Assembly (NCBI GenBank): GCA_002839435.1
Contig: PGYA01000012.1
Location: 1,914 to 65,913 of the forward strand
Direction of reading: 5' to 3'
Origin: Candidatus Riflebacteria bacterium HGW-Riflebacteria-2
GTDB lineage: Bacteria; Muiribacteriota; Ozemobacteria; Ozemobacterales; Ozemobacteraceae
Length of the DNA: 64,000 nt
Of this stretch, positions 1-64,000 are shown one piece after another; position 1 is the stretch's first letter, and every line of letters begins with the position of its first letter. The notes under the pieces are model-generated. The model worked only from the letters and a program-made list of their open reading frames with translations. It did no database searches and was not told the DNA's origin. The translations under genes were made by a program, and so were the position numbers.

Positions 1-45
1 TGTCATCCTGCGACTTCGCCTGGCGTGTTCGCACGGATGACGGCT
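1..45. repeat. Truncated fragment of a dispersed intergenic element. The window begins inside it
   Basis: Inverted arms GTCATCC (3-9) and GGATGAC (34-40). The 15-nt core CTGCGACTTCGCCTG (8-22) is identical to 63253-63267, which lies beside copy 3 of the palindromic element. Confidence 0.3.
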
Positions 46-131
46 GATTGCGACCGAAAATTGCCGATGCATTCAAAGATTGTTCAGGTCCTTGCCGAAG
101 GCTGCCGATGTATTTTCAGAAGGGGAAAAAA

Positions 132-1160
132 ATGACTGCAAAATCCTTGTTCACCTGTGGTTTGTCGGAACTTAAAAAAGTGCTGGCTGAGGCTGGAATG
201 CCTGCATTCCGAGCCAGTCAGATACATGAATGGATCTTCAAGAAGTTTGTTTTCTCGTTCGACGAGATGACGAACATTTCAGTTGCCGACCGTGCACGGC
301 TCAAGGAAGCTTTTCCCAAAATCCTGCCGCCCGTTCAGCGTTTTCTCAAAGACAGCGACGGCACCTGCAAGGTTGTGTTGAAACTGGCTGATGAGGCTCT
401 GATAGAGGCTGTGGCGATACCTGACGAAGACTCGATGACCTTCTGCCTGTCAACCCAGGTCGGTTGTGCAGTTGGTTGCCTGTTCTGCCGCACCGGTGAA
501 TCAGGGTTTACCCGCAATCTGACATCGGAAGAGATTCTTCTACAGGTAATGGTTCTGGTTAAGCGCACCGGTGTCAAACCGACTAATATAGTATTTATGG
601 GAATGGGCGAGCCGTTTTACAATCGGAGGGCCCTGTTTGAGGCGATCGATATGCTTACCGATCCGCAAGGACTGGCGATGGCGACCCGTCGCATTACCAT
701 TTCGACTGCAGGTGTGATCGAGGGCATAATGGAGCTGATCGAGCGGCCTGGAGAAGTTAATCTCGCAGTTTCACTGCATGTGGCCGACGACAATGGTCGC
801 AACGCGCTGGTTCCCATCAACAAACGCTACCCGCTCGCACGGCTGAAAGAAGCTATCAGCACCTACTGCACCAGCACCAGTCGTCGCGTCACGCTTGAAA
901 TGGTTCTTCTGCACAATATCAATGACCAGTATAACGATGCCCTCAATCTGGTCACTTTCTGTGAGGGTTTGCTTGTGCATATTAACATAGTTCGTTTCAA
1001 TCATTTCCCCGGGGCAAAATATCAGCCGGCTTCGGCGCAGAACGAAAAAGAGTTCCGCCGTATCCTCAAAAAAGCCGGTATCGCGGTAACTGTACGAAAA
1101 TCACGCGGGCAGGAAATATTAGCAGCCTGCGGACAGCTGGCAGGAAAAGAAAATGGCTAA
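132..1160 (+). CDS. rlmN: 23S rRNA (A2503-C2) methyltransferase RlmN, a radical SAM enzyme
   Basis: N-terminal IHEWIFKK motif and radical-SAM cluster CAVGCLFC. I set the start at the ATG at 132, preceded by a GGGGA RBS. The tracker start at 48 is an upstream extension. Confidence 0.9.
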   Translation: MTAKSLFTCGLSELKKVLAEAGMPAFRASQIHEWIFKKFVFSFDEMTNISVADRARLKEAFPKILPPVQRFLKDSDGTCKVVLKLADEALIEAVAIPDEDSMTFCLSTQVGCAVGCLFCRTGESGFTRNLTSEEILLQVMVLVKRTGVKPTNIVFMGMGEPFYNRRALFEAIDMLTDPQGLAMATRRITISTAGVIEGIMELIERPGEVNLAVSLHVADDNGRNALVPINKRYPLARLKEAISTYCTSTSRRVTLEMVLLHNINDQYNDALNLVTFCEGLLVHINIVRFNHFPGAKYQPASAQNEKEFRRILKKAGIAVTVRKSRGQEILAACGQLAGKENG

Positions 1161-2310
1161 GAAAAGCGGCGAATCTTGTATTTCTATTCTGTTGAAGATG
1201 ACGATACTTGTTCTCATTCTGGTAATAGTTGTGGTTGCCGGCGTCTTCTTTGCATACCAGAAGCTCAACGATTTTTTTAACCGCGGCGGAACCGTTATTG
1301 TTCCTGACTTCCGTGGTCGTCACGTCGCTGAGATATACAAGAGCCAGCCGGAAGGTATTGAAATAGTGCGGCGTGACGAAAAATACGACGATCGCCATCC
1401 AAAAGATCATGTAATCGCACAGTTTCCTGAGCCCGGCACAGTAGTGAAGCCCGGCAAGAAAGTGCTGCTGTCGATTTCGCTGGGCCTGCAGAAAGTCAAT
1501 GTTCCTGATCTAGTCGGCGCCAACATGCGTGAAGTCGATATGGCATTGATGAATTCGCAGCTGTCAATTGGCGATCGGGCCTATGTCTTTTCTGAAAAGA
1601 TTGCGCCAGATCGTATTGTTGGCCAGTCACCGCTTCCCTCAGAAGAATACGGAGTTAACAAGGAAGTAGATCTGTTGATCAGCCTTGGTCGGCGTCCAGA
1701 ATCATATCCTTTGCCCAGTCTTGTTGGTATCTCGCTGGATGACGGCAAAAACCGGCTGAAAGCCTGGGGTTTCAACTTCGGTCGCATTTTTTCCAAAAAA
1801 GATGCGACGCGTCCGAAATTTCAGGTCATTTCGACCAGCCCGGCGCCTTACACAACGGTACGCAAGGGTGATGTCATCAGCTTTCTGGTTTCATCCGGCG
1901 ATGATCCGGGCACGGCAACAGCTGAGGATCTCAAGCGCTTCGAAGTTTACGCTGGCGCAGTCGCGCAACCGGTCGTCAGCCGGCCGACGCCAACCCCTTC
2001 CCCTGACACGGCAGCAGAACCGCCAAAGATTCTCATCGCTGGCGATAATGTAACAGTGCCGCAGCCGGTAATCCCGCCGCCGCTTATACAAAGCGCTTCA
2101 GAACGAGAGATGAGCTTTGTCATGCCAGACGGATTCATGCCGAAAGAGGTCAAGTTCATTCATATTACCGATACCGGTCGGCAGCAGATTTATGCTGGAG
2201 CACACAAACCGCTCGAACTTGTTAAGGTTAAGGTGCCTCTCGTGCCGAATAGTAAAGTACAGATATATATTAACGATGTTCCCATCGAAGAACGAAGAAT
2301 CGAGCCATAA
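1153..2310 (+). CDS. Membrane-anchored protein with three PASTA domains and a Pro-rich C-terminal region
   Basis: N-terminal TM helix (ILVLILVIVVVAGVFF). Three roughly 65-aa repeats beginning VPDFRG / VPDLVG / LPSLVG and ending ...ISLG or ...SSG, which match the PASTA fold pattern. Overlaps the rlmN stop by 8 nt; RBS AGGAAAAG. Confidence 0.75.
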   Translation: MAKKSGESCISILLKMTILVLILVIVVVAGVFFAYQKLNDFFNRGGTVIVPDFRGRHVAEIYKSQPEGIEIVRRDEKYDDRHPKDHVIAQFPEPGTVVKPGKKVLLSISLGLQKVNVPDLVGANMREVDMALMNSQLSIGDRAYVFSEKIAPDRIVGQSPLPSEEYGVNKEVDLLISLGRRPESYPLPSLVGISLDDGKNRLKAWGFNFGRIFSKKDATRPKFQVISTSPAPYTTVRKGDVISFLVSSGDDPGTATAEDLKRFEVYAGAVAQPVVSRPTPTPSPDTAAEPPKILIAGDNVTVPQPVIPPPLIQSASEREMSFVMPDGFMPKEVKFIHITDTGRQQIYAGAHKPLELVKVKVPLVPNSKVQIYINDVPIEERRIEP

Positions 2311-2336
2311 AGCTGGCAGTCATTCAGGAGGCAGAA

Positions 2337-3587
2337 ATGATCGGTGAAGTAATTAACGGAAAGTACAGAGTAGAAGCTGCTTTCTCTGAAAGTCACATGT
2401 ATGAGATCTTTAGCGCGAGCGAGCTGGATACCGGCGCGACCGTAGTGATGAAGATACTTAAAGAGGAAATGGCCTGCAATTCTGAGCGCGTCAAGGGATT
2501 CAGCGACGAGATCAGGTCGTTTGCCAGCCTGTCGCACCCGCTTATCGCTGAAGTGCTAGATGTTGACATGTATGGTGACCGGCCTTATGTGGTTTCGCAG
2601 CTGGTTAAGGGCGATGATCTCTACAACATCATCAGAAACGAAGCTCTCGGCTTTGCTGAATGCTGCCGGATTATTCAGGAACTTGCCACAGTTCTGCAGC
2701 ATGCTGCCGACCAGAATATCGAGTGTCGCACCATCAAACTGTCTAACGTGCTGCGTGGCAGCGATGGCAAGATTACTGTGCTTTCATTCACGCATCCCCG
2801 TCTCAAGCTTGCCAGTCTAAGTAAGCGTTCGGCTACTTCGGGAATTCACTCTGACCTGTTTTTTCTCGGCGGCACTTTTTACGAAATGCTGACGGGCGAA
2901 TCGCTGATTCGGCGTCGTGGTGGTGTCAACGAGCTGTGGGATCTGAAACTCGAGCAGCGGCTGCGCATCAGGCATGCCGATCTGGCGCCTGAACAGCTGA
3001 CACGGGTCGTCGATTTTGTGCGCAAAACCCTGACGCGTGACATGAAATCGCGTTTCAACAGCCACGAGGAGTTTCTCAAGGCGTTGGCCGATCTCTCAGG
3101 CATTGTCAGAAGTAACGGCATCCGCAGCAAATCGCGCCAGCTTTCTATGGCTTCGCAGGTTGTCGACGCGCTCAATGGCCGCATGTCAAATGTGAACATG
3201 AATATGCCGACCGCCGAAAGCACAGGATCGCGCAGCATGACCGCTGCCCAGGCTCAGGCGCAGGGATACGATCAGGCTGACAACAACATGGTTGCCGGGT
3301 ATGCCCAGACCGCGATTGAGGGCAATCTGGCGCTGGTCGTCGATAATTCTGGCAGAGACCTGCCGCCTGGCGATGAAGATAATGCCACCTGTGATGCCGC
3401 CGCCGAAACTGGTTCTGCCCGCAAGTCGAAGCGCCCGCATCTGCGTCTGCTCAAGCCGAACCATAACGAAGGCGAAGCTCGCGCCGAAGTCTGGCAGGGA
3501 ACTGAAGACGCCCACTGGTTGCGTAATCCGGTGATTTTCATGGGACTCTGTCTCATCGTCATGGTAATGCTCATACTGTTCTGGTGA
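2337..3587 (+). CDS. Ser/Thr protein kinase-like pseudokinase, with a C-terminal TM anchor
   Basis: Kinase fold markers are retained: VVMK lysine, the alpha-C Glu, a hinge YVVSQLVKGDDLY, and the GTFYEMLTGE (APE-like) region. The glycine loop is degenerate (AFSESH). HRD is replaced by ECR and DFG by LSF. A long low-complexity middle region is followed by a C-terminal TM helix PVIFMGLCLIVMVMLILFW. A GGAGG RBS precedes the ATG. Confidence 0.7.
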   Translation: MIGEVINGKYRVEAAFSESHMYEIFSASELDTGATVVMKILKEEMACNSERVKGFSDEIRSFASLSHPLIAEVLDVDMYGDRPYVVSQLVKGDDLYNIIRNEALGFAECCRIIQELATVLQHAADQNIECRTIKLSNVLRGSDGKITVLSFTHPRLKLASLSKRSATSGIHSDLFFLGGTFYEMLTGESLIRRRGGVNELWDLKLEQRLRIRHADLAPEQLTRVVDFVRKTLTRDMKSRFNSHEEFLKALADLSGIVRSNGIRSKSRQLSMASQVVDALNGRMSNVNMNMPTAESTGSRSMTAAQAQAQGYDQADNNMVAGYAQTAIEGNLALVVDNSGRDLPPGDEDNATCDAAAETGSARKSKRPHLRLLKPNHNEGEARAEVWQGTEDAHWLRNPVIFMGLCLIVMVMLILFW

Positions 3588-3591
3588 CGCG

Positions 3592-4248
3592 ATGACCAGA
3601 AATATACTGCTGGCCCCTTCGATTCTGTCTGCCGATTTCGCGCGCATGGCAGAAGAGCTCAAAGTTGTTGAAGATTCTGGTGCCGACTGGGTGCATGTCG
3701 ATGTCATGGATGGGCATTTCGTACCCAACCTGACTTTTGGACCACCTCTGATCAAGGCATACCGCAAGCATACACGCCTGCCGTTTGATGTGCATCTTAT
3801 GATCGAGTCGCCAGAACGCTGGCTCGAGGCCTGGCGCGATGCCGGGGCGGACCGCATCACTTTTCATATCGAAGCCTGTCGGCATGCGCATCGATATCTC
3901 GCCGCCGTTCGCGAGATGGGTCTTGCTTCCGGCATCACGCTGAATCCACAGACCCCGCTATGCTCGATTGAGCATGTTCTGGAAGAGTGCGACCAGGTGC
4001 TGCTGATGACGGTAAACCCGGGTTTTGGCGGCCAGAAATTTATCGAACCGCTTATTGGCAAGATCAGCCGCTTGCGGGCGATGATCGATGAACGCGGCCT
4101 CAAGACGAAGATTCAGGTTGATGGCGGCGTCAGTTTGCAGAATGCGCAAAGAATTAGTGCGGCAGGTGCCGATATATTAGTTATGGGCTCGGCATTTTTT
4201 GCGGCCGAAGACAAAGCTCGCCTGGCGCGGGAAGTGCACAGCCTATAG
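3592..4248 (+). CDS. rpe: Ribulose-phosphate 3-epimerase
   Basis: Motifs DVMDGHFVPNLTFG and MTVNPGFGGQKF. Length 218 aa is typical. Confidence 0.9.
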   Translation: MTRNILLAPSILSADFARMAEELKVVEDSGADWVHVDVMDGHFVPNLTFGPPLIKAYRKHTRLPFDVHLMIESPERWLEAWRDAGADRITFHIEACRHAHRYLAAVREMGLASGITLNPQTPLCSIEHVLEECDQVLLMTVNPGFGGQKFIEPLIGKISRLRAMIDERGLKTKIQVDGGVSLQNAQRISAAGADILVMGSAFFAAEDKARLAREVHSL

Positions 4249-4288
4249 ATAAAGGGCTCAAGGTCGGTTCGTTGAAGATCGAGAAAAA

Positions 4289-4320
4289 CGATTACGATTA
4301 CGAGCACGAAAAGATAGAGG
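4289..4320 (+). promoter_or_regulatory. Leader motif CGATTACGATTACGAGCACGAAAAGATAGAGG immediately upstream of the TPR gene (one of three copies in the window)
   Basis: Direct hexamer repeat GATTAC x2 followed by GAGCACGAR-AAGAT-GAG. Nearly identical sequence occurs at 27178-27227 (minus sense, upstream of a lipoprotein gene) and at 54258-54282. Confidence 0.4.
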
Positions 4321-4329
4321 CAAGTAAAC

Positions 4330-5673
4330 ATGCTGCAACGCCCTGGAAACATTAACGGGCTGCTTGACCAGCTCGAAGAAAAGAGCCGGCAGAATCCGGC
4401 CGATCTCGATCTGCTGCAGAGACTTTCGCGGCTCTACATGCGTCACGGCAATAACAGCGGCGCCGAAACAGTGATCGAAAAAATTCTCAAAAGCGATCCT
4501 GACAACGCACAGGTGATGGTTGAACTGGCTGACTGCCAGATCCGCCGTGGTGCTTACGATGATGCGACCTACAATATCGAACGCGCCCTCGAACTGAAAC
4601 CCGGCATGACTTCTGCCTTTATTGCAATGTCCCGCCTGTATGAGGCGCAGGGTTGCGTGGAAAAGCAGGTTTCTTTTATGATGCGCGCGGCAAACGCCTC
4701 GCCCGACAAGATTGATATACGTCTTTCGCTGGCTGAAATGCTCAAACGCTATGGCGATGTCGGTGGCGCTATCGCTCAGTATAAGCTGATTCTTGAGCAG
4801 CAGAGCGATCTCGAGGCGGCCCTTTTCTCATTGGGCACCCTGCAACTAAGGCAGAATAGTGTTGTTGAAGCAGTCAGCTGTTTTCGCACAATAATTTCCA
4901 ATAATCCAGGCGCTTTCGATGCGCATTTCAATCTGGGCAGCTGCTATTTCCGGCAGCGCAAATACCAGATGGCGGCTGAGCATTTTCGCAGGTCGCAGCG
5001 CCAGCCGGATCTCGCTCAGCGCTCGATGTATCTGATGGCGCAGTGCTATTTAAAACAGCACGAATACGATCAAGCTATCGTTTCGCTCGAAAAACTGCTC
5101 GAGCTCGATGAAAACAATGTTTCTTATCTAAAAAGCCTGGCGGAAGCTTATGAAGCGGCCGGCGAAATTGATATGGCGAGAGATGTCTATCGCAGGCTGG
5201 TCATGGTTGCGCCGGAAAGGCCTGAATTTATGGTGCGCCTGGCATCGCTCACGATCGAACTCGGCGAGCACGATAAGGCTGAAAAAGCTCTGGATCAGCT
5301 GTTCCGGCTGCATCCCGGACATGTCGAAGGCCACCGCATTCTTGGCGATCTCTATGCCGGACGTGGTGATTTCCGCAGTGCGATCGAGGAATATCGCCGT
5401 ACTCTCATGATAAATGAGAACAACGCAAATGTATTTAACTCTCTGGCCAGAGTGTATAAGGCACTCGGCAACACCGAAGAAGAACAGCAGGCGCTTAAAC
5501 GAGCTGCCGATCTCGGTTGTGAAAACCCTGAAATGCTGCTGCGCCTCGGCCAGCTCGAGCGTAAACTACGAATGCCGAGCAGTCTCGACCGCTTTCGCCG
5601 CATCACCGAGCTGGTGCCTGACTCAAACTGCGCCCGCGAAGCCGAATATTTCATCCGGCACAAGGCCGCATAG
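4330..5673 (+). CDS. Tetratricopeptide-repeat (TPR) protein
   Basis: Multiple 34-aa TPR-like repeats along the protein (A..Y....G.Y..A pattern). No catalytic motif recognised. Confidence 0.8.
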   Translation: MLQRPGNINGLLDQLEEKSRQNPADLDLLQRLSRLYMRHGNNSGAETVIEKILKSDPDNAQVMVELADCQIRRGAYDDATYNIERALELKPGMTSAFIAMSRLYEAQGCVEKQVSFMMRAANASPDKIDIRLSLAEMLKRYGDVGGAIAQYKLILEQQSDLEAALFSLGTLQLRQNSVVEAVSCFRTIISNNPGAFDAHFNLGSCYFRQRKYQMAAEHFRRSQRQPDLAQRSMYLMAQCYLKQHEYDQAIVSLEKLLELDENNVSYLKSLAEAYEAAGEIDMARDVYRRLVMVAPERPEFMVRLASLTIELGEHDKAEKALDQLFRLHPGHVEGHRILGDLYAGRGDFRSAIEEYRRTLMINENNANVFNSLARVYKALGNTEEEQQALKRAADLGCENPEMLLRLGQLERKLRMPSSLDRFRRITELVPDSNCAREAEYFIRHKAA

Positions 5674-5704
5674 TTCTTTTCTCATAAGAGTTTAAGAATT
5701 TAAT

Positions 5705-5780
5705 GTCATTGCGAGGAGGGCATCAGCCCGACGCGGCAATCCTATTAGCAGAAGGATTGCTTCGCTTCGCTCGCAATGAC
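5705..5780. repeat. Dispersed palindromic intergenic element, copy 1 (REP/MITE-like)
   Basis: Outer inverted arms GTCATTGCGAG...CTCGCAATGAC. Inner arms GCAATCCT...AGGATTGC. Homologous copies at 56200-56270 and 63334-63414. Sits between convergent gene 3' ends. Confidence 0.55.
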
Positions 5781-5880
5781 AAATAACACCCAGATTCAAA
5801 TGTGACAGAGGACTGGAGACAAGGCTCGCACAAATCCACAGAGCCACAAAGATTAAGGGCACGGGCTGACATTAAAAGGG

Positions 5881-6609
5881 CTAGAACGGGCTGATGGCGA
5901 CTGCGATGGCGATAATCTGCAGGGCAAAGAAGAGCAGGTGAGCGGCGCGGCTGGTTTTTGCATGGCTGCTGAGAATACCTGCTGCAAACACGGGAATGGC
6001 TGCTGCCAGCGAAAACTTTGGCAGCAGGCTGTAGATAAAGATGAAGCTCAGGCAGCCCCAGGCAAAGTCATTGGCCCGGTCGTTGCGAAAACTGGCAATG
6101 TAGGCGATAATTGCTGCTATAACCGGTATTGCCAGCACTTGTCGATCGACAAACGGGCAGACGCCAAGCGGAAAATTCAGGTAAACGTAAAAAATAACCG
6201 CCCAGGCGAAGGGGTTGGGTGATTGTACTTCGTTACGTACAAACAGTACGCTGGCAACGAACCAGATGGCTGAACGCCCGGCCAGCACGATAAAAGTTAA
6301 GCCCAGCCCGACTTTCATGTAACTGAACCCCAGGATCATGGCCATACAGGCCTCGACAACCGGGTATTGCCAGGCAATCGGGGTCTGGCAGTAGCGACAG
6401 CGGCCGCGCAGCGTCAACCAGCTCAAGACTGGTATAAGGTCGATGGCGTGCAACTGGTGATTGCATTTCGGGCAGGCAGATGGCGGAAATATCACAGATT
6501 TGCCGCTGGCCATTCGCAGTATCACGACATTGCTGAAACTGCCGAGAAGACTGCCGAAGATAAAAAAGAATGGTGTCAGTAGTAGTTTGAGAGCTTCGTT
6601 TTCTGCCAT
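5881..6609 (-). CDS. pilD: Type IV prepilin peptidase (A24 family)
   Basis: N-terminal tetra-Cys motif CPKC...CRYC, and a polytopic membrane protein of about 240 aa. Confidence 0.85.
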   Translation of the reverse strand: MAENEALKLLLTPFFFIFGSLLGSFSNVVILRMASGKSVIFPPSACPKCNHQLHAIDLIPVLSWLTLRGRCRYCQTPIAWQYPVVEACMAMILGFSYMKVGLGLTFIVLAGRSAIWFVASVLFVRNEVQSPNPFAWAVIFYVYLNFPLGVCPFVDRQVLAIPVIAAIIAYIASFRNDRANDFAWGCLSFIFIYSLLPKFSLAAAIPVFAAGILSSHAKTSRAAHLLFFALQIIAIAVAISPF

Positions 6610-6736
6610 GCCTTATGTTTAGACTTATTTCTCTGCAGTTTCAATACCATTGCACAATCTTTTTGCATCGGCTTTGCTTTTTGTCGTAATCATTGTCATG
6701 ACAGAAAGTATAGCCGGTGCTGGTGATTTGCCGGAA

Positions 6737-6770
6737 TAAAAAAAGAGCGGCTTGCGCCGCTCAATTTTTT
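6737..6770. terminator. Bidirectional intrinsic terminator downstream of the pilin gene
   Basis: An A-run, then the stem GAGCGGC-ttgc-GCCGCTC, then a T-run. Confidence 0.5.
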
Positions 6771-6791
6771 AACAATTAGACAGTAGTAAGA

Positions 6792-7145
6792 CTACTCAAG
6801 CGGAATCGGACTCTCAACACTACCGTGAATGCCGCATGAAACCATACCATCTCTGATCAATTCTGCACCAGTGATTACACAACCAGCTTCTGCAGGAACA
6901 ATAGTGCTCTTGAGGTATTTGCCTGCTGACAGTGCGCCTTCGTCGTAGTCATTCATCATGGCGTTGGTGTCCATGTTGTACATTTCGACAGCACCCATGA
7001 CGACTCTCTGGTTGGCGAAGCATGCTTTCTGACGAGCCTGTTGACGTGCTTTGCGGAAGTTAGGAATCGCAATAGCGGCCAGGATACCAATAATGGCGAT
7101 AACGATCATAAGTTCGATCAACGTGAAGCCCTTGCGAGATCTCAT
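6792..7145 (-). CDS. pilA: Type IVa pilin (major pilin-like)
   Basis: Prepilin leader MRSRKG|FTLIELMIVIAIIGILAAIAIP, with Glu at +5 and a C-terminal Cys pair. I set the start at the ATG with an AAAGGAG RBS; the tracker start at 7163 lies upstream of that RBS. Confidence 0.85.
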   Translation of the reverse strand: MRSRKGFTLIELMIVIAIIGILAAIAIPNFRKARQQARQKACFANQRVVMGAVEMYNMDTNAMMNDYDEGALSAGKYLKSTIVPAEAGCVITGAELIRDGMVSCGIHGSVESPIPLE

Positions 7146-7195
7146 AATAAGAACTCCTTTCAATAAAAAATAACTTTAGAACTTCGGTCACCTTA

Positions 7196-7224
7196 AGACT
7201 AACTGAAAATGCTCGATTTGTCAA
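7196..7224 (-). promoter_or_regulatory. Candidate sigma70-type promoter for pilA
   Basis: On the minus strand: a perfect -35 TTGACA, a 17-nt spacer, then a weak -10 TAGTCT about 50 nt upstream of the ATG. Sequence-only guess. Confidence 0.25.
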
Positions 7225-7353
7225 TCCAACTTTGCTATGCACAATTCCTTGCGAATATTTGCAGGATTGTCGGGAGTACGGTTGATCTGTGGCGATCTGG
7301 AGTCCTTGACTCTTTAATCGGCAGATAGTAACCTCTGATTGAGGAATTGTACA

Positions 7354-7923
7354 ATGAAAAACAAATTGAATCTTGGGTGTGGCGAATTCAAAAAAGACGG
7401 TTACGTCAATGTCGATTGCTTTTCAGTTTCAGAGCCAGATGTAACACATGATCTGAATTCATTTCCCTACCCATTCGAAGATAACAGCTTTCTGGTGGTA
7501 GAAGCCGATCATTTGCTGGAACATCTCGATGATCCGTTCATGGTTATGCGCGAGCTCTATAGAATCTCGGCTGATGGTTGTCAGATAAAGCTGCGGATGC
7601 CGCATTTCTCTCGTGGTTTTACCCATTCGCAGCATCGTCGCGGATTTGACGTGTCTTTTCCTCTCTATTTCGATCCGACTTTCCCGGGTGGATATCAGGG
7701 AGTGCCGCTTAAACTTGAAAATATGACCTTGCGCTGGTTTGCCCAGCCCTATCTTAAAAAGCGGGTTTTACCGCCACTTTTTTATTTTGGCGGCCGTACG
7801 CTGGGTCGCGTGATTGATTTTTTTGCTAATCTGTCCCCGTTCGTCTGTTCACGGCTCTGGTGCTTCTGGGTGGGTGGTTTCGAAGAAATCGAGATTGTTT
7901 TTCGCGTAGAAAAAAAATCCTGA
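7354..7923 (+). CDS. Class I SAM-dependent methyltransferase (Methyltransf_11-like)
   Basis: LNLGCG (motif I), DVTHDLNSFPYPFEDNSF and ADHLLEHLDDP motifs. ATG at 7354 with a GAGGAA RBS. Confidence 0.7.
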   Translation: MKNKLNLGCGEFKKDGYVNVDCFSVSEPDVTHDLNSFPYPFEDNSFLVVEADHLLEHLDDPFMVMRELYRISADGCQIKLRMPHFSRGFTHSQHRRGFDVSFPLYFDPTFPGGYQGVPLKLENMTLRWFAQPYLKKRVLPPLFYFGGRTLGRVIDFFANLSPFVCSRLWCFWVGGFEEIEIVFRVEKKS

Positions 7924-7928
7924 TCAAC

Positions 7929-9656
7929 TCATTGCTGCCGTATTTTTCTGAACAAAACAAGCCAGAATCCCGATGCCAGTATGAAAAACAGGTACCCCGT
8001 CATTCTGCCTTTCGGCCTGACTCGATAAAGGTTGAGAGTGCTGTTGCCTTTCGGCAGAGTGATCAGCATAGTTCCGTCATCATGCGGTGCAATCTGCAAA
8101 TTTTGCTGCTGCACCGCACCGGATGAGTCTGTGTCGGTTATTGCCAGGCGCCAGTAAAGGTCATAATGCGTTAGTATGTTAACCGGCATTGCCTGAGTAA
8201 TATTCTCAAACCGGTAATTTGCCCAGCTGTTTCCCGATTCTGCTGGCGAGAAAATTTGCCCGTCAGGTAGAACCCTGAATTGGTGAGGTTGCCCGGAGAA
8301 CTCGCTTAACCCTCTGTATTTGGGCAGAGCGTTTGACAGAAACAGCGGATAGTTGCCTCTTTTCAGATAAACATCGAGCAAACCTTCCGGCCAGGGCTTG
8401 CCGGGCAGCGTGAAGATGGCGATCAGCCAGAGCCATGGCAGAATCATGCTGATAAATATCACGGCTGGTTTCCTGGCAAACAGGGCGTTTAAGCAGCTGC
8501 TGGCACCGGCAAGTGTTACCATCGAAGCAAGAAAAATGACGCGCCAGGGAAACTGAACATAATGTAGTCCTGGCAGAAGATCCCAGAGAAATTTTGATGG
8601 GCTGAAAGCCATCAGCAGCAGTGACAGTCCGGAAAGCAGTAGAGTCTTTTCGTAGCTCGAGGTTTCGTTTTTGAGCAGTGCAAACATGCCAATTCCGAAG
8701 ACCACAATACACAAGAATAAGAGCCATGGCCTGAAGTGCTCAAACCTTGAGCCGGAGTCAAGAAGGTATATGTCCTGGTGATTGGCAGAATCGAAGCTGA
8801 GATAGTTGAATATGAGGCCGAACCCACGGTAAACCGGTCTCGTCATCTGGTTCTCTATGATCAGCGGATTGTCGAGAAATGGTGTGTGTTTTCCACCGGG
8901 CGCCAGATTTGGCATGCAGGCGTCATTGAAGACTGTCTCGCTCATTGTTCCTATTGCCGGCATGATATATGGAGCCGCGAAAAAGAAGGAAAAACCGGCG
9001 GCTGCGAAGATAAGCGCCAGCGGCCGAAATCGCTTTTGCTGAGTATAACGGCAACAGAACAGGCCAAAAATAATGCTGGCGTAGAAAGACAGCAAGGTTG
9101 TCTGTAGATGGGTGTAAGCCATGACTCCAATGGTCAGTGCCAGGATATGCCAGCCATACTTTTCCTGCCTGGCAATTTTCTGCCAGCCGAGAATCACCCA
9201 TGGGAACAGGAAATACGCACAGACGTTCTGAAATTGAAAGGCAAAATGCAAAAAGAGCACGATGAGAGGGTTCGTCAGCATCAGAAGAAGCGCCGGCTTG
9301 AAGCTAAGTCGGCTTTTGTCGGTAAGATACCAGGCTCCCGCAAAACCAAGTAAAAAGAAAAGCAAAACTGTCAGCTTCGCCGCAATATATACAGGTGCAC
9401 CCAGAAACATGAAGAGCATTGCCACGAAAACTGGCAATGGCCCAAGGTAGCGAAAAAGCGGAACGCCACGCCCTTCAAAAGGTACTGCAAACCAGTCAGG
9501 AAAGCCAGGGTCGTCAGCAAAAGCCTGGGTAAAGCCGACACAGGTGCGTAGATGCACGGCGCTTTCAAATGCGTAGGGAAATGGCTGTCGCCAGAAAAAT
9601 GGCAGGAATATCAGCAGAAGGCAGAGCGCCAGCATTGATAGAATGTATTTATTCAT
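7929..9656 (-). CDS. Polytopic membrane protein, putative GT-C-type glycosyltransferase (divergent paralog of the tandem pair)
   Basis: At least 10 predicted TM helices. Shares conserved blocks with the two genes at 9807-13420 (DPGFPDW..GRG loop; FQFQNVCAYFLFPW vs FLFQNLCAYFLSPW). Has an extracytoplasmic C-terminal domain followed by a final TM helix. Confidence 0.55.
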   Translation of the reverse strand: MNKYILSMLALCLLLIFLPFFWRQPFPYAFESAVHLRTCVGFTQAFADDPGFPDWFAVPFEGRGVPLFRYLGPLPVFVAMLFMFLGAPVYIAAKLTVLLFFLLGFAGAWYLTDKSRLSFKPALLLMLTNPLIVLFLHFAFQFQNVCAYFLFPWVILGWQKIARQEKYGWHILALTIGVMAYTHLQTTLLSFYASIIFGLFCCRYTQQKRFRPLALIFAAAGFSFFFAAPYIMPAIGTMSETVFNDACMPNLAPGGKHTPFLDNPLIIENQMTRPVYRGFGLIFNYLSFDSANHQDIYLLDSGSRFEHFRPWLLFLCIVVFGIGMFALLKNETSSYEKTLLLSGLSLLLMAFSPSKFLWDLLPGLHYVQFPWRVIFLASMVTLAGASSCLNALFARKPAVIFISMILPWLWLIAIFTLPGKPWPEGLLDVYLKRGNYPLFLSNALPKYRGLSEFSGQPHQFRVLPDGQIFSPAESGNSWANYRFENITQAMPVNILTHYDLYWRLAITDTDSSGAVQQQNLQIAPHDDGTMLITLPKGNSTLNLYRVRPKGRMTGYLFFILASGFWLVLFRKIRQQ

Positions 9657-9806
9657 GTGGATAAGCTTGAGCAGCGAGGGTTTGCCTTAAAAAGAAACAA
9701 ATTAGGAAGAAATTATAGCAGATAGCTATTATAATAGATAAAAATTTTCAGCGGAAGAATTAAGTTCGTTTTTATAACATGCAAGCAGAATAACAGGGAG
9801 AAAAAT

Positions 9807-11594
9807 TTGCCTGTAAATAACAGGGGTTTCTGGTTGGGTTTTGCCGTGTTGGCCCTCATTCTGGGTCTGGGTTACTGGCTCTGGTTATCTCCGGTTGTTG
9901 GGGCGGCAGATGTTCGCGTTCATGTCCGTTCAGCCTGGGTATATTATGATGGGCTGGTAGATGGGCTTGATTACCCTGACTGGGATGCCACCGCCTACGG
10001 TGGACGTGGCAACCCGGCGCCGCGATTTATTGGGGCAGCGCCGCTTCTTTTTGCTTCCTTTCTGCAGATCTTTGGAATTGCGGCACTGGCAGCGGTTAAA
10101 ATTGTGGTTGCAATGTTTGCTCTGCTTGGCCTGGCCGGTGTCTATTTCTGGCTTGTCTCTATTGGCTCCGCTACAGCGTTTCCGTGGGCGGCATTGTTTT
10201 TTATGGTTCATCCGCTGGTCAGTTTTCATCTGGGCGTGGCTTTTCTTTTTCAGAATCTATGTGCATATTTTTTATCGCCGTGGCTATGGTGCGCGGCCGT
10301 GGCGGTCTGGCGGGGAGATCGCCGGGCTTATATGTTTGGCGGTCTGGCAATGGGTTTTATTGCCTGGTCACATCTTTACTTTGCTTTTATGGTTGGCTGC
10401 GCCTGGGTTTTGCTCATGTTGGTCAGCTGGCTTAAAACCAGGCAGCGCCGCTTCTTAACGGCTACTTTTCTTGTGCCTGTTCTGGCTATGATGTTTTCCG
10501 CTCCATATCTGCTGCCGGCAATGTTGACCAGTGGCGATGTGTATTACGAAGAAGTTTCGAAAGTTCTGCGCCCGGGTCGGCCAGGCTGTGAATTTATAGA
10601 TGAGCCGGTTGTTAATGATAAAAATCAGGTTTTATCATGGTGGCAGGCCTTGCAGGAGTTGACAAGATCCCCTGAAGAAGGTTTGCCCGCCCACCTGAGA
10701 AATACAGGCCAAGTAACTTCAATTTTGCAGATGAAATCATCAGAAAACCGATTGAAGGCTTTGCGGCCCTGGCTATTACTCTGTCTTATGTTGTGTTTTA
10801 TTCTTGCCTGCGTCGGCAGCTTGCGGCGTGATATCGTTGATAAAGAAAGCCCCGTGCCCTTATGGATTTGGCTTTTTGTCGGTAGTTGCTGTGCCTTTAT
10901 GAGTCTGCGATTCGCTTTTGTGATTTACTCTGTGCTGCCTGGCGCGATGGCTGTTCAATTTCCTTTCCGCTGGCTGCTGCCGGCCTTCGGTCTCTGGATT
11001 CCTCTGATAGCCGCCGGTGTGATGCCAGCGAATGTGGCAATTACTTCGGGATTTCGCGGCCAATTCATGGCATGGTTTTCGAGATTCTTTCTGGTGATAT
11101 TTTTACTGCTGGGAGTGCTTTTGCAGAGTCTGTTCTGGGTTCTTCCAGATGATTCCATGAAAAGCTTTTTTGCGGCACCTGGTCACCTGGCTCCATTTTA
11201 CCCGCGTGCTGTTCCGAAAACACGCGATGTCCCCGCTGTGGCCGGAGTTCCTCATCTTATCGATATCGCCTCGGGAAGCGGTGTCATTACCGGTTATCAG
11301 GCCGGCGTTGCCTGGTTCGAGGCACGGGGTGAAGCGCAGACGCCAATAGAACTGCATATAAATACTCATTATGACCCGGGCTGGCGCTTTACCAATTTAC
11401 GCACAGGTTCTGTTAAACCTCGTGTCGATGAGAAAGATGGAACCATGTTGTTGCATATTCCGGCTGGCAGCTGGTTTCTGACGATGGAACGGGCCTCGCC
11501 CAGGGGCAGATCGATCGGCTGGTTACTGATGCTTGTTTCTCTTTTTATAATGGCATTTTCTGCCAGGCAAGGCAGTAGACATGAGGATTGTTGA
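9807..11594 (+). CDS. Polytopic membrane protein, putative GT-C-type glycosyltransferase (tandem paralog 1)
   Basis: TTG start with a GGGAGA RBS. Conserved loop DGLDYPDWDATAYGGRGNPAPRF, multiple TM helices, a C-terminal beta-rich domain (INTHYDPGWRF) and a terminal TM helix. Confidence 0.6.
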   Translation: MPVNNRGFWLGFAVLALILGLGYWLWLSPVVGAADVRVHVRSAWVYYDGLVDGLDYPDWDATAYGGRGNPAPRFIGAAPLLFASFLQIFGIAALAAVKIVVAMFALLGLAGVYFWLVSIGSATAFPWAALFFMVHPLVSFHLGVAFLFQNLCAYFLSPWLWCAAVAVWRGDRRAYMFGGLAMGFIAWSHLYFAFMVGCAWVLLMLVSWLKTRQRRFLTATFLVPVLAMMFSAPYLLPAMLTSGDVYYEEVSKVLRPGRPGCEFIDEPVVNDKNQVLSWWQALQELTRSPEEGLPAHLRNTGQVTSILQMKSSENRLKALRPWLLLCLMLCFILACVGSLRRDIVDKESPVPLWIWLFVGSCCAFMSLRFAFVIYSVLPGAMAVQFPFRWLLPAFGLWIPLIAAGVMPANVAITSGFRGQFMAWFSRFFLVIFLLLGVLLQSLFWVLPDDSMKSFFAAPGHLAPFYPRAVPKTRDVPAVAGVPHLIDIASGSGVITGYQAGVAWFEARGEAQTPIELHINTHYDPGWRFTNLRTGSVKPRVDEKDGTMLLHIPAGSWFLTMERASPRGRSIGWLLMLVSLFIMAFSARQGSRHEDC

Positions 11595-11602
11595 GAACAA
11601 CT

Positions 11603-13420
11603 ATGCCGGCAGGTAGCAAACGGATCTGGTTCGCTTTTGCCGTTATCTCGCTGCTTATGGGGCTGGGATACTGGTTGTGGCTCTCGCCTATTGCCGGAGC
11701 GTTGGACATTCACGTTCATATCCGCTCAGCCTGGGTTTTTTATATGGGCCTGGCGGATGGCCTGAGCTACCCTGACTGGGATGCCACTGCCTACGGTGGT
11801 CGTGGCAACTCAATGCCACGCTTCCTTGGGCCATTACCACTGGTTGTGGCGTCATTCTTTCAATTGATGGGAATTGAAGTAGTGCTGGCAGTTAAAATTC
11901 TGGTTGTACTCTTTGCTGTGCTGGGTTTGCTTGGTGTTTATTACTGGCTTGCCTCTATTGGTCTTGCCAGAACTTTTCCGTGGGCGGCACTGTTTTTTAT
12001 GGTCAACCCGCTGATCAGTTTTCATCTGGGCGTGGCGTTTTTTTTCCAGAATCTGTGTGCCTATTTTTTGTCGCCGTGGCTCTGGTATGCTGCCGTTATG
12101 GTGTGGCGAAAAGAGCGCCGGGCCATTACTGCCGGAGCTCTGGTTTTAGGTTTTATCGCTTTGTCGCACCTTTACTTTGCCTTGATGGTAGGATATGCCT
12201 GGTTCTTGTTGATGCTGATAAGCTGGCTGAAACTCAGAGAGCGGCGTTTCTGGATAGCGGCGTTAGCTGTCCCTGTACTTGCCATGCTTGTTGCGGCTCC
12301 CTATATTTTACCGGCAATGCTTACCAGCAGTGAAGTTTACTACGCAGAAGTCGCTCAAATTTTACGTCCGGGGCAGCGGGTGCTTGGGTGTGAATTCATT
12401 GACGATCCGGTTCTTGATGAAAAAAAGAACGCTTTGCCCTGGCATCAGGCATTGTTTGAGCTGACAAAATCACCAGATGACGTATCATCGCCGGATATGA
12501 ATAGCACAGATGAAATTATGTCGCTTCTGCAGGTTATTTCATCAGAGCATCAGCTGCATATTCTACGCCCCTGGCTTTTACTCAGTCTTGTTCTGTGTTT
12601 TATTCTCGCCTGTGCCGGCAGTTTGCGGCAGGATGCCGTTGTTGACAAAAGCCATATTCCGTTGTGGATGTGGCTTTTCGTCGGTGGGTGCTGTGCCATA
12701 ATGAGTCTTCGCTTTTCTTACGGCATTTATTCCATACTGCCGGGGGCAATGGCTGTTCAATTCCCTTTTCGCTGGCTGTTGCCGGCCTTTGGGCTTTGGC
12801 TTCCGCTGGCAGGTGTGGCGGCTGGTTTCTTAGATACTGCCAGCTTTCGTTTAAAGCTTATTGTCTGGGTGGCAAGAATTTTGTTCCTGGTGATACTGCT
12901 GCTGGGGCTCGGGTTTCAGGGCTTCTTCTGGGCTCTTCCTGATGCTTCTTTGAAAAGTTCTTTTGCCGCTCCCGGCTATCTCGAGCCATTTTGCCCCCGC
13001 TCCGTCCCCAAAATGCGTGGAGTTCCTTATGTGGCTGGTGTTCCACATCGTATTCATATTGCTTCCGGCAGCGGAGTCATAACAGACTACCAGTCAGGCG
13101 TCGCATGGCTGCAGGCACAAGGCGATGCGCATACACCAGTTGAGCTTCATATCAATACTCATTATGACCCCGGCTGGAGACTTACCATGTCTAGCACTGG
13201 CCCGATTCAGCCTATTGTCAACAAAAACGATGGTACCATGCTGTTAAAGATTCCGGCTGGTGCCTGGCAGCTGACGATGGAAAGGGCATCGCCGGCAGGT
13301 CGAACGATCGGCTGGCTGCTGATGCTTCTATCTCTTTTAATCATGTTTCTTTCTTCCAGGCCGAAGCAGCGCGATAGGACAGAACTTACGCTCATGAAAA
13401 ACCCGCCTGCGCCCTTATGA
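11603..13420 (+). CDS. Polytopic membrane protein, putative GT-C-type glycosyltransferase (tandem paralog 2)
   Basis: More than 55% identical by eye to 9807-11594 over its full length (DGLSYPDWDATAYGGRGNSMPRF; INTHYDPGWRL). ATG at 11603, 8 nt after the upstream stop. The tracker start at 11588 is a TTG overlapping the upstream gene. Confidence 0.6.
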   Translation: MPAGSKRIWFAFAVISLLMGLGYWLWLSPIAGALDIHVHIRSAWVFYMGLADGLSYPDWDATAYGGRGNSMPRFLGPLPLVVASFFQLMGIEVVLAVKILVVLFAVLGLLGVYYWLASIGLARTFPWAALFFMVNPLISFHLGVAFFFQNLCAYFLSPWLWYAAVMVWRKERRAITAGALVLGFIALSHLYFALMVGYAWFLLMLISWLKLRERRFWIAALAVPVLAMLVAAPYILPAMLTSSEVYYAEVAQILRPGQRVLGCEFIDDPVLDEKKNALPWHQALFELTKSPDDVSSPDMNSTDEIMSLLQVISSEHQLHILRPWLLLSLVLCFILACAGSLRQDAVVDKSHIPLWMWLFVGGCCAIMSLRFSYGIYSILPGAMAVQFPFRWLLPAFGLWLPLAGVAAGFLDTASFRLKLIVWVARILFLVILLLGLGFQGFFWALPDASLKSSFAAPGYLEPFCPRSVPKMRGVPYVAGVPHRIHIASGSGVITDYQSGVAWLQAQGDAHTPVELHINTHYDPGWRLTMSSTGPIQPIVNKNDGTMLLKIPAGAWQLTMERASPAGRTIGWLLMLLSLLIMFLSSRPKQRDRTELTLMKNPPAPL

Positions 13421-13539
13421 AGCGAATCTCATCCAAAACTGAATTGTTATATAGAGCCCGCCAACCTGTTTGACTCGCCTGGTTATCTGTGCTAGATTTT
13501 GTCTGAATCCTGATTCTGCATAAACGAATTGAAGGCATT

Positions 13540-14439
13540 ATGAATAGAAAGACTGAAATTGAAAAAAGAGGAATCTCGATCGTTATTCCGGCATATAACG
13601 AAGAGCATTCAATCGCTGGAACTGTCGAACATACTTACGCTGTTCTTTCTTCCTACCCAGGGTTGCCTTTTGAGATCATCGTGGTTGACGATGGTTCAAC
13701 CGATAACACTGCGGCTAACGCTCCCATAGAAAAATGTATTCTCTATCAGCACCCCAAAAACTACGGATATGGGCGCACTTTATTGCTTGGCGTCGGCAAG
13801 GCGCGCTATCCATTTGTCGGCATCATCGACGCAGATAACACCTATAATCCAGAGATTTTCCGGCAGATGATACCGTTGATGGATATTTACGACATGGTCA
13901 TCGGCGCCCGGCAGATCAAAGATCAGACCGTGGTTGTTAAGATTTTGCGAAGGCTGTTGAAGTTTCTGCTTTATTTCTTTTGCGAGCACGTATCTCTCGA
14001 CCCGAACAGTGGCATCAGAATTTTCAAGAGAGCTCTGGTAGAGCAGGGTGGTCACCTTTTCAGCAAAGGGTTCTCCTTTTCGACATCTTTAACCTTTTTT
14101 GCCGCACTCAATCATCGTTTTATCGAATACATTCCGATCGAATATGGAGAACGAACAGGTGTTTCCAAAGTGAAGCATCTTAGAGACTCTATCAGGACTT
14201 TTCTTCTGATAGTCAGCATGTCGTTGATTTACCGCCCGGTCAAGTGCTTTTCAAGTCTTCTTCTGGTTTTTGCGGCAGGTGTAAGCACGCTGGCATCTTT
14301 TAAAGGAAAAATGGAACGAGAGACGTTTCTGGGGTTCATATTCTCTCTTGGGATCGGGGTTCTTACCCTGGCAGTCGCATTTTTAGCATTCATTCAAGGA
14401 AAGATGTATGAACACACCTTATCAGGACCAAGGACCTGA
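13540..14439 (+). CDS. GT2-family glycosyltransferase, polyprenyl-phosphate sugar synthase (DPM1/ArnC-like) with C-terminal TM helices
   Basis: ISIVIPAYNEE...VVDDGSTDNT and a DAD motif. Two C-terminal TM helices. Confidence 0.85.
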   Translation: MNRKTEIEKRGISIVIPAYNEEHSIAGTVEHTYAVLSSYPGLPFEIIVVDDGSTDNTAANAPIEKCILYQHPKNYGYGRTLLLGVGKARYPFVGIIDADNTYNPEIFRQMIPLMDIYDMVIGARQIKDQTVVVKILRRLLKFLLYFFCEHVSLDPNSGIRIFKRALVEQGGHLFSKGFSFSTSLTFFAALNHRFIEYIPIEYGERTGVSKVKHLRDSIRTFLLIVSMSLIYRPVKCFSSLLLVFAAGVSTLASFKGKMERETFLGFIFSLGIGVLTLAVAFLAFIQGKMYEHTLSGPRT

Positions 14440-15952
14440 CAAACCACTTGTAATTCTGATTCAGCCGCAGATGGGACTCTCCGGCGATTTTTCCCGACAT
14501 CTTCCTCTGAGCCTGTTATACGTGGCCGCGCCTCTGACAAAGATGTCAGTAGATATCGAGATTCTCGATACAAGAGTGCTGGAGGGAAACTGGCGCGAGG
14601 CCCTGCAGAAACTTTTACGGCGTAAGCCGATCTGGGTAGGGTTTACGGTTATGGCCGGGTACCCGGTCGCCCATTCACTCGAGATATCGAGATTTATCAA
14701 AAAGCATTCAGACAGTAGAATCGTCTGGGGCGGGGCAATGCCGACTACCGATGCAGTCTCGTGCCTGAGCGAGAATTCGGTTGATTTTGCGGTTGCCGGC
14801 AGTGGGATAGACGCTACCAGGCTGCTCACAGAAGCTATTTTGCAGGGGCAGACCGACAATAAAGACCTTCTCGGCAAAATTCCCGGTCTGGCCTATAAAA
14901 TAGCCGGCGAGCATTTTTTTAACGGCAGATATCATGGTTTTGAGCACGTTACCTATCGCGATCTGCCATATCATCTGATCAGAGATTATTCAGTCTACGG
15001 CCAGATCGGTTCGAAAGACCGTGTTTTCCCTATTTATAGTGCTTATGGCTGCCCGTACCGCTGTGCTTTCTGTATTTCGCCGGCCTTGTATCGTGAATTT
15101 TCACCCAAGTGGGTTCCTGTGGCCATAGAAGAGGTTGTCGATCACATTGCTTTTCTGCAGAGCAAATATGGCGCGACCAACATTTATTTTTACGATGACG
15201 ACTCTTTCGTTAATATTGAACATGTCAGAGCCATCGCCAACTCATTGAAACGTCGAAACATGCATGTTAAGCTGAGTTTTCGCGGCGCCCGCGTCGATGA
15301 AATCAAGCGCATGGACGATGCTTTTCTCGATCTGCTCAGCGAAACTGGGACAGAAATGCTGCATATCGGCGTTGAGTCAGGTAGTCAGAGAGTTCTCGAT
15401 CTTTTCCAAAAGGGAATAACCGTCGCGGATATTATCGAGATCAATCGCAAGCTGGCCAGGCACAAGAAGTTGCTTGCTGCCTACAACTGGATCATCGGCA
15501 CTCCCACCGAAACCATCGCAGAGATCAGACAGACAACCAGGCTTTTGACATTGCTTATCAAAGAGAATCCGCGTTGCTTTATTTTTCAGCCTAATATTTT
15601 CAGGGTCGTTCCCGGATCGGTTCTTGGTGAGACAGCAAAATCCATGGGTTACCGGTCTCCGGCAAATCTTGATGAATGGATAACTGCTGAAATTGAACAG
15701 AATATTTCTTCGCCATGGCTTTCTGATGAAGTGAAGAAGCTTATTGAAATGCTTCAGGTAGTTGCCTATTTTGTTGACGAAAAGGCGGCGCTGCTTTTAC
15801 AGACAGGGTCGATAAAAGATCGTCTGATCAAGTTCGCGTCAAAACTATATCAACCTCTGGCCAGATTCCGTTTTAAAAGCGGCTTCTCAGGCCTGCTGAT
15901 CGAAGCCAGACTCTTTTTTCTTGCACAAAAGCTGCTCAAATGGTGGCGCTAA
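14408..15952 (+). CDS. B12-binding-domain radical SAM enzyme (class B rSAM)
   Basis: Cobalamin-binding-like N-terminal domain, then the CxxxCxxC radical-SAM cluster motif in YSAYGCPYRCAFC. Overlaps the GT2 stop. Confidence 0.8.
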   Translation: MNTPYQDQGPDKPLVILIQPQMGLSGDFSRHLPLSLLYVAAPLTKMSVDIEILDTRVLEGNWREALQKLLRRKPIWVGFTVMAGYPVAHSLEISRFIKKHSDSRIVWGGAMPTTDAVSCLSENSVDFAVAGSGIDATRLLTEAILQGQTDNKDLLGKIPGLAYKIAGEHFFNGRYHGFEHVTYRDLPYHLIRDYSVYGQIGSKDRVFPIYSAYGCPYRCAFCISPALYREFSPKWVPVAIEEVVDHIAFLQSKYGATNIYFYDDDSFVNIEHVRAIANSLKRRNMHVKLSFRGARVDEIKRMDDAFLDLLSETGTEMLHIGVESGSQRVLDLFQKGITVADIIEINRKLARHKKLLAAYNWIIGTPTETIAEIRQTTRLLTLLIKENPRCFIFQPNIFRVVPGSVLGETAKSMGYRSPANLDEWITAEIEQNISSPWLSDEVKKLIEMLQVVAYFVDEKAALLLQTGSIKDRLIKFASKLYQPLARFRFKSGFSGLLIEARLFFLAQKLLKWWR

Positions 15953-15955
15953 GAA

Positions 15956-17833
15956 ATGTGCGGAATATGCGGTTTTATCCGCTCCGAGCCGCGCCAGGGC
16001 AATGACCTGGTAATAAAAGCGATGGCCGCGACTATTTGGCATCGCGGCAACGAAGCCAGTGGTGTTTTTGTTGAACCAGAACTGGCGTTTGGGCATCAGC
16101 GCCTGTCAATTCTCGATCTCGATGCCAGATCGAATCAGCCGATGGTTTCTGGCAATAAGAGATTCGTAATTACCTTTAATGGTGAGATTTATAATTTCCG
16201 TGAGTTAAGGTCGCGACTGCACGGGAAGTCTTTACATACAACATCTGATACCGAAGTCTTGCTCGAACTCTGGGCGCAATACGGGCCTGCCTGTCTGGCT
16301 GATCTCAATGGCATGTTTGCTTTCGCGGTTTACGACAGAGCGCTTAAAGAGCTTTATTGTGTAAGAGACCGCCTTGGTATAAAGCCTCTCGTCTACTGGG
16401 GGAACGGCAGTAATTTTGCTTTTGCATCTGAAGCCAAGGCTTTGCTCAAATATCCAGACTGTAGCAACCAGATCGATTACGCCGCCCTCTCAGATTATCT
16501 GTCGCTTGGCTATATTACCGGTGAAGCAACTATATATGCCGGGATGCAGAAGCTTTCACCCGGGCATTATCTCAAGATTGCCAACGGAAAAGTCAGGAAA
16601 ATATGTTACTGGGATATTGCGCAGAAGCTTGGATCTGCCAGAGAAAACGCGGCTGGCGATGAAATTATGTCGTTGCTTGAATCGGCGGTTAAGTATCGTC
16701 TGATCAGCGATGTGCCGGTCGGCTCATTTTTGAGCGGTGGCATCGACTCGGCTGCGGTGACAACGCTTGCCGCACGGCACTGTTCTGATATTCAGACGTT
16801 CACCATCGGATTTAATGAAGCTTCTTTTGATGAATCTGCCAATGCCGCAGAATTATCAAAAAGTCTTGGTCTGCCCAATCATGTTGATTTTTTTAATGAG
16901 CCGGATCTGGCATTTTTACAGCATCTGGTAAAATACTTTGACCAGCCGTTTGCAGATACTTCAGCTCTGCCTTTCTTTCAGTTATGCAGTAATACCAGTC
17001 GCAATATCAAAACGGTCATGTGCGGCGACGGCGGCGATGAACTTTTTGCCGGCTATGAGACGCGCCGGGCCGATCTTTTTGCCCTGGCCGGCTATCGCAA
17101 TTTCCCATTCTGGAATGGTTTTTTGCAATTGGCTTCTCGGCTGGTCAACCTGATACCGGCAGACCGCGGCAAGGTATCGATGCATTATAAGGTGCGGCAG
17201 TTTTGCGAATTTGCGCATCTACCACCGCCGCAAAGCCATTTTTCATGGCGTTTGCTGTTTAATGAGGATGAGAAAAGAACTCTTCTGGGCGCGCAGATTA
17301 ACGAACAGCTGAAAAATCACCAAACCTGGAATAACTATGCCAGCCTTTTCGCAAAAGTTGAAAAGTTGCCGATGCTGCAGCAGCAGGCTATTGTCGATCT
17401 GCAGACCTGGCTTGCCGACGATATTCTGTACAAAGCTGACCAGGCTTCCATGGCTCATACTCTGGAAGTGAGGGCGCCATTCCTTGATTACCGACTGGTT
17501 GAGGCGGCTTTTGCAATTCCAGAAAAGCTTAAGTTCAATGCGCGTACTACCAAGACCTTATTGCGGCGGAAATTGTCTGCCATACTGCCGGCGCATGTTC
17601 TGAAAAGAAAGAAGGAAGGTTTTGGCAGTCCGGTATCGATATGGCTCGAGGGCCGGCTTGCAGAAAATTTTCTCGACAGCATGCATGATCGTCAGTTTAA
17701 AGAAGTTTTTCCTGATACAGCCGGCATTGTGAAGCTGTATGACGAGCATTGTGCCCGTAAAAGGGACAATGGCTACCGTTTATGGGCGTTATTCATGTTT
17801 GCGCTCTGGCAAAAGGAGTGGCAGCAATCTTGA
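15956..17833 (+). CDS. Asparagine synthetase (glutamine-hydrolysing) family amidotransferase
   Basis: N-terminal MCGICGF nucleophile and an SGGIDS PP-loop. 625 aa. Sits in a glycan cluster, so a sugar or glycan amidotransferase role (WbpS-like) is as likely as housekeeping AsnB. Confidence 0.85.
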   Translation: MCGICGFIRSEPRQGNDLVIKAMAATIWHRGNEASGVFVEPELAFGHQRLSILDLDARSNQPMVSGNKRFVITFNGEIYNFRELRSRLHGKSLHTTSDTEVLLELWAQYGPACLADLNGMFAFAVYDRALKELYCVRDRLGIKPLVYWGNGSNFAFASEAKALLKYPDCSNQIDYAALSDYLSLGYITGEATIYAGMQKLSPGHYLKIANGKVRKICYWDIAQKLGSARENAAGDEIMSLLESAVKYRLISDVPVGSFLSGGIDSAAVTTLAARHCSDIQTFTIGFNEASFDESANAAELSKSLGLPNHVDFFNEPDLAFLQHLVKYFDQPFADTSALPFFQLCSNTSRNIKTVMCGDGGDELFAGYETRRADLFALAGYRNFPFWNGFLQLASRLVNLIPADRGKVSMHYKVRQFCEFAHLPPPQSHFSWRLLFNEDEKRTLLGAQINEQLKNHQTWNNYASLFAKVEKLPMLQQQAIVDLQTWLADDILYKADQASMAHTLEVRAPFLDYRLVEAAFAIPEKLKFNARTTKTLLRRKLSAILPAHVLKRKKEGFGSPVSIWLEGRLAENFLDSMHDRQFKEVFPDTAGIVKLYDEHCARKRDNGYRLWALFMFALWQKEWQQS

Positions 17834-19674
17834 AAGAAAATTCACCCGGAATATTCGAAACACGAAATAGTTTGATTCTGGCACTGCTGGCATTGGTTAT
17901 ACTGACTTTTGCGCCAGTAATGTCAGCAGACTATCTTTTTTTTGACGAACATATCTATATTCTCCGAAATCCTGTCATAGCCGCGCCTTTGTCATTTGAT
18001 TCACTGGCCAGGATTTTCACGTCGTTTGAAAAAAATATATATACCCCTTTGAGCATTGCCAGTTTCTGGCTCGAATACAATATGACGGGCTTCAACAGCG
18101 CGGTATCGCATTTTATAAATCTTCTCTTGCATCTGGGCTGTGCGCTTATGGTGTTTCTGGTTGTTGAAGCGCTGTTAAAGAACAGAAAAATCGCTTTCGT
18201 AGCCGCTGCGATATGGGCGATACATCCCGCTCAGGTCGAGTCCGTCGCCTGGGTGCTTGAACGCAGAAATCTGCTGTATGGACTTTTTTATTTCGCCTCT
18301 ATGGCAGCCTATCTCAGATATCTGCAGCGCTTTCGCGCCGTCGATATGGCTGTCGCCACGGTTTGTATGATTTTATCGGGCTTGTCAAAGAATCTCGCAC
18401 TGTTTTTGCCGCTTGTCTGGCTGATGCTCGACTGGTCGCAAAGCCGGGCCATGACGCGTACTGTTATTGTAGAAAAATTGCCGGCTGTTGTGGTCGCCAT
18501 AGTTTATTTGTCTTTGATGCTTTTTGGCGTTCAGGATGGAATTTCCGGACAAGGTCAGCAAACCTTCAACTGGCTTATCGCTACCTATACTATCGGGTTC
18601 TATGTTATGAAAACAATTTTCCCGATCGGCATTGCTCCCATATACGAGATTAACGCCGGTTCTGAGCCCTGGTTTTTATTTGGTCCAGTTTTTCTGCTGA
18701 TCACACTGGGCGTGGCGTGGTCTTTATGTCGTAAGAATCGGCTGGTTACTTTTGCCTGGCTGTTTTATCTGTTAAATATTGTTCCTCTGTCGGGCATTGT
18801 GGTAGTAGGGTATCCCTTCTATGCTGCCCTGCACTTTATATATGTCGCGCTGTTCGGCATAATCCTAGGTCTGGCTGTGCTGTTTTACAATTTGCTGTCT
18901 TCCTGCGCGAAAGTTCATGTGTTTATGCCGGTCAGTATTGTTTTGACAGTTGCTTTGTCTGTTGTTTCATTCCAGTATTCGCATGTATATACAAACTCGC
19001 GTACCCTTTTTGAGTATGCTCTTGAAATAGACCCGGACAACCGGTTTGCCCGAGGTCAGCTGGCAACTTTTCTGGCAAGTCAAAATGATTATGCCGAAGC
19101 AGGAAAGCATTATCAGGAGTTGATCAAGCGCTATCCCGACTATTTCAGCGGATATTATGGCATGGGGCGTGTTTATAGAAGAGCAGGTCAGTATGATGTC
19201 GCGCTTACCTATTTCAGCCGAGCCCTTGAACTGAATTCCAGGAGAGCTGATCTGCCTTTCGACCGGGGCCTGCTTTTGCTGACCGCCGGAGATTTTGCCG
19301 CGGCAGAAAAGGATTTCTCTCTGTCTCTGCAGAATAAATACTCTAATATGTCTCTGGTCTATTTCTGGCGTTCTGACGCAAGAAGGCGGCAGGGAAACTA
19401 CCTCGGCGCCATAGAGGATTTGCTGCTGGCAGCTGCAGACAATAAAGATGATTTCAGTATTAAAGTTGGTCTTGTCGAGCTTTATGTCGAAAGCGGGCAG
19501 GTTGCTGAAGCTGTATCTGCCCTTATGGCGGTTTGCCGGCAGTTTGCCGCCGACCCATCGCAGCAGCAGGAATATATGCAGATCATCAGTTCCCCGAGTC
19601 TGGCCGCAGTGCTCACCAGATCAGCACTATACCGGAACTATTTCAGATACCACTTTAAGTGGTATCCGCTCTAA
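17782..19674 (+). CDS. GT-C-fold membrane glycosyltransferase-like protein with C-terminal TPR repeats (TMTC / PMT-like architecture)
   Basis: About 10 TM helices with an early FDEHIY..NP loop (DE motif), then at least 4 TPR repeats. The start is uncertain: the ATG at 17782 overlaps asnB by 52 nt, and an alternative TTG at 17830 overlaps by only 4 nt. Confidence 0.6.
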   Translation: MGVIHVCALAKGVAAILKENSPGIFETRNSLILALLALVILTFAPVMSADYLFFDEHIYILRNPVIAAPLSFDSLARIFTSFEKNIYTPLSIASFWLEYNMTGFNSAVSHFINLLLHLGCALMVFLVVEALLKNRKIAFVAAAIWAIHPAQVESVAWVLERRNLLYGLFYFASMAAYLRYLQRFRAVDMAVATVCMILSGLSKNLALFLPLVWLMLDWSQSRAMTRTVIVEKLPAVVVAIVYLSLMLFGVQDGISGQGQQTFNWLIATYTIGFYVMKTIFPIGIAPIYEINAGSEPWFLFGPVFLLITLGVAWSLCRKNRLVTFAWLFYLLNIVPLSGIVVVGYPFYAALHFIYVALFGIILGLAVLFYNLLSSCAKVHVFMPVSIVLTVALSVVSFQYSHVYTNSRTLFEYALEIDPDNRFARGQLATFLASQNDYAEAGKHYQELIKRYPDYFSGYYGMGRVYRRAGQYDVALTYFSRALELNSRRADLPFDRGLLLLTAGDFAAAEKDFSLSLQNKYSNMSLVYFWRSDARRRQGNYLGAIEDLLLAAADNKDDFSIKVGLVELYVESGQVAEAVSALMAVCRQFAADPSQQQEYMQIISSPSLAAVLTRSALYRNYFRYHFKWYPL

Positions 19675-20792
19675 TTATCAGAAGATTTTCTGGCGATCAG
19701 AGACCATAAAACTTTGTTGGTATGGCGCAGGTTGGCAATTGTCATAGCATTCTCTTCAGCCAGTCCGATGACTTCTTCGCGTCTGAAATGGTATGAAATG
19801 GGAGCGTGAAAGAGATCAAAAACCGACATCCAGGTGGTTATGAACCGGTTTTTTGACCAGAGGTTCATGTGCTCATAAAGGGGGATTTTTTGGGCGAGCT
19901 CAGGAGCTGCTTTGCCGGCAGGAACATAAAAAAGCATGATGATAAACTGCAGCACGAAAGCCGGGAAAAAAGACAGTGCGAACAGCATTTTAAGTGGGAT
20001 TTTGTGGAGTAGAAATTTGGCCGGTTCGACGATATGCGTCATGAGGAAATTTCCTTCCCAGCTGTAGACGCAGATGGCGGTCTGGCCGCCATTGCGGGTT
20101 ACTCTGGCAAGTTCTCTGAAACCCTGTTTGTGGTCATGCACATGCTGTAGTGCGTGATCGCAGATGGCAATATCAACGAGATTCGATTGCAGTGGCATTT
20201 GCACCAGATCAGAGCGTATAAGCAGGAGCTCGCTGTCGCTGCATGATTGCAGGAGCTTGCGGGCGGCATATATTTCACGGCCGAGATCGAGGGCAATGAT
20301 GGTCTTAGCACCCATTTTGCTGAGGTGATATACTTCGCGGCCGCGGCCTGCACCGCCTACAAGAACGATTGCGCCTTTAACGGTCTCAGGCTCAATGGGA
20401 ATAAAATTTCTGAATGCCGCGCGGCTCAGGAACCCGTTACTTTCGAGATCACTCACGGTAAACGGATGGATTTCATCCCATTGGTATTCCCAGTTTTTCA
20501 GAACTGCAATCTGCTTGAGCTCATTCGTGTTGAGCTCTTTGTTTTCGTAGGCAAAGTCTTTCGGCGCAAAACCGAGAGCGGCGAGAGTTTCGATCTCTTT
20601 CTGGTTGAGCGCATGTTTGCTGTTTCTGGAAAATAAAACAGCCGCCCCATCGAGTACCGGATAAAGGCGGTTGCATTTTTGACAGCTGATTACGCCATTC
20701 TCGATCTGCTCGTCGCTTATGTTGCCGGCTTTTATCGAGAGGTTGCTGCCACAGTCCAGGCATTTGAGCCAGGAGACATGCTTTATTTTCAT
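19671..20792 (-). CDS. SAM-dependent methyltransferase with N-terminal Zn-ribbon
   Basis: N-terminal CLDCG...CQKCNRLYPVLDG (Trm112-like ribbon). Motif I VLVGGAGRGREV...ALDLG. Starts 13 nt downstream of the pilT stop. Confidence 0.7.
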   Translation of the reverse strand: MKIKHVSWLKCLDCGSNLSIKAGNISDEQIENGVISCQKCNRLYPVLDGAAVLFSRNSKHALNQKEIETLAALGFAPKDFAYENKELNTNELKQIAVLKNWEYQWDEIHPFTVSDLESNGFLSRAAFRNFIPIEPETVKGAIVLVGGAGRGREVYHLSKMGAKTIIALDLGREIYAARKLLQSCSDSELLLIRSDLVQMPLQSNLVDIAICDHALQHVHDHKQGFRELARVTRNGGQTAICVYSWEGNFLMTHIVEPAKFLLHKIPLKMLFALSFFPAFVLQFIIMLFYVPAGKAAPELAQKIPLYEHMNLWSKNRFITTWMSVFDLFHAPISYHFRREEVIGLAEENAMTIANLRHTNKVLWSLIARKSSDN

Positions 20793-20805
20793 CGGTCAGG
20801 CTTGA

Positions 20806-21867
20806 TCAGGCGCTTTTAAGCATTCTTTCGAGCTCTTTTGGATGCATGGTGTGAACCATAGCCTCTTCAAGCGTGATGTCGCCGCGCAGATACAGGTCTC
20901 TGAGAGACATCTCAAAGGTCATCATGCCTTCTTCGTGGCTGGTCTGCATGACAGTATAAAGACCTGAGATTTTCTGTTCGCGGATACAGTTGGCGACGGC
21001 CGGGTTGCCGATCAGAATTTCGTTACAGACGACGCGACCTTTGCCGCTGGCGATTGGCAGCAGCTGCTGGGCAACGACTGCGCGCAGAACGAACGAGAGC
21101 TGCGAGCGGATCTGCGACTGCTGGTGAGGCGGGAACATGTCGATGATACGGTTGATCGTCTGGGCGGCGTCAGTGGTATGCAGGGTGCCAAAGACAAGAT
21201 GGCCGGTTTCGGCCATGGTGCAGGCGGCGCCGACGGTTTCGAGGTCGCGCATTTCGCCTACCAGAATGACGTCGGGGTCTTCGCGCAGTACGCGGCGCAG
21301 CGCTTCGCCGAATGACTTGGTGTCAATGTGCAGTTCGCGCTGGTTGATGACTGAACGCTTGTGGTAGTGCAGGTATTCGATCGGGTCTTCGATCGTCATG
21401 ATGTGGCAGCGTCTGGATTCGTTGACGATATTGATCAGGCAGGCAAGCGAAGTTGATTTGCCTGAGCCGGTAGGGCCGGTAAACAGCACCAGTCCCTTGC
21501 GCATGCGCGTAAAATCGCGAAGTTTTTCCGGCAGGCGGAGCTCTTCAAGGCTCGGAATTTTGGTCGGAATAATTCGGAATGCAGCACCGATACAACCGCG
21601 CTGCTTATAAACGTTGACGCGGAATCGCCCGAAGCCATGCACCGAATATGACATGTCGAGTTCAAAATTTTCTTCAAACTCTTTCTGCTGTTCGGCAGTC
21701 AGCATGTTATATATCAGGGATCTTGTGTCCATCGGGGTCAGAACGTCGAGGTCAGTCTGGATAAGTTCGCCATCGACACGGATTACCGGTGGGGTACCCA
21801 CGGTAATGTGAAGGTCTGATGCCCCATTTTCAATGACCAGATTCAACAAATCGTTCAGGACAAACAT
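20806..21867 (-). CDS. pilT: Type IV pilus retraction ATPase PilT
   Basis: 353 aa, Walker A GPTGSGKST, Asp box, His box, and the PilT-specific AIRNLIRE-like region. AAGGAG RBS. Confidence 0.9.
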   Translation of the reverse strand: MFVLNDLLNLVIENGASDLHITVGTPPVIRVDGELIQTDLDVLTPMDTRSLIYNMLTAEQQKEFEENFELDMSYSVHGFGRFRVNVYKQRGCIGAAFRIIPTKIPSLEELRLPEKLRDFTRMRKGLVLFTGPTGSGKSTSLACLINIVNESRRCHIMTIEDPIEYLHYHKRSVINQRELHIDTKSFGEALRRVLREDPDVILVGEMRDLETVGAACTMAETGHLVFGTLHTTDAAQTINRIIDMFPPHQQSQIRSQLSFVLRAVVAQQLLPIASGKGRVVCNEILIGNPAVANCIREQKISGLYTVMQTSHEEGMMTFEMSLRDLYLRGDITLEEAMVHTMHPKELERMLKSA

Positions 21868-21926
21868 TTCCGCACTCCTTAATGGATCTTTTTTTTATAT
21901 TATTATCGAAAGTCTTTAAAAACAAC

Positions 21927-21973
21927 ACTCCCTCGCCTGCCGTGGCAGCGGGGGAGTGAGGGTTTCTTTTTTG
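21927..21973. terminator. Bidirectional intrinsic terminator between pilB and pilT
   Basis: Stem CACTCCCTCGCCTGCC / GGCAGCGGGGGAGTGAGGG followed by TTTCTTTTTTG. The reverse complement is also followed by a T-run. Confidence 0.45.
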
Positions 21974-21994
21974 TGGGAAAGAGTCTGCATCAAC

Positions 21995-23851
21995 TCAGTG
22001 CTCGCCCATGGTGACGCGAAGAACTTCTTCAAGAGACGTCATGCCGGTCAGGGCTTTGCGCAGGGCTGATTCACGCAGTGACAACATGCCTTCTTCGATC
22101 GACTGGCGGCGGATATCGTCGGTTGAGCCGCCGTTGAGAATGATGTCACGCAGGCGTTCTGACATCATCATGACTTCATATACGCCGACGCGGCCTCTGC
22201 TGCCTGAGTTGGCGCATGATTCGCAGCCTTTGCCCTTATAGAACATCATATTCTTTTCGTTGATGTGTGGAAGGTCAATTCGGCGGATAAGTTCGGGGGT
22301 GATACCGAACTGGGCGATCTGTTCGGCGCGCGGCTTGATTTCGAATTTGCAGTCTTTGCAGATTTTGCGGACAAGTCGCTGGGCCTGCACCAGAATTACC
22401 GAAGTGGTAACCATGAATGGCTCGATGCCCATGTTGACGATACGACCGATGGTGCCTGGCGCGTCGTTGGTGTGCAGGGTCGAGAGCACCAGATGGCCGG
22501 TCATCGACGCTTTGATAGCGATTTCTGCCGTTTCAAAGTCGCGAATTTCGCCGACCATGATTACGTCGGGATCCTGGCGCAGGAAAGAGCGCAGCGCCGC
22601 CGCGAAAGTCAGGCCGATTTCGGGTTTGCACTGTACCTGGTTGACGCCGTGCAGCATGTATTCAACCGGGTCTTCGGCCGTCATGACGTTGGTGTCGATT
22701 GAGTTAACCGAAGTCAGGGCCGAATAAAGGGTAGTGGTCTTGCCCGACCCGGTTGGGCCGGTAACCAGAATGATGCCATATGGTGACGCAACACCTGTTT
22801 TGAAGCGTTCAAGCGTTTTGGGCTCAAATCCGAGGTCTTCGAGGTTGACCTTCAGTGAGGTCTGGTCGAGAATACGCATAACGATCTTCTCGCCCCAGAT
22901 AACCGGCAGAACCGAGACGCGCAGATCGATCATGCGGTTGGAAACCTTGATCTTGATGCGGCCGTCCTGCGGCAGGCGCTTTTCGGCGATGTTCAGCGAT
23001 GACATGATTTTGATACGTGAAGTGATAGCGGCTGTCGCTTTTTTCGGCGGCTGCATGGCGGTATACATCATGCCGTCCTGGCGGTATCTGATGCGCAGTT
23101 CTTTTTCGAATGGCTCGATATGAATATCAGAAACACCGTTCTGAACTGCCTGTGAAATAACAAGGTTACACAGCCTGATGATCGGCGCGTCGTTTTCGCC
23201 GAGTTCGCCGAGGCCGTCGAGGTCTTCGTCGTCTGAGTGGCCGATGTCTTCAAGGTCGTCCATCAGTTTGTCCTGCTGGGCGACGGCGCCGTAGGCATCC
23301 TGCAGGGCCTTGTTGATATCGGTATGGGTGGCGACAACGGGTTTGACCATGAGGGCGGTCATCAGCTGAATGTCGTCGATCGCGATGATGTTGAGCGGAT
23401 CGACCATGGCCACGGTGAGCTTGTTTCCAACCTTATTGATCGGAATCAGCATGTGGCGCTTGGCAATATGTTCGGGAACCAGCTTGGCAATGACCGGGTC
23501 GATGAGGTAGTTCGACAGGTCGATGAAAGGAATGCGCAACTGCTTGGAAAGGATCTGGACGATGTCCTGTTCGGTGACGAGATGCATTTCGACGAGAACG
23601 GCGCCGAGGCGCTTGCCGCTTTTCTTTTGCAGGGCAAGAGCTTGTTGCAGCTGTTCTTCGTTGATCAGGCCTTCCTGGATCAGGGCGTCGCCAAGGCGCA
23701 GTTTCTTGGAAAGAATCGAGGTAGCCGCCGCAGATTTGGGTGCGGATGCCGACTGGCCTGGAGGTGGCCCTCCAGCCGGTGTCGCGGCCGGTGCTCCAGC
23801 GGGGTGTAGTCCGTCTGGTGCCCCTGGTGCGGCAGGAGGAGTTTGATTCAT
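21995..23851 (-). CDS. pilB: Type IV pilus assembly ATPase PilB (GspE family) with N-terminal Pro/Ala-rich low-complexity segment
   Basis: T2SSE_N domain, Walker A GPTGSGKTTT, and a C-terminal tetra-Cys motif (CKDC...CESC). The first roughly 45 aa are P/A/G-rich. Confidence 0.9.
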   Translation of the reverse strand: MNQTPPAAPGAPDGLHPAGAPAATPAGGPPPGQSASAPKSAAATSILSKKLRLGDALIQEGLINEEQLQQALALQKKSGKRLGAVLVEMHLVTEQDIVQILSKQLRIPFIDLSNYLIDPVIAKLVPEHIAKRHMLIPINKVGNKLTVAMVDPLNIIAIDDIQLMTALMVKPVVATHTDINKALQDAYGAVAQQDKLMDDLEDIGHSDDEDLDGLGELGENDAPIIRLCNLVISQAVQNGVSDIHIEPFEKELRIRYRQDGMMYTAMQPPKKATAAITSRIKIMSSLNIAEKRLPQDGRIKIKVSNRMIDLRVSVLPVIWGEKIVMRILDQTSLKVNLEDLGFEPKTLERFKTGVASPYGIILVTGPTGSGKTTTLYSALTSVNSIDTNVMTAEDPVEYMLHGVNQVQCKPEIGLTFAAALRSFLRQDPDVIMVGEIRDFETAEIAIKASMTGHLVLSTLHTNDAPGTIGRIVNMGIEPFMVTTSVILVQAQRLVRKICKDCKFEIKPRAEQIAQFGITPELIRRIDLPHINEKNMMFYKGKGCESCANSGSRGRVGVYEVMMMSERLRDIILNGGSTDDIRRQSIEEGMLSLRESALRKALTGMTSLEEVLRVTMGEH

Positions 23852-23925
23852 TTCTGCAGTTCCTTCCTTATTTCTTTACCAGAAATAATGCCTCATTTTA
23901 CCTAACTAAAGCAAGTAACCCGAGG

Positions 23926-24759
23926 TTACCCGCCAAAAATGCACTTTCTAATCACCTGCTCGGGCGCTGTCTGCCCGGTTAACAGTCTGAAAGATTCTAA
24001 TCCCTGTTCCAGCAGCAGCTCCCGGCCATCAATTACGCTACAGCCATTTTGCCGAGCTGTTGCCACCAACCTGGATTCTGGCGCATAATTAAAATCGACA
24101 TAAAACTTGCTTTTGCTGAGAAATTCTTTGAACTCTGCAACAAAATCATCTTTATGCCACCCCAGAGGGGTCGCGTTGATTATTATATCAGATTCTTCTA
24201 TTGCATGCTCTAAGTTTTTCTCATTCCATGCCAGTCTTTTTATATTATAGGGGGGTTCTGAGTCAATAGAGTCAGAGGAACTTCGGGCGATCTGGAAAAC
24301 GCGGGCGCCGCTGAGCAGTAAGGCCTGGCAGGCTGCTGCTGCCGCGCCGCCGCTTCCCATTACCAGGCCTGTCTGTGGCCGACCCAGCCGCTCGAGAATG
24401 CGCAGGCATCCGGTGGTGTCGGTGTTCCAGCCTTCGATGCGACCATCTTCGCAAAATTTCAGGCAGTTGACCGCTTTTATTACATCGGCCGGGCTGTACA
24501 GCGTGTCGCAAAATAACGCCGCCGCATGCTTGTGGGGACTGGTTACATTGATGCCTCTTACGCCCAGCGCCTTCAGGCCGGTGATGGCGTCGGCGAGGTC
24601 AGCTCGGCAGACGCGAAGGGGTACATAGACGGCGTCGATGCCGCAGAATGCAAAAGCCCGGTTCCAGAAAACCGGGCTGAGAGAATGGCTCACCGGGTCG
24701 CCGATAATGGCAAAAACCTGGCTGGCACCGTTTATTTCAAGGTTCGCGTTTTCTGACAA
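23926..24759 (-). CDS. aroE: Shikimate dehydrogenase
   Basis: GDPVSHSLSP and NVTSPHK motifs, with a GSGGAA Rossmann motif. TTG start with an AAGGT RBS. Confidence 0.85.
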   Translation of the reverse strand: MSENANLEINGASQVFAIIGDPVSHSLSPVFWNRAFAFCGIDAVYVPLRVCRADLADAITGLKALGVRGINVTSPHKHAAALFCDTLYSPADVIKAVNCLKFCEDGRIEGWNTDTTGCLRILERLGRPQTGLVMGSGGAAAAACQALLLSGARVFQIARSSSDSIDSEPPYNIKRLAWNEKNLEHAIEESDIIINATPLGWHKDDFVAEFKEFLSKSKFYVDFNYAPESRLVATARQNGCSVIDGRELLLEQGLESFRLLTGQTAPEQVIRKCIFGG

Positions 24760-24898
24760 GTTAAATTACCTTGCAGTATGTACAGGCTAATATAAGGGCG
24801 CCATGACAGCAAACCATTCACATTTTTAACGGCTGAAGCCGCAAGAAATGCGTAATGCTATAGGCACTCTGGGTTTGCTGAGATTTGTAGTATTTTGC

Positions 24899-25243
24899 TC
24901 AGCTGAAGCTCTTGACTGCTTCTTCTTCGCTTTCGAATACGTCGAAAACCTTGTCGAGGCGTGAGCGTTCGAGCAGTTCCATGACGGTTGGTGACAGATT
25001 GATGAGTTTGAGGTCGCCATTGCTCTTTTTCAGCTTTTTGAGCGCTGAAGCGAATACGCCGAGGCCCATGCTGTTGAGGTAGTTGACTTCCTGCAGGTCG
25101 ATAACGAGCTTTTTTTTGCCGTCATTGATCACCTGGTCGATTTTTTCTTTGAACTGATCGACCGTTTCGGTGCTGATTTCGCCGCGAATGACGATAAGAG
25201 TCACGTCGCTGCCTTTGGGTCTGACGTCTATCTTTACTTCCAT
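24899..25243 (-). CDS. STAS-domain anti-sigma-factor antagonist (SpoIIAA-like)
   Basis: MEVKIDVRP...LVIDLQEVNYLNSMGLGVF (conserved Ser in the phosphorylation loop). Start re-set to the ATG preceded by a GGGAGGG RBS. Confidence 0.8.
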   Translation of the reverse strand: MEVKIDVRPKGSDVTLIVIRGEISTETVDQFKEKIDQVINDGKKKLVIDLQEVNYLNSMGLGVFASALKKLKKSNGDLKLINLSPTVMELLERSRLDKVFDVFESEEEAVKSFS

Positions 25244-25355
25244 AACAACCCTCCCGGTATACTGTAATTTCGCCACTAAAACTAACTCATCTTTCTCTTA
25301 TATGCAAGAGAAAGACGAGTTAAAAAGAAAAGGGGAATCCAGTTTGGGTTTTACA

Positions 25356-26339
25356 CTAGAACTTTTTCGAGGCGGAAATCCTGTGCGCATCACCGAGAGT
25401 TTCGTCGGCGTATGAGTAGTCGAACCGCCAGGTGTCAAGTTTGAAGCTGGCGCCGAGGGTCAGGTCGCCGTCTTTGCTGCCGAGGCGCAGAGCTGCGTAG
25501 TCCTGCAGCCACCATTCAGCGCCGGCAAACAGCTTGGCATCCATGTCTTCAACTTTGTTGATGTCAGCGGCCAGGGTCAGGTTCGAGCGGGCCTTGTAGG
25601 CGACGCCGAAAGTAGTGGTAACCGGCACGTCGTCTTCGTGTTTGGAAGCAGTGTTCCATTCAAGAGTTTCGCCGAGGTCGCGGATCGACAGGCCGAGGGT
25701 GGTCTTTTCGCAGGCTTCATAGAGGAAGCCGAAATCGAGCCCCCAGCTGCTGGCCGAGTTGGTGAACAATTCGTGTTTGAGATACTTAACGTTGACGCCA
25801 CCGTAAAATTTGTCAGAGAGTTTGCGGGCGTAAGAACCGAAAGTGTTCTTTTCAGTATCTTTAAAGTAGCTGAATATCCAGACGTTTTCACCGGCTTTGT
25901 AGGTACCATCAGATCTGGTGGCAGGCTCGTCTCCGGTCAGGAGAGCAGTTCCATCCCAGTTGGTTGATGCCAGTCTGGTTTCCGGAATGCCATCGACGCC
26001 GAATGTCATGTGTGACAGCGCCACCACGCCGGTCTTTTTGCCGCTTTTATCCTTGAGGATGTGCGCGTAGTTGAAGAAGTTGTATTCGCGATCCATGGTC
26101 AGGTCGGCATGCATGAAAGAACCTTCCGACTGCTCGAGTCGGGCAAGACCGGCCGGGTTCCAGAAGGCTGCGGTTGAATCATCGGCGAGCGCGGTGAATG
26201 CGCTGCCCATGCCGAGTGCTCTGGCGCCTACGCCCATTTTCAGATAGGCTCCGGCCTGGCCGGCAGATTCGGCAAAGGCGGTGCTCATGGTTCCTACGCT
26301 GAGTGCAGCGAGGAAGAGCGTCTTTAAAACCTTTTTCAT
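25356..26339 (-). CDS. Outer-membrane beta-barrel protein, FadL/PorV-like N-terminal signature
   Basis: Signal peptide ending AFA. N-terminal motif GMGSAFTALADDSTAAFWNPAGLA, resembling the FadL/TodX/PorV consensus. Alternating amphipathic strands and a C-terminal Phe. It is only 327 aa, shorter than canonical FadL. Confidence 0.6.
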   Translation of the reverse strand: MKKVLKTLFLAALSVGTMSTAFAESAGQAGAYLKMGVGARALGMGSAFTALADDSTAAFWNPAGLARLEQSEGSFMHADLTMDREYNFFNYAHILKDKSGKKTGVVALSHMTFGVDGIPETRLASTNWDGTALLTGDEPATRSDGTYKAGENVWIFSYFKDTEKNTFGSYARKLSDKFYGGVNVKYLKHELFTNSASSWGLDFGFLYEACEKTTLGLSIRDLGETLEWNTASKHEDDVPVTTTFGVAYKARSNLTLAADINKVEDMDAKLFAGAEWWLQDYAALRLGSKDGDLTLGASFKLDTWRFDYSYADETLGDAHRISASKKF

Positions 26340-26423
26340 ATTGTTTCCCCTTACGAGTCGATAGAACTGGATATCAATCTATTCGGCAACTTTGTTGCAT
26401 TTATGAACGATATTTTCAAAAAA

Positions 26424-26458
26424 TTTATCTCAACCTCCGAGACCATTGAGGCTCGGCG
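26424..26458. terminator. Candidate terminator after lipoprotein gene 1
   Basis: On the minus strand: an imperfect stem CCGAG...CTCGG followed by a T-run. Confidence 0.3.
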
Positions 26459-26473
26459 CGCCGTGCCCTTAAT

Positions 26474-27169
26474 TCATATACCTGTCAGACCCATGTCCAT
26501 AAGGGTCTTGTAAATCTGAGCGACGGCACTGTCATTCGAATTGTCTTCTGACCTGGCAATGTTGATCTGCGTTTTCGCCTTATCGTCGTCGCCGACGCCG
26601 CCCCGCCAGAAGTAACAGAAAGCCAGCATGGCGTGCGCTTCGGCATTGCTGACCCCGATCGGATGCGTCGAAGTGAAGCGATAGGCAGTATTGCTGAGGC
26701 CGACTGCTTCGAGCAATTGAATCGCTTGCGTGATTCCGGCATTCTGGCCACGCTGAATCAGAGCGGCCGCGAGACCGATGCGAGCTTCATTGTCAGAAGC
26801 AGAAGCCTGAGTAAATGATGAATAGCCAGATTCAACCCCGGAAGATTTGGTCAATGACCAGCCAAGGCCGTTGTAAGCCTGAACTTTTTGAGTTTCGGTA
26901 ATATTGGTAATGGTCAGAACCTGATTGAACTTGTTGATTGCGCTGCTGAATGCGCCATAGCGAAAGTCTTCCCAGGCGGAAGCAAGCAGTGAATCAGGAT
27001 CGGTTTCACCGACTCCGCCGCCACCAGTGCCTCCCCCTCCGCCACCAGTACCGGGTGTCGGTATTTCTGGCGGAATAGTATAGCGGCCACTGCCGCCACC
27101 GCTGCCGCAGCCACTGGCGAGGAAGAATATCACTGCAATGGTCAGCACCACTATCGATTTTCTGTTCAT
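26474..27169 (-). CDS. Lipoprotein with Gly-rich linker (partner of giant surface protein 1)
   Basis: Lipobox LASGC, then a (G)n linker, then a roughly 170-aa domain homologous to the C-terminal domain of 37367-38119 (shared AYNG.GWS ... GVS.AEA.AMLA..FWR...GDD ... SED.S..S.VAQIY.TL...GL.GI). Confidence 0.65.
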   Translation of the reverse strand: MNRKSIVVLTIAVIFFLASGCGSGGGSGRYTIPPEIPTPGTGGGGGGTGGGGVGETDPDSLLASAWEDFRYGAFSSAINKFNQVLTITNITETQKVQAYNGLGWSLTKSSGVESGYSSFTQASASDNEARIGLAAALIQRGQNAGITQAIQLLEAVGLSNTAYRFTSTHPIGVSNAEAHAMLAFCYFWRGGVGDDDKAKTQINIARSEDNSNDSAVAQIYKTLMDMGLTGI

Positions 27170-27177
27170 CTTGCTAT

Positions 27178-27262
27178 CTCCATCTTCTCGTGCTCGTAAT
27201 CGTAATCGGTATCGTAATCGTAATCGGCATTTGGTGGGGGCGCGTCGCGACGCGCCCCTACG
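27178..27262 (-). promoter_or_regulatory. Leader region of lipoprotein 1: GC-rich palindrome plus tandem GATTAC motifs
   Basis: In the sense orientation: CGTAGGGGCGCGTCGCGACGCGCCCCCAC hairpin, then CCGATTACGATTACGATACCGATTACGATTACGAGCACGAGAAGATGGAG, then about 10 nt, then ATG. The same pair of elements recurs at 54148-54282. Confidence 0.4.
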
Positions 27263-27268
27263 GGGTTG

Positions 27269-30200
27269 TTATCGTAATACCGCGATTTTGTGCGTATATT
27301 TGGTCTTTTTACCCCAGTCGTCGGGATCTCTGACCGTGATGCGGGCGAAATACACGCCGTTGGCCACGGCTTTGCCGCCGGTGGCGCGCAGATCCCACAA
27401 TACTTCCTGAACGTGTGTATTGCCCTGTTTGCTGCTGCCACGCAGGCTGAGGTTGCGCTGGTCGGCAACCTTGTGGCCGGCGACGTCGTAGATATTGACT
27501 TCGACTTCGTTCCAGTCGATATCGTTGCGGTTGGTGCTGATGCGCATGCTGGCACGGTTGCGGGCCGGGTTCGGGTATTGCACGACATCATAGATATCCA
27601 GCGGGGGCTGGGCCACGAAGCGCAGTGCCGGGGTGACCGTCATATTGCCGGCCTTGTCGGCGATGCGCAGGCTGATTTCGTGCTCGCCGCCGATCAGGTT
27701 TTCAACCGGCACAAAGTTGGCGGTGATGCCGGCTTTGTCGATCATCAGCGGCTGCAGTTTGCCGTCGAGCATGGCCCAGGCTGAATCACGGTCGAGACCC
27801 GAAGCGAGTTCCTCGAGCTGCCAGCTGAAGGTCGGGCGGGCTTCGCGGATCGGTTCATCGCCGATCTCTGTCGTCATATTGGCGCGCGGCGCCAGAACGT
27901 CTTTCATCATAGCGAAGGTTCCGCCGGTAGTTTCTTCAAAGCTGGCAACTCCATCGCTTACTGCGAAGGCAACTGGTTTCCAGCCTGCCGCCTCGCTGCG
28001 ATACATGCCAATGCCATTGCCGATCTGGCTTTCTTCAAGTTTAAGACTCATTCTGACCGGCTTGATAATGCGCCCGGCCGGAACATTGAGACTGTAAGCG
28101 CTGCCAACTGGCGTCAGTTCAATTGAATTACCGCTGCTGCTGCCGCTCAGACTGCTGCCGCGCAAAGTCGAGCGTTGCTCGGCACTGAGGTCAGCCATAA
28201 TGCTCGGCACGATCGAGGGCAGTGTTGTGTCTTCGCCGACCCTGGCAAGTTCTTCGTGGAGAACTGTAACCACAGAATTGCTCTTAAGCGTTCCAGGTTC
28301 AAACACCACCTCGAAGTTCTCATCAACCGACTTGACCGAAGCTCTTACCGAAGCATTCACATAGGCGGTTGAGAAGCTCATGTTTGAGGTGCCGAGGTTG
28401 CTGGAAGTGTCACGAGCGCTGACTTTTATGGTTGCTACGCCAGGATAGTTAGAATCTAGATGAGCTCCACCAATGAATATCATGCTGTTCGGGCCCGGAT
28501 TCAATATCAGCGAGATGGCTGAGGCTCCGCTCTGGGTGATTGTGGCAGTTGGTGCGCCAGACAGCGCTTCATTGGACTTGACCACTACACTTATGTCGAA
28601 TTCATTAGCCGGGCTGCTGAAGGCACTGATAAGGAGTTCCGGTGGTTTTATGTCGCGACCGAAGAACGGCAGGCTGCTGTTGCTGAGGTTGCCGAAGTTA
28701 TCCTGAACTCCGGTAGCGGTAATTGTATATTCAGTGTCTTCTACGATGTCGTCGCGGCATGAAATAGTTACCGAACTCTTATCAGCCCGAACTGTAACAG
28801 AAAGAATAGTGAGTTCTGTACTGGCAGTGCCGGTCGTGAGCTTATAATTGGAAACTGTTCTAGCCGTAGTTTCTTCGATCTGTTCGCTGAACACGACGTT
28901 GAACTGTTTCTGTGAAGTCAGGCCATCATAGGTGATGGTAGTAATCTCAGGGCCTTTGGTGTCGGCCGTGAAGGTAGCTATGTTGTAGCCAGTTTCAAGT
29001 GGAACACCGTCGAGACTTGGATACCCCACGCTAACAGTTATTGTATAGGCAATTCCATCTGCAAATGGCATGGTAAATGGCAGAGTTACCTTGTTGCCAT
29101 CTATATTGTCTACGGTCATTGCGCCGACAGATATGCCCACCGGCAGGTTTTCGGCAGAAGAGATCGTGAAAGGCGTGCCTGATGCGATGCCTGTGAATAC
29201 ATCATGAGAGAAAGTCAGCAGGGCGGTTCTGTCATTAACCTGTGTGACTCCGGTAACTCTGAAGCGTGAAGTGGTAACTTTGATGTCCACAGTGATACCT
29301 GAGGGGTTGCCGGCCAGGTCAGTTACCGTAACCTGATAGACGCCATCCTGAACAAGCTGCTGGCTAGTGTCTTTCCCGTCCCATAGGGCTGTCAGGTCTG
29401 TTGCACCAGGGCCTCCCTCGAGAAGGATTTCTTTGATCAGCGTCGAGCCGACGGTAATTTTTGCCATTGCAGTGCCCGAAGCGATATCACTCGGATCTGT
29501 CGTGGTAGCTACAATTCTGAGCTTATTAGTGGCGCCCCATGGGCTGAAGCTAGAGACCTCAGTACCGGTATCGTGCCGGTATAGCCTGATGGCTGAGATG
29601 GGAGGCGAAACTGTATCTATTATCAGAGTGGCAGTCGCCTTGCTGTTGGCACCGCTGCCGGTGCCGACGTTGCCGGCGAGATCGACGAGCGAAACCATGT
29701 AATTCCCGTCTTCGAGGCGGCCTGGTGGTGTATTGGTATGTTTACCATCAAAGCTGATCGTATATCCGGTTGTGGTCTGGCCCATCTGATATGTCTCTGT
29801 GGCAACTCCGCTGGTAAGTCGCATTTTTACTGTGTCGCCGCCAGCCGGGCCGGATACGTCTACTTTTACGAATGAGCTGACAATTGGACTGAAGTAAGCG
29901 ACATTGTTTACGGTCTTGACATTGGCGAACTGCCATGAACTAACTTTAGGCTCTTTGCCATCGTAAGTTATTGTGCCGCGCGTGCTGCCTTCGTTGTTGG
30001 CATCGTCGTATACCCGCAGTTCGAAGCTGATCGGGCCAAGCACCCCATAGAAAAGACCAGTAGCAGTAGATTTGCCATCCCAGGCAGCAGTCCCGCTAAG
30101 CCTGTCGGGAGCAAGAGTAAGAGGAATGCTGGCGATTTCTGTGCCATTGGTCGGCTGAATTCTCAGCCAGAGGTCAGTTGCAACCGGTGCCTGTTGAAAG

Positions 30201-33200
30201 GTTACCGTTATGGTCGCAACATAAGGCTCGACATAAGGGCTGAAAGGCTGGTTTACCAGAACAGTATTGTCTTTGGCGGTTGTCTGCTGGTAGGTCGTTA
30301 CTTCGTAACCACTTATAATCGGGCCTTTCGATCTGATCGTGACTGGAATAGAGGCGATTCGGCTGTCGGGATCGTTTGCTCCACGGTTGCCTGCCTCATC
30401 GAAACCGCCAGATACGAAGTAGTAGTATGGCCCACCCTGCAGGGTGTTGGCGTCGAAGTTGGCGGAGTTGGTGAATAGTGCCGTTCTGCCGTCTTGCCAG
30501 TTGCGGAATACAAAGGACATTACGGCTGTGCCGTCGAGCCCAAGCCGCATCTGCGGTTCCAGGGTGCCACTATCACCGCGGTTCATGTCTTCATCAAAGA
30601 TGACTTTGAAATAGCTGCCGGCAGGCATTATGCCGATTGTGTAGGAGCCAAGAGTTGTGTTCGGCTGAATTACATCGATTGCCCTCGGCATTTTGTTATC
30701 GAACACCATCTGCGCTCGCGTGTCATCAAATCCATATTGTGAAACACCGCTGGTTGTTTTCTTGCTCAGGTCAAATGCTTCACTTGCCTGGCCGAAAGCC
30801 GGTGCTCCGACATTGAATATGTCAGTAAAATTGCTTACCTGAACGTATACATCGATTTTCTGGAGATCGCCAGCTTCAGGCAGAGTAGTGTTGGTGTATC
30901 GCGCTACGGTTCGTGTAACACCACCCTGATTATGATCGAGCCAGCTGACGAATTTTCCGGTGTCGATGCGGACATTGTCGGACGATCTGTACAGTTCAAG
31001 AATGGGAACGATATTGCGGGCGATGGGTATGCTTACATCAGCCGACAATGTTGCTGTTTCGAAGGCTACTTCATAGAAGAAGTTGTCAGCAGGATAACCT
31101 TTGAACAGCTTGGTGCTGCTGGCTGTAGTGACCGGGCTGATAGCAACCGTATGAATTCTCGCCGGAGCATAACCTGTTGGCAAATTCTTCTGCAGCAACG
31201 ATGCCTGACCGCTTGTGCCCGGGAAGGCTTCGCTTAAATTGCCCCACAGATCTCTGAATGCGCTGTTCGAGCAGGCCAGGAAAAAGTCGCTGGTTCCCCA
31301 GCTGAGAATAGACTTCAATGCTTCATCGCTAAGCGGAATTCTGATAGTAGTCGAAGCGTAATCATTAAGCTCTGTATAGCTGTTGGCTCCAGTCCACCGA
31401 ACCATAGGATTGGCCTGACTGAGGCTGCCGAGAGATATTGAGCGGCTGTTGGCGGTATCCGCCTTCTCATAGATGTAAACCCTGGAAAGATCTGCGGGCT
31501 GGGTTTTGGTCAAGGACAGGGTACTTTCGTTATGAGCGTCGTTGAATAGTCTGGCTCTTCTGTTCTGTATGTTGATTGTAAGCATCGGAATCCCGCCACT
31601 GAGGTCGAGCAGGCTGCCGGCAGCTACCTGGAAAGGAGTGCTCAGCGGCGTGAGACTGGCAACTACTGCGTTGGTTGGCGTTATCGGCATGACACTATTG
31701 CCCTCTGTGTCGCGTATGAGAGGCGTCAATCCGTTATACGGTGGTGGCTCAAATTCAGTGCCGGTGATCTGCAGGTGAAACTGAGTGCCAAGTCGACCAT
31801 ACTTAAGTGCTATCCAGTCCTGCGCTTCCTGTGAAAGTTCAACTTTTAAAGATCGCAAAGTATTGAGAGTGCTGTACGGGTCAAATGTGTCTGAGGCTAA
31901 AGTGTTGAAGCGATATCTATTGACCCAGGTCTCATTATTTGACGCCCGGTTGCCCCATATTGCGAGATTTTTCAGAGTTGTGTCATCCATTGTCGTGGCA
32001 TCCATATCTTTGTCGAATTCGATATAGAGCTGTTTGCTTATTTCATCGCTGAGATTGGCGACATAGCGCCCGCCAATGAGCTTCGGTCGAGTATAGAAGT
32101 CGTTCGGTATCAGAAGCTGCTGAAGGGTGATGTTGCGCGAAATCGGCTTCAGCCAGTTGCCGGACTCATCTTTTACGACATGAAAGATAGGGTCGAAGCC
32201 GGTTTGTGTGTCATTTGTCGAAAGTGAAATGTAAAGGGTTCTGCGACCCCAGTCGGCGATTATCGTTCTGCTGGGAGAAGCCAGCGTAATCTGCATTGTG
32301 TCGGTGATGCTCTCTGTTATCAGAAGGTCATTATTGGCAAGACTTAGGGCAAAGGCTGTTTTATTGCCTACCTCTATGTTGGTGTGGGCGTTTCTGTATC
32401 CTATCCTGATCTGTTCGATGTCAAAAGTCGCCGGATTTACCGGTTCAGAGAACACCAGGCTCAGGTTCATTCCGTCATAGGTGGCATACGACAGTTCAGG
32501 GCGTTTGCTGTCTACTGCAAGCTGAGTGTATTCGTCGTCTACATAAGCCTTGTTGCCATAACGGTCGACGACATAGATTCTGAAAGTATGGGTGGCGAGG
32601 TCATAATTGCCATTCTCAAGCCGGTAATGCGCATATTTGTTCGGAAAGGTTATGCCCCCATCTGTAGAAAAGCGTGTTGCATTAACTGCATTGGGCTTTA
32701 ATTGATAAGTAGTGGTGGCGCCAATGGGAGAAAGGTCAACATAGGCCTGTCCGTTTGGAAGAGCTTCAGTCAGCTCGACCCAGGCAGATATGCTGTCAGA
32801 TGCGACACCATTGCCGACATTCGCTACCCAGTTCTCCGTATTCTGTGGATTGACAACTTCTACCCGCTGAACAATTGTATTAATATTGATAAGCGGGGGT
32901 TGATTATCGAAAGTCAATGCCGGGCTTGGGACAAGCTTGCCGGAAGTGGTCTGGTTATCGGCATCGTCGGAGACAAAGATTTCATATCTCAGAATGTCGC
33001 CATTGACTATCAGCCATTCACCTTCACCAACTTCAATCGGAACAGCAGTGGTTCCGGTAGCGACCTCAAAGGTGGCCTGCCAGACGTTGGTTCCTGTTAC
33101 CTGAGTAAGGGGTGCTCTGAACACTTCCTGCGAGCCCAGCGAAGTATAAAGAACGACCGTAGCTGAGCCCGGGTCGGTAAAACGTTCAATTTCGGCTTCG

Positions 33201-36200
33201 ACCCTGATTATGTCACCAATGTTGGCGGTGTTGGCAATAAGATTGTCGCCGTTGTTTTCAACTACTATCATTTTTGCGCTGCCGGCTTTGATTCTGGGCA
33301 ACAGTGTGTCTATTCCGAACGGATTGGCCGGATCACATTCTATTACGGAGTTTGCCATGGTCAGCGCAGGGGTGTCAGGGTGTAATACCTTGACCGGAAA
33401 GCTGACTGTATTTGCATCCAGGCCGTAATCACTGGCCGAGGCGACGAATGTGGCAGAGTAGATGTATGGAGCTCCGCTGGCAGGAACATAGCTCAATGGT
33501 GTCCAGTAAGTTCTGATATCTCCATCGTAATATCTGGCAGTTGAATCGTCACTGGTGCTGTTCGTGATAGTGCGAATATCAGCGAGGACTTCTGCAACCG
33601 GATCATTGGCTTCATTGTAAAGCGAAGAGAGAACCGCTGTGATTTTAACGCTGTCGCCAGATGCTATATAGGTGACAGGATTGAGTATGTTGTTGAAGTT
33701 CCGGTCTACGAAGAGATCGGTCCGCGACTGTGGAAATCCTGCAAAAACAGGGGTTTTTGATAAAAACCTTATGGGTATGGTATAGGCGACGGACATGTTC
33801 TTGTTGATGTCAAAGGCGAGAATAACCAAAGAAGAGCGTGTACCTAGACCTTCTGGAACTGTCCATTGATAGGTGTATTCATTTCCACCAGAGGGGTTTG
33901 GCGGAAACAGTGTCGGACTTGGTGCCGTAAGGCCATTTTCATTGAAGAGATTTTCAAAGTCTATCTGTGGCAGAATTCCGTCATGATAATTCAGACGCAC
34001 CTTGATCTGTATTACATCGCCGAGATTGGCTTCGCCCTGGCGGCCGTTATCGACGACAAAGGTGATCGGGTAAATTTCGATTGTCGGTGGGCGATTGTCA
34101 ACGACAACACTGTTGGTCGTGTTGGAGACAACTTCATTGCCGTTAACATCGGTGAGCTTTACGGTAAGATATACTGTTTCGCCGTTTGTTGTGCCGGCTT
34201 TTGGCATGTATTCCTTCTGAACCTGCCATCCGCCCGGTGCAACCAGCGGGGTGACCATGCTGGCGGTGTCAGTATAGCCGAATTTGCTGAGATCAACAGT
34301 AATGGTGCCCATATCATTTGAGCTGCCCTGAATGTTCAGTTCAAGTTTTACCACATCTGTCGCTACAAAGTGTTCGGTTGTATAATAGCCGTCGAGATCG
34401 ACAACTCCATTGTCATTGGTATCAACCACCTGGGTGACGGTGATGCTGTTAACAACCAGGGGCTGGTTATCGACAAAAAGCTGTTCGGTGCTGGCAAGTC
34501 CTCGATTACCTGCGTTGTCGGTGATCTGCACGGTAAATGTCGTGCTGGCACCATCAGTAGTACCGGTAACAACCGTGTGTGTATAACCATAAAGACCGTC
34601 ACCGGCAATACCGTCGTTATTGGCGCCGTCATCAAGCAGTTGCTGAGCAGAACTGCCTCCGATTGCGGTAAGGTTAACCGTTGGTGCGCCACCATCGAGT
34701 CGCCCAAGGTCTACTTTGGCGAGAATACTCACCTTGTCGCCAATATTTACCACGCCCTGTTTCCCTTTGAGATCCTGGAAGGTCGCTGAGGCATATTCGA
34801 TGAAAGGTGGTCGGCAGTCGACTTCGAACGGCGACGACAACGAGTTCATTATGTTTCCCGCCTTGTCTGTAACTGAAGCCCTGAAAATATAGCTGGGATT
34901 TTCGGTTGCAGACTCGAGGCAGTCGTGAATAAGGTAATAACGTCGTAGTATGGCATCGTAACTCATTACGTATGAGCTGGCGCCGCCGACTAATGAGAGA
35001 TCGATCGTGCAGGTTCCAGCATCAGGTTCGTCTACGGGGACTATTAATTCAAGCCGGTCACCGATGTTAACTACTCCTGACTTATTGAGGTCGGTTAGCC
35101 AGTTTACAGCCATTGGACCAACATCGCAGGGACGGTTGTCTATTTTTACCTTTATCGTTCCAGGTCTGCTGTTGCCGGCATTATCAGTAGCGGCAAAGGT
35201 GAAATAATATTCATTGTTGAGAGTTCCGGCAGGAACATCTGTGGTATAACTGTATGAGGCGATACCGTCATAGACCATGTCGACTGCGGCTGCTTCGCCA
35301 AATTCGCTTAAATTAAGCTTTACAGATTCACTGTCATGCACTGAAGCAGATGAGCTGGCGAGCTGAACTCTGAAGGTGACACGATCATTAACTCTTACGA
35401 ACGGATGAGATGGAGTTAGAACCGGATCTGATATGTAGGATGATCCGATGACGAGCGGTGGTTCGTTATCGACCATGACCGGGCTCGATACCGTCTGAAC
35501 CATATTTCCGGAATCATCCACTGCATAAATGGTGAAGGCTACGTTCTGATCATAGGGAAAACCGGTGGTAGGGTCGCCAACAACATGGTCGAGGCGATAG
35601 GTAGTTCCTGAATAAGGAGCCAGAGTGCTGCTGGCAGTTCCCCCTATCCTTTCAAAGTTCACCCATACGCTGCCGTTATCAATGTTGGCGACACTGGCAG
35701 AAATCGCCAACTGGTCGCCATGCCGTATTATCTGATTCGGCCGGGAGACATTCTGAATCTGGGCGCCGCTGAGAGTGGGCGGGGTGTTATCGACATAAAC
35801 TATAGGCAGAATGACCTGACTGATCTGGTTGCCGGCAGTGTCTTTGGCAGTCAGTGTGAAGGCGCGTGGCATGGTGTTTTCAGAGGTATACTGAATTACG
35901 TTGTAGAGAAGCTCAAATGTGGTAGTAGCGGAATTGTTGAACGGAACGATCTGGTTAGCTACACCGCCAATGGCACTAAGATCTACGGTAATGATAACAT
36001 CGTTCATGACGCTCGACATATTGCCGTAAAAGTGCAGCTGGTCGTTGATTATAGCGATGTTGTCGCCGATGATGCCGCCGTTTTCAATCATTGCGACGCC
36101 CATTGGCAGTGAGAATTCTGGTGGTATATTGTCGAGGGCAAGCGGGTTTGATGTGCGCGGATTGCTTGGGTTGCCGGCATCATCCGTAGCTCTAACTTCA

Positions 36201-37180
36201 AAGGTTACGAAATTGCTTTGTAGATCTGGTACGTCGGCGAGGTAGTAGTCATACTGATAAACAGCCTCGGAGCCGGGTGTGTTGCCTGAAACCCTTATCA
36301 TGGTGATTCCGGTCGGGAACAGAGTTGCGTTATACATTACAACCTTGTCGAAGTCATAATTGCCGATAACTGCCTGAATCCTTATGGTATCTCCAGAGGT
36401 TACCCAGCTTTTGCCGGTGGTCATGTTTACGGCTGTAACCGACTGAATTTCAGGTTCAACTGTGTCATAGGAAACAGATAGATCCCAGCTGCGGCTGTTT
36501 CCTGCGTCATCTGTTGCAGCCACGCTTATCGGCGTCGCTGTGCCTTCACGGTTAAGTGGAAAGGTCAGGCTGAGGCGATATACCGGGGATGAATCGGGAC
36601 CACCAACCCTTGACATTATATGACTTGCGCCGAGTCCGATGTTCGTCAGGTTAGCTCTTGGAACGTCGCTGTCAAAAGAAGTGCTCATTTCCATGTCGAT
36701 CTGCAAATTGTCGCCGACCTTATAGACACTGCTGAGACCGGTTGCACCGGTGGTGGAAGGCCCATAAAGCGAATTGGGTCTGCGGTTATCGACCAGCAGA
36801 CTGCCACCTATTCGTACTCCGCCTTCATCGGCGAATTGAAAAGTCTGTACTGTGTTGTTTTCTACGCTGCCCGGAGAAACAGTTAGAAATGCTGAATAAA
36901 AATCGCCTGCTATGTTTACCAGTGGGAAATAGGGGTTCCCGAATGAACTCAGGTTGACATAAGGGTACTGGCTTGGATCAGCAGTGTTGGAACGGCACGT
37001 GAAAGTGATTGTATCACCAATGCCGGCAATGCCGTCACCGTTGAGATCTGAAGACAGTACGGCTGTCTGATTGGTAATGGCAGCCTGTCCTGTTCCTGTC
37101 GCGAACAGCAGGAGGAGCAGTATAAATACTCTCCTGATCAGAGTTTTATTCGATCCAGCGTTTGCCTTTTTTATCGTCAT
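27269..37180 (-). CDS. Giant secreted surface or adhesin-like protein (3303 aa) with T9SS-type C-terminal sorting domain
   Basis: ATG at 37180 with a GGAGGA RBS and signal peptide (the tracker TTG at 37279 is an extension). Dozens of Ig-like, Asp/Gly/Asn-rich repeats. The C-terminal roughly 100 aa matches the T9SS CTD / FlgD-Ig-like consensus: QYPNPA, VNIYDVAGHKVA, WDLR..GK.VANGVYFARI, ...KIAVLR. Confidence 0.8.
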   Translation of the reverse strand: MTIKKANAGSNKTLIRRVFILLLLLFATGTGQAAITNQTAVLSSDLNGDGIAGIGDTITFTCRSNTADPSQYPYVNLSSFGNPYFPLVNIAGDFYSAFLTVSPGSVENNTVQTFQFADEGGVRIGGSLLVDNRRPNSLYGPSTTGATGLSSVYKVGDNLQIDMEMSTSFDSDVPRANLTNIGLGASHIMSRVGGPDSSPVYRLSLTFPLNREGTATPISVAATDDAGNSRSWDLSVSYDTVEPEIQSVTAVNMTTGKSWVTSGDTIRIQAVIGNYDFDKVVMYNATLFPTGITMIRVSGNTPGSEAVYQYDYYLADVPDLQSNFVTFEVRATDDAGNPSNPRTSNPLALDNIPPEFSLPMGVAMIENGGIIGDNIAIINDQLHFYGNMSSVMNDVIITVDLSAIGGVANQIVPFNNSATTTFELLYNVIQYTSENTMPRAFTLTAKDTAGNQISQVILPIVYVDNTPPTLSGAQIQNVSRPNQIIRHGDQLAISASVANIDNGSVWVNFERIGGTASSTLAPYSGTTYRLDHVVGDPTTGFPYDQNVAFTIYAVDDSGNMVQTVSSPVMVDNEPPLVIGSSYISDPVLTPSHPFVRVNDRVTFRVQLASSSASVHDSESVKLNLSEFGEAAAVDMVYDGIASYSYTTDVPAGTLNNEYYFTFAATDNAGNSRPGTIKVKIDNRPCDVGPMAVNWLTDLNKSGVVNIGDRLELIVPVDEPDAGTCTIDLSLVGGASSYVMSYDAILRRYYLIHDCLESATENPSYIFRASVTDKAGNIMNSLSSPFEVDCRPPFIEYASATFQDLKGKQGVVNIGDKVSILAKVDLGRLDGGAPTVNLTAIGGSSAQQLLDDGANNDGIAGDGLYGYTHTVVTGTTDGASTTFTVQITDNAGNRGLASTEQLFVDNQPLVVNSITVTQVVDTNDNGVVDLDGYYTTEHFVATDVVKLELNIQGSSNDMGTITVDLSKFGYTDTASMVTPLVAPGGWQVQKEYMPKAGTTNGETVYLTVKLTDVNGNEVVSNTTNSVVVDNRPPTIEIYPITFVVDNGRQGEANLGDVIQIKVRLNYHDGILPQIDFENLFNENGLTAPSPTLFPPNPSGGNEYTYQWTVPEGLGTRSSLVILAFDINKNMSVAYTIPIRFLSKTPVFAGFPQSRTDLFVDRNFNNILNPVTYIASGDSVKITAVLSSLYNEANDPVAEVLADIRTITNSTSDDSTARYYDGDIRTYWTPLSYVPASGAPYIYSATFVASASDYGLDANTVSFPVKVLHPDTPALTMANSVIECDPANPFGIDTLLPRIKAGSAKMIVVENNGDNLIANTANIGDIIRVEAEIERFTDPGSATVVLYTSLGSQEVFRAPLTQVTGTNVWQATFEVATGTTAVPIEVGEGEWLIVNGDILRYEIFVSDDADNQTTSGKLVPSPALTFDNQPPLININTIVQRVEVVNPQNTENWVANVGNGVASDSISAWVELTEALPNGQAYVDLSPIGATTTYQLKPNAVNATRFSTDGGITFPNKYAHYRLENGNYDLATHTFRIYVVDRYGNKAYVDDEYTQLAVDSKRPELSYATYDGMNLSLVFSEPVNPATFDIEQIRIGYRNAHTNIEVGNKTAFALSLANNDLLITESITDTMQITLASPSRTIIADWGRRTLYISLSTNDTQTGFDPIFHVVKDESGNWLKPISRNITLQQLLIPNDFYTRPKLIGGRYVANLSDEISKQLYIEFDKDMDATTMDDTTLKNLAIWGNRASNNETWVNRYRFNTLASDTFDPYSTLNTLRSLKVELSQEAQDWIALKYGRLGTQFHLQITGTEFEPPPYNGLTPLIRDTEGNSVMPITPTNAVVASLTPLSTPFQVAAGSLLDLSGGIPMLTINIQNRRARLFNDAHNESTLSLTKTQPADLSRVYIYEKADTANSRSISLGSLSQANPMVRWTGANSYTELNDYASTTIRIPLSDEALKSILSWGTSDFFLACSNSAFRDLWGNLSEAFPGTSGQASLLQKNLPTGYAPARIHTVAISPVTTASSTKLFKGYPADNFFYEVAFETATLSADVSIPIARNIVPILELYRSSDNVRIDTGKFVSWLDHNQGGVTRTVARYTNTTLPEAGDLQKIDVYVQVSNFTDIFNVGAPAFGQASEAFDLSKKTTSGVSQYGFDDTRAQMVFDNKMPRAIDVIQPNTTLGSYTIGIMPAGSYFKVIFDEDMNRGDSGTLEPQMRLGLDGTAVMSFVFRNWQDGRTALFTNSANFDANTLQGGPYYYFVSGGFDEAGNRGANDPDSRIASIPVTIRSKGPIISGYEVTTYQQTTAKDNTVLVNQPFSPYVEPYVATITVTFQQAPVATDLWLRIQPTNGTEIASIPLTLAPDRLSGTAAWDGKSTATGLFYGVLGPISFELRVYDDANNEGSTRGTITYDGKEPKVSSWQFANVKTVNNVAYFSPIVSSFVKVDVSGPAGGDTVKMRLTSGVATETYQMGQTTTGYTISFDGKHTNTPPGRLEDGNYMVSLVDLAGNVGTGSGANSKATATLIIDTVSPPISAIRLYRHDTGTEVSSFSPWGATNKLRIVATTTDPSDIASGTAMAKITVGSTLIKEILLEGGPGATDLTALWDGKDTSQQLVQDGVYQVTVTDLAGNPSGITVDIKVTTSRFRVTGVTQVNDRTALLTFSHDVFTGIASGTPFTISSAENLPVGISVGAMTVDNIDGNKVTLPFTMPFADGIAYTITVSVGYPSLDGVPLETGYNIATFTADTKGPEITTITYDGLTSQKQFNVVFSEQIEETTARTVSNYKLTTGTASTELTILSVTVRADKSSVTISCRDDIVEDTEYTITATGVQDNFGNLSNSSLPFFGRDIKPPELLISAFSSPANEFDISVVVKSNEALSGAPTATITQSGASAISLILNPGPNSMIFIGGAHLDSNYPGVATIKVSARDTSSNLGTSNMSFSTAYVNASVRASVKSVDENFEVVFEPGTLKSNSVVTVLHEELARVGEDTTLPSIVPSIMADLSAEQRSTLRGSSLSGSSSGNSIELTPVGSAYSLNVPAGRIIKPVRMSLKLEESQIGNGIGMYRSEAAGWKPVAFAVSDGVASFEETTGGTFAMMKDVLAPRANMTTEIGDEPIREARPTFSWQLEELASGLDRDSAWAMLDGKLQPLMIDKAGITANFVPVENLIGGEHEISLRIADKAGNMTVTPALRFVAQPPLDIYDVVQYPNPARNRASMRISTNRNDIDWNEVEVNIYDVAGHKVADQRNLSLRGSSKQGNTHVQEVLWDLRATGGKAVANGVYFARITVRDPDDWGKKTKYTHKIAVLR

Positions 37181-37288
37181 AGCAATGGTTCCTCCGGGTG
37201 GAACTGATAGTTTTCGACTAGTCAGATAGTTCATCGGCAATTCCTGACGAAATCCGGAGTAAAAAAAATGATATGGCAATATCTGGCT

Positions 37289-37338
37289 AAAAGAGTGGCC
37301 GGCAGATCGATTTTTCGACCTGCCGGCCTATCCCTTTT
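37289..37338. terminator. Intrinsic terminator after lipoprotein gene 2, separating the two giant-gene cassettes
   Basis: Stem GGCCGGCAG / CTGCCGGCC with T-runs on both sides. Confidence 0.5.
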
Positions 37339-37366
37339 TCCCAGTCAATGTGGGAACATCAATTCA

Positions 37367-38119
37367 TCATATTCCGCTCAGACCTGCTGCTTTGAGGGTG
37401 TTATAGATCTGAGCTACTGAAGAAGTAGCAGAGGTGTCTTCGCTTTTTGCAATGAGTATCAGGCGGCGCGCTTCGACATCGTCGCCGGCATTGGCGCGCC
37501 AGAAATGTGCGTAGGCCAGCATGGCGCGCGCTTCGGCTGTGCTGACGCCAATTGCCTGATGCTCCAGTGTCAGCCGATATGTGTCTTTGTCGAGACCGAT
37601 ACCAATAAGAATGTTTACTGCTTCTGACATTCTACTCTGACTGCCCTGCTGAATTAGACCCAGAGCGTAACCGAGTAGTGATTCTTTGAGATCACCGGCC
37701 TGGATGAAGTCGGACATGCCGGAGAGGGTGTTGTAGTATTTGACTCGTGACCATCCGCGGCCGTTATAAGCCTCGCGGCGTTCATCAACGGTAGCTCTTG
37801 TATCATTTATAGCGTCTTCGAAGTAAAGCATGGCGCCGCCCCAGTTGCCTGAATCCATGGCGAGCCAGCCTTTGTCTATTTTCTGGCTGACGGTCAGGGT
37901 AGTATCGGTTCCTGTGCCAGTTCCAGTGCCAGTGCCAGTGCTGGTTCCGGTTCCTGTGCCGGTGCCGATGATGATGACCGGCCCGGCCGGGTTTTCGCCG
38001 GGCAGAGTCTGACGGCCAGTGCCGCCCCCGCCGCCACCGCAGCCGATAACAAGGCTGACGCCGATGATGAACATTACGAATGCAGTTTTAATAAGGTTTT
38101 TCGTGGTAAGTTTAAGCAT
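37367..38119 (-). CDS. Lipoprotein with (Gly-Thr)n linker (partner of giant surface protein 2)
   Basis: Lipobox VIGC, a G6 run, then a GTGTGTGTSTGTGTGTGTGT linker, then a domain paralogous to 26474-27169. The ATG lies 3 nt after the giant gene's stop, with a GAGGT RBS inside the giant gene's 3' end. Confidence 0.65.
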   Translation of the reverse strand: MLKLTTKNLIKTAFVMFIIGVSLVIGCGGGGGGTGRQTLPGENPAGPVIIIGTGTGTGTSTGTGTGTGTGTDTTLTVSQKIDKGWLAMDSGNWGGAMLYFEDAINDTRATVDERREAYNGRGWSRVKYYNTLSGMSDFIQAGDLKESLLGYALGLIQQGSQSRMSEAVNILIGIGLDKDTYRLTLEHQAIGVSTAEARAMLAYAHFWRANAGDDVEARRLILIAKSEDTSATSSVAQIYNTLKAAGLSGI

Positions 38120-38122
38120 TTT

Positions 38123-41100
38123 TTACCTCAGCACTGCCAGTTTGAAGTTTCGTTTCGTTTTGATCGAGGGGTCGTCCGGGTCACGGATTACGATTCGGGC
38201 GAAGTAGACGCCGTTGGCGACCTGCTTGCCTTCGCTGTTGCGCAGATCCCATGGGATATCGTAAAGGTAACGTTGCGCAACCACATTCTCTTTCACGGCC
38301 TTGATGTAATCGAGGCTGCCGACTTTATGACCGGCGACATCGTAGATGGTTACCGTCACCAGATCGCTGGTAAGATCGTCGCGGTTGGCACTGATTCTGA
38401 TGAACATGCGGCGGTTGGCCGGGTTCGGATATTGCATGATCTGACTGATGCTAAGCGGCAGCACAATCTGGAACCTGGTAGCCGCCATCAGGCCGGTATT
38501 GCCGGTGCGGTCAGCCGCTTTGATCACGAGATCATGGTCGCCGGCGACCAGGTCTGCGATTGGTTTGAACAAGAAGTTGCCATTCCCATCTACTTGAACC
38601 GGCTGACCAGGTCCACCGTCGATGCGGGCGATAACGGTTCTGGGGTCGATACCTGAGCCGGCTTCTTCGACACGGCCTCTGAATTCGGGTCTGGCAGTGC
38701 GGAATGGCTCACTCATTTCCATGTCGGCGGCAAGATTCAATCTTGGCGCAGCGATATCGCGCATTACCGCGAAGATCTGCGGTGAGCCGGTGCGGGCAGC
38801 GAATGCCCCTTCCTTATCACGACTGGCGGTTACAAAGTTCCAGCTGTCGCCAACCTGGTTGAACAGGGCGATACCGGTGGTAGAAGTGGCTTCGCCGCTG
38901 GTAAGGCTGACTCCGAATCCGTCTTTGACTTTTGCCTTGAGAATGCCGATTTCATAAGCGTCAGAAACTGGAACCAGTTCGCTGTGGTTTGGCAATACCG
39001 TTTCGCTGGCGAGATTACCACGAAGTGAGCCGATTGCTGCTCTGAACTGATTTTGCAGCGCCGTTCTTATTGCGCCACCAGTTGCTTCAGACTTTTCGAG
39101 TTCATGTTTGAGGATTTTTACGGTAGCGTCTGAATTCAGACTCTGCTCGCTGAAATCGAGGGCAAGCCTGTTGTCGGCAGATTTAAGAATCGAGGCTCGG
39201 GCCGATGATATGTAGGCTACCGTGAAGCTGTTGGTGCCGTAGCCGGTATTTTCTGCAATATCCTGTGCTTCGGCACTGAGCGTGCCGTTGCCATTGTATG
39301 AAGGATTAAGGCTGACTCCCAGCATATATGACATATTATCGGCGCCCTTCTGCATAGTTGCAGTAACCACACTCGGTGCGCCGCTCTGACTGACACTCAG
39401 GTCCGGAGCTGCTTTTAGCGGTTCGTTGCTGGTAACGACTACGATGATGTCGTTTTCATTGGCCGGGTTCGAGAAGGCTGATACGATAAGGGTCGGCGGC
39501 GTGCGGTCCTGGCCCTTGAAAGCTTTCGAAGTGCTGCTAATGTTGCCAAGATCGTCTTTGATATTGCTGGCAGTAATTGTATAATCTGCATTCTCTGTAA
39601 GAGCCGGGCTGACAGTGACAACTACGCTGCGTTTATCGCCTGCCACGACTACCTTGCTTACAGTATAGGTGCCGGTTGCGGCAGTTACTACATAGTTGGT
39701 TTTGGTGCCGGCGCTTACACTTTCGCAGGCTTCGTCGAATTCGACTCTGAATTCCTGCTGGCCGGCCAGACCGGTGAAAGAAACATCGGCGATAACCGGG
39801 CCACGGGCATCGGCGACCAGTGTCGCCTGAGAGGCTGTAGAAAGGACAGCGGCACCGAAGATGCTCTTGATGCTGGCCGCGACAGTGAAGTCGTATGATT
39901 GTGCATGGGTGAATGCTGCGACGTTAAAGTCGAGAGCACGTTCCTGGGTGCGCGCCAGTCCACTGATAGCGAGCGTTGGTGTGGCTGTTATCGGAGTTCC
40001 GCCCAGAGTGCCGGCATCGATATCGTGGTTGAACCAGATGCGTGCTGATGCTGAAGCCGTCTGTTCCATTCCCATAACTCTGAATGGCGTCGTTCTTGCA
40101 AAAACCGTTGTCGAGATGCCGGCCGGGTTGCCGGCGAGGTCGGTTGCCGTGAGCGTGTAATAACCATCTATTACCAGATTGCCGACGGCATCGGTACCGT
40201 TCCAGGTGGCGCTGGCGGTTCCGGCGTCTACCGGCAGGCGTTTAACCAGTGTACCAAGCTGGTCTCTGACTTCGATATACCAGATGTTGGTTTCGTCAAC
40301 CGGAGTAGTCGGAGAACTGGCTATTATATTGAGATCACCGGCTGAAGGAGCGAAAGAAGTGACAGTGAGTCCATTCTGCGTCATCACATAAGTTGCGACA
40401 TCAGGAGCCAGTGAATCGATTATCAGATCGAAGTCAAGAACAATGGTCAGACCGTCAGAAGCAAGTCCGGCGACGTTTCCGGCAGCGTCTACCATGTCGA
40501 GTTTGTAGGCTCCGTCAGGCATTCGATCAAATGGCGTGCGACTGTACTGGCCTTCGAAATTGCAGGACCATTTGTCGTTGCCGGCACTGGTCAGCAGATA
40601 AGTGTCGGTAGAATTGGTGCCGCGAATCCGCAGACGTGGCGCCATCGTCTCGAGGTTCGATAGAGAGAAGGTCGTGGTGAAATAGCGTTGCCGGTCAGGG
40701 CTGAAGTAGACTGAGTCGGTAGCCGTTTCCGCACCGACGATAGCGATGTCGCGCACCAGCGGGTCGTCGTTATCCATTGTCCAGAAGTGGCTTTCAAGAG
40801 AGAGATCGCCTTTGTCGTCGGCAACCCTTATGATATATGTGGTTGCCGTTGCCGGCCCATTCGTGCTTGTCCAGGCGAAACTCGCGATTAAACCATTGAG
40901 AACAAGAGGGTAAGAAGCGATTGTCGTGTTGGCGAGCATGAAATGCAGATGTATCGGTTCTGCATCAGGCGGTGCTGACAGCTGAAGTGTAATGGTAGCC
41001 ATGTTTGGTGTGTAGTTTAAGTTGAAAGGCTGGTCGGTCAGCATTTCCAGGCCACTGGCAAGGGTTGCGCTGGCGGTGGTTGACTGGTACGAAGTTGTAG

Positions 41101-44100
41101 TCCATGAGGCGACGATCGGGCCGCGTGAGCGAACGACCATGGTGCCGGCGTTGCTGGTGTCAAGTTTGTTGCCGGTGAGATCCCAGGCTACAACGCGGCA
41201 GTCGTAATCACCCTGTGGCAGGGCGTTGCTGATTGTGGCAGTATTTACGAACTGTGCTGTGCCAGATGCTGTCCAGCCTTTGAAAGTACAGGCGATCTGG
41301 GCTGTTGTTGTAGCAATAACCAGAGTCGGTGTAGCCGAAGACAGTTCATTCATGTGCTCGTTGAACTGCACTGTGAAGGTGGCGCCGCCGGCTGTAGCAC
41401 TGACGATCGGCAGGGCGGTCGAAGTCGTGGCGACCAGAACGATCGGAGCTGTGCGGTCGACGACAAACATCGTTATCGAAGCGGTGCCGGTGGCAAAGTT
41501 GCCGGCCATGTCGGCGGCGGTGATCAGGTAGTGCCCTTCTGCGATCGTGGCAGCGCTGGCGACTGAAATCGAATAGGTGCTGATGCCGGTGGTAAGATTG
41601 CTATACATGTTCCAGGTGTAAGGCAATGCCGTTGTCGTGGCTATTACCAGAACGAGAGAATCGGTTGCCGTTGAGGCACTGGTCTCAAATCTGACATTGA
41701 GTGCGCCGTGCAACTGCTCGTTGTAATAGAGCGGGTTGTTTATGGCATTGGAGACGGTACTGATGGCGGCAGTGGCAACTACCGGCTGGATGCCATCATA
41801 GACTATTGGCAGGGTGTAAGTGGCGCTGATGTTGCCAATATTGTCGATAAGCCTGAAGCTGTAAGATTCGGTGGCAGCTCCTGGATTGCCGAGAGCGCTT
41901 GAGTTAAGCGTGAACGTGCTGATGCCACCAACTGCACCGGGCACCACAGCTTCTGATGCGAGATTGTTTGAGCTGTCGTAGATTCTTATCAGGTGCGGTT
42001 CTTGATATGGATGTCCGCCGGCAGTGCGATAATTGAGTGACAAAGAGGCAATGTCGGGCCCGGCGGCAAAGGCTTCGAATGACAACGGACGATTGATCAG
42101 CGCTTGAGTTCCGTAAAGGTCGGTCTGGTTGCTGACCACCTGGAATGCTGTCAGGTCTGGTTCCTCAGTGAACAATACAATCGTGAACGAGCCCAGGTCG
42201 GGAACAATGTTGGGGTTGCCGGCATAGTCTCTGGCGCCGCTTATCTGATAACTGTAGGTTCCTGGTGTGAATGACTTGTCGATGGCGACAGTGTTGGTGA
42301 ATTCGCAGGTGCTTGAGCTTATCCATCTGGTGGCGCGCATGGTTATCGTGCCGCTGTCGGAAGCCAGCGTCAGGGTTGGCGAAGCAGCACCAGTATTCAT
42401 ACCTGAATCAAAGGTGAGTTGGAATATTCCTGTATTGGTGGCCACGACGCCGGTGCTCGTCGAAGGCAGACCGGCGATGATTGCCACAGCCGAAGCCAGT
42501 TTCGGTGCGTCGGTATCGATTATTAAAAGCGAGGTCGATGCAGTTCCGTCGGCTATGTTGCCGGCGGTATCGACGCCGGTGATCAGATAGGCGCCGTCCG
42601 GCAGTGTGGCTACATTACCGGTGCTGACATCGACGAGAGAAGATAACTGCATGCTATGTGACAAAGCGCCGGTTGTCATATCAGCAACATAGGTCGCGTT
42701 AGTATTTATATTTAACGCGAGAAGTCTCAATACATCTGGGTTGATTGTGGTGATGCCGATGCTTGTGTCTGCGACATTGGGCGAATGATACAGGGCTATA
42801 GCGGGAGCATATTCAGTATTGGTAGCAATGCCCGGTCCTGATGTCATGGCGATGGCTGTATTGATCGTTGGGGTGGCGGTGTCGTATCTGAACCCGAAAG
42901 AGGGAGAATAATCGCCGCCGGAGTCGCGAACGCGCAGAGTGTAGCTGGCGTCCTGTGGGTGCCCGCCTGCCCATGACCAGGATGCGTTTGCCGGTTCGAA
43001 AGGTATGATAGATGGAGTGGGCAGAGGCAGGCCGGTATAACTGCCGACATCTGTTGCTCCTGAAGAGACTATCAGATCGTAAGTGTCGAATGTAGTGCCG
43101 ATAAAGTCGATGCGGATGGTGGCTGAGCCTGGAGCTGTATAGAACGGATTATAGCCGAGATTAGCCTGCGGCGTGGTGCCATAGATATGGCTCTGATTAG
43201 TATAATTAGTTATGTTCACATAAGGTCCGGCAGTATAGACTTCGATGGTCTTAGTCTGGTCGCTGGCAGGGGTTCTTGTGTTGAATGCAAGGTCTCTTCC
43301 ACCGGTCATGGTGAATCGGTATTGGCCGGTTTCAAGAGCAGAAGTTATGTCGCCAATATTTTCGTAAATAGCAGTTGAAGCTACGGCAGGATTTACCCAG
43401 CCTACGAAACGCCAGTTGATGGTCGAAGCATTTCTAGTGAGAACAAGGTTTGGTTCCTGAGCCGGGTCTGCATCCATTGGCTCAGAGAAGGTTACAACCA
43501 GCCTCGTTTCAGAGGCCAAACATTTGCCAATGTAGTAAGGCCCGGGCTGTCCGGCCGAGTATTCTGGTACAATAGATAGGAGAACTGGTGCAGAGGCATC
43601 TGCGTAAACTTTGCGGGTTGCCGAACCGGTGCCGATATTGCCGGCAAGATCGACAACTGTAAAGGTATAGGGCCCGTCAGCATAGGTGCTGCCAGTGGCA
43701 AGAAAGTAGTTGCCAGGGGTGCCGCTATTGTTTAACAGCTGAGCCGAAGTTGCCGTGCCATTGTAAACGGCGAGACGGAGCGTATCGGTTGTGACTGCAG
43801 CAAAGTTGAGAATCAGGTCGCCATCAAGTGGATTGAAGTAAGTATACTCGGCAGTGGTTGAGCCGACTCCCAGTCCGCCGATAGTAAAGCTGGTCATTGC
43901 AGGAGGAAGGCCATCGTATACTATGTTGAGAACATTATCAGTGCGGTTGTAAAGAGAGTCTCTGATTCTCACGGCATAGCTTTTCGGGCCGATGTTTGCG
44001 GCGGCTATGGCAGAAATTGTTGCTGTGGCAAGGCTTCCGCTGATAGATAATGGTACGCTTCCTTGCAGCACGCCACTGATCGGGTCGTAGATCTCCAGGT

Positions 44101-47100
44101 AGTGAGGGAAGTTCTGCGTTGGCGCCGTTGTGTAGGTCACACTGAATATTGCGTTGCCTCCGATATACTGACTCCAGGGCTGGTCGATCAGTATGTCAGT
44201 TGAAATGGTGGGCTGAACTGTGCGCAAGACAACATCGCCGGCGCTGACTTCGGGGGCGTATGTGCGAACTTCAACCGGGAAAGCGGTTGCGCCGGTCGTT
44301 GTCATGACGTTGCCGGCGACGTCGGTGCCGCCGGAAACCTGATAATACCAGGTGCCGTTTGGCAGGGTAGAGGTAAAGGCAGAGTCATTAGTGAACTCGG
44401 CAGTCGCTGAAGCAGACCAGGAAGAGAACGTAAAAGTCATGGTCTCGGTCGAAGTTGCAAGCGTGAGAGTTGGAATGACCGCCTGGTTCATTGCTTCGTC
44501 GAAGTTCACGCGGAATATTGAACCGGCCGGGATTTTGCCGATGTAATCGTTCGGTATGATCGAGTTGACCATTACCACAGGCTTTTGCGTGTCAAGAATA
44601 ACTTCGGCTGAGGCAGTGTCGGTAAACCCTTCGACTGCTCCGTCGTTTTTGCTGTTCAGATCGTAAGCATAGGATGCAGTCATATCTTTGGTGTTGCCAA
44701 AAATGTCAGTTACGCCATAAATGTTTACTACCGCCGGAACACTCTGCAGGTTAGATGGCAGAGCAGCCGTGTTCTGGTAGCGGAAGACGCCACGTAGTCT
44801 GCCATCGACAGTACGTTCTGTGTAGTTGATGAATGTTCCTGAGGCAACCCAGGTGTTGCCGGCATCCTGTAAGAAAATGCCTGCTCTGGGTGTGGTCTGC
44901 CATTGCAACGGCAGCGGGATGCCATCCATATCAGGCGGGAACACTTCGACTTCAAATATAAGTTCACCTGCGAGCTTGGCACTGACTGGCGGCTTGTCGC
45001 TCATCGAAACGGCCGCCAGAGTTGCGCTTGTGGCTGGGGTTCCTGTGGCTACCTGCATTGCGCCCGGGTAGCTTGAAGGCAGATAGGCAAGGTTGGAGTT
45101 GCCCCACAGGTTGGTGAAGGCACCGGCCTGGATCGTCATTTCCCAGATCGGACTGGGATTGTTCTTATAGAGTGCAAGGATGTTTACCAGATCGTCGTCG
45201 TTAAGTTTCAGGGTTACGGTTGTGCTTGCAAACAGCGGATTAGTCGTAGATGCGAGAGGCTCCAGCTGTAGAACCTGGGTGCTGCCACTGTTGCTTTCGT
45301 GAAGAATTATCTTGCCATGAAAGCCGGTAACGCGGTTGTTGAAAGTAGGCACTGGCTCAATAAGATAGGGCGTCGCGTTGTTGTTGTATGGACTGTTCGA
45401 AAGCAGCAGCAGGTCGCTTGCAGAAAGAACCAGACTGCGTTCTCCTATACTCAATTTAGGATCATCAGGCGGCCCAAGGAATGCAAAGTTAGATACGGGG
45501 CGGTTATCCAAGCCTGCGAGGGGAGAACTCGGGTCAATATGGGTGACCGGTTTGCCGAGAAAGTCAATGACAAAAGGCTTAAGTGTGTTTCTGCAGGCAA
45601 TATAGAGTTTCTGGCTGGTATTGTTGGTAAGCTTTTTGGCTACCCAGCGGCGACCTGTTTCGCACAGAGAGATACGCAGATGGTTTGGACTTTGCCACAC
45701 GAATGTATCAGAAGCCTGTGCCGTACTCGAGGCCTGAAATACATAACCTAGATTGTAATCTACATTTGTTTCAAACGTTCCACTGGTGTCGGAAGCCAGC
45801 AGCAGCACTGCCGCCGTTGCTGCGAGGCTATCCAGATCCATGTTCTTGCTGAACAGCAGGTCTATGTTAATGGAATTAGGCCAGTTCTGTTCTACCGTAA
45901 AATGTGTTATGCGCGCAGGTTCGCGCCATGCCGAATCGGTGATGGTAATCGGGAAATATTCTACGGGTCGCAATTCGTTACCCCACATGTCAGTTACGGC
46001 TGAAGTAGCGGTATTGGTGACCTTGAGGTAAATCGGTGTAGATGCCCATCCAGCCATTGTTCTGAGATGGCTTATGTCAAGTTCAAGCTGAAAGCTTGAC
46101 CAGTCAAGAATTTCGTTCGGAGCAGTAGCATTGAAGGTAAGGCTTGCCGGCGCGCCGAGAGTAGAACTGCCAACAATCTGCCAGTTTTCGACAACAAAAG
46201 TGTCGTTGTCGAAATTCTCGGAAAGTGCTACTGAAAGAATGTTGCCATCAAATTCAGCGCTGACAAGTGTTGGCGCTATGTTGTCAATGAACAGGCGCTC
46301 GGAGGTGTAGGTTGCATTGCCGGCTTGATCAATGGCATACAGCCAGACTCTTCTTGAAACACCGTCTTCGATTGGGGGCAGTCGGTTTACGGTATAACCC
46401 GAAATGGTAACCGCGCTGCTGCTGTTCTCTGTTTTCAGATCGACTGTGCCGGTGCCGAATTCTCTGAAGTCGAGCCAGGCTTTGTGAATGATGAGATTGT
46501 CCGCAAAGGTTATTGATGCGATAAGGCCATCGCCGGTCGTGCTGCTGGCCAGGTTGTAGATCAGGATATCCGTGCTGGTAGTCGCCAGATAATAGTTGGG
46601 AAAGAGGTTTATGCCGGTGGTGAGAGCTGTCGGCATGATGTTTCGCACGACAAAATCACCTGTTGTGTAAGTTGTCGTGCTTACATTGTTGACATTATCG
46701 ACTGCTCTTACTCTGTAAAGAAGCTCTTCAGTTATTACAGGCCAGGCAGTCGCTGAATGAGTGGCAATTGTAATTGTGCCTTCATGCCGATTGTTGGCAG
46801 AATTGAAGGTTAGTGTCGTTGTGGCATAATCGACTTCTACACCGGCGGTGAGTGACGCAAGATTTCCGTAAAGTACTGCATCCTGATAATAGGTTGCGCT
46901 TGCCCAGACCATCACGACATCGCCCGGGCCAGCGAAACCGGGGTTAACCAGACCGTTGTCCTGCCAGAGAACGAGACCTGCAAGGTTATCGTCCAATATC
47001 ACCGGCCGACAGTCGATTTCAGTAAAAAGCTGCGAATTCGATGAGGCAGAATTCCCGGCATCATCCAAGATGGATGCAGTAAATCGTACGTTTGTGTATT

Positions 47101-50100
47101 CTGTTGGACTGTCAAGAGTAATTACTTCTGAAGCTATCCACAGTGATCCGGCTCCGGTAACTTCGGTATTGATCATTGGATAACTGGCATTATTTATACC
47201 GATCATGCGAAGGTCGATTGTCACGCTGTCACTGGAGATAGTCGTATCGCTGTCCAGGCGGAGGGTGAAGGTCAATTCCTCGCCGCTGCGAATGATTCCC
47301 GGCTGGCTGTTCCCGGAAACCGTGAGAGCTGTTGCCACCTGTGGTGCCGAACTGTCGATAAAGATTGTGGGATCGGTGCTGGCAGTTGCATAGTTCTGAT
47401 CGTTGTCACGAGCAGTTATAAGCCATGATGTGTCGGTTCCATTGACGTTTCCGGCTGCAATTGTCGCTGTGTATTCATAACGATTAAATCCACCATCGAC
47501 TGCGGTAAAAGTCATCGCCTGAGCGCTGCTCAGGCCGAGATTGCTCAGGTTTATTGTCGGTACGACATTCTCGTTGTTCCTGACTCGTGCGGTGAATAGA
47601 ATGCTGTCGCCAACTTTGGCGGTTGATCCGCCGCCGACAACAGTTGCAGTGGGAGTTGCATTGGCATTGAAAACCGGTGGCCAGTTATCGACTTTTCGCA
47701 TTCCTGATTGTGTGAAGGTTACATTTCCTGAAACGTCTCTTACTGTTGCTGCAAAACGATGGCTGCTGGAGTCATATTCATAAGGTATGGTGTTGTCCAG
47801 GGAGTATGTGAAAATTCTGTTACCGGCAGTATAAGTCATGGTAGCCACATTCGAGAGTCCAAACTTGCTGAGATCCAATGTGGCGCTGGTGATAGCAACA
47901 TCAGCTTCGTCTGTTAACGGATCGAGAGTGACAGTAATATCAATGATTTTGTTCAAATTGATGATGCTTATGTCAGTGTCATCTGGCGGGTCATTGCGAT
48001 AAGATACATTCAGATCGAAGTCAGTGACTTTGACGGGCTGGTTGTCAATGTTTACGAATATAGTTTCTGTGTCAGTGTTGCCAGCGTCATCGGTAGCTGT
48101 TACCAGGAATGGAACATTGTTCTGGCGGTCGAGGATTCCTTCACTGAGACCTCCAGATACCGTATACACATACCAGCCTTGCGCGCTTGGATAGCCGCCG
48201 ATATTGGAAGGCATCATATTCTCGTTGTTGCCAAGGCCCAGACTAGTCAGATCGATGGTAACCGTGACCGGATTGCTTGCCACCTGGGCTAGAAGGTTAA
48301 GTGAGTTTCCTATGATTAGGAACGTGGCAGGATTACCATTGGTTACTATTGCGGTGCTTGCTATGTTGGGCGGTTCGTTGTCAATTGTCAGGGCATTTGT
48401 ATAGTAATCATCGTAAAGATGTCCAATAAGGTCAGCACCATGTATCGAATTTATAGTGTCGTTGAACGAGACTCTAAAAGATACAAAGGTATCAACTCTT
48501 GGCGGACTGGCAGGGGACAGTCTTGCGTCAAGAAGGGTTTGCGGCGGGGTGCGGTAGACTCCGCCTCCTACAGACAGCAGCGTTGTAAACGTTGACAAAC
48601 CTACGGAAGACAGGTCAACTGTAATGGAACCGTTTTCGATGCCCGTTGCGTTACATTGTACTGTGAATTCATCGTCAACTTTTATTATAGAGCTGTTTTG
48701 CGGATTTGCGCTGGTCAACTGTATCCCTGTTACGACAGGAGGGTTACTGTCAACACCAATCGCAGGAGTCGTTGTTCGGGCAACTATGTTGCCTGCAGTG
48801 TCCCTGGCATAAATTGTGAACGAGTATTTGGCGCCATCCTCAAGTGACCCCTGAGCAATGTTGAAATCTGCCTGATAGCTGGCTATGTCGGGGACGATCT
48901 GGTTTAGCCTGAACTCAGAGGCCCCTCCTATGGGTGTTAAATCTACAAAAACTACAGTTCCGTTGTCGGGGGGGGAATCCAGGACAAGCTCAGACCAGAA
49001 TCTGATGAAACCGGTTGTTGTGGCTACATCGGTTATCGGAGATATTACGCCTTCACTATATACTGTACCAGAGGCGTTGATTATACTTGGCCTCAGCAGG
49101 TCTACCGTAATTTCTATTGTTCTGGTTACAACATTACCACTGTTGTCTCTGACATTAAAAGTTATAGGAACAACACCGGAAAGGTTAGTTGCCCTGAGTT
49201 CGACGATCAAAGACCACTCTGCCGGGAGACCAGGCCCGTTAGACTGAGACAACGGCATAGGATAAGGATTGTCAATAGCAGGGTTTGCTGCAAGATTGGT
49301 TAAAAGCGGAGCAGTAACTGATGCCGTGTCAAAATCATAGTTGCTAACACTGACTTTCAGTTGCAGGCGATCGCCGGGTCTGGCAATAGCATTACCTGAA
49401 AGAATAGTAACGCTTGCATCTGCTATCACAGGGTAAGCGTTATCCAGTTGAATCTGATTAGTAGAATAGACGACAGCAGGATGAACCGCTATTGGATCAT
49501 CAAGCGTGATGTTCAACGTTACAGGCCCATTGGTATCAGTGTTAGCAGGAAGAGTATAGTTAAGGGTGAAAGTGCCTCCACCATCTGTCATCACCACTGC
49601 AGCAGGCAGAGCAGCGCTGATAGGGGTAAGATCGACAGTTGCTGTCGTTCCAGGCTGGTAACATGCGTCAGTAATAGACACTGTCAAAAGATTTCCTACG
49701 ATGCTTGCGGCGGCCGGGACAGGATTCGCTCTAACTTGAATGAGGTCGAAAGGTCTAGCTCCCAGCGTTACCTGTGTTGAAACAGCATCTAAGATATCAA
49801 TAACTCCATTTACATTGCTGTCCCACCGCGCAGATACTGTAAAGCTGGTTAAAGCTGTTGTTGTGTTCGGTGTAATACTGGGTGCCGGGCGAAAATTGAG
49901 ATTTTGAGCTACAGTACTGTATGTTGTGCCATTTACAATCGCCAATGGTTCATTGTTGGAGAGTCCAATTGCTGAGAGATCAACAGTAGGGAAACTTCCA
50001 AGAGTATTTGTTGCTATACAACTTATGACGATACTGTCACCGACGTTAGCAACTCCATTGCCATCGTTGTCATTGAGAGTGAGCTGTGCCGAATTGATCT

Positions 50101-50185
50101 GTATTTGGGCAAATGCAGCTTCTGGTATAAATATTGTCAGCAATATCAACATTAAAGCGAAGAACAGCAGACTCGATCGCTTCAT
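38123..50185 (-). CDS. Giant secreted surface or adhesin-like protein (4020 aa) with T9SS-type C-terminal sorting domain
   Basis: ATG with GAGGAG RBS and signal peptide MKRSSLLFFALMLILLTIFIPEAAFA. N-terminal domain paralogous to giant 1. Long arrays of Ig-like repeats. C-terminal QYPNPA...VTIYDVAGHKVG...NGVYFARI...KLAVLR. Confidence 0.8.
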   Translation of the reverse strand: MKRSSLLFFALMLILLTIFIPEAAFAQIQINSAQLTLNDNDGNGVANVGDSIVISCIATNTLGSFPTVDLSAIGLSNNEPLAIVNGTTYSTVAQNLNFRPAPSITPNTTTALTSFTVSARWDSNVNGVIDILDAVSTQVTLGARPFDLIQVRANPVPAAASIVGNLLTVSITDACYQPGTTATVDLTPISAALPAAVVMTDGGGTFTLNYTLPANTDTNGPVTLNITLDDPIAVHPAVVYSTNQIQLDNAYPVIADASVTILSGNAIARPGDRLQLKVSVSNYDFDTASVTAPLLTNLAANPAIDNPYPMPLSQSNGPGLPAEWSLIVELRATNLSGVVPITFNVRDNSGNVVTRTIEITVDLLRPSIINASGTVYSEGVISPITDVATTTGFIRFWSELVLDSPPDNGTVVFVDLTPIGGASEFRLNQIVPDIASYQADFNIAQGSLEDGAKYSFTIYARDTAGNIVARTTTPAIGVDSNPPVVTGIQLTSANPQNSSIIKVDDEFTVQCNATGIENGSITVDLSSVGLSTFTTLLSVGGGVYRTPPQTLLDARLSPASPPRVDTFVSFRVSFNDTINSIHGADLIGHLYDDYYTNALTIDNEPPNIASTAIVTNGNPATFLIIGNSLNLLAQVASNPVTVTIDLTSLGLGNNENMMPSNIGGYPSAQGWYVYTVSGGLSEGILDRQNNVPFLVTATDDAGNTDTETIFVNIDNQPVKVTDFDLNVSYRNDPPDDTDISIINLNKIIDITVTLDPLTDEADVAITSATLDLSKFGLSNVATMTYTAGNRIFTYSLDNTIPYEYDSSSHRFAATVRDVSGNVTFTQSGMRKVDNWPPVFNANATPTATVVGGGSTAKVGDSILFTARVRNNENVVPTINLSNLGLSSAQAMTFTAVDGGFNRYEYTATIAAGNVNGTDTSWLITARDNDQNYATASTDPTIFIDSSAPQVATALTVSGNSQPGIIRSGEELTFTLRLDSDTTISSDSVTIDLRMIGINNASYPMINTEVTGAGSLWIASEVITLDSPTEYTNVRFTASILDDAGNSASSNSQLFTEIDCRPVILDDNLAGLVLWQDNGLVNPGFAGPGDVVMVWASATYYQDAVLYGNLASLTAGVEVDYATTTLTFNSANNRHEGTITIATHSATAWPVITEELLYRVRAVDNVNNVSTTTYTTGDFVVRNIMPTALTTGINLFPNYYLATTSTDILIYNLASSTTGDGLIASITFADNLIIHKAWLDFREFGTGTVDLKTENSSSAVTISGYTVNRLPPIEDGVSRRVWLYAIDQAGNATYTSERLFIDNIAPTLVSAEFDGNILSVALSENFDNDTFVVENWQIVGSSTLGAPASLTFNATAPNEILDWSSFQLELDISHLRTMAGWASTPIYLKVTNTATSAVTDMWGNELRPVEYFPITITDSAWREPARITHFTVEQNWPNSINIDLLFSKNMDLDSLAATAAVLLLASDTSGTFETNVDYNLGYVFQASSTAQASDTFVWQSPNHLRISLCETGRRWVAKKLTNNTSQKLYIACRNTLKPFVIDFLGKPVTHIDPSSPLAGLDNRPVSNFAFLGPPDDPKLSIGERSLVLSASDLLLLSNSPYNNNATPYLIEPVPTFNNRVTGFHGKIILHESNSGSTQVLQLEPLASTTNPLFASTTVTLKLNDDDLVNILALYKNNPSPIWEMTIQAGAFTNLWGNSNLAYLPSSYPGAMQVATGTPATSATLAAVSMSDKPPVSAKLAGELIFEVEVFPPDMDGIPLPLQWQTTPRAGIFLQDAGNTWVASGTFINYTERTVDGRLRGVFRYQNTAALPSNLQSVPAVVNIYGVTDIFGNTKDMTASYAYDLNSKNDGAVEGFTDTASAEVILDTQKPVVMVNSIIPNDYIGKIPAGSIFRVNFDEAMNQAVIPTLTLATSTETMTFTFSSWSASATAEFTNDSAFTSTLPNGTWYYQVSGGTDVAGNVMTTTGATAFPVEVRTYAPEVSAGDVVLRTVQPTISTDILIDQPWSQYIGGNAIFSVTYTTAPTQNFPHYLEIYDPISGVLQGSVPLSISGSLATATISAIAAANIGPKSYAVRIRDSLYNRTDNVLNIVYDGLPPAMTSFTIGGLGVGSTTAEYTYFNPLDGDLILNFAAVTTDTLRLAVYNGTATSAQLLNNSGTPGNYFLATGSTYADGPYTFTVVDLAGNIGTGSATRKVYADASAPVLLSIVPEYSAGQPGPYYIGKCLASETRLVVTFSEPMDADPAQEPNLVLTRNASTINWRFVGWVNPAVASTAIYENIGDITSALETGQYRFTMTGGRDLAFNTRTPASDQTKTIEVYTAGPYVNITNYTNQSHIYGTTPQANLGYNPFYTAPGSATIRIDFIGTTFDTYDLIVSSGATDVGSYTGLPLPTPSIIPFEPANASWSWAGGHPQDASYTLRVRDSGGDYSPSFGFRYDTATPTINTAIAMTSGPGIATNTEYAPAIALYHSPNVADTSIGITTINPDVLRLLALNINTNATYVADMTTGALSHSMQLSSLVDVSTGNVATLPDGAYLITGVDTAGNIADGTASTSLLIIDTDAPKLASAVAIIAGLPSTSTGVVATNTGIFQLTFDSGMNTGAASPTLTLASDSGTITMRATRWISSSTCEFTNTVAIDKSFTPGTYSYQISGARDYAGNPNIVPDLGSFTIVLFTEEPDLTAFQVVSNQTDLYGTQALINRPLSFEAFAAGPDIASLSLNYRTAGGHPYQEPHLIRIYDSSNNLASEAVVPGAVGGISTFTLNSSALGNPGAATESYSFRLIDNIGNISATYTLPIVYDGIQPVVATAAISTVSNAINNPLYYNEQLHGALNVRFETSASTATDSLVLVIATTTALPYTWNMYSNLTTGISTYSISVASAATIAEGHYLITAADMAGNFATGTASITMFVVDRTAPIVLVATTSTALPIVSATAGGATFTVQFNEHMNELSSATPTLVIATTTAQIACTFKGWTASGTAQFVNTATISNALPQGDYDCRVVAWDLTGNKLDTSNAGTMVVRSRGPIVASWTTTSYQSTTASATLASGLEMLTDQPFNLNYTPNMATITLQLSAPPDAEPIHLHFMLANTTIASYPLVLNGLIASFAWTSTNGPATATTYIIRVADDKGDLSLESHFWTMDNDDPLVRDIAIVGAETATDSVYFSPDRQRYFTTTFSLSNLETMAPRLRIRGTNSTDTYLLTSAGNDKWSCNFEGQYSRTPFDRMPDGAYKLDMVDAAGNVAGLASDGLTIVLDFDLIIDSLAPDVATYVMTQNGLTVTSFAPSAGDLNIIASSPTTPVDETNIWYIEVRDQLGTLVKRLPVDAGTASATWNGTDAVGNLVIDGYYTLTATDLAGNPAGISTTVFARTTPFRVMGMEQTASASARIWFNHDIDAGTLGGTPITATPTLAISGLARTQERALDFNVAAFTHAQSYDFTVAASIKSIFGAAVLSTASQATLVADARGPVIADVSFTGLAGQQEFRVEFDEACESVSAGTKTNYVVTAATGTYTVSKVVVAGDKRSVVVTVSPALTENADYTITASNIKDDLGNISSTSKAFKGQDRTPPTLIVSAFSNPANENDIIVVVTSNEPLKAAPDLSVSQSGAPSVVTATMQKGADNMSYMLGVSLNPSYNGNGTLSAEAQDIAENTGYGTNSFTVAYISSARASILKSADNRLALDFSEQSLNSDATVKILKHELEKSEATGGAIRTALQNQFRAAIGSLRGNLASETVLPNHSELVPVSDAYEIGILKAKVKDGFGVSLTSGEATSTTGIALFNQVGDSWNFVTASRDKEGAFAARTGSPQIFAVMRDIAAPRLNLAADMEMSEPFRTARPEFRGRVEEAGSGIDPRTVIARIDGGPGQPVQVDGNGNFLFKPIADLVAGDHDLVIKAADRTGNTGLMAATRFQIVLPLSISQIMQYPNPANRRMFIRISANRDDLTSDLVTVTIYDVAGHKVGSLDYIKAVKENVVAQRYLYDIPWDLRNSEGKQVANGVYFARIVIRDPDDPSIKTKRNFKLAVLR

Positions 50186-50422
50186 TTTATCTCCTCGGAT
50201 TCAGCCCTGGGACCCGGTCGCAGCGACGCCGGCAGGGAACATTTTCGCAGATCAGATAATTAGTCCTTCTGTATATCGGCGCCCGTCAGCAGATTGCTTA
50301 GCAACAAAAAAGGCGCGACCCAGATTGCGCAGATTTTCCGATTGAACGCAAAGAACCGATTTGCAGCTGGAGAGATCAATTCGGATGATATATAATGAGA
50401 AATATCAGGTGAGGAGAATATA

Positions 50423-50620
50423 ATGCCTCCAAAAATTCGAGAACTGATTAGTGAGCTTGAACGGGCTGGCTTTGTTGATCGTGGCGGCAAGGGGAGTCAT
50501 AGAAACTTTGTTCACGCCGACTTATCGGAACCAGTAACGATCTCGGGCAAGCCGTCGGGCGATGCAAAATTTTATCAGATCAAAGCGGTTAAGCTTGCTC
50601 TCAAGGAGATTAAAAAATGA
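50423..50620 (+). CDS. hicA: HicA-family toxin (mRNA interferase) of a type II TA system
   Basis: 65 aa with LERAGFVDRGGKGSHRNF (HicA GSH motif). GGAG RBS. Confidence 0.7.
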   Translation: MPPKIRELISELERAGFVDRGGKGSHRNFVHADLSEPVTISGKPSGDAKFYQIKAVKLALKEIKK

Positions 50621-50856
50621 AAGACAGCGCTCGGTATGTAAAAATCGTTGAGTGGTCAAATGAAGACCAGTGCTATGTCGGGAGCGCGCCTGGTTTGATT
50701 TTAGGCGGCTGTCACGGTGATGATGAGAGAGCGGTCTTTGCCGAACTCTGCCAGATCGTAGAAGAGGCTATTGAGCTGTATAAAGCTGACGGTAAAAAAC
50801 TGCCGCCACCGACAGCCGGAAAAGACCTCGCCTCACGCCTCCTTAATGTGGCATGA
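50617..50856 (+). CDS. hicB: HicB-family antitoxin (UPF0150 / RNase H-like fold only, no obvious DNA-binding tail)
   Basis: YVKIVEWSNEDQCYVGSAPGL..GCHGDDE..A..EL.E..EL. ATGA overlap with hicA. Confidence 0.7.
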   Translation: MKDSARYVKIVEWSNEDQCYVGSAPGLILGGCHGDDERAVFAELCQIVEEAIELYKADGKKLPPPTAGKDLASRLLNVA

Positions 50857-51716
50857 ATAAAGCTATGAAAGAAAAGAACCGGTTTTTTGCAGAGGTGGAA
50901 GCTGTCGATGCCAGGCTGCTGCAGGCGAGCGCGGCTGGAAACAGCTATTCGCTGCGGCAGCGCGATGCCGATCGTATTGTGTTGTTTTCTCTGGCCGGCC
51001 ATATGATCAATATTGTCAACAAGGAGCTTGGCTGTGGCCCTGATTTTATCATGTGCGGGCAGCTGCCGTCTCTCGATCAGCCGCTGGCCGAAGATGGCTG
51101 GAAGCTGGCCGATAACTGCCTGAAGATTCCTTTCCTGACTCAGCTCAAGCTTGCTGGTGGCCGCATTTATGACTCGACCGAACGTTTCGCGATAAGAGAT
51201 TTTCCCGGGCACATGAAAAGTCTCATTGCCCGCCAGATCCGCAAAGAAAAAACAGCTGAGCTGAGCGAGCTCGAAGGCCGTCTCAACCGGCTCTCCGAAA
51301 CAATTCAAAAGCATCTTATCGAATTGTCAGAGCTGCCTCTGATCGGTGTTATCGGTTTTGGCAGCGGGTTTCCAGCTTGCGGCGACGCGGCCTTGTGCGG
51401 GTTGCTTCTGACTGCGCGCAATATGGCATTGGGCAGGCGCTTTCGGGTTGGCTGGTACAAGCGGCTGACGGTTGAGTTGAAGCGCTTCGTGCATCGCACT
51501 GGCCCATATGGCCGGAACTGGCTACATTACGCCATCGAGGGCCGCATGACTGAGATGCAGCAGCACTTTTTCCATGCCATGCTGCGCGATTTCGAATGCT
51601 CTGACGAAATTGTCGTAAAAAAAATAGCCGCTGACCGGCTGGTCAACGGTATTGCCTTTCTTATGGGAGTCAATTCAGCCCTGGATATGGTTCAGGCCGG
51701 CTTTTTCAACCCTTGA
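50853..51716 (+). CDS. Hypothetical protein (287 aa), translationally coupled to hicB
   Basis: ATGA overlap with the hicB stop. No recognisable motif; Cys-containing, soluble. The long antisense ORF at 50712-51314 is rejected. Confidence 0.45.
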   Translation: MNKAMKEKNRFFAEVEAVDARLLQASAAGNSYSLRQRDADRIVLFSLAGHMINIVNKELGCGPDFIMCGQLPSLDQPLAEDGWKLADNCLKIPFLTQLKLAGGRIYDSTERFAIRDFPGHMKSLIARQIRKEKTAELSELEGRLNRLSETIQKHLIELSELPLIGVIGFGSGFPACGDAALCGLLLTARNMALGRRFRVGWYKRLTVELKRFVHRTGPYGRNWLHYAIEGRMTEMQQHFFHAMLRDFECSDEIVVKKIAADRLVNGIAFLMGVNSALDMVQAGFFNP

Positions 51717-51781
51717 TGAATTGATGCCATGGCATAGTTGCCCGGAAGGGCTTTGATTATCAGTATGTGGGGGTGATCTGA

Positions 51782-53449
51782 GTGAAGCTTTCGTGCCTGT
51801 CTCTGTGTTTGTCTGGCTGTTTTTTGTGTCTTGCCCTCGCGCTGCCGCCGGTTTTTGCAGAGGGGTTGTCAACCAGTATCAGCGATATTAACAGCGGGCG
51901 TTTTCCGGTGGTAAATACCCATCTTAAAATTTTCTGCAAAGAGCCTGTGGCGTTAACGCGCGAAGATTTCACTCTTAGCGAAGACGGCAAGCCGGTTAAG
52001 GACTTTTCGGTAACAATTGCCAAACCCGTTCAGTATTACATGCTAACTATCGATCGCTCGTCGAGTATCAAAGAAGATATGCCCGTCATCAAGCAGGCGG
52101 TTCTGCAGTTTCTTCAGACTATTCCTGCCGAGGTGCATATTGGTGTTATCTCTTTTGCCAGCGATGTTCAGCTGGAACACGAATTCTCTCTGGACCGGAA
52201 CAGTATCTTTCAGGCCGTTCAGAATATTCGGGCCTGGGGTGGTACCACACTGTTCGACTCCATCTTTGATGGGGTGCAGCGCCTGCAGAATACCGGAAAA
52301 TCCAGCGATCAGAAAACAATTGTCTGCCTGAGTGATGGTGCCGATATGAACCCGCGCGGCACTGGCCCAATGTCGCAGAAGACTTTGCCAGAAGTGACTG
52401 AGTTTGCCCGCAAGAATTCTATTCGTGTAATCGCCATCGGTCTTGGCAATGATATCGACGAGGTATCTTTAAAGGCCATTGCCCAGCAGACAAACGGCGC
52501 CTATCTTTGTGCTCCTACCGTTCAGCAGCTGGCTGGCGCCTATCAGGCTGTTTCCCGGCGTGCGCGTCTCGAGAGTTTTTACAGCGTCGAACATACCTCA
52601 CCCAGGCCAGAACGGGATGGCACAACGCGTAAGATTCAGATATCGAGTCGATTCAAAGGCATGCAGGATCAGGGCAATGGAACCTATGTTGCACCGACCA
52701 TACCAGAGCCAGAACCTGCGCGGGCCAAAAAGCCCGAAAAAAAGTGGCACGGCATTAAGAATCGGCCGCATGGTATCGAATCGCGGCCGCACGGCATAGG
52801 GCATAGAGTTTTCGAACCGCCGGATGAGCCTGGCTATCAGTGGATTGGCAACAAAGACGACGGGATTAGAATACAACATCTCAGTTCTCTAAAAGAGTAC
52901 GAAATGGTAACATTCAAGAATGGCCAGCCCAATGGCCTCGTTGGCAGCTGGCTGCAAGATGGTTCGCCTACCGGCTACCATGGCACTATGGTTGATGGCA
53001 AGTGGCATGGTCAGAGAATATGTATTCATAGCAGGGCTAATCGCTATGATCTGGAAACTTTCGAGCATGGCGTCAGACATGGCCGACAGGAATCATACGA
53101 CCTGGACGGCAGCCCTGATGGTTATTTTGGTGAAATGGTCGATGGCAAATGGCATGGCCAGAGAATCTGTATTCATAGCAGGGCCAATTCGTATGATCTG
53201 GAAACCTTCGAGCATGGTGTCGAGCATGGCCCACAGGGTTCCTATGATATGGACGGAATCCCCAGTGGTTATTTCGGCGAAAAATTCAATGGAGAGTGGC
53301 ATGGAGACAGAATCTACGTGCATCCTCGGGCGGCAAAAGGATGGAGCTGTGAGACTTTCGATCAGGGTGCCTCACAAGGTCCGGCCGGAATTTACGACGA
53401 TGACGGCAATCTCTATGTTCGTCCGGGAGAAGATTCTCAAGATGACTGA
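51782..53449 (+). CDS. Secreted von Willebrand factor A (vWA) domain protein with C-terminal MORN-like tandem repeats
   Basis: GTG start with a GGGGG RBS and a signal peptide. MIDAS motif DRSSS...GGT...SDGAD. Three or four repeats of roughly 45 aa (GxMVDGKWHGQRICIHSRANxYDLETFEHGV.HG.QxSYD.DG.P.GYFGE), two of them nearly identical. Confidence 0.75.
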   Translation: MKLSCLSLCLSGCFLCLALALPPVFAEGLSTSISDINSGRFPVVNTHLKIFCKEPVALTREDFTLSEDGKPVKDFSVTIAKPVQYYMLTIDRSSSIKEDMPVIKQAVLQFLQTIPAEVHIGVISFASDVQLEHEFSLDRNSIFQAVQNIRAWGGTTLFDSIFDGVQRLQNTGKSSDQKTIVCLSDGADMNPRGTGPMSQKTLPEVTEFARKNSIRVIAIGLGNDIDEVSLKAIAQQTNGAYLCAPTVQQLAGAYQAVSRRARLESFYSVEHTSPRPERDGTTRKIQISSRFKGMQDQGNGTYVAPTIPEPEPARAKKPEKKWHGIKNRPHGIESRPHGIGHRVFEPPDEPGYQWIGNKDDGIRIQHLSSLKEYEMVTFKNGQPNGLVGSWLQDGSPTGYHGTMVDGKWHGQRICIHSRANRYDLETFEHGVRHGRQESYDLDGSPDGYFGEMVDGKWHGQRICIHSRANSYDLETFEHGVEHGPQGSYDMDGIPSGYFGEKFNGEWHGDRIYVHPRAAKGWSCETFDQGASQGPAGIYDDDGNLYVRPGEDSQDD

Positions 53450-53495
53450 CACAGAGAAGCCAGGCTGAATATTACCGGAGTGCCCGTACGCAATG

Positions 53496-54017
53496 TTACG
53501 CGGCGGGTCGGTAGAGGGGGTTGAAGGCCGAGGTGGTCTGAAAGAAGATGTCGTCGGCCGAGCGCAGGCGCGGGATGGCCTGCTGTTTATTCAGCGGGTC
53601 GAGTTCGTGGTTTTTCTGTTCGGCGAGCATTTTGTCGAAGTCGTTGAGGAACTTTTCGAGTTCGCCGTTGTTTTTGCCTGCGGCGGCCGGGTGTTCGAGC
53701 ACCTGCTTTTTGAGGGCGCCGATTTCCTCGGGTGAGAAGCGGTTGCTGACATTTTTCATGAATGCTTTGTTTTCTTCAGTCATGCCCTGATTCATGATGC
53801 GGCCGGCAATAACGGTGGCTGCGAAAGCAATCTGGTTGTCTCTTGGCATCGAGTCGGTCATGTTCCAGAAGCGGTTAACGAGATCATCGCTCTTGAAAGC
53901 CTTGTCGCGCAGGCGCTTTTCGTCAGCCTCAAAACTGATGCTGGTTTCAGGTCTGCTGTTGTTCTTGTTGCCAGTCAATGGCCGAAAGAGTTCCTGGTTA
54001 ATGTTGCCGATATTCAT
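53496..54017 (-). CDS. Hypothetical protein (173 aa)
   Basis: ATG with a GGAGG RBS (the tracker start at 54035 is an upstream TTG). No recognisable domain; hydrophilic, with predicted coiled-coil or helical character. Confidence 0.45.
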   Translation of the reverse strand: MNIGNINQELFRPLTGNKNNSRPETSISFEADEKRLRDKAFKSDDLVNRFWNMTDSMPRDNQIAFAATVIAGRIMNQGMTEENKAFMKNVSNRFSPEEIGALKKQVLEHPAAAGKNNGELEKFLNDFDKMLAEQKNHELDPLNKQQAIPRLRSADDIFFQTTSAFNPLYRPAA

Positions 54018-54147
54018 ATTGTTGCCTCCATGCAATTATTTTCTTCGTTAGTTATCGGCAGAATGCCCGGCATGGTTTAGAGAAAAAAGCAGGCGAAGAA
54101 AGAAGAGGAGTTATCCGCAGATGGCGCAGATTACACAGATTAAAAAT

Positions 54148-54177
54148 CGTAGGGGCAAGTCGCGACTTGCCCCTACG
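54148..54177. repeat. GC-rich perfect palindrome CGTAGGGGCAAGTCGCGACTTGCCCCTACG
   Basis: Same architecture and core (GTCGCGAC flanked by GGGGC/GCCCC and CGTAG/CTACG) as 27233-27262. Confidence 0.5.
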
Positions 54178-54257
54178 GAAAATATTGCGATGTGCCCTGA
54201 CGATGATTGGCCGCAAACACGGATTTCGCAAAAAACGATACCGATACCGAACTGGTA

Positions 54258-54282
54258 CCGATTACGATTACGAGAACGAGAA
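54258..54282 (+). promoter_or_regulatory. Third copy of the GATTAC leader motif (CCGATTACGATTACGAGAACGAGAA)
   Basis: Preceded by CGATACCGATACC as at 27178-27227. No credible downstream + strand gene. The only candidate is a 38-aa ORF antisense to the hisS 3' end. Confidence 0.35.
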
Positions 54283-54291
54283 CAACAGAAC

Positions 54292-54319
54292 GCAGGGGTT
54301 CAACATGTTGAACCCCTGC
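54292..54319. terminator. Perfect palindrome GCAGGGGTTCAAC-ATG-TTGAACCCCTGC, probable hisS terminator
   Basis: 12-bp stem, 22 nt downstream of the hisS stop on the minus strand, followed on that strand by a moderately T-rich tract. Confidence 0.4.
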
Positions 54320-54340
54320 GCTGGAAATCTGGATTTAACG

Positions 54341-55693
54341 CTAATTTTGCAGGATACGGGCGGCGGTGTCGGGGTAATTGAGTTTGTGCTGTTCGCCGGA
54401 AACCAGGTGTTTGAGTGAAAGCACCTTGTCGGCAGCTTCACTGGCGCCCATAATGGCGACCCAGGTGGCTCCTATACTTTCAGCGTAGGCGATCTGTTTC
54501 CCGAGCTTCGGGGTTTCGGGGTAGATTTCGACCTTGACGCCATGCTCGCGCAGGCTGTTGGCGGCATCAATGACCGCACTGTCGGCGACGTCGTCGAAAT
54601 GGCAGATTACCAGGTCAGGTCCGCAGGCGATCTGGCCGAAGAGTCCTTTTTCCTCGAGCACCAGCAGGAGTCGTTCAAAGCCGATCGAGAAGCCGACCGC
54701 CGGAATCTCGCTGCCCTTGAACATGCCGATCAGGCCATCATAGCGGCCACCGCCGCCGAGACTGCCGGAAAAATCAGAGGAACGAATCTCGAAGATCGGG
54801 CCGGTGTAATAGCCGAGTCCGCGGGCAAGAGACGCGTCGATACTGTAATGCCCGGCGGCCTTTGAGCTGTCGAGCAGAGTTGTTAGCGATTCGAGCTGGG
54901 CAATGGCGGCAATAGCCTCGTCGTTGCTGGCGAGCGCCTGTTTAAGACGCTGTAGTTCGCTGGCCTCGTCAAGGCCGCAGGGACGCTGAATGAGGTCGAG
55001 CAGGGCGCGTGACTGAGCCGGGCTGATACCACGCTGTTCGAGTTCTTTTTCGACGCCTTCGATGCCGACCTTGTCGAGTTTATCGACGGCGACCAGTGTC
55101 AAAGCCTCGCTTTCGAGGGCGATACCGGCGGCTTTGATCAGGCATTTCAGAAGCTGGCGATGATTGAGGTGAATTTCAAAGTTGCTGAAACCAAGTTTGA
55201 GCAGCACTTCGGCGACAGCGGAGCAGACTTCTGCTTCAGCGATCAGCGATTTGCTGCCGGTAATATCGACATCGCACTGCCAGAATTCACGGAAGCGACC
55301 GCGGCCTGGCCGGTCGGCGCGCCATACTGGCTGAATCTGGTAGCGTTTGAAAAATTTCGGAAGTTCGGGATTGTTGGCGATAAGTCGTGCCAGCGGCACG
55401 GTCAGGTCATAGCGCAGACCAAGATCGGAGAGATCTTTTTCGCTGACTTCGGGGGTTTCGAGCGCGCGGGCAAGTTTGTCGCGGCGGTGCAGGATTCTGA
55501 ACAGGAGCTGATCGCCTTCATCGCCGTATTTGCCGAGCAGGGTCGAAAGGTTTTCGATCGAGGGTGTCTCGACCGGCACGAACCCGTATTTTTCGTAGGT
55601 CTGCTGGATGGTGTTGATAACATAGCGTCGCCGCACCAGTTCGGCCGGCAGAAAATCGCGCATTCCGCTGGGCGGTTTGGTTGAGATCGCCAT
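54341..55693 (-). CDS. hisS: Histidine--tRNA ligase
   Basis: N-terminal GMRDFLP, class II aaRS motifs, and 450 aa. Confidence 0.9.
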   Translation of the reverse strand: MAISTKPPSGMRDFLPAELVRRRYVINTIQQTYEKYGFVPVETPSIENLSTLLGKYGDEGDQLLFRILHRRDKLARALETPEVSEKDLSDLGLRYDLTVPLARLIANNPELPKFFKRYQIQPVWRADRPGRGRFREFWQCDVDITGSKSLIAEAEVCSAVAEVLLKLGFSNFEIHLNHRQLLKCLIKAAGIALESEALTLVAVDKLDKVGIEGVEKELEQRGISPAQSRALLDLIQRPCGLDEASELQRLKQALASNDEAIAAIAQLESLTTLLDSSKAAGHYSIDASLARGLGYYTGPIFEIRSSDFSGSLGGGGRYDGLIGMFKGSEIPAVGFSIGFERLLLVLEEKGLFGQIACGPDLVICHFDDVADSAVIDAANSLREHGVKVEIYPETPKLGKQIAYAESIGATWVAIMGASEAADKVLSLKHLVSGEQHKLNYPDTAARILQN

Positions 55694-55954
55694 AGAGTCG
55701 CTCAGCGCCCGCGCAGCAGGCAGGCTCCTTCGCGGCGTTGCCAGCCGGGAGTGTTGAGCATACCCTTTGGCATTTCGATCATCTGGTAATTGCCGTCGAT
55801 TCCTATGCTGAACTGATTCTGAGAAGTATTCATAGTTTTGCTCCTGAAAATGATTTTCTCAATACATATCGGAACAAATCACCATATCGCTTAATTTACT
55901 ATGCATATGGCTGTATTATCGTTGTCGATTTTCGCACAAAGCCACAGAGAAGCA

Positions 55955-56016
55955 AAGAAGAAGAAGAAGAAGAAGAAGAAGAAGAAGAAGAAGAAGAAGA
56001 AGAAGAAGAAGAAGAG
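55955..56016. repeat. (AAG/GAA)n trinucleotide microsatellite, about 20 units
   Basis: An uninterrupted aagaag... tract in the 676-bp intergenic region upstream of hisS. It reads as poly-Glu or poly-Ser in spurious ORFs on either strand. Confidence 0.9.
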
Positions 56017-56199
56017 TATCCGCAGTCGCCCACAGGATGTGGGTGATACTTGGGCGCATCAGGATGGAAGCGCCCGGGTGATTGCGCGGATTGCGCCGAC
56101 TTATTAGAGGTTGGCTGTCCGTGAAGATTGATTCTGGACTTCATTTGTGTTCTTGCCTTAGATGAAGCACTTTGTAGCAGCAATTCTCAGACAATAATC

Positions 56200-56270
56200 G
56201 TCATTGCGAAGGGCGAAGCCCTGAAGCAATAACATTGACAATAGGATTGCTTCGCTGCGCTCGCAATGAC
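56200..56270. repeat. Dispersed palindromic intergenic element, copy 2
   Basis: GTCATTGCGAA...GATTGCTTCGCTGCGCTCGCAATGAC. Downstream of the PP2C gene's 3' end. Confidence 0.55.
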
Positions 56271-56369
56271 AAAAAGTACAAACTCTTTACACCCAGCCTT
56301 ACTTGATGACAGTTTAACTACTCACCGAGAATTGCTGACTTTGTGGCTTTGTGCGGGGTTCGATATCTT

Positions 56370-57119
56370 TCAGGATTTTATGCGGTCGAGGAGGGGTTTT
56401 AGTTTGCGGGCGGCGGCGAGGGTGGCGAGGCCGGCGCCGGCGGCAATGGAGAGCGGCAGCCATAGTTTGCATGAATAGGCGCGGTTGTAGTGCTCGAAAA
56501 GTTCTATTTCATGCGGGATGCCGGCGGTCAGGTCGGTTTCATCGAGCCTGAGCAGGATGGCGCTGCAGTCATCGCCGTCGTAAACAGAGGTTGTCTGTTG
56601 CTCAAAAGTTGCGAAACCATTGACGTTGGTTGCGGCGAGCATGCCGTTTAGTGCGGGCTGCAGTTGCTGCGAGCTGAGCGCTGCCGCGGCGCCTTCAGAT
56701 ACGAGCATAAGCGCTGTACCGGTTGCGGCCGGAACGGCAAACTCGCGTTGTTCGAGCCAGTTCTGTTCTGGCAGGGCAGAGAGCAGGCGGCAGGCACCGG
56801 TTGCGAAAACGGCGACGGTGCCGCGGCTGATCCAGGCAGCAGCGACGTCGCAGCGACTGTTTGTGAGTTCAGGGGTTGCATTCTGGCTGGCGAGTTCAAA
56901 CGCCTCGCGTAGTCGGAAAAGGTTTTCGTCGCCGCCGGTTACCGGCGCGATTTCGCGCAGGCGCTGGAAGACAGCGGCGGCAGTGTATTCTGCCAGCCGC
57001 TTCCCGGCCAGGCCATGGCCGTCAGCGATGATTGCCAGGCGCAGATCAGGGTCAACGAACAGGTGATCCTGGTTGTCGTCTCTGATGCTGCCGGTATGCG
57101 AGAAAGATTGAACCTGCAT
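56370..57119 (-). CDS. PP2C-family Ser/Thr phosphatase with C-terminal TM helix
   Basis: SHTGSIRDDNQDHLFV...LAIIADGHG (PP2C motifs 1 and 2) and a C-terminal hydrophobic helix LWLPLSIAAGAGLATLAAA. ATG 1 nt after the upstream gene's stop. The tracker start at 57170 is an extension. Confidence 0.75.
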   Translation of the reverse strand: MQVQSFSHTGSIRDDNQDHLFVDPDLRLAIIADGHGLAGKRLAEYTAAAVFQRLREIAPVTGGDENLFRLREAFELASQNATPELTNSRCDVAAAWISRGTVAVFATGACRLLSALPEQNWLEQREFAVPAATGTALMLVSEGAAAALSSQQLQPALNGMLAATNVNGFATFEQQTTSVYDGDDCSAILLRLDETDLTAGIPHEIELFEHYNRAYSCKLWLPLSIAAGAGLATLAAARKLKPLLDRIKS

Positions 57120-57120
57120 G

Positions 57121-60100
57121 TCAGATTCCGGCGGGGGCCTTGTGGTCGAGCATGCGGGTGTGGGCGGCAACGAGTTGCTGAACTTTTTCGACGACGTCGA
57201 GCAGGCCTTTCGAGCGCAGGCCGGCGATCAGCGCATCGACGAAGACGAGCTTGACCTTGGGATGAGTTGGTTCGACGTAGCCGGCGCCGCGGTCGTCACC
57301 GAGAATCCAGTAGGTCAGGCGGTCGCAATAGGGCACCCAATTCGAGAAGTCGCTGAAATCAGAGTAGGCGCTGAGTTTTGGAATGACGATCTGCGGCACA
57401 TACTCGATCTGGTTGGCAGCGTTGATATAGATGCGCTCGTTCTCAGGCACGATGGGCGCGATCTTGAGATTGGGCAGCGTGACCTTGAAGCGGGCCTTGC
57501 CAAAGTGGTTGATAGCGATCTTTTCGGCGATGGTTTCCCATCTGGCGTTGATTTCGCGGACTTCGTGGGCGTAGTTGAACAGCGCCTTCTGAAAGATTTC
57601 GTTGGTTTTGAGCTCTTCGATGCAGTTCTCGAGCGCCATGAAATGCGAATGGTTGAACAGGCTGCCGAGCATCTGGCCGAGGCCGTTGTTGATGAAGTGG
57701 CGGCGGGTGAGGTGCTGCGCCGCTTTTTCGGGGGAAATGTGCAGGCGGTCGTTTATCAGCCACTCAGTAGCCTGGCGGGCTGTTGTCATGGCCTCGGACG
57801 ACTTCCAGAGTTCTGACTGTTCGTTGAACTGCCAGGGTTTGAAACGGTCGGGGTAGGCGTTTTCGATGACCTGTGAGAGGTTCTGGTTAAAGAGGTCGAG
57901 CAGTTTGGAAAGGCCGTTAGTATGGAATTCACGTATGGAAATGCGCTTGGGGATTTCTTCGATCGGCATGCCCAGGCGTTCTTCGATGAGCCAGCGGGTG
58001 GCGCTGGCAGCGACTTCGAGGCGGTCTTCCTGAAACCAGATCAGGGGTTCTTCTTCGGCGAACTGCCAGGGCTTGAACACATTGGGGTAAAGGTTGTTTA
58101 CCAGCTGAAAACATGAATCACTGAACTTTTCGAGCAGGCTGCCGAGGTTGTTTTCCTTGAAGATGGCGCGACTGAGCATGACCGGCAGGTCGCCGCGACT
58201 GCAGCCGAGTTTTTCGCTCATCAGCCATTCAAGCGCTTCTCTGGCACAGGACATGAGGTCGCGGTTTTCCAGCCACTGTTCGGTTTCTCCGAACTGCCAG
58301 GGCTTGAATTTGCCGGGAGCTGCGAGTTCGATCATGGCGGCGCGACTGCGGTTGGCCCACAGGTATATTTGCTCAAGGCCGGTATCGACAATGAACTGCT
58401 CGGAAAAGTATTCGGGCAGTTCTTCGGGCTTCTGAATGCGGAAGCGCAGCTTTTCGAGGGCGGCTTTAATGGCGAGTGATGCCCAGATCGGAGCCTGACT
58501 GGGGTCGGCAAAGATGCACGCAGGTATTTCGCCGTGTTTCTCGAAGATCATGCCGATGACATCGGCGATGTCAGCTTCGCTCATTTCCGCCGGCATTTTG
58601 CCGAAGTAGCTGTTGAAGCCTTCGAGAGTGCGCTCGAGGTTGCGCATCTGCATGAGTTCGCGCACCTGTAGAACTGGAAGGTGTAGCTTTTCAGCGAGTT
58701 TTTCATCGCTCAGGAAGAGATATTCCTTCTCAAGCGCAGTGATGATCGTCTTGATGACAGGGTCGTTGAGGTCGATGGTTGCGCGTTTCTGCTGTGATGG
58801 CTGCGCCGCGCTGACCTGAGCCTGCATGGTATTGGGCTGCATTGCTGCCGACATTGGTTGCATCTGAACCGGCAGAATATAGTTCGTGCCTCCGCCACCA
58901 AGCATGCCTGAAAGTGGAATCCGCTTTTCATCATCGTCGGAAGGAGTTACATAGACGACTTCTTCGAGTGTCGATTCGCCGGCGATGGCAAGATCTATCG
59001 CCATTTCGCGCAGGGTGCGCATGCCTTCGAGGCGTGCGACGCGCTTGATGGCCATTTCGGTGCCGCCTTCCATAATGACGTCTTTCATTGAAGCGGTTAC
59101 AACCATGGTTTCATAGACGCCAGTACGGCCAAGGGTGCCGGTCTGGTTGCAATCACGGCAGCCGACGCCTTTATAGAATTTTGTTCCGATCAGTTTGCCG
59201 GGGTTGAGGTTGAGGCGCTGCATGATGCTCTGCGAAGGCCGGTATTCGGTTTTGCAGGTCGGGCAGTTGCGGTGCAAAAGTTTCTGAGCGACAACGACGC
59301 GCACGGCTGCGGTTACCAGGTAGGCTGGCACGCCCATGTTGATGAGGCGGTTGATGCTGGCTGGCGCGTTGTTGGTATGCAGTGTCGATAATACCTTGTG
59401 GCCGGTTAGAGAGGCTCTGAATGCTATTTCAGCGGTCTCTAGATCGCGGATTTCGCCGACGAGAATGACGTCGGGATCCTGACGCAGAGCCGTGCGCAGG
59501 CCGCTGGCAAAATCGAGACCGATTTTGTCGTTGATCTGAACCTGGGTAATGCCAGGTATTCGGTATTCAACCGGGTTCTCGATAGTGAAAATATTGATTT
59601 CGTTACTCGAAAAATATTTGAGCATGCCGAACAGGGTCGTGGTTTTACCAGCGCCAGTCGGGCCGGTGACAAGGATCAGGCCATAAGGTTCATCGAGCGC
59701 AGATTTGAGGCGCACGAGATCTTCTGGAAAAAAGCCGATGTTATCGAGTTCGAACTTGGTTTCGCGCTGGAGAAGGCGCAGAACCGCCTTTTCGCCAAGC
59801 AGGCTTGGCACGGTGCTGACGCGGAAGTCGATTTCCTTGTCCTGCATTTTTACTTTCAGGCGGCCATCCTGGGGAAGACGGCGTTCAGCGATGTCGAGAT
59901 GCGAGAGAATTTTTATGCGGCTGATCAGTGGCGCAATCAAACTTTTGGGGCCAGTCATCGCGTCATGCAGCATGCCGTCTACTCTGAAGCGCACCAGCAA
60001 TATGTCTTCGCGTGGTTCTACGTGAATGTCGGAAGCGCGTTTGAGAATAGCCTGCTTGAAAACAGCGTTGAGAAACTGCACGACTGCGCTCTGCTCGGAA

Positions 60101-60624
60101 GTCTTGCGGACGACCTCGATGCCTGAATCGGCCGCTTCCTGCAACTCGCTGCGTGATTCATCGCCGGCTACCGAGAAGCCTTCCCATGAGTAAAGTTGCC
60201 TGATGGCCAGCTCTATCTGGTTTTTGGGGGCGATAAGTATTTCAAGTTTACATTGAGTGAGAAATGCGATCATGTCGGTTGCCATGATGTCGAAGGGGTC
60301 GGCCATTACGACGGTGAGCTTGTTGCCTTCGCGCTTGTAGGGGATCATTTTATACTGTTTGGCTTGGTAATCGGGGATCAGCTGCAGAATTTTTGCATCG
60401 ACCTTGATGTTGGTAAGGTCGATGACGGAAATGCCGAGGAATTCAGCCCAGAGTTCGAGAATCTGGCGCTCAGAAAGAAAACCCAGCCTGATAATTATAT
60501 CTTCGAGCCGTTCGAGAGTCTGGGCCTTGATGATTCTGGCTTTTTCAAGTTGTTCTTCGCTGAGCAGGCCCTTTTGCAGCATCAGGCTTTCGACAGTCTG
60601 TTTGGTGGTAGCAATGTTGTTCAT
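57121..60624 (-). CDS. GspE/PilB-family secretion ATPase with roughly 600-aa C-terminal extension containing three tandem repeats
   Basis: T2SSE_N domain, Walker A GPTGAGKTTT, Asp and His boxes, tetra-Cys (CPTC...CRDC). Then a Q/M/A-rich linker, then three roughly 75-aa repeats (YP..FKPWQF...W......A..A.EWL...RLG...E........F..NGL..LL..F), then a roughly 200-aa tail. 1167 aa in total. GGAGA RBS. Confidence 0.8.
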   Translation of the reverse strand: MNNIATTKQTVESLMLQKGLLSEEQLEKARIIKAQTLERLEDIIIRLGFLSERQILELWAEFLGISVIDLTNIKVDAKILQLIPDYQAKQYKMIPYKREGNKLTVVMADPFDIMATDMIAFLTQCKLEILIAPKNQIELAIRQLYSWEGFSVAGDESRSELQEAADSGIEVVRKTSEQSAVVQFLNAVFKQAILKRASDIHVEPREDILLVRFRVDGMLHDAMTGPKSLIAPLISRIKILSHLDIAERRLPQDGRLKVKMQDKEIDFRVSTVPSLLGEKAVLRLLQRETKFELDNIGFFPEDLVRLKSALDEPYGLILVTGPTGAGKTTTLFGMLKYFSSNEINIFTIENPVEYRIPGITQVQINDKIGLDFASGLRTALRQDPDVILVGEIRDLETAEIAFRASLTGHKVLSTLHTNNAPASINRLINMGVPAYLVTAAVRVVVAQKLLHRNCPTCKTEYRPSQSIMQRLNLNPGKLIGTKFYKGVGCRDCNQTGTLGRTGVYETMVVTASMKDVIMEGGTEMAIKRVARLEGMRTLREMAIDLAIAGESTLEEVVYVTPSDDDEKRIPLSGMLGGGGTNYILPVQMQPMSAAMQPNTMQAQVSAAQPSQQKRATIDLNDPVIKTIITALEKEYLFLSDEKLAEKLHLPVLQVRELMQMRNLERTLEGFNSYFGKMPAEMSEADIADVIGMIFEKHGEIPACIFADPSQAPIWASLAIKAALEKLRFRIQKPEELPEYFSEQFIVDTGLEQIYLWANRSRAAMIELAAPGKFKPWQFGETEQWLENRDLMSCAREALEWLMSEKLGCSRGDLPVMLSRAIFKENNLGSLLEKFSDSCFQLVNNLYPNVFKPWQFAEEEPLIWFQEDRLEVAASATRWLIEERLGMPIEEIPKRISIREFHTNGLSKLLDLFNQNLSQVIENAYPDRFKPWQFNEQSELWKSSEAMTTARQATEWLINDRLHISPEKAAQHLTRRHFINNGLGQMLGSLFNHSHFMALENCIEELKTNEIFQKALFNYAHEVREINARWETIAEKIAINHFGKARFKVTLPNLKIAPIVPENERIYINAANQIEYVPQIVIPKLSAYSDFSDFSNWVPYCDRLTYWILGDDRGAGYVEPTHPKVKLVFVDALIAGLRSKGLLDVVEKVQQLVAAHTRMLDHKAPAGI

Positions 60625-60639
60625 GGTTTTCTCCAGCTC

Positions 60640-61395
60640 TTACCTGACTTCGACGCGGAAAGAACGCCGTTCGAGCGATCTGGTGGCGTCCTGGGTGTCG
60701 TGATAGGCGAATAAATGGAACTCAACGTGGCCGACCCGTTTTGGATGGAAGGTGACAATGACTTTGTCGGCGGATCTGTTGACAGAATGCACTGAAATGC
60801 GGTTGTCGTTGTAGACATAATCGATCTGCCAGTCGAGTTCATAGGTGCCAGAATAGCGCGGCAGTTCTATGTCGAACATCTGGTTGAGGCGGGTTTCGAT
60901 GAGCTGCTGCGGCTTGATTGCCGGCGGTAGCAGTCTGATTATACAGTCATTGGAAACCAGGTGCCGCGGCGAGAGCATGGCCATGCCATGGATTTTATAA
61001 ATGCTGTGGGGAAGGGCCTCGCCGTTGCGGTCAACGGTAAGCCAGGTCAGTTGCTGTGAACGGGTTTCGCCGCGTTTCAGTGGAATGGTGTGTGGGGCAT
61101 CGGCCCAGGTATAGCCCTGCGACCATCGGTATATCTGGGTATGCCCGTGGTAGGCAGCGAGATCCCATTGCTGGCCGGTCGGATAATGGACATTGATCGT
61201 GTGATTGGTGCGGTTGCGGATGGTAATGGTGAAAGTCGCGATGGTTCCAGATATCAGTTCAGACTTTTCTGGTGTAATGGTTACCTGCAGATCGGCAGGA
61301 TTGATAAATTCCCATTTGCGCAATCTTTCTGCGGGAAGAATGGTGGTAGACAGCAGTAATATGAGGAGCACACATAATGTATGTTGGTATTTCAT
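60640..61395 (-). CDS. Secreted hypothetical protein (252 aa), first gene of the atypical ATPase operon
   Basis: Signal peptide MKYQHTLCVLLILLLSTTILPA when started at the internal ATG at 61395. The tracker extension to 61629 has no signal peptide logic. Beta-rich, no known motif. 15 nt upstream of the ATPase gene. Confidence 0.5.
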   Translation of the reverse strand: MKYQHTLCVLLILLLSTTILPAERLRKWEFINPADLQVTITPEKSELISGTIATFTITIRNRTNHTINVHYPTGQQWDLAAYHGHTQIYRWSQGYTWADAPHTIPLKRGETRSQQLTWLTVDRNGEALPHSIYKIHGMAMLSPRHLVSNDCIIRLLPPAIKPQQLIETRLNQMFDIELPRYSGTYELDWQIDYVYNDNRISVHSVNRSADKVIVTFHPKRVGHVEFHLFAYHDTQDATRSLERRSFRVEVR

Positions 61396-61589
61396 AGACA
61401 AGATGATACAACACCTGCCCGACTCTGCAAAGCATTTGCTGGTTATTTTAGAAACCTGCGATATTTTCGATCCCGATCCCGATCCCGGCGGTGGGGCATT
61501 GACACTATTCGGAAGGATTCTTATAATTGGAAGGTAATTGTACCGTTTGATCTGAAAGTCGCTTTGTTTTAAGAGCGGAGGGAAATAAT

Positions 61590-63179
61590 ATGAAGCTGTT
61601 TGATACAAAAGCTTTGCGAAGAGTCTCACTGTTGACTGTGGTCATGTTCGTGCTGTCCACTTTCGGCGCGTATGCCCAGGTTCCTGAAGTAACCATACCG
61701 GTTTCCAACACCCAGCCGGTGGATCTTTCGATTCTCAATAACGTTCTGCCTGAACTTAACAACCTGCAGAGCAACCTGAGAACGGCTCAGAGTACTCTGG
61801 TAAGCCTTGAGAGAGTTTCGGCGCCTCTTTACGACAAGATCGCGCCCAGCAACATGCAGGCAATGAGCATTGGCGAGCGCCTCAAAGCGATTCTCGGCAA
61901 TGCCAAATCGTTGCTCGGCAACACTCTCAATACATCTGGCCAGCAGGCCAAGGCTGCTATAGCCGCAGGCGAGTCCCCGCTTATGCTCTCATACGATCAA
62001 CAGCTTGCTTATGGGGTTGAACAGCTTGGCGTGCAGGCGAGCAAGATTCAGTCGAGTGGCAAGATGGGGCCGGCTCTTGACAAGATCAAGGCGATTCTGG
62101 CCACGATCAAGAACTCCATGCAGAATATCATCACTGCCATTCGGGCCAAGATTTTTGCCGTCGGCCAGAAGGTCGGCTTGATCAGCAAGGATAAAACCTT
62201 CGAAAATGGCAAGGTTAAAGACGCTGAGGGAAGCGGCGAAAAGATGATGCTCGATGCTTCGGCTGACGTGCAGTATGCCGATACATTTTCGGGCAAGATG
62301 GCCAAGGGTGTCAGCGAAGGAACCCAGGCTGCCAAGACTTCTCTCAAAAACAGCTTCTCGTTCAGCAATCTTGCAATTACCACTACAGTAGCCGTTGGAA
62401 CCAACCTGGCAATCGACATGATACATGGCAACAAGCCCTCGTTTTCGAAGGCGGTTAAATCTGTTGCTTCTCTCGAATTCGCCGGTAACGTGGTTGGCTC
62501 AGCTCTTGGTGCCGCCGGTGGCCAGTTCACCGCGACTCTGGTCAAGACTTTCATTCCGGGGCCGGTTGGCGCACTTGTCGGTTCGGTTATTCCGATAATG
62601 TTTGCTTCTGCTTCCGGTCAGATGGGTTCCAACCTGATCAGTGGCCTCAAGAATGGCGAATTTTCAGTAGCCAAGGCTTTCAAGGCTATCGACAAGGTTG
62701 ATCTCGTAGGATCTTCGATTGGTTCAGCCATTGGTATGGCGCTTGGCGCTCCGATACCGGTAATCGGGCCGATAATCGGTGGTATCGTCGGTGGTTTCCT
62801 GGGCAGTAAGGTTGCTAAGCTTATTGCCGGCTTTACCAAGGGTGGCAAGATCACCAATATTTTTGGCAAGGGCAGTCAGGTTGCCGAACAGACAAGCAGT
62901 AACGTAGGTTTCCCGGTTACCATAGGCTCTGTGGCAGGAACTGCTCGCGGAACCGGCCCGGCAGTAATGGGCAGCGTTTCGGCAGATGCGGCGCCGGTGA
63001 CGGTAGCAGCTTCGAGTGAGCGCCTGGTCGAAGTCGAAAAGAAATACTACGATACTTACCTTCAGTATAACCGCATGGTTGAAGCCAATGACCAGGACGG
63101 CGCCAAAAAGATATTCGAAGAACTCAAGAAATATTCAGACGAATACACTGCACTCAAAAAGCAGCTCAAGGCTGAATAA
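61590..63179 (+). CDS. Secreted protein with glycine-zipper segments and C-terminal coiled coil (529 aa)
   Basis: GGAGGG RBS and a signal peptide ending AYA. Two G/A/S/I-rich segments (GxxxG-type zippers, e.g. IGPIIGGIVGGFLGSKV). The C-terminus is Lys/Glu-rich and helical. Confidence 0.55.
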   Translation: MKLFDTKALRRVSLLTVVMFVLSTFGAYAQVPEVTIPVSNTQPVDLSILNNVLPELNNLQSNLRTAQSTLVSLERVSAPLYDKIAPSNMQAMSIGERLKAILGNAKSLLGNTLNTSGQQAKAAIAAGESPLMLSYDQQLAYGVEQLGVQASKIQSSGKMGPALDKIKAILATIKNSMQNIITAIRAKIFAVGQKVGLISKDKTFENGKVKDAEGSGEKMMLDASADVQYADTFSGKMAKGVSEGTQAAKTSLKNSFSFSNLAITTTVAVGTNLAIDMIHGNKPSFSKAVKSVASLEFAGNVVGSALGAAGGQFTATLVKTFIPGPVGALVGSVIPIMFASASGQMGSNLISGLKNGEFSVAKAFKAIDKVDLVGSSIGSAIGMALGAPIPVIGPIIGGIVGGFLGSKVAKLIAGFTKGGKITNIFGKGSQVAEQTSSNVGFPVTIGSVAGTARGTGPAVMGSVSADAAPVTVAASSERLVEVEKKYYDTYLQYNRMVEANDQDGAKKIFEELKKYSDEYTALKKQLKAE

Positions 63180-63188
63180 TCGCACAAT

Positions 63189-63237
63189 AAAAGCCGGGGC
63201 AGTTCTTTTCGAAGAACTGCCCCGGCTTTTATTTTTT
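63189..63237 (+). terminator. Rho-independent terminator
   Basis: 18-bp stem AAAGCCGGGGCAGTTCTT / AAGAACTGCCCCGGCTTT with a TTCG loop, followed by TATTTTTT. Confidence 0.75.
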
Positions 63238-63333
63238 CCGTCATTCTGGATTCTGCGACTTCGCCTGACGATTGATTTTGTTCGAGGGTTTAAAAGATCA
63301 GTGCTCAGTCATAAATGAGCGAATAAATTCGCG

Positions 63334-63414
63334 GTCATTGCGAGGAGGGCCTCAGCCCGACGAAGCAATCTCACAGACGAGAGATTGCTTCGTCATTACG
63401 CTCCTTGTAATGAC
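63334..63414. repeat. Dispersed palindromic intergenic element, copy 3 (with adjacent related fragment 63241-63270)
   Basis: GTCATTGCGAGGAGGGCCTCAGCCCGACGAAGCAATCTC...GAGATTGCTTCGTCATTACG...GTAATGAC. The first 37 nt match copy 1 at 33 of 37 positions. Confidence 0.55.
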
Positions 63415-63499
63415 AATTTTTAAACATGCTTTCAATTTAGTCAAAAGAGTAGTATCATATCGCAACCTTTTGTTTTGAGCTGTTTTTTGAGGTATTTCA

Positions 63500-64000
63500 G
63501 TGAATATACTAGTGCTCGGTTCTGGTGCCAGAGAGCATTCGATGGTGCATGCCCTGTCGCGCTCCCCGTCGGTACATCAGATCGTTGCCTGCCCAGGTAA
63601 TGCTGGAATGGGTAATACTGGCATCTGTCGCCGCGTACCGTTCAAAGATAATGCCGAGCTGGTGCGCTTCTGTAAAGACAAAATCGAGCTGGCGGTTGTC
63701 GGCTCTTCGAAATTCGTCGAAGACGGAACTGTCGATGCTCTCGTGCTTGCCGGCATTCCGGTTATCGGGCCCGCCGAAGATGCCGGTCGCATCGAGACCA
63801 GCAAGGCTTTTGCCGCCAAGTTTATGGCTCGCCAGCACCTGCCTTCGCCGCGCACACACATAGTGGTCAATGCCGATGAGATAGCGGCCGCGTTCGCTGC
63901 CGACAACGAAATTCGCGTTGTTAAATGTGACGGTTTTTCGCATGGAAGTGGTGTCGTTGTCGCTGATAGTCTCGAAGAAGCAAAAGCAGCGGCGCTGAAA
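63500..64000 (+). CDS. purD: Phosphoribosylamine--glycine ligase (5' partial; continues beyond the window)
   Basis: GTG start with a GAGGT RBS. Translation VNILVLGSGAREHSMVHALSRSP...ACPGNAG matches the PurD N-terminus. Not in the ORF track because it is open-ended. Confidence 0.85.
   Translation, partial: MNILVLGSGAREHSMVHALSRSPSVHQIVACPGNAGMGNTGICRRVPFKDNAELVRFCKDKIELAVVGSSKFVEDGTVDALVLAGIPVIGPAEDAGRIETSKAFAAKFMARQHLPSPRTHIVVNADEIAAAFAADNEIRVVKCDGFSHGSGVVVADSLEEAKAAALK

Follow-up and report, generated by a model that had tools for sequence, protein, structure and literature searches.

The closest described relatives of the system reported here are the PASTA receptor kinases (Stk1/PrkC/StkP/PknB; NF033483; 'KAPD' in the bacterial kinome atlas). 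Several bacterial pseudokinases have also been described. In all seven catalogued families (ActPs1-3, GLW, CP1, DYD, DLHK) the VAIK lysine is substituted in all or some members (bioRxiv 10.1101/2025.01.12.632604). The MviN pseudokinase, whose activation loop is shortened (bioRxiv 10.1101/2025.01.12.632604), is phosphorylated by PknB and then recruits FhaA (PMC12599244). YukC/EssB, the membrane pseudokinase of Firmicutes type VIIb secretion, is presented in part of PMC9600267 as a structural scaffold. Riflebacteria are mentioned in neither PMC12599244 nor bioRxiv 10.1101/2025.01.12.632604, and we found no description in the literature of a split PASTA/pseudokinase pair.

We analysed such a pair in a 64-kb stretch of DNA from Candidatus Riflebacteria bacterium HGW-Riflebacteria-2 (hereafter the window; features lie on the + strand unless stated). 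Two tightly packed genes fill the interval between rlmN (48-1160; TIGR00048 E 3.5e-103, 345 bits against a cutoff of 290) and rpe (3592-4248; TIGR01163 E 9.7e-86, 286 bits). The first encodes a 385-residue PASTA sensor protein (1153-2310) and the second a 416-residue protein, predicted to be a tail-anchored pseudokinase (2337-3587), at exactly the positions given in an earlier note on this DNA. The PASTA gene start overlaps the rlmN stop by 8 nt, and 4 nt separate the pseudokinase stop from rpe. Between the two genes lies a 26-nt gap in which a ribosome-binding site, AGGAGG, can be read directly (2325-2330), 6 nt before the pseudokinase ATG. Promoter- and terminator-like matches in positions 1-6000 showed no excess over shuffled sequence, and none fell within this gap.

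The earlier note had proposed that a PknB/PrkC-like kinase is split here, with a membrane-anchored PASTA protein first and a tail-anchored pseudokinase second, in the rlmN–rpe slot. Profile and fold evidence bear this out. NF033483 (cutoff 450) gives 97.8 and 113.7 bits for the two ORFs, which cover complementary stretches of the profile (1-151 and 334-563), the latter aligning to residues 16-247 of the PASTA protein. The conserved rlmN-PP2C-kinase-rsgA-rpe block to which that note compared the locus is of the Firmicutes type; its extension to Actinobacteria does not hold, since the block is not the actinobacterial pknB locus, as portrayed in parts of PMC6449344 and PMC6554272. The match of our locus to that block is a partial one: rlmN and rpe flank the pair, and neither PP2C nor rsgA is in the slot. 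A PP2C-like ORF on the - strand (56370-57170, earlier given as 56370-57119) had been taken for the relocated phosphatase partner. That suggestion is unsupported: the ORF is sub-threshold (PP2C_2 17 bits against a gathering score of 24; PppA E 0.011; E 2.7e-5 in a phmmer search of the window ORF set with a canonical PP2C) and degenerate, it is 53 kb away and nothing ties it to the locus. It has RxxNQD, DGHG, GD and GDD motifs, SDG reads ATG, and some 40 residues are absent.

The PASTA protein is predicted to be bitopic, with its N-terminus inside and its C-terminus outside. The transmembrane (TM) helix (residues 16-34, 1198-1254; hydropathy 3.16; AF2 helix 9-42) is preceded by KK..K within a conserved cytoplasmic stub, MxKKxSESCLSILxKM, and is followed by KLNxFFNRGG, which is invariant in the Riflebacteria alignment; an FFNRG-like motif is also seen in PASTA partners of the Muiribacteriota type. 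Three PASTA repeats (residues 48-110, 114-180 and 184-248; 1294-1896) are recognized by Pfam (PF03793; E 2.2e-26, 92 bits against a gathering score of 23.2), by AF2 and by Foldseek, and structurally match the PASTA domains of PknB and PrkC. The best Foldseek match of the AF2 model (pLDDT 81) is the whole S. aureus PrkC ectodomain (3py9). Beyond the repeats, a proline-rich disordered linker (residues 267-314, 1951-2094; pLDDT below 50) varies in length and sequence among orthologues and is missing from the Muiribacteriota-type partners. The protein ends in a six-strand Ig-like β-domain (residues 317-382, 2101-2298; pLDDT 84-90), its best-conserved part (mean column identity 82% in the alignment). 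This domain has no Pfam match and no PDB sequence match, and a fold search returned weak Ig/FN3/filamin matches. Its profile picks up the C-termini of two fused PASTA kinases, P0399 (E 2.8e-11) and P0401 (E 1.5e-5).

The second protein, as modelled, has the full bilobal Hanks-kinase fold, C-lobe included, and the earlier assignment to that fold is secure. Pkinase (PF00069) scores 56.9 bits against a gathering score of 31.7 (E 2.7e-15), the better of two matched stretches covering profile positions 15-140. Residues 1-290 of the AF2 model are mostly above pLDDT 90, and Foldseek aligns 255-291 columns with the kinase domains of PknA, PknB and Stk1 (TM-score 0.65-0.78, target-normalised). The pseudokinase domain, delimited by alignments (residues 1-262, 2337-3122; dN/dS 0.02-0.09), is followed by a helical extension (residues 263-292, 3123-3212; AF2 helix 243-279) carrying the motif RQLSMASQVVDALNGRMSNVN. 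The extension is conserved in the pseudokinase alignment (dN/dS 0.00-0.15), and distant pseudokinases have an (S/T)A(S)xVV-like remnant of its motif. Next comes a disordered juxtamembrane linker (residues 293-372, 3213-3452; pLDDT below 50; dN/dS 0.14-0.41) with conserved islands, EGNLALVVDNS and RPHLRLVKP. A C-terminal TM helix (residues 398-416, 3528-3584; hydropathy 2.75; AF2 helix 398-415) ends in LILFW, near-invariant in the window and 26 complete genes, and leaves no extracytoplasmic residues. With only one TM segment, placed at its very C-terminal end, and lacking a signal peptide, the protein has the features of a tail-anchored protein, and insertion of this kind is predicted here.

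Motif states were read from alignments to StkP and Streptomyces PknB. As the earlier note held, the β3 lysine (VAIK; Lys39, 2451-2453) and the αC glutamate (Glu58, 2508-2510) are kept, and both are invariant across the family. The catalytic loop reads I-E-C130-R131-T132-I-K134-L-S-N137, retaining Lys134 and Asn137 (2745-2747). HRD has become C130-R131-T132 (2724-2732), so that the catalytic Asp is lost, and DFG has become S150-F151-T152 (2784-2792), with loss of the metal-binding Asp. The Gly-loop G-x-G-G is replaced by S17-E-S-H20 within SESHMYE (2385-2405), and all its glycines are gone. These losses are those listed in the earlier note; the triplets then given, ECR and LSF, were each one residue off and should read CRT and SFT. 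The activation loop is shorter by about 15 residues. In place of the HRD Asp, the window and the 26 Riflebacteria genes that are complete have T, N or S, and distant relatives have T, N or H. Ser150 is invariant in Riflebacteria, with S, N, K or G in distant relatives. Riflebacteria show hardly any variation in the motifs that have taken over these positions, SESHMYE and LSFTHPRL, and E18, F151, P154 and R155 are conserved in distant relatives too. On its motifs the kinase-like protein is probably catalytically dead, a predicted pseudokinase.

The same arrangement, with the same substitutions, recurs in related genomes. In each of the 27 further Riflebacteria species for which a genome was recovered, the order is rlmN-PASTA-pseudokinase-rpe (rpe seen in 26, the remaining locus stopping at a contig edge). 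The gaps are 17-72 nt between PASTA and pseudokinase genes and -1 to 17 nt between pseudokinase and rpe, with one exception of 96 nt (L026). At the sequence level the pseudokinase is under strong purifying selection, with dN/dS of 0.05-0.16; the PASTA protein has values of 0.03-0.08 and rpe of 0.02-0.05. Across the Riflebacteria loci the PASTA protein is the better conserved of the two, and both TM segments are conserved beyond plain hydrophobicity. The pseudokinase family comprises about 93 clusters at 90% identity; those with names are all Riflebacteria or Ozemobacteraceae, bar one labelled Erysipelotrichia. Downstream of rpe, a gene for a TPR protein (4330-5673; TPR Pfam hits) is found in those Riflebacteria loci that reach far enough and is missing at distant loci L028, L029 and L036. 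It appears to be a conserved neighbour in Riflebacteria only, and at most a candidate member of the system.

Context was assessed over 64 kb in this genome and some 13 kb for each relative. Five further loci carry the same PASTA-then-pseudokinase pair in distant relatives (22-29% identity), and three of these are Muiribacteriota or close kin of a Muiribacteriota-named protein. Two have the order DUF116-PASTA-pseudokinase-rpe (L028, L036), one rsmB-rlmN-PASTA-pseudokinase-ispH-rpe (L029) and one rsmB-PASTA-pseudokinase-rpe (L031); the last (L030) has the pair in the same order. Thus rpe lies downstream in four of the five. Both partners are homologous between Riflebacteria and the distant lineages, and sequence comparison shows strong conservation of the pair in two candidate phyla at least. 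In neighbour-joining trees 97 of 100 bootstraps unite the pseudokinases in a single clade; a sister relationship to PASTA kinases is weak (56 of 100). The top hits outside the family in a profile search are fused PASTA kinases, of which we examined two. One (L032) lies in def-fmt-DUF116-...-rsmB-rlmN-PP2C-STK-rsgA-rpe and carries at its C-terminus the same β-domain as the PASTA protein; the other (L033) lies in rlmN-PP2C-STK-rpe. These active fused kinases in the context rlmN-PP2C-kinase-(rsgA)-rpe, one of them with the β-domain, identify the pair, by its sequence, as a split, permuted and catalytically dead derivative of a PrkC/Stk1-type kinase, still in that kinase's ancestral slot. A kinase-TM-PASTA gene may have been duplicated in tandem, copy 1 then losing the kinase and copy 2 the PASTA part, which would explain both the reversed order and the TM helix on each half.

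How might such a pair work? We lean towards the view, held with some reserve, that the two proteins are fission products of a PASTA receptor kinase acting as a non-catalytic two-subunit receptor. The two bitopic proteins would assemble in the membrane, using their conserved TM helices and the conserved stretches beside them. Outside, the PASTA/β-domain ectodomain would bind peptidoglycan precursors, fragments or a periplasmic partner, and this signal would change the oligomerisation or conformation of the pseudokinase, which would in turn serve cytoplasmic partners as a non-catalytic scaffold or allosteric switch, and the kinase-fold surface, the conserved 263-292 helix and linear motifs in the linker may be the surfaces they contact. 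The kinase-like protein lacks catalytic residues and the pair persists in two or more candidate phyla, so that signalling probably involves no phosphorylation. Peptidoglycan-fragment sensing coupled to scaffolding, as the earlier note suggested, is plausible on grounds of homology and conservation.

The retained residues allow another reading, in which the pseudokinase is not inert and its remodelled site either binds a nucleotide or ligand as a switch or has a new enzymatic activity like SelO (AMPylation) or SidJ (glutamylation). Alternative catalysis by pseudokinase folds is documented (reviewed in PMC12599244), and Lys39, Glu58, Lys134 and Asn137 are kept, alongside the near-invariant SESHMYE and LSFTHPRL in Riflebacteria, the four residues shared with distant relatives and the enzyme-like low dN/dS of the domain. 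We nevertheless consider this unlikely, given the joint loss of both aspartates and every Gly-loop glycine, the truncated activation loop and the varied replacements (T, N, S or H) of the HRD Asp; no candidate new catalytic residue was found. Alternatively, the pseudokinase could serve mainly as phospho-acceptor and docking site for an active Hanks kinase encoded elsewhere, in which case the system would still depend on phosphorylation. MviN (Rv3910) sets the precedent (PMC12599244), its pseudokinase structures are among the fold matches, and the long disordered linker contains Ser/Thr and conserved islands. Yet phmmer of the ORF set found no other kinase and no canonical PP2C in the 64-kb window, none was called at the five distant loci, the PP2C of the ancestral slot is lost in every genome, and no conserved Thr motif was found in the linker. 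We therefore attach only a small probability to it.

A looser relationship between the two proteins is harder still to credit. Here the PASTA protein would act in the periplasm in peptidoglycan binding or localisation (regulating a hydrolase or synthase, for instance), the pseudokinase would have an unrelated role and their adjacency would be a relic. Indeed, the PASTA protein is the better conserved, the high conservation of its distal β-domain suggests a periplasmic partner, and part of PMC4632501 reports kinase-independent effects of the isolated PknB PASTA domain in mycobacteria. However, the two genes remain neighbours in the same order at all 33 loci (22-100% identity), they overlap by 4 nt in L028 and L031, and the pair stayed together where its flanks changed (rlmN to DUF116 or rsmB; ispH inserted); the conservation of both TM segments also goes beyond what hydrophobicity alone would require. 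We thus see a slim chance of independence. That the locus is an artefact, a normal PknB gene broken by a frameshift or by misassembly, or a decaying pseudogene remnant, is scarcely conceivable, and we found no support for it. The recurrence of orthologous split pairs in 27 other Riflebacteria genomes and five distant loci means that the split is not a sequencing frameshift; with PASTA preceding kinase, no frameshift could restore a kinase-TM-PASTA gene. We rejected this reading on the intact ORFs and identical architecture in 33 independent assemblies and on dN/dS well below 1; a ribosome-binding site of its own also precedes the second gene.

Read as the fission products of a PASTA receptor kinase, the pair can be set beside known systems. 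The eukaryotic scaffolding pseudokinases STRADα, KSR and HER3 have a kinase fold, lack catalytic residues and signal allosterically; they offer a functional analogy only, with no specific homology. YukC/EssB, likened here by its description in part of PMC9600267, is likewise bitopic with a cytoplasmic pseudokinase fold. It differs in having an extracellular domain past the TM segment, membership of a secretion machine, another genomic context and no PASTA partner. The seven catalogued families are also conserved, lineage-restricted and degenerate Hanks-type proteins, many of them membrane-associated. By their family descriptions they stand apart from ours, in which Lys39 is invariant, and none is described as split from PASTA. 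Among them, MviN/Rv3910 (ActPs3) of Mycobacterium tuberculosis is also a membrane-attached cell-wall pseudokinase and matches in fold (3uqc, 3otv; E about 5e-13). The MviN domain is actinobacterial, shares its polypeptide with the MurJ flippase and a carbohydrate-binding domain outside the cell, and lacks the β3 Lys (VALT), whereas the protein described here, at 14% identity, keeps Lys39, is predicted to be tail-anchored and is paired with a PASTA protein. Closest of all are the PASTA receptor kinases, which have the nearest kinase fold (StkP, PknA, Stk1, PknB), the same predicted membrane topology and the same slot between rlmN (or rsmB) and rpe; the ectodomain of S. aureus PrkC (3py9) likewise consists of three PASTA repeats with an Ig-like domain at the end. 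By contrast, the pair described here consists of two polypeptides in permuted order, each with its own TM helix; the kinase-like half has lost its Gly-loop and the Asp of both HRD and DFG and has a shorter activation loop, and the locus contains neither PP2C nor rsgA.

The PASTA protein and the pseudokinase are encoded within a run of four forward-strand genes packed head to tail: rlmN (48–1160), the gene for the 385-residue PASTA protein (1153–2310), the gene for the 416-residue pseudokinase (2337–3587) and rpe (3592–4248). The two outer genes pass their NCBIfam equivalog cutoffs. The start of the PASTA gene overlaps the end of rlmN by 8 nt, 26 nt (with AGGAGG 6 nt from the pseudokinase ATG) separate the two inner genes, and only 4 nt lie between the pseudokinase gene and rpe. 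Promoter- and terminator-like matches at the locus are no more frequent than in shuffled sequence, and the gap between the PASTA and pseudokinase genes contains none. The proteins match CVV42_06455 and CVV42_06460, database entries of the source genome, at 100% identity; this genome is Candidatus Riflebacteria bacterium HGW-Riflebacteria-2, of the phylum Candidatus Rifleibacteriota.

The PASTA protein is the membrane anchor and ectodomain of a PASTA kinase. Pfam identifies three PASTA repeats (E 2.2e-26), and positions 334–563 of NF033483, the model for Stk1-family PASTA kinases, align to residues 16–247, from the transmembrane helix onward. The AF2 model (pLDDT 81) comprises a long N-terminal helix (residues 9–42), three PASTA units (48–110, 114–180 and 184–248), a disordered proline-rich linker (267–314) and a six-stranded β-domain (317–382). 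Because basic residues precede the transmembrane helix and the PASTA repeats follow it, the topology is N-in/C-out, as in fused PASTA kinases. The top structural match, over 349 columns, is 3py9, a structure of the complete S. aureus PrkC ectodomain (three PASTA repeats and an Ig-like domain). Weak structural matches to Ig, FN3 and filamin domains probably represent the terminal β-domain, for which we found no match in Pfam or among PDB sequences. Its resemblances are to Ig-like domains at the level of fold and to fused PASTA kinases by profile, and to nothing else; it is nevertheless the best-conserved part of the protein (82% mean column identity).

In the second protein the kinase fold is entire, the catalytic residues are missing and the C terminus serves as membrane anchor. 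Pfam Pkinase scores above threshold, its best stretch spanning only the N-lobe to the catalytic loop. The AF2 model is confident at residues 1–290 and superposes on the whole kinase domains of PknA, PknB and Stk1, as well as on PknI and the pseudokinase of M. tuberculosis MviN, so the kinase-like identity proposed in the earlier note holds. Alignment with StkP and Streptomyces PknB gives the motif states. The Gly-loop G-x-G-G is replaced by S17-E-S-H20, HRD by C130-R131-T132 and DFG by S150-F151-T152; the activation loop is ~15 residues shorter and the APE motif is lost. The β3 Lys (K39) and αC Glu (E58) are kept, as that note had stated, and so are the catalytic-loop Lys and Asn (K134, N137) and the αF Asp (D173). 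The triplets it gave for the lost motifs, ECR and LSF, were one residue out of register, but its conclusion that the catalytic residues are gone stands. Beyond the kinase-like domain, a conserved helical extension bearing RQLSMASQVVDALNG runs to about residue 279 and is followed by a disordered 80-residue linker in which short islands are conserved. The last 19 residues, ending in LILFW, form a transmembrane helix, and the protein is therefore tail-anchored. In the back-to-back dimer interface of M. tuberculosis PknB, R10 and D76 may correspond to K9 and D75 (both conserved) and L33 to T32; no conclusion here rests on this comparison.

This arrangement recurs in every Riflebacteria species genome recovered, all carriers being uncultured. 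We obtained 27 loci, one genome per species, with 37%–86% identity to the window. All 27 carry rlmN-PASTA-pseudokinase, and rpe follows in 26, the other ending at a contig edge. The PASTA and pseudokinase genes are 17–72 nt apart; the gap to rpe ranges from −1 to 17 nt, with one exception of 96 nt (L026). Each of the 26 complete pseudokinase genes, like that of the window, encodes Lys39, Glu58 and Asn137 but neither the HRD Asp nor the DFG Asp nor any of the Gly-loop glycines. Pairwise dN/dS is 0.05–0.16 for the whole pseudokinase, 0.02–0.09 for its kinase-like domain and 0.14–0.41 for its disordered linker, compared with 0.03–0.08 for the PASTA protein and 0.02–0.05 for rpe. Synteny in 27 genomes, identical motif states and these dN/dS values rule out a frameshift, a misassembly or a pseudogene. 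Moreover, the PASTA part comes before the kinase part, so no frameshift could restore a normal gene; the two are indeed separate ORFs, as the earlier note stated, and not a broken PknB.

At the protein level, the pseudokinase family comprises ~93 clusters at 90% identity, after which comes a sharp fall in score, from E 1e-69 to the 1e-14 of ordinary kinases. Its named members are all Riflebacteria or Ozemobacteraceae, bar one labelled Erysipelotrichia. For the PASTA protein there are over 120 clusters, every one PASTA-only. Four MAGs with the Riflebacteria-specific operon (L005, L015, L021 and L022) are filed as Erysipelotrichia, Candidatus Methylomirabilis or Candidatus Avigastranaerophilus, which suggests mislabelled or contaminated bins.

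The PASTA-pseudokinase module is older and wider than Riflebacteria. The matches listed in an exhaustive profile search over 1.84 billion representatives include 16 full-length or fragment family members and four short tail-anchored relatives with 26–29% identity (P0263, P0273, P0286 and P0298); the remaining listed matches are apparently ordinary kinases. These four relatives show the derived features of the family: they have no Gly-loop, retain the Lys, read x-R-T/N/H for HRD and F-x-x-P-R-S for DFG, and have a short activation loop and a C-terminal transmembrane helix. P0263 and its relatives are annotated as Candidatus Muiribacteriota. Five distant loci carry the split pair: DUF116-PASTA-pseudokinase-rpe (L028 and L036), PASTA-pseudokinase (L030), rsmB-PASTA-pseudokinase-rpe (L031) and rsmB-rlmN-PASTA-(small ORF)-pseudokinase-ispH-rpe (L029, with WaaA- and LpxL-type genes on the contig). 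The small ORF of L029 (5566–5970, 134 residues) has no Pfam hit, aligns poorly and is probably spurious; ispH (LytB) lies between the pseudokinase gene and rpe. In the distant loci, the PASTA protein encoded upstream has the full architecture, with an FFNRG-like motif behind the transmembrane helix and with the terminal β-domain, and is without the proline linker. A metagenome scan with the distant-relative profile used back-translated patterns, which are generic: 22 of its best 23 loci are ordinary active-type kinases, and the sole new family member is L036.

In a neighbour-joining tree of kinase domains, all Riflebacteria and distant pseudokinases form one clade (97/100 bootstraps); the grouping of this clade with PASTA kinases is weak (56/100). 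We sought intermediates that are split yet catalytically intact, or fused yet dead, and found none among the short kinases nearest in sequence. Those six (P0094, P0101, P0411, P0419, P0426 and P0428) are canonical active-type kinases, and P0094, for which the context was read, has no PASTA neighbour.

Where did the pair come from? The non-family matches of the distant-relative profile search are topped by fused kinase-PASTA proteins, and we examined two of their contexts: def-fmt-DUF116-Zn peptidase-rsmB-rlmN-PP2C-[kinase-PASTA]-rsgA-rpe (L032) and rlmN-PP2C-[kinase-PASTA]-rpe (L033). Both match the Firmicutes prpC-prkC-cpgA operon, which rpe neighbours in B. subtilis (PMC6449344). The terminal β-domain profile matches the C terminus of the L032 kinase (residues 546–608 of 609, E 2.8e-11) and also that of P0401, another fused PASTA kinase. 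On the evidence of this shared slot and shared β-domain, the pair takes the place of PP2C-kinase-(rsgA), and its halves jointly make up the kinase-TM-PASTA×3-β-domain protein of the ancestor. Most simply, the pair would have arisen by a tandem duplication, after which copy 1 lost its kinase part and copy 2 its ectodomain; reciprocal loss of this kind would account for both the reversed order and the transmembrane helix in each half. The pair clearly illustrates how a gene can be split and its parts permuted, with duplication and reciprocal loss as the probable mechanism.

Loss of PP2C from the slot fits loss of catalysis. The earlier note had placed a relocated PP2C partner elsewhere in the window, fused to a transmembrane helix and beside a PilB-like ATPase. 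The helix and the neighbour are there, but the PP2C identity is sub-threshold and we found no link to the PASTA locus. This ORF, the only PP2C-like one in the window, lies on the minus strand (56370–57170; 56370–57119 from the first ATG) and scores 17 bits against Pfam PP2C_2 (cutoff 24) and E 0.011 against PppA. It keeps RxxNQD, DGHG, GD and GDD, has the residues ATG where SDG is expected, is short by ~40 residues and ends in the transmembrane helix; it may be a pseudophosphatase. It overlaps by 50 nt the gene for the 1167-residue PilB/T2SSE-type ATPase (57121–60624, minus strand; MshEN and T2SSE, E 2e-129), whose ~600-residue C-terminal extension holds three repeats with a common FKPWQF motif. 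A second, ordinary PilB of 618 residues is encoded at 21995–23851 (minus strand).

Elsewhere in the window, just downstream of rpe and TPR genes, are minus-strand genes for a prepilin-peptidase-like protein matching only the N-terminal A24_N_bact domain (5881–6609) and a type IV pilin with an N-methylation motif (6792–7163). Three large membrane proteins (7929–9656, minus; 9807–11594 and 11588–13420, plus) are paralogues of one another and match PTPS_related below threshold. They neighbour a GT2 glycosyltransferase, a B12-binding radical SAM protein, an asparagine synthase and a TPR protein (13540–19674), in what looks like a surface-glycan or glycosylation cluster. Two giant minus-strand ORFs of 3336 and 4020 residues (27269–37279 and 38123–50185) carry bacterial Ig-like repeats (Big_13, Big_5, FlgD_ig) and weak Por_Secre_tail (T9SS C-terminal sorting) matches near their C termini; the 250-residue ORF between them has no Pfam hit. 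A plus-strand VWA-domain protein (51782–53449) has three near-identical ~45-residue repeats in its C-terminal half (…GY.GxMVDGKWHGQRICIHSRAN.YDLETFEHGV…).

How might the pair work? We propose that the two bitopic proteins come together in the membrane, since in both of them the transmembrane and juxtamembrane regions are more conserved than hydrophobicity demands and their genes always occur together; a main rival is that they function independently. The ectodomain would sense either peptidoglycan, as precursors or fragments, or a partner of the β-domain in the periplasm, and the pseudokinase, acting as scaffold or allosteric switch, would pass the signal on with no phosphotransfer. Taken as a whole, we moderately favour this scheme.

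Two further main rivals concern the pseudokinase itself. It may serve another kinase as a phospho-acceptor platform, in the way that the MviN pseudokinase domain, once phosphorylated, recruits FhaA. Alternatively, its site may have been repurposed for ligand binding or catalysis, as suggested by the retained Lys, Glu, Lys and Asn and by the near-invariant replacement motifs SESHMYE and LSFTHPRL. In its boldest form, which we consider improbable, the pair would be a phosphorylation-independent transmembrane receptor in which these motifs, with Lys39, Glu58, Lys134 and Asn137, build a new ligand-binding or catalytic centre controlled by a separate PASTA/Ig-like ectodomain subunit. If true, this would be a new signalling chemistry of PASTA-kinase descent in at least two candidate phyla.

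In Firmicutes and Actinobacteria, PASTA kinases have a central part in regulating cell-wall synthesis, division and β-lactam tolerance, and the share of this role that depends on catalysis rather than on scaffolding or localisation is a matter of debate. Here, a receptor has been cut at the membrane and its catalytic residues and partner phosphatase discarded, and the halves are still under strong purifying selection in at least two candidate phyla. Retention of both halves under selection argues that the PASTA-kinase scaffold has an important non-catalytic function. Public records, where they give a name, use "protein kinase", "serine/threonine protein kinase", "hypothetical protein" or "PASTA domain-containing protein"; the kinase names mislead, because the pseudokinase has no catalytic residues.

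A full-text literature search found nothing on Riflebacteria and PASTA together, nor on pseudokinases that have a separate PASTA protein as partner. Seven bacterial pseudokinase families are described in the 2025 bacterial kinome atlas and its accompanying review (bioRxiv 10.1101/2025.01.12.632604; PMC12599244); neither mentions Riflebacteria or describes a pseudokinase split from PASTA. The pair is a split, permuted and catalytically dead PASTA receptor, and its pseudokinase belongs to a Lys-retaining family previously uncatalogued. All seven catalogued families have VAIK-Lys substitutions, in all or some members (bioRxiv 10.1101/2025.01.12.632604), whereas the Riflebacteria pseudokinase keeps its β3 Lys.

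Follow-up and report, generated by a model that had tools for sequence, protein, structure and literature searches.

A candidate GtrB/GT-C-type system for extracytoplasmic glycosylation, with a TMTC-like enzyme, in a Riflebacteria genome

Background

A compact group of nine genes in the metagenome-assembled genome of an uncultivated Riflebacteria (HGW-Riflebacteria-2) raises the question of what sugar these enzymes assemble and to which acceptor they transfer it. The window analyzed here is a 64,000-nucleotide stretch of contig PGYA01000012.1 (positions 1,914 to 65,913), in which the cluster occupies positions 7339-20792. Four of its products are membrane glycosyltransferases, including one similar to the enzymes by which animals add mannose to cadherins. 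Most likely, an unusual, amidated and methylated sugar is built on a membrane lipid and attached outside the inner membrane, and the target is probably a set of secreted surface proteins. Gene content, folds, motifs and synteny are the basis on which we infer the sugar, its acceptor and all of the chemistry between them.

Gene content and conservation of the cluster

All nine open reading frames were found:
7339-7923, plus strand: small SAM-methyltransferase-like protein, 194 aa, first ATG at 7354 (weak Methyltransf_11 match, E 2.5e-4)
7929-9656, minus strand: GT-C paralog A, PF10131/PTPS_related-like, 575 aa, diverging most from the other two
9807-11594, plus strand: GT-C paralog B, 595-aa ORF (586 aa as called by NCBI; AF2 model and Foldseek)
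11588-13420, plus strand: GT-C paralog C, 610-aa ORF, 64% identical to B
13540-14439, plus strand: GT2 polyprenyl-phosphate glycosyltransferase of the GtrB/ArnC/AglJ type, 299 aa (PF00535)
14408-15952, plus strand: B12-binding radical SAM (rSAM) enzyme, class-B methylase-like, 514 aa (PF02310 and PF04055)
15956-17833, plus strand: glutamine-dependent AsnB-type amidotransferase of the eps_aminotran_1/WbpS type, 625 aa (Asn_synthase and GATase_7)
17782-19674, plus strand: TMTC-like GT-C with an 11-TM PMT_2-clan module and C-terminal TPR, 630 aa (AF2, TPR Pfam)
19671-20792, minus strand: methyltransferase that starts with a Trm112-like zinc ribbon and ends in a hydrophobic anchor, 373 aa (Methyltransf_11, E 2.6e-13)

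An earlier note on this DNA had proposed a glycosylation-type cluster between 7354, the first ATG of the first frame, and 20792, the start of the minus-strand methyltransferase. The nine frames bear this out, and synteny with five other contigs shows that the genes have not come together by chance. The frames of the GT2 and rSAM genes overlap by 32 nt, the gap from the rSAM to the AsnB gene is 3 nt, and the AsnB stop shares a TTGA overlap with the likelier start of the TMTC-like gene, a TTG at 17830 (giving 614 aa). As judged by these junctions, the four genes are predicted to be translationally coupled. Paralogs B and C likewise overlap by 7 nt, while the gene for the 373-aa methyltransferase is convergent with the TMTC-like gene and lies 13 nt downstream of pilT on the same strand.

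The note had also described the cluster as built around the three GT-C paralogs, which proves to be its least constant part. A core comprising the small methyltransferase, GT2, rSAM, AsnB and TMTC-like genes is invariant across seven other loci (designated L001 and so on below), whereas the PF10131-type paralogs are present in 0, 1, 2, 3 or 4 copies and TMTC-like paralogs number 1 to 3. The order GT2-rSAM-AsnB-TMTC-like is strictly kept in all Riflebacteria loci. Orthologs of the small methyltransferase (62-87% identity) travel with the cluster in L001, L086 and L088, and in L001, L003 and L088 the neighbor of the TMTC-like gene is again an ortholog of the 373-aa methyltransferase (58-81%).

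The lipid-linked sugar and its tailoring

The GT2 protein matches PF00535 (E 1.7e-24), and its best NCBIfam matches are AglJ (4e-20) and ArnC (2e-14), followed by PpgS and PgfS. The nearest solved relatives are ArnC (9hwj, E 1.5e-12 over residues 10-252), the archaeal DPMS (5mlz) and GtrB (5ekp), and two C-terminal hydrophobic segments (233-254 and 261-290) correspond to TM helices, in agreement with the proposed polyprenyl-phosphate-type enzyme. The rSAM, AsnB and two methyltransferase genes that had been listed alongside it are all present, with intact catalytic motifs.

The rSAM enzyme carries the cluster motif CPYRCAFC with invariant C215, C219 and C222, and has orthologs in other phyla at 40-58% identity. 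Its closest solved structure is QCMT (9CCB, E 1.4e-11), a protein methylase, which weighs against regarding a sugar substrate as established. The AsnB protein (Asn_synthase, E 6e-85, plus GATase_7) retains the N-terminal MCGI with Cys2 and the SGGIDS PP-loop; it matches TIGR03108 over its full length (E 3e-150), at 502 bits and below the 817-bit cut-off. The characterized members of this best-matching family, namely WbpS, WbqG and PGN_1234, make uronamides (PMC7468200). No nucleotide-sugar dehydrogenase that could supply a uronic acid lies near the cluster. In the 373-aa methyltransferase the Trm112p match is weak and the hydrophobic segment spans residues 265-296.

The membrane glycosyltransferases

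Paralogs B and C share 64% identity, and A is 26-31% identical to either; with more than 130 invariant columns in their alignment, the three sequences read as true paralogs. Orthologs of A, 53-64% identical, occur in L001 and L088. Each of the three matches PF10131 (PTPS_related) with E about 1e-5, slightly under the gathering score (for A, E 1.8e-5 and 23.9 bits against a cut-off of 26.4); PF10131 is a member of the Pfam GT-C clan of unknown function (PMC7801869). Paralog B was modeled with AF2 (pLDDT 83, pTM 0.87), and in a Foldseek search of the PDB with this model 19 of the 20 best matches are GT-C enzymes, the first 19 having probabilities of 0.99-1.00. STT3A, AglB, PglB, AftD, ArnT, AftB and EmbC lead these matches, with probabilities of 0.95-1.00, nearly all 1.00, and AftA is also among them. 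The model thus supports a GT-C fold for the three paralogs, as the note had supposed. The invariant acidic residues D52 and D58 of paralog B are placed in the first extracytoplasmic loop. The C-terminal domains are also present, each as a predicted β-sandwich followed by the last TM helix; in the model of paralog B the sandwich (485-562) looks like the domains that glycoside hydrolases carry at their C-terminus. The family-wide R58, E150 and E241 are replaced in this PF10131-like subfamily, which counts against the reading that we favor.

The TMTC-like protein has a confident model (pLDDT 93, pTM 0.90) with 11 TM helices, followed by TPRs from residue 406. The window protein itself gave no direct match to Pfam PMT_2 or DUF1736, but PMT_2 is matched by 4 of 17 homologous TM domains (best 5.8e-8), and distant homologs are annotated as protein O-mannosyl-transferase. 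The conserved D55-E56, YxP89L and K203 agree with TMTC motifs M1, M2 and M4, which the invariant D55, P89, K203 and H148-P149 also fit. These motifs and transitive matches support the earlier assignment to a TMTC/PMT_2-like type. In the Riflebacteria subfamily the RxD and DRY of distant homologs and TMTC motifs have become RRN and LHF, so its activity could differ.

Proposed mechanism

We put at roughly 50% the probability that the cluster encodes a GtrB/GT-C-type, "three-component-like" system for extracytoplasmic glycosylation from a tailored (uronamide, methylated) Und-P-monosaccharide, with the TMTC-like enzyme initiating on protein and the paralogs extending. On the cytoplasmic face, the GT2, to judge from its family, would transfer the sugar from a nucleotide donor to undecaprenyl phosphate. 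Either before or after lipid loading, the WbpS-type AsnB would convert a uronic-acid carboxylate to a carboxamide, and the rSAM enzyme and the two SAM methyltransferases, one of them membrane-anchored, would methylate or otherwise remodel the sugar. The lipid-linked sugar would next be flipped; the window contains no gene for a GtrA-type flippase, which counts against this reading. The TMTC-like enzyme may then hand it to Ser/Thr of a secreted protein; we assign it the protein acceptor because an 11-TM GT-C module with periplasmic TPRs is an architecture for protein substrates. Finally, the PF10131-type paralogs, each with a periplasmic carbohydrate-module-like β-sandwich, could extend or branch the glycan with the same donor. 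Such a scheme would resemble that of mycobacteria, where arabinan or mannan is assembled by several GT-C enzymes sharing a single lipid-linked donor, or that of TfpW on pilin.

Candidate acceptors and alternative readings

The following features flank the cluster, the paralogous giant Ig-like secreted proteins and a lipoprotein gene lying outside it at 27269-50185:
5881-6609, minus strand: prepilin peptidase-like gene (A24_N_bact, 1e-32)
6792-7163, minus strand: type IV pilin, directly left of the cluster (N_methyl, E 7e-11)
20806-21867: PilT, right of the cluster
21995-23851: PilB, right of the cluster
25356-26339, minus strand: PorV/PorQ-family outer-membrane protein (NF033709, 123 bits against a cut-off of 90)
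26474-27169, minus strand: second lipoprotein, Gly/Thr-rich, paralogous to the next and downstream of the giant genes
37367-38119, minus strand: lipoprotein gene between the giant genes
27269-37279, minus strand: giant Ig-like protein, 3336 aa, candidate acceptor
38123-50185, minus strand: giant Ig-like protein, 4020 aa, candidate acceptor

The giant proteins have signal peptides, Big_13, Big_5, Big_3_2 and FlgD_ig domains, a Ser+Thr content of 19-20% and a C-terminal domain resembling the PorU C-terminus or a T9SS CTD. In another Riflebacteria genome (L088/L089) orthologs of these two giants (54-81% identity) directly adjoin the cluster on either side; the linkage thus recurs in a different arrangement, albeit in only 2 of about 4 arrangement types. 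Both the pilin and the giants had been named as acceptors, and only the latter linkage holds beyond near relatives. We infer that these T9SS-type surface proteins are the best-supported acceptors and the pilin a weaker candidate.

The same donor chemistry might instead serve a non-protein envelope acceptor, such as LPS (core or O-antigen), exopolysaccharide or a glycolipid anchoring T9SS cargo. It would then resemble ArnC/ArnT acting on lipid A or Gtr acting on O-antigen, and the TPR would be a scaffold instead of reading protein substrates. Consistent with this, PEP-CTERM EPS loci are the source of both the best family for AsnB (eps_aminotran_1) and the best NCBIfam match of the TPR (PrsT), the paralogs bear carbohydrate-module-like β-sandwiches, and L003 has an extra gene for an acyltransferase of the MBOAT type, as is typical where polysaccharides are O-acylated. 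Glycans are also the targets of most characterized three-component systems (PMC11127046). Moreover, the T9SS cargo of P. gingivalis is anchored through a linking sugar that is a WbpS-made uronamide (PMC7468200), and here T9SS-type cargo and a PorV-family gene adjoin the cluster. However, that anchor glycan is made on Und-PP by cytoplasmic GTs and not by GT-C enzymes, the cluster has no Wzx, Wzy, WaaL, ABC-export or other polysaccharide assembly genes, and the union of GT-C and TPR is a hallmark of the protein-directed TMTC and TMEM260 enzymes. We therefore regard an envelope glycan as a serious but rather unlikely target.

A type IV pilin glycosylation island, comparable to TfpW beside pilA in Pseudomonas aeruginosa group IV and directed at the major pilin, is suggested by the 176 bp (about 0.2 kb) between pilin gene and cluster, by the proximity of pilT to the 373-aa methyltransferase gene, and by the precise location of the cluster between pilD-pilA and pilT-pilB in the window, HGW-Riflebacteria-1 and a JGI contig. 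TfpW, a GT-C enzyme, itself glycosylates and polymerizes on pilin from a lipid-linked monosaccharide (bioRxiv 10.1101/2020.04.19.049825). Yet these three loci are closely related, with 64-91% protein identity, and thus represent one evolutionary event, the 9-10 kb flanks (less for L086) of the core in the distant L002, L003, L086, L088/L089 and L092 have no pil genes, and the pilin, with about 117 aa, is short and not Ser/Thr-rich, making this proposal improbable.

That there is no single pathway, the rSAM, AsnB and methyltransferases modifying a lipid, peptide or polyprenyl carrier while the GT-C enzymes use an ordinary Und-P-hexose, is favored by the relationship of the rSAM to the protein glutamine C-methyltransferase QCMT, its similar NCBIfam scores with lipid enzymes (ladderane, HpnJ, HpnR) and the lasso-peptide cyclases among AsnB homologs, but is made improbable by the overlapping or closely spaced frames in fixed order, by a cluster devoid of precursor-peptide and lipid-synthesis genes, and by the constant company of sugar-pathway genes kept by the rSAM-AsnB pair outside the phylum. 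Such company includes a Geomonas nonulosonic-acid/Maf island, where the pair is joined by a GtrB-like GT2 and a PMT-like GT-C, and a Patescibacteria locus uniting TMTC-like, AsnB, rSAM and GT2 genes; in L087 the rSAM gene accompanies GtrA, GT2 and sugar aminotransferase genes.

Comparison with known systems

The favored reading, protein glycosylation from a tailored Und-P-sugar, combines features of several systems. Three-component Gtr-type systems, which include ArnC/ArnT and pentofuranose systems, consist of a GtrA flippase, a GtrB Und-P-sugar synthase and a GT-C transferase (PMC11127046). The cluster shares with them a GT2 that is GtrB/ArnC-like and ends in TM helices, beside GT-Cs with extracytoplasmic acidic loops, and the implied lipid-linked monosaccharide donor. 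It differs in that a GtrA-family flippase is absent from the window, a single GT2 is matched by four GT-C genes from two unrelated families, rSAM, AsnB and methyltransferase genes are embedded, and the acceptor is probably a protein. The AsnB resembles WbpS, WbqG and PGN_1234 in its full-length TIGR03108 match and its intact Cys2 and PP-loop; unlike them it scores under the equivalog cut-off, and genes for a Wbp pathway or a dehydrogenase are absent from its neighborhood.

With TfpW and the mycobacterial Emb/Aft enzymes the cluster would share the use of several or multifunctional GT-Cs that initiate and polymerize from a single lipid-linked monosaccharide. AftD, AftB, EmbC and AftA are among the fold matches and have periplasmic carbohydrate-binding β-sandwich modules. 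However, sequence similarity was not detected, DPA-synthesis genes are absent, and the pilin adjacency seen in TfpW is not conserved here.

The streptococcal GtrB/PgtC2 and PgfS/PgfM1/PgfM2 systems achieve protein O-glycosylation by an Und-P-sugar GT2 and GT-C enzymes (PMC12041528). There, too, one or two GT-Cs transfer the sugar to extracytoplasmic Ser/Thr, the genes of the adhesin substrates (Cnm, CnaB, CbpA) lie within the cluster or next to it, and the GT2 of the window matches the PgfS model. Their GT-Cs belong to the YfhO family and lack TPRs, whereas those here are PMT_2/TMTC-like with TPR and PF10131-like, in a diderm host and with added rSAM, AsnB and methyltransferase tailoring.

Compared with the eukaryotic O-mannosyltransferases TMTC1-4 and TMEM260, the window protein is only TMTC-like, given its indirect PMT_2 relationship; its RxD and Arg-containing motifs are altered, and its donor is probably not mannose. 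It nevertheless shares their N-terminal 11-TM GT-C followed by a non-cytoplasmic TPR, the acidic pair in loop 1, the YxPL-type motif and the conserved Lys. TMTC1-4 and TMEM260 act on Ig-like EC and IPT domains (PMC11292533) of giant adhesion proteins, and the linked candidates here are giant proteins of Ig-like repeats.

Gene content of the cluster and of related loci

The earlier note saw a cluster for extracytoplasmic glycosylation in this part of the window; that observation was correct and we judge the general interpretation sound, all of its domain calls having been recovered with Pfam and NCBIfam. The nine genes are as follows.

Genes of the cluster (window coordinates, strand, product)
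7339-7923 (+): small methyltransferase-like protein; first ATG at 7354
7929-9656 (-): membrane paralog A
9807-11594 (+): membrane paralog B
11588-13420 (+): membrane paralog C
13540-14439 (+): family 2 glycosyltransferase (GT2)
14408-15952 (+): B12-binding radical SAM enzyme (rSAM)
15956-17833 (+): WbpS-type amidotransferase (AsnB)
17782-19674 (+): transmembrane (TM) and TPR protein (TMTC-like)
19671-20792 (-): methyltransferase, 373 aa

The sequence belongs to the metagenome-assembled genome Candidatus Riflebacteria bacterium HGW-Riflebacteria-2, with whose proteins paralog B, the TPR protein and the rSAM are 100% identical. To the left of the cluster are genes for a type IV pilin and a prepilin-peptidase-like protein; PilT and PilB lie to its right. 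Its GC content is 0.47-0.51, slightly lower than in large parts of the window, which reach 0.56, several distant 2-kb bins being equally low.

Arrangement of related loci
L001, L091 (HGW-Riflebacteria-1/JGI contig): as in the window, between pilA and pilT, with four PF10131-type paralogs
L002 (more distant Riflebacteria-like contig): GT2-rSAM-AsnB-TMTC-like, one PF10131-type paralog and two PMT_2 proteins
L003 (more distant Riflebacteria-like contig): core, one PF10131-type paralog, an MBOAT protein and at least one extra TMTC-like paralog
L086 (rSAM 58% identical): minimal, with TMTC-like, small methyltransferase, GT2, rSAM and AsnB; no PF10131-type protein
L088/L089: second TMTC-like, B-like paralog, GT2, rSAM, AsnB, TMTC-like, 373-aa methyltransferase, A-like paralog, small methyltransferase
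L090 (Riflebacteria-like contig): lone TMTC-like gene (9019-10842) at the same chromosomal site as in L092, without GT2, rSAM or AsnB
L092 (Riflebacteria-like contig): three tandem TMTC-like genes (10001-15637)

These arrangements define a core of the small methyltransferase, GT2, rSAM, AsnB and the TMTC-like protein, usually accompanied by the 373-aa methyltransferase. The gene content of the related loci thus places GT2-rSAM-AsnB-TMTC-like at the center of the system, and the three paralogs, around which the cluster had been described as built, emerge instead as an expandable accessory. In L003 a second extra TMTC-like match is partial and lies at the contig end. The TMTC-like genes also undergo tandem duplication, with three copies in L092, and in L090 and L092 they lie between a TPR gene and PNP_UDP_1/prfA.

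Outside the phylum, parts of the gene set occur in several other settings. An island of Geomonas subterranea (L004, 9027-18246) holds an rSAM-AsnB pair at 43% and 34% identity, in the company of NeuA/NeuB/NeuC-type, HisH/HisF-type and Maf-like genes, a GtrB-like GT2 (38% identity) and an adjacent 533-aa membrane protein with a weak PMT match. The pair is also present in a Nitrospirae contig, a Patescibacteria contig combines TMTC-like and AsnB genes with a GT2 and a more distant rSAM, and in locus L087 an rSAM ortholog (50% identity) is found with GtrA, a GT2, a sugar dehydratase and an aminotransferase. The contexts outside the phylum all point to sugar chemistry. The Geomonas island itself is of the nonulosonic-acid/Maf (flagellin-glycosylation-like) type and additionally holds a second B12-rSAM and two methyltransferases. 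A contig scan with the rSAM alignment, in which degenerate patterns drew mostly generic B12-rSAM genes of 23-30% identity, yielded only L006 and L007 as close loci and L029 as an informative one, and did not recover Riflebacteria.

The PF10131-like paralogs

Identity is 64% between paralogs B and C, and 26-31% between either of them and A. All three match PF10131 (PTPS_related) with 22.5-24.5 bits (cut-off 26.4; E 1e-5 to 5e-5), and precomputed database annotation places PF10131 on a protein identical to paralog B and on five homologs. PF10131 is a member of the Pfam GT-C clan CL0111 (PMC7801869). The GT-C character that the earlier note had read from the sequence was borne out by structure prediction and fold search. 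An AF2 model of paralog B built from 16 sequences (pLDDT 83, pTM 0.87) retrieved GT-C enzymes from the PDB with Foldseek as at least 19 of the 20 top matches (probability 0.95-1.0, TMq 0.31-0.45), led by human and yeast STT3 (STT3A, yeast OST), archaeal AglB, PglB, AftD, ArnT, AftB and EmbC, with AftA and DPY19 lower in the list. The paralogs are accordingly predicted to possess the multi-span core of the GT-C fold. The alternative that they are transporters can be discarded, as MFS and SLC structures were retrieved only at probability below 0.1. A search of PDB sequences with the paralog profile gave no match.

Between the eleventh and last TM helices the model of paralog B shows a beta-sandwich (residues 485-562) resembling, in Foldseek comparisons, the C-terminal beta-sandwich domains of glycoside hydrolases; the helix count would place it on the periplasmic side. 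In the first extracytoplasmic loop D52 and D58 (the 'YPDWD' motif) are invariant, and D35 and D60 at least 90% conserved, among 16 subfamily sequences. P57, W59, H189 and R388 are near-universal across the broad PF10131-like family, in which [DE]52 is found in only 70 of 129 sequences and position 58 is usually R, not D; R58, E150 and E241, which dominate in the broad family, are replaced by D, N and T in the Riflebacteria subfamily. Because an exhaustive profile search with the subfamily recovered 4823 cluster representatives at E<=1e-3 and only 36 at E<=1e-30, the paralogs can be considered a narrow branch within an uncharacterised family of very large size.

The TMTC-like protein

In the AF2 model of the 17782-19674 product (pLDDT 93), 11 TM helices precede a region of TPR helices that starts at residue 406, with Pfam TPR matches spanning residues 407-590. 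This predicted layout is that of the TMTC proteins, and the odd number of helices suggests that the TPR domain is periplasmic. The TM part has no Pfam match of its own, its profile found no match among PDB sequences, and in a PDB fold search the top 50 hits were all TPR proteins, so that it was uninformative about the TM module and matched no solved GT-C structure to it. A search with residues 1-417 recovered 65 homologs, the distant ones of which carry PMT_2 or are named protein O-mannosyl-transferase; PMT_2 matches were obtained in 4 of 17 aligned TM domains (best 5.8e-8). As hhalign detected no similarity between the TMTC-like and PF10131-like families, the two GT-C families are not paralogs of each other.

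Invariant in the TMTC-like family (17-45 sequences) are D55 (followed by E56), P89 in 'YTPL' (Y87-x-P89-L), H148-P149, W157, K203 and P210. The motifs described for TMTCs are M1 (DD/DE in loop 1), M2 (..YRP..), M3 (RxD), M4 (KE..) and M7 (ERxxY) (PMC7801869), and D55-E56, Y87-x-P89-L and K203 fit M1, M2 and M4 as judged by position and pattern rather than by alignment to TMTC sequences. At residues 160-163 and 348-353 the 'ERKD' and 'ADRY' of distant bacterial homologs give way to 'ERRN' and 'ALHF' in the Riflebacteria subfamily. These positions correspond to sugar- and phosphate-contacting motifs of the TMTCs. Because of the two differing motifs we use the label "TMTC-like" only; architecture and transitive homology suggest a TMTC-like/PMT_2-clan protein, short of proven TMTC membership. 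From its annotated start (ATG, 17782) the gene shares 52 nt with AsnB, and a TTG at 17830, which forms a TTGA overlap with the AsnB stop and gives a 614-aa product, suits the 614-aa orthologs better. We found no characterised bacterial GT-C protein with TPRs in the literature searched.

Predicted donor synthesis and tailoring

The GT2 matches PF00535, and its nearest solved structures are the Und-P-Ara4FN transferase ArnC (E 1.5e-12, residues 10-252), an archaeal Dol-P-Man synthase (DPMS, 1e-7) and GtrB (3e-7). Its closest NCBIfam models are AglJ, ArnC, PpgS and PgfS, all with equivalog scores far below cut-off, and two C-terminal hydrophobic segments lie within residues 233-290. These features support its prediction as a polyprenyl-phosphate sugar synthase. 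No cluster gene matches GtrA (PF04138, GtrA_DPMS_TM), and tblastn with the GtrA of L087 found nothing in the window; a flippase may be encoded elsewhere.

The rSAM contains PF02310 (E 7e-12) and PF04055 (1e-18) with a CPYRCAFC motif, of which C215, C219 and C222 are invariant in 30 sequences, so that its domains and cluster motif indicate a class B radical SAM enzyme. Among solved structures the rSAM is closest to QCMT (9CCB), a glutamine C-methyltransferase, and the NCBIfam matches of the rSAM, spread at similar scores over BchE, ladderane, BzaD, P-methylases and HpnJ/HpnR, favor no single reaction. In hopanoid synthesis HpnI (a GT2) is followed by the B12-rSAM HpnJ, an earlier example of a lipid-bound sugar being remodelled by a radical SAM enzyme. 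The 373-aa methyltransferase combines a Trm112-like zinc ribbon with a C-terminal hydrophobic segment.

AsnB retains both the glutaminase Cys2 (MCGICGF) and the PP-loop SGGIDS, and aligns over residues 1-616 with positions 1-622 of the 628 in TIGR03108 (eps_aminotran_1; E 3e-150), the 502 bits (equivalog cut-off 817) suggesting a protein akin to this family, short of a proven equivalog. Among the members of the family are WbpS, WbqG and the P. gingivalis protein PGN_1234, enzymes that turn uronic acids into uronamides (PMC7468200). The window contains no uronic-acid-forming dehydrogenase.

Candidate acceptors

The earlier note had named as candidate acceptors the type IV pilin and the giant surface proteins, of which there are two (27269-37279, -, 3336 aa; 38123-50185, -, 4020 aa). 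In the window 6.5 kb separate the cluster from the giant genes on its right. In L088/L089 the cluster is placed directly between their orthologs, with the 3336-aa protein (61-81% identity) on one side and the 250-aa lipoprotein (72%) and 4020-aa protein (54%) on the other. Being linked to the cluster in two different arrangements, the giants are better candidates than the pilin; they are candidates through guilt by association, the linkage being absent from the other arrangements. Both have signal peptides, a Ser+Thr content of 19-20% and Big_13, Big_5, Big_3_2 and FlgD_ig domains. BLAST self-comparison shows them to be collinear paralogs, with internal repeats too diverged for BLAST to reveal repeat units with conserved Ser/Thr. 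Their last ~140 aa resemble the PorU C-terminus/T9SS sorting domain (E 5e-18, 9e-16), with TIGR04183 and PF18962 below cut-off, and a PorV/PorQ-family outer membrane protein gene follows them (123 bits, cut-off 90).

The region 25356-50185 (-) constitutes a T9SS-like cargo locus in a Riflebacteria genome; the literature usually confines the T9SS to Bacteroidota/FCB. Each giant gene is followed by one for a paralogous lipoprotein of 231-250 aa (26474-27169, -; 37367-38119, -), in which the lipobox Cys leads into a poly-Gly/Thr linker and which matches no family of Pfam or NCBIfam; this pairing is kept in L088 (72% identity).

The pilin is short and not Ser/Thr-rich. The cluster is adjacent to it in the window, L001 and L091 only, which are closely related, and the adjacency is absent from L002, L003, L086, L088/L089 and L092; glycosyltransferase genes are not, as in a pilin island, consistently beside the pilin across relatives. 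The neighboring prepilin-peptidase-like gene (5881-6609, -; 242 aa) matches only the N-terminal A24_N_bact at E<=0.001, with no match reported for the catalytic Peptidase_A24 domain, and at 6745-6762, just downstream of the pilin gene, is a GC-rich hairpin of 7 perfectly matched bp, which has T-runs on each strand, like a bidirectional terminator. A second secretion or pilus ATPase of the window, of the PilB/GspE type (57121-60624, -; T2SSE and MshEN), is unusually long at 1167 aa, its ~600 extra C-terminal residues having no family match.

Proposed pathway and significance

We propose that the GT2 makes an Und-P-monosaccharide, which would be tailored at the cytoplasmic face by AsnB, forming a uronamide, together with the rSAM and both methyltransferases, and then brought to the periplasm by a flippase. 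There the TMTC-like enzyme would initiate on Ser/Thr of a secreted protein chosen via its TPR domain, and the PF10131-type GT-Cs, with their glycan-binding-like beta-sandwiches, would extend or branch the glycan from the same donor. This last step is modelled on the use of one lipid-linked donor by several GT-Cs in mycobacterial arabinan/mannan and on TfpW, whose action on pilin is a precedent for extension from a lipid-linked donor (bioRxiv 10.1101/2020.04.19.049825). The alteration of conserved residues in both GT-C subfamilies is a weakness of the proposal.

A reasonable rival reading is that LPS, EPS or a T9SS anchor glycan is the acceptor instead: the models matched by AsnB and the TPR domain have EPS-locus affinities, and a uronamide made by WbpS has a role in the anchoring of T9SS cargo (PMC7468200). 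The cluster would then be a Gtr-type modification locus of the ordinary kind, if an elaborately decorated one. If the acceptor is a protein, the system would reveal how TPR-bearing GT-Cs select folded Ig-like domains, still an open question for human TMTC and TMEM260 (PMC11292533), and would extend lipid-linked sugar chemistry by a B12-radical-SAM step; its importance would be considerably greater were the TMTC-like enzyme to glycosylate the Ig-like domains of the giants. PF10131 is a large GT-C family with thousands of 50%-identity clusters and a function listed as unknown in the one paper of the literature searched that mentions it (PMC7801869); here one operon unites both GT-C families, the predicted donor synthase and tailoring enzymes in a compact testable system, which in one genome has genes for plausible giant Ig-like substrates on either side. 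A bolder conjecture, which we think improbable, would make the bacterial TMTC-like enzymes domain-specific O-glycosyltransferases for Ig-/cadherin-like repeats of giant adhesins, a prokaryotic counterpart and possible ancestor of the animal TMTC1-4/TMEM260 O-mannosylation of cadherin EC and plexin IPT domains, with, in Riflebacteria, a previously undescribed rSAM-methylated uronamide on Und-P polymerised by rapidly duplicating PF10131 GT-Cs before T9SS-like export.

The cluster is a new form of the Gtr-type extracytoplasmic glycosylation theme, with two uncharacterised GT-C families. Unlike three-component Gtr-type systems, in which a GtrA flippase is encoded with the GT2 and the GT-C, it has none encoded with it. 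Among protein systems with experimental proof, the closest are GtrB/PgtC2 and PgfS/PgfM1/PgfM2 of streptococci (PMC12041528). In animals, beta-strands of cadherin EC domains are O-mannosylated by TMTC1-4 and those of IPT domains by TMEM260, both domain types being Ig-like folds (PMC11292533), and there is a notable parallel in that the linked candidates here are likewise Ig-like giants.

What the first reader, a model, noticed from the sequence alone, without database searches (positions are those of the whole stretch)
26474..50185. Two tandem cassettes: giant T9SS-type surface protein followed by a paralogous Gly/Thr-linker lipoprotein
The cassettes span about 22 kb. Each encodes an enormous protein (3303 aa and 4020 aa) with a signal peptide, paralogous N-terminal domains, long arrays of Ig-like repeats, a shared pre-CTD module, and a C-terminal domain matching the T9SS sorting / FlgD-Ig-like consensus (QYPNPA, IYDVAGHKV, NGVYFARI, KxAVLR). 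Each is immediately followed by a small lipoprotein of a conserved but unrecognised family. In cassette 2 the two genes are separated by only 3 nt, implying co-translation and a dedicated partner. By analogy with SprB-SprF this may be a co-secreted anchoring or shuttle factor, but the lipoprotein is not PorP/SprF-like. The organism uses Shine-Dalgarno sites, so this is a T9SS cargo system outside classical Bacteroidetes.
Basis: partly seen in the sequence, partly recalled or inferred. Interest (0 to 1): 0.8.

Follow-up and report, generated by a model that had tools for sequence, protein, structure and literature searches.

The report
Giant surface proteins with partner lipoproteins

Summary
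On the minus strand lie giant2 (4020 aa), lipo2 (250 aa, 3-nt gap), a terminator-like hairpin, giant1 (3303 aa) and lipo1 (231 aa). The organism is Candidatus Riflebacteria, placed outside the FCB group.

Both giants end in a genuine T9SS type A C-terminal domain (CTD). Its closest solved relatives are the CTDs of PorU and PorZ.

The lipoproteins have a lipobox, a disordered Gly/Thr tether and a 9-helix TPR domain. No named family matches them.

Across 65 family genes in public genomes, 64 sit directly 3' of a large protein with this CTD. Submitter labels include Riflebacteria, Cloacimonadota, UBP17, Poribacteria, KSB1 and Glassbacteria. Cognate pairs stay together, so the "dedicated partner" idea is strongly supported.

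The function is inferred. I favour a tethered periplasmic chaperone or targeting adaptor; a surface anchor is the main rival.

The PorV-like gene is a looser associate. Its orthologues elsewhere sit beside type IV pilus genes without the giants.

Presence of T9SS core genes in Riflebacteria could not be tested.

Verdict: a new variant of a known kind.

The parts
38123..50185 (-). giant2: a 4020-aa secreted protein of Ig-like repeats with a signal peptide (cleavage site ..AFA|Q) and a C-terminal type A CTD
   Evidence: ORF and translation. Pfam Big_13, Big_5, FlgD_ig and Por_Secre_tail hits. Paralogous to giant1. SD GAGGAG lies 5 nt before the ATG.
38126..38431 (-). CTD of giant2 (about aa 3919-4020): T9SS type A sorting domain
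   Evidence: TIGR04183 and PF18962 match aa 3919-3999. The CTD profile places this domain at the C-terminus. The NCBIfam PorU model (positions 957-1088) matches at 9e-16.
37367..38119 (-). lipo2: a 250-aa lipoprotein with lipobox VIGC, a ~60-aa Gly/Thr tether and a TPR domain; cognate partner of giant2
   Evidence: Translation. Starts 3 nt after the giant2 stop, with its SD GAGG inside the last giant2 codons. Orthologues P0070, P0076, P0078 and P0079 form their own subfamily. Loci L037, L039 and L061 keep the 3-nt gap.
37297..37328 (-). Terminator-like hairpin (14 pairs, 10 G-C, followed by a short T run, CTCTTTT) between lipo2 and giant1
   Evidence: Consensus scan only. The total number of such sites in the region does not exceed shuffles, so this is suggestive rather than proven.
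27269..37180 (-). giant1: a 3303-aa secreted protein of Ig-like repeats with a signal peptide and a C-terminal type A CTD (the gene call on the matching ENA contig starts 18 codons further upstream, 3321 aa)
   Evidence: SD GGAGGA lies 9 nt before the ATG at 37180. Full-length orthologues with the same downstream genes occur in about 30 Riflebacteria genomes.
27272..27577 (-). CTD of giant1 (about aa 3202-3303): T9SS type A sorting domain
   Evidence: The isolated CTD scores 25.8 bits on TIGR04183 (cut-off 23) and 1.5e-14 on the PorU C-terminus. The CTD profile matches the solved PorU CTD at 1.2e-15 and the PorZ CTD at 7.5e-7.
26474..27169 (-). lipo1: a 231-aa lipoprotein with lipobox ASGC, a Gly-rich tether carrying the conserved motif GRYT[IL]PxE[IV]P, and a 9-helix TPR domain; cognate partner of giant1
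25356..26339 (-). PorV/PorQ-family outer-membrane beta-barrel (327 aa), possibly co-transcribed with giant1-lipo1; its functional link to the cassette is uncertain
   Evidence: NF033709 scores 123 bits against a cut-off of 90. The family profile matches solved PorV 6h3i_F at 8.3e-29. The AF2 barrel has pLDDT 91. The best structural matches are PorV in T9SS translocon complexes, TM 0.70. It follows lipo1 in 27 of 31 class i loci. Its orthologues elsewhere lack the cassette.
25282..25323 (-). Terminator-like hairpin after the PorV-like gene
   Evidence: 19 pairs of which 5 are G-C, followed by TTTTAG. Consensus match only.

Best explanation
The locus holds two copies of a conserved two-gene module. 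The first gene encodes a very large Sec-exported surface protein built of Ig-like repeats. It ends in a T9SS type A C-terminal sorting domain of the PorU/PorZ-like kind. The second gene is translationally coupled to the first. It encodes a small lipoprotein: a lipid-anchored Cys, a 35-60-residue flexible Gly/Thr tether with a class-specific short motif, and a 4-5-repeat TPR domain.

Proposed mechanism (inferred). The lipoprotein is anchored in the inner leaflet of the outer membrane. Through its TPR groove it binds its own giant partner in the periplasm. It holds the partner in a secretion-competent state and brings its CTD to the outer-membrane export and sorting machinery that recognises such CTDs. 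In this sense it is a cargo-dedicated chaperone or pilotin-like adaptor. In the window, the PorV-family barrel encoded just downstream is a candidate CTD receptor or anchor.

Shown: gene structure, CTD identity, lipoprotein architecture, conserved cognate adjacency, and PorV homology.

Inferred: direct binding, periplasmic location, the chaperone role, and any involvement of the PorV-like barrel or of a full T9SS.
For: 1. Pairing is nearly universal. 64 of 65 family genes with upstream DNA, in genomes labelled Riflebacteria, Cloacimonadota, UBP17, Poribacteria and KSB1, lie directly 3' of a protein with a C-terminal CTD. Two further look-ups (Glassbacteria and an unnamed bacterium) show the same arrangement. 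Flanking genes differ between the classes.

2. Coupling is tight. The gap is 3 nt in every class ii locus, 12 nt or an overlap in most class iv loci, and 12-35 nt in class iii. The lipo2 SD lies inside the last giant2 codons.

3. Cognate specificity holds. lipo2-type genes follow CTD2-type giants and lipo1-type genes follow CTD1-type giants in other genomes. A third Riflebacterial class pairs a ~1800-aa CTD protein with a ~213-aa lipoprotein.

4. The one exception fits dependence on the partner. In L058 the upstream protein has no CTD and the lipoprotein gene is split into two ORFs.

5. The lipoprotein architecture is clear. The Cys is invariant, and lipoboxes are present in nearly all full-length members of every class. 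The TPR domain is modelled confidently. Structural neighbours are generic TPR scaffolds, among them the type IV pilus lipoproteins PilF and PilW. Their role as secretin pilotins is from my own knowledge.

6. CTD identity is secure. All 24 sampled CTDs match TIGR04183, PorU and PorZ C-termini. Partner proteins in other classes exceed the curated cut-offs: L070 scores 37 bits on TIGR04183 and L041 scores 31.2 bits on PF18962.

7. There is a T9SS precedent for a TPR lipoprotein at the translocon, SprE/PorW (PMC10994853).
Against: - No direct evidence of binding or of subcellular location exists.
- TPR folds are generic, so the fold says nothing specific about function.
- A surface-exposed anchoring role fits the same genomic data.
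- T9SS core genes were not found in the window and could not be sought in the genome. The downstream export step is therefore assumed.
- The PorV-like gene is absent from class ii-v loci and from 4 of 31 class i loci.
- PorV-like orthologues occur next to pilus genes without any giant upstream.
- Conserved motifs in the tether are not explained by a simple chaperone model.
Confidence: 0.45

Rival explanations
1. Surface anchor model. The lipoprotein is exported to the outer leaflet and serves as the cell-surface attachment point for its cognate giant. It would be the type A counterpart of PorP/SprF for type B CTD proteins. The giants would form an adhesin coat or S-layer-like sheath held by lipoprotein plus PorV-like barrel.
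For: - The same conserved 1:1 cognate adjacency applies.
- The long flexible tether carries class-specific conserved motifs.
- The CTDs resemble those of PorU and PorZ most closely. From my own knowledge, those CTDs are retained and docked on PorV/PorQ barrels rather than cleaved.
- PorP-like proteins anchor type B CTD cargo (PMC9143113, abstract).
Against: - No surface-export signal is known or recognisable in these lipoproteins.
- TPR lipoproteins with characterised roles (BamD, PilF/PilW, SprE/PorW; background knowledge) face the periplasm.
- Nothing here shows that the CTD is retained.
Confidence: 0.25
2. Autonomous module. The giant, the TPR lipoprotein and the PorV-family barrel together form a self-contained outer-membrane export and anchoring device that works without SprA/PorKLMN. 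The logic would resemble Slam/T11SS, which combines a TPR domain with a 14-stranded barrel.
For: - Riflebacteria are placed with the diderm Terrabacteria, outside the FCB group to which T9SS genes are said to be confined (PMC11285876).
- No T9SS core gene occurs in 64 kb plus 10 kb of this contig.
- giant1, lipo1 and the PorV-like gene may form one transcription unit.
Against: - The pair occurs without an adjacent PorV-like gene in classes ii-v.
- One class iv locus has a SprA-like ORF nearby.
- PorV-like orthologues exist without giants.
- Absence of core genes from a 74-kb sample of the genome carries little weight.
Confidence: 0.1
3. Coincidental neighbour. The lipoprotein is a general envelope factor (BamD-, CpoB- or PilW-like) that merely happens to lie next to the giant genes.
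- There is a weak BamD hit (E 0.036).
- Type IV pilus genes lie nearby in the window.
Against: - Adjacency to a CTD protein is kept in 64 of 65 loci while the surroundings change.
- There are two to four paralogues per genome, each next to its own CTD protein.
- No hit to BamD/YfiO, PilW (TIGR02521), CpoB, PorW or PorE models at E<=0.01.
- The BamD 'hit' is carried largely by the artificial Gly-Ser linker of a fusion construct.
Confidence: 0.05

Closest known systems
T9SS type A CTD cargo proteins (TIGR04183 / PF18962), in particular the CTDs of PorU and PorZ
   Same: Both have a Sec signal peptide and a C-terminal ~100-aa domain with the PNP, IYD-x-x-G and GVYF motifs and a basic/hydrophobic end. 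The profile matches solved PorU (1.2e-15) and PorZ (7.5e-7) CTDs.
   Different: The host is Riflebacteria, not an FCB phylum. The proteins are 3-4 thousand residues of Ig-like repeats. Whole-protein scans fall just below the curated cut-offs. It is unknown whether the CTD is cleaved, retained or recognised by a T9SS.
SprB-SprF and other type B CTD / PorP-like pairs of Bacteroidota
   Same: A very large surface adhesin is encoded immediately upstream of a small cargo-specific accessory outer-membrane protein needed for its export or anchoring (PMC9143113).
   Different: The CTD here is type A, not type B. The accessory is a TPR lipoprotein, not a PorP/SprF beta-barrel; there is no PF11751 hit.
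SprE/PorW, the TPR lipoprotein of the extended T9SS translocon
   Same: Both are lipoproteins with TPR repeats that would act on the periplasmic side of type IX export (PMC10994853).
   Different: In the solved structure SprE shows 13 TPR units plus a 160-residue insertion, and it is a general component of the machine. The proteins here have 4-5 repeats and ~230 aa, occur as several paralogues per genome each tied to one cargo gene, and give no sequence-family match.
PilF/PilW pilotins and BamD (small outer-membrane TPR lipoproteins)
   Different: There is no HMM-level homology: TIGR02521 and YfiO give no hit. The genomic partner is a CTD protein, not a secretin or BamA.
PorV / PorQ (T9SS shuttle and attachment-complex barrels)
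   Same: The downstream 327-aa protein passes the PorV/PorQ family model. Its best structural match is PorV in the translocon complex.
   Different: It fails the PorV, PorQ and PorV2 equivalog cut-offs. NCBI names a Riflebacterial relative 'UPF0164 family protein'. Orthologues in other lineages are paired with a CarboxypepD_reg lipoprotein and type IV pilus genes, not with T9SS genes.

Membership tests
T9SS type A sorting domain (TIGR04183 / PF18962) | The domain lies at the extreme C-terminus of a protein that has an N-terminal Sec signal peptide | tested here: met
   The CTD profile envelope ends at the last residue in both giants. Signal peptides can be read in the translations.
T9SS type A sorting domain (TIGR04183 / PF18962) | Score at or above the curated HMM cut-off | tested here: inconclusive
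   Whole proteins fall below the cut-offs: PF18962 scores 21.2 and 22.8 against 27, and TIGR04183 scores 18.9 against 23. The isolated CTD1 scores 25.8 against 23, and all 24 sampled CTDs match at E<=0.01. Partners in related loci pass: L070 at 37 bits and L041 at 31.2 bits on PF18962.
T9SS type A sorting domain (TIGR04183 / PF18962) | Homology to experimentally solved T9SS CTDs | tested here: met
   The profile matches PorU 6za2 at 1.2e-15, PorZ 5m11 at 7.5e-7, and F. johnsoniae substrate CTDs 8glj_D and 8glk_D at 0.007.
T9SS type A sorting domain (TIGR04183 / PF18962) | Export depends on a T9SS (SprA/Sov, PorK/L/M/N) in the same organism | not testable with these tools
   No core gene is present in the window or in the 10 kb beyond its far end. 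No paper in the library links Riflebacteria with T9SS.
PorV/PorQ family (NF033709) | Score above the family cut-off and a PorV-like barrel fold | tested here: met
   The score is 123.1 bits against a cut-off of 90. The profile matches PorV 6h3i_F at 8.3e-29, while the FadL family reaches only 0.03 or weaker. Foldseek's top hits are PorV 8gl6_F and 6h3i_F at TM 0.70 and 0.69.
PorV, PorQ or PorV2 proper (equivalogs NF033710, NF033711, NF052325) | Score above the equivalog cut-off | tested here: not met
   The scores are 43.8 against 250, 63 against 220, and 92.6 against 325.
PorP/SprF family (cargo-linked accessory of type B CTD proteins) | Outer-membrane beta-barrel matching PF11751 | tested here: not met
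   The lipoproteins are all-helical TPR proteins with no PorP_SprF hit.
SprE/PorW | Long TPR lipoprotein (13 TPR units resolved in the structure) that is a single-copy general T9SS component | tested here: not met
   The proteins are 231 and 250 aa with 9 helices. They occur in multiple cargo-linked copies per genome. No T9SS component model matches them. The SprE features are taken from PMC10994853.
PilF/PilW pilotin (TIGR02521) and BamD (YfiO) | HMM match to the family model | tested here: not met
   Neither model hits at E<=0.01. There is only generic fold similarity and a linker-driven BamD hit at E 0.036.
Bacterial lipoprotein (signal peptidase II substrate) | Signal peptide followed by a lipobox with an invariant Cys | tested here: met
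   The lipoboxes are LASG-C (lipo1) and LVIG-C (lipo2). The Cys is invariant in 34 homologues. Lipoboxes are present in nearly all full-length members of every class. No dedicated predictor was available, and lipidation has not been tested.

The most novel reading that the evidence does not exclude
In Riflebacteria, a diderm phylum placed outside the FCB group, giant proteins with type A CTDs are exported and anchored by a self-contained module. The module consists of a cargo-dedicated TPR lipoprotein plus a PorV-family barrel and works without the SprA/PorKLMN machine. It would be a minimal or ancestral form of type IX sorting, or a new outer-membrane export route that has co-opted the CTD.
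Probability: 0.1. Interest if true: 0.85.

Novelty: new variant of a known kind. Interest (0 to 1): 0.6.

Why it matters
T9SS cargo-specific accessories are so far known only for type B CTDs (the PorP/SprF barrels). Here a different kind of accessory, a small tethered TPR lipoprotein, is tied gene-for-gene to a class of very large type A CTD surface proteins. The tie holds in genomes labelled as several candidate phyla, which points to an unrecognised step in handling giant cargo.

The finding also places type IX-style sorting signals and a PorV homologue in Riflebacteria. Reviews state that T9SS genes are absent outside the FCB group, so the evolutionary reach of the system, or of parts of it, becomes directly testable.

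giant1 is conserved across most sampled Riflebacteria and is probably a major envelope component of an uncultured phylum noted for its many unknown genes (PMC10849945).

Tried and rejected
1. Known TPR lipoprotein families (BamD/YfiO, PilW, CpoB, PorW, PorE, NlpI) were rejected. No Pfam or NCBIfam hit appears at E<=0.01. The PDB profile search gave only a linker-driven BamD hit at E 0.036.

2. A search for a Riflebacterial PorU using the CTD profile failed. Only proteins of 201 aa or shorter were listed among the best 120, so long proteins could not be seen.

3. A SprA search also failed. The only SprA-like sequence obtained is a partial ORF in L043. It has no relative in the 1.1 Mb of fetched loci.

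4. Extending the window contig by 10 kb found no T9SS gene.

5. Scanning the genes that replace the PorV-like gene in L028, L033 and L034 found no T9SS component. The hits were a CsaB-like protein, an S41 C-terminal processing protease and PilB.

6. A fused CTD-plus-lipoprotein AF2 run was prepared but abandoned.

7. I first treated the PorV-like gene as the dedicated anchor of the giants. I then down-weighted this after finding orthologues next to aroE-pilB-pilT-pilC with a CarboxypepD_reg lipoprotein and no giant.

8. Literature searches found no paper linking Riflebacteria with T9SS and no described cargo-linked TPR lipoprotein.


Full report
**Observation**

The region 25.3-50.2 kb of the window is read on the minus strand. 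In order it contains:
- giant2, 38123-50185, 4020 aa
- lipo2, 37367-38119, 250 aa
- giant1, 27269-37180 from an ATG, 3303 aa
- lipo1, 26474-27169, 231 aa

The giant1 ORF stays open to a TTG at 37279. The gene call on the matching ENA contig gives 3321 aa, a start 18 codons further upstream. The ATG at 37180 has the SD GGAGGA 9 nt upstream.

giant2 and lipo2 are separated by exactly 3 nt. The GAGG that precedes lipo2 lies inside the last giant2 codons, CTG AGG TAA. SD-like motifs precede all five genes.

Terminator-like hairpins follow lipo2 (37328-37297; 14 pairs, 10 G-C) and the 327-aa gene (25323-25282). This suggests two transcription units: giant2-lipo2 and giant1-lipo1-barrel. These are consensus matches only, and the total number of such sites in the region does not exceed shuffles.

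The two giants are paralogues. They share 34% identity over the C-terminal ~1150 aa (E 1e-151) and about 25% over a further ~2200 aa. Both carry D-x-x-G-N motifs spaced 106-121 aa apart and Pfam Big_13, Big_3_2 and Big_5 hits, which indicates arrays of Ig-like modules. The two lipoproteins are 43% identical (E 7e-39).

**Organism**

Homologues of lipo1 carry names such as Candidatus Riflebacteria and Ca. Ozemobacter sibiricus. The best genome match is Ca. Rifleibacterium amylolyticum CH46, at 96% identity. The same contig occurs in ENA and JGI metagenome assemblies.

A phylogenomic study places Riflebacteria among the diderm Terrabacteria (10.1101/2021.05.31.446380). A 2024 T9SS paper states that T9SS genes are absent outside the FCB phyla (PMC11285876). 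No paper in the library mentions Riflebacteria together with T9SS.

**The C-terminal domains**

In whole-protein scans the CTDs fall just under the curated cut-offs. PF18962 scores 21-23 bits against 27, and TIGR04183 scores 18.9 against 23. The last ~140 aa nevertheless match the C-terminus of the PorU model at 9e-16 and 5e-18.

Scanned alone, CTD1 scores 25.8 bits on TIGR04183, above the cut-off of 23. All 24 CTDs sampled from related loci match TIGR04183 and the C-termini of PorU and PorZ.

A profile of these CTDs matches solved structures:

| Solved structure | E-value |
|---|---|
| PorU 6za2, residues 1054-1154 | 1.2e-15 |
| PorZ 5m11 | 7.5e-7 |
| F. johnsoniae substrate CTDs (8glj_D, 8glk_D) | 0.007 |
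| Gingipain CTDs | 0.09-0.7 |

These are therefore genuine type A sorting domains, closest to the PorU/PorZ kind. From my own knowledge, not tested here, the PorU and PorZ CTDs are retained and docked on PorV and PorQ rather than cleaved.

**The lipoproteins**

Neither Pfam nor NCBIfam assigns a family. The only hit is a weak TPR_19 match.

Thirty-four homologues share an invariant Cys in a lipobox. After it comes a Gly-rich tether with a nearly invariant G-R-x-x-x-P-x-E motif, then a domain with invariant W66, G101, G103 and W104.

lipo1-type and lipo2-type sequences form two conserved subfamilies within the phylum.

**Is the lipoprotein tied to CTD proteins?**

A scan of one genome per species returned 69 loci. 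I called ORFs in all of them and searched with the window's proteins and with a CTD profile.

Of 65 family genes with upstream DNA available, 64 lie directly 3' of a protein whose C-terminus is this CTD. They fall into classes:

| Class | Arrangement | Example loci |
|---|---|---|
| i | giant1 (~3300 aa) - lipo1 | L004-L035 |
| ii | giant2 - lipo2 - giant1 | L036, L037, L039, L053, L055, L061 |
| iii | Riflebacterial ~1800-aa CTD protein + ~213-aa lipoprotein | L048, L052, L054, L059-L070 |
| iv | 1650-1730-aa CTD proteins + 211-aa lipoproteins, in MAGs labelled Cloacimonadota, UBP17 and others | L041-L057 |
| other | Poribacteria (L071), KSB1 (L072) | L071, L072 |

Two further look-ups show the same order: an unnamed bacterium (L075/L076) and Glassbacteria (L077/L078). 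The phylum names are the submitters' labels, and some may be wrong.

Partner proteins in other classes pass the curated CTD cut-offs. L070 scores 37 bits on TIGR04183, and L041 scores 31.2 bits on PF18962.

Gaps between the two genes are short:
- class ii: always 3 nt
- class iv: mostly 12 nt or an overlap
- class iii: 12-35 nt
- class i: mostly 8-163 nt

Cognate pairing is kept. For example, in L037 the CTD2 query scores 2e-69 against 3e-38 for CTD1, and lipo2 scores 3e-114 against 2e-45 for lipo1.

The single exception is L058, from a rumen MAG. The upstream 1687-aa protein has no CTD, and the lipo2-type gene is broken into two ORFs.

A more distant ~200-aa TPR protein (P0387) is not next to a CTD protein. 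It marks the edge of the family.

The adjacency is far from random, so the 'dedicated partner' reading is strongly supported.

**The downstream barrel**

The 327-aa protein passes the PorV/PorQ family model (123 bits against a cut-off of 90). It fails the PorV, PorQ and PorV2 equivalog cut-offs.

A profile of its relatives matches solved PorV at 8.3e-29, whereas the FadL family reaches only 0.03 or weaker. The AF2 model is a barrel with pLDDT 91. Its best structural matches are PorV inside T9SS translocon complexes (TM 0.70 and 0.69), ahead of TodX and FadL.

The family is very large, with 14,236 clusters at E<=1e-3. NCBI names a Riflebacterial relative 'UPF0164 family protein'.

The barrel follows lipo1 in 27 of 31 class i loci that have downstream DNA. 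It is absent from all other classes.

Orthologues in three other lineages sit in the arrangement [CarboxypepD_reg lipoprotein] - [PorV-like] - (aroE) - pilB - pilT - pilC - pilin. There is no giant or TPR lipoprotein upstream. One of the three is the same MAG that holds class iv locus L044.

The barrel is thus a true PorV homologue and may be co-transcribed with cassette 1 here. Its evolutionary tie, however, is to the pilus-gene neighbourhood at least as much as to the giants.

**T9SS core genes**

The 64-kb window contains none. It encodes:
- RlmN, PASTA/kinase proteins and a glycan-synthesis cluster
- a prepilin peptidase and three PilB/PilT-type ATPases
- HisRS and a VWA protein

The 10 kb beyond the window's far end contains none either. 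One class iv locus has a partial SprA-like ORF 2.6 kb upstream of the pair (TIGR04189, 39 bits, E 1.5e-10).

I could not scan a Riflebacteria genome. Whether a complete T9SS is present remains open.

**Mechanism**

Shown:
- a conserved, translationally coupled, cognate two-gene module of a large type A CTD surface protein plus a tethered TPR lipoprotein, duplicated here
- a PorV homologue immediately downstream

Inferred: the lipoprotein binds its own giant. I favour a periplasmic role (confidence 0.45). The TPR domain would be lipid-anchored to the outer membrane and reach into the periplasm on a long flexible tether. It would hold the huge unfolded or partly folded cargo and present its CTD to the sorting machinery, like a pilotin or dedicated chaperone. 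SprE/PorW shows that a TPR lipoprotein can work at the periplasmic face of the translocon (PMC10994853).

The main rival (0.25) is a surface anchor, analogous to PorP/SprF for type B CTD cargo (PMC9143113). The PorU/PorZ-like character of the CTD would fit a retained, docked CTD.

An autonomous export module (0.10) and a coincidental neighbour (0.05) are less likely, for the reasons given under the rivals.

**Novelty**

No family model, name or paper describes this lipoprotein or the pair. It is a new variant of a known theme, cargo-linked T9SS accessories. It occurs in an unexpected phylum and is widespread among candidate phyla.

Noticed in passing
window 57121-60624 (-): A 1167-aa PilB/MshE-type ATPase (MshEN + T2SSE domains in aa 63-556). 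It has a ~600-aa C-terminal extension with no confident Pfam match; a faint DUF4046 hit is on record for the same protein in L079.
   Followed up: no
window 7929-19674: Three paralogous PTPS_related polytopic membrane proteins lie at 7929-9656 (-), 9807-11594 (+) and 11588-13420 (+). Beside them are a GT2 glycosyltransferase, a B12-binding radical SAM enzyme, an asparagine synthase homologue and a TPR protein. This is probably a surface-glycan or envelope biosynthesis cluster.
   Followed up: no
window 26474-27169 and 37367-38119; loci L041-L070: The 'disordered' lipoprotein tether carries conserved, class-specific short motifs. Class i has CGSGGGSGRYT[IL]PxE[IV]P, class ii has GRQTLPGENPxGP, class iii has GTPIVR, and class iv has CGAAPGGDSLDGANGDxGLPLSG. 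This suggests a second, unexplained binding or sorting function.
   Followed up: partly
giant1 aa ~2594-2655 (window ~29216-29401) and giant2 aa 3296-3363 (window ~40097-40300): Each giant contains an internal FlgD_ig/CTD-like domain about 650 residues before the true C-terminal CTD. It is conserved in orthologues.
   Followed up: partly
L058 9717-10498: In a rumen Riflebacteria MAG (RUG334) the lipo2-type gene is split into two ORFs, and the upstream 1687-aa protein lacks a CTD. This is the only locus where the pairing is broken. It may be a decaying orphan or an assembly frameshift.
   Followed up: partly
L080 8601-17194; L082 8669-17152; L083 8510-10873: PorV-like orthologues are preceded by a 430-480-aa CarboxypepD_reg protein (a lipobox is visible in the L080 copy). 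In L080 and L082 they are followed by pilB-pilT-pilC-pilin. This is a conserved pairing of a PorV-family barrel with type IV pilus genes, with no T9SS context.
   Followed up: partly
L043 1-2157 (-): A partial ORF with a local match to the SprA/Sov translocon model (TIGR04189, 39 bits, E 1.5e-10) lies 2.6 kb upstream of a class iv CTD-protein/lipoprotein pair.
   Followed up: partly
L034 10658-12091 (+): In one Riflebacteria MAG, lipo1 is followed directly by an S41 C-terminal processing peptidase (TIGR00225, 376 bits) instead of the PorV-like barrel. A tail-specific protease next to a CTD protein may be worth a look.
   Followed up: no
L070 10491-12380; L052 10640-12487; L060 10584-12467: Class iii pairs are followed on the same strand by a conserved ~620-aa protein. 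In the L070 copy it has CarboxypepD_reg, Pur_ac_phosph_N-like and fn3 domains. Class v pairs (L072, L075) are followed by a TPR + PD40 beta-propeller protein, which is TolB/PorE-like.
   Followed up: partly
window 2337-3587 (+) and 1153-2310 (+): A three-PASTA-domain protein is encoded separately from, and just upstream of, a protein whose kinase match covers only about the N-terminal half of the Pkinase profile (positions 15-140 of 263).
   Followed up: no
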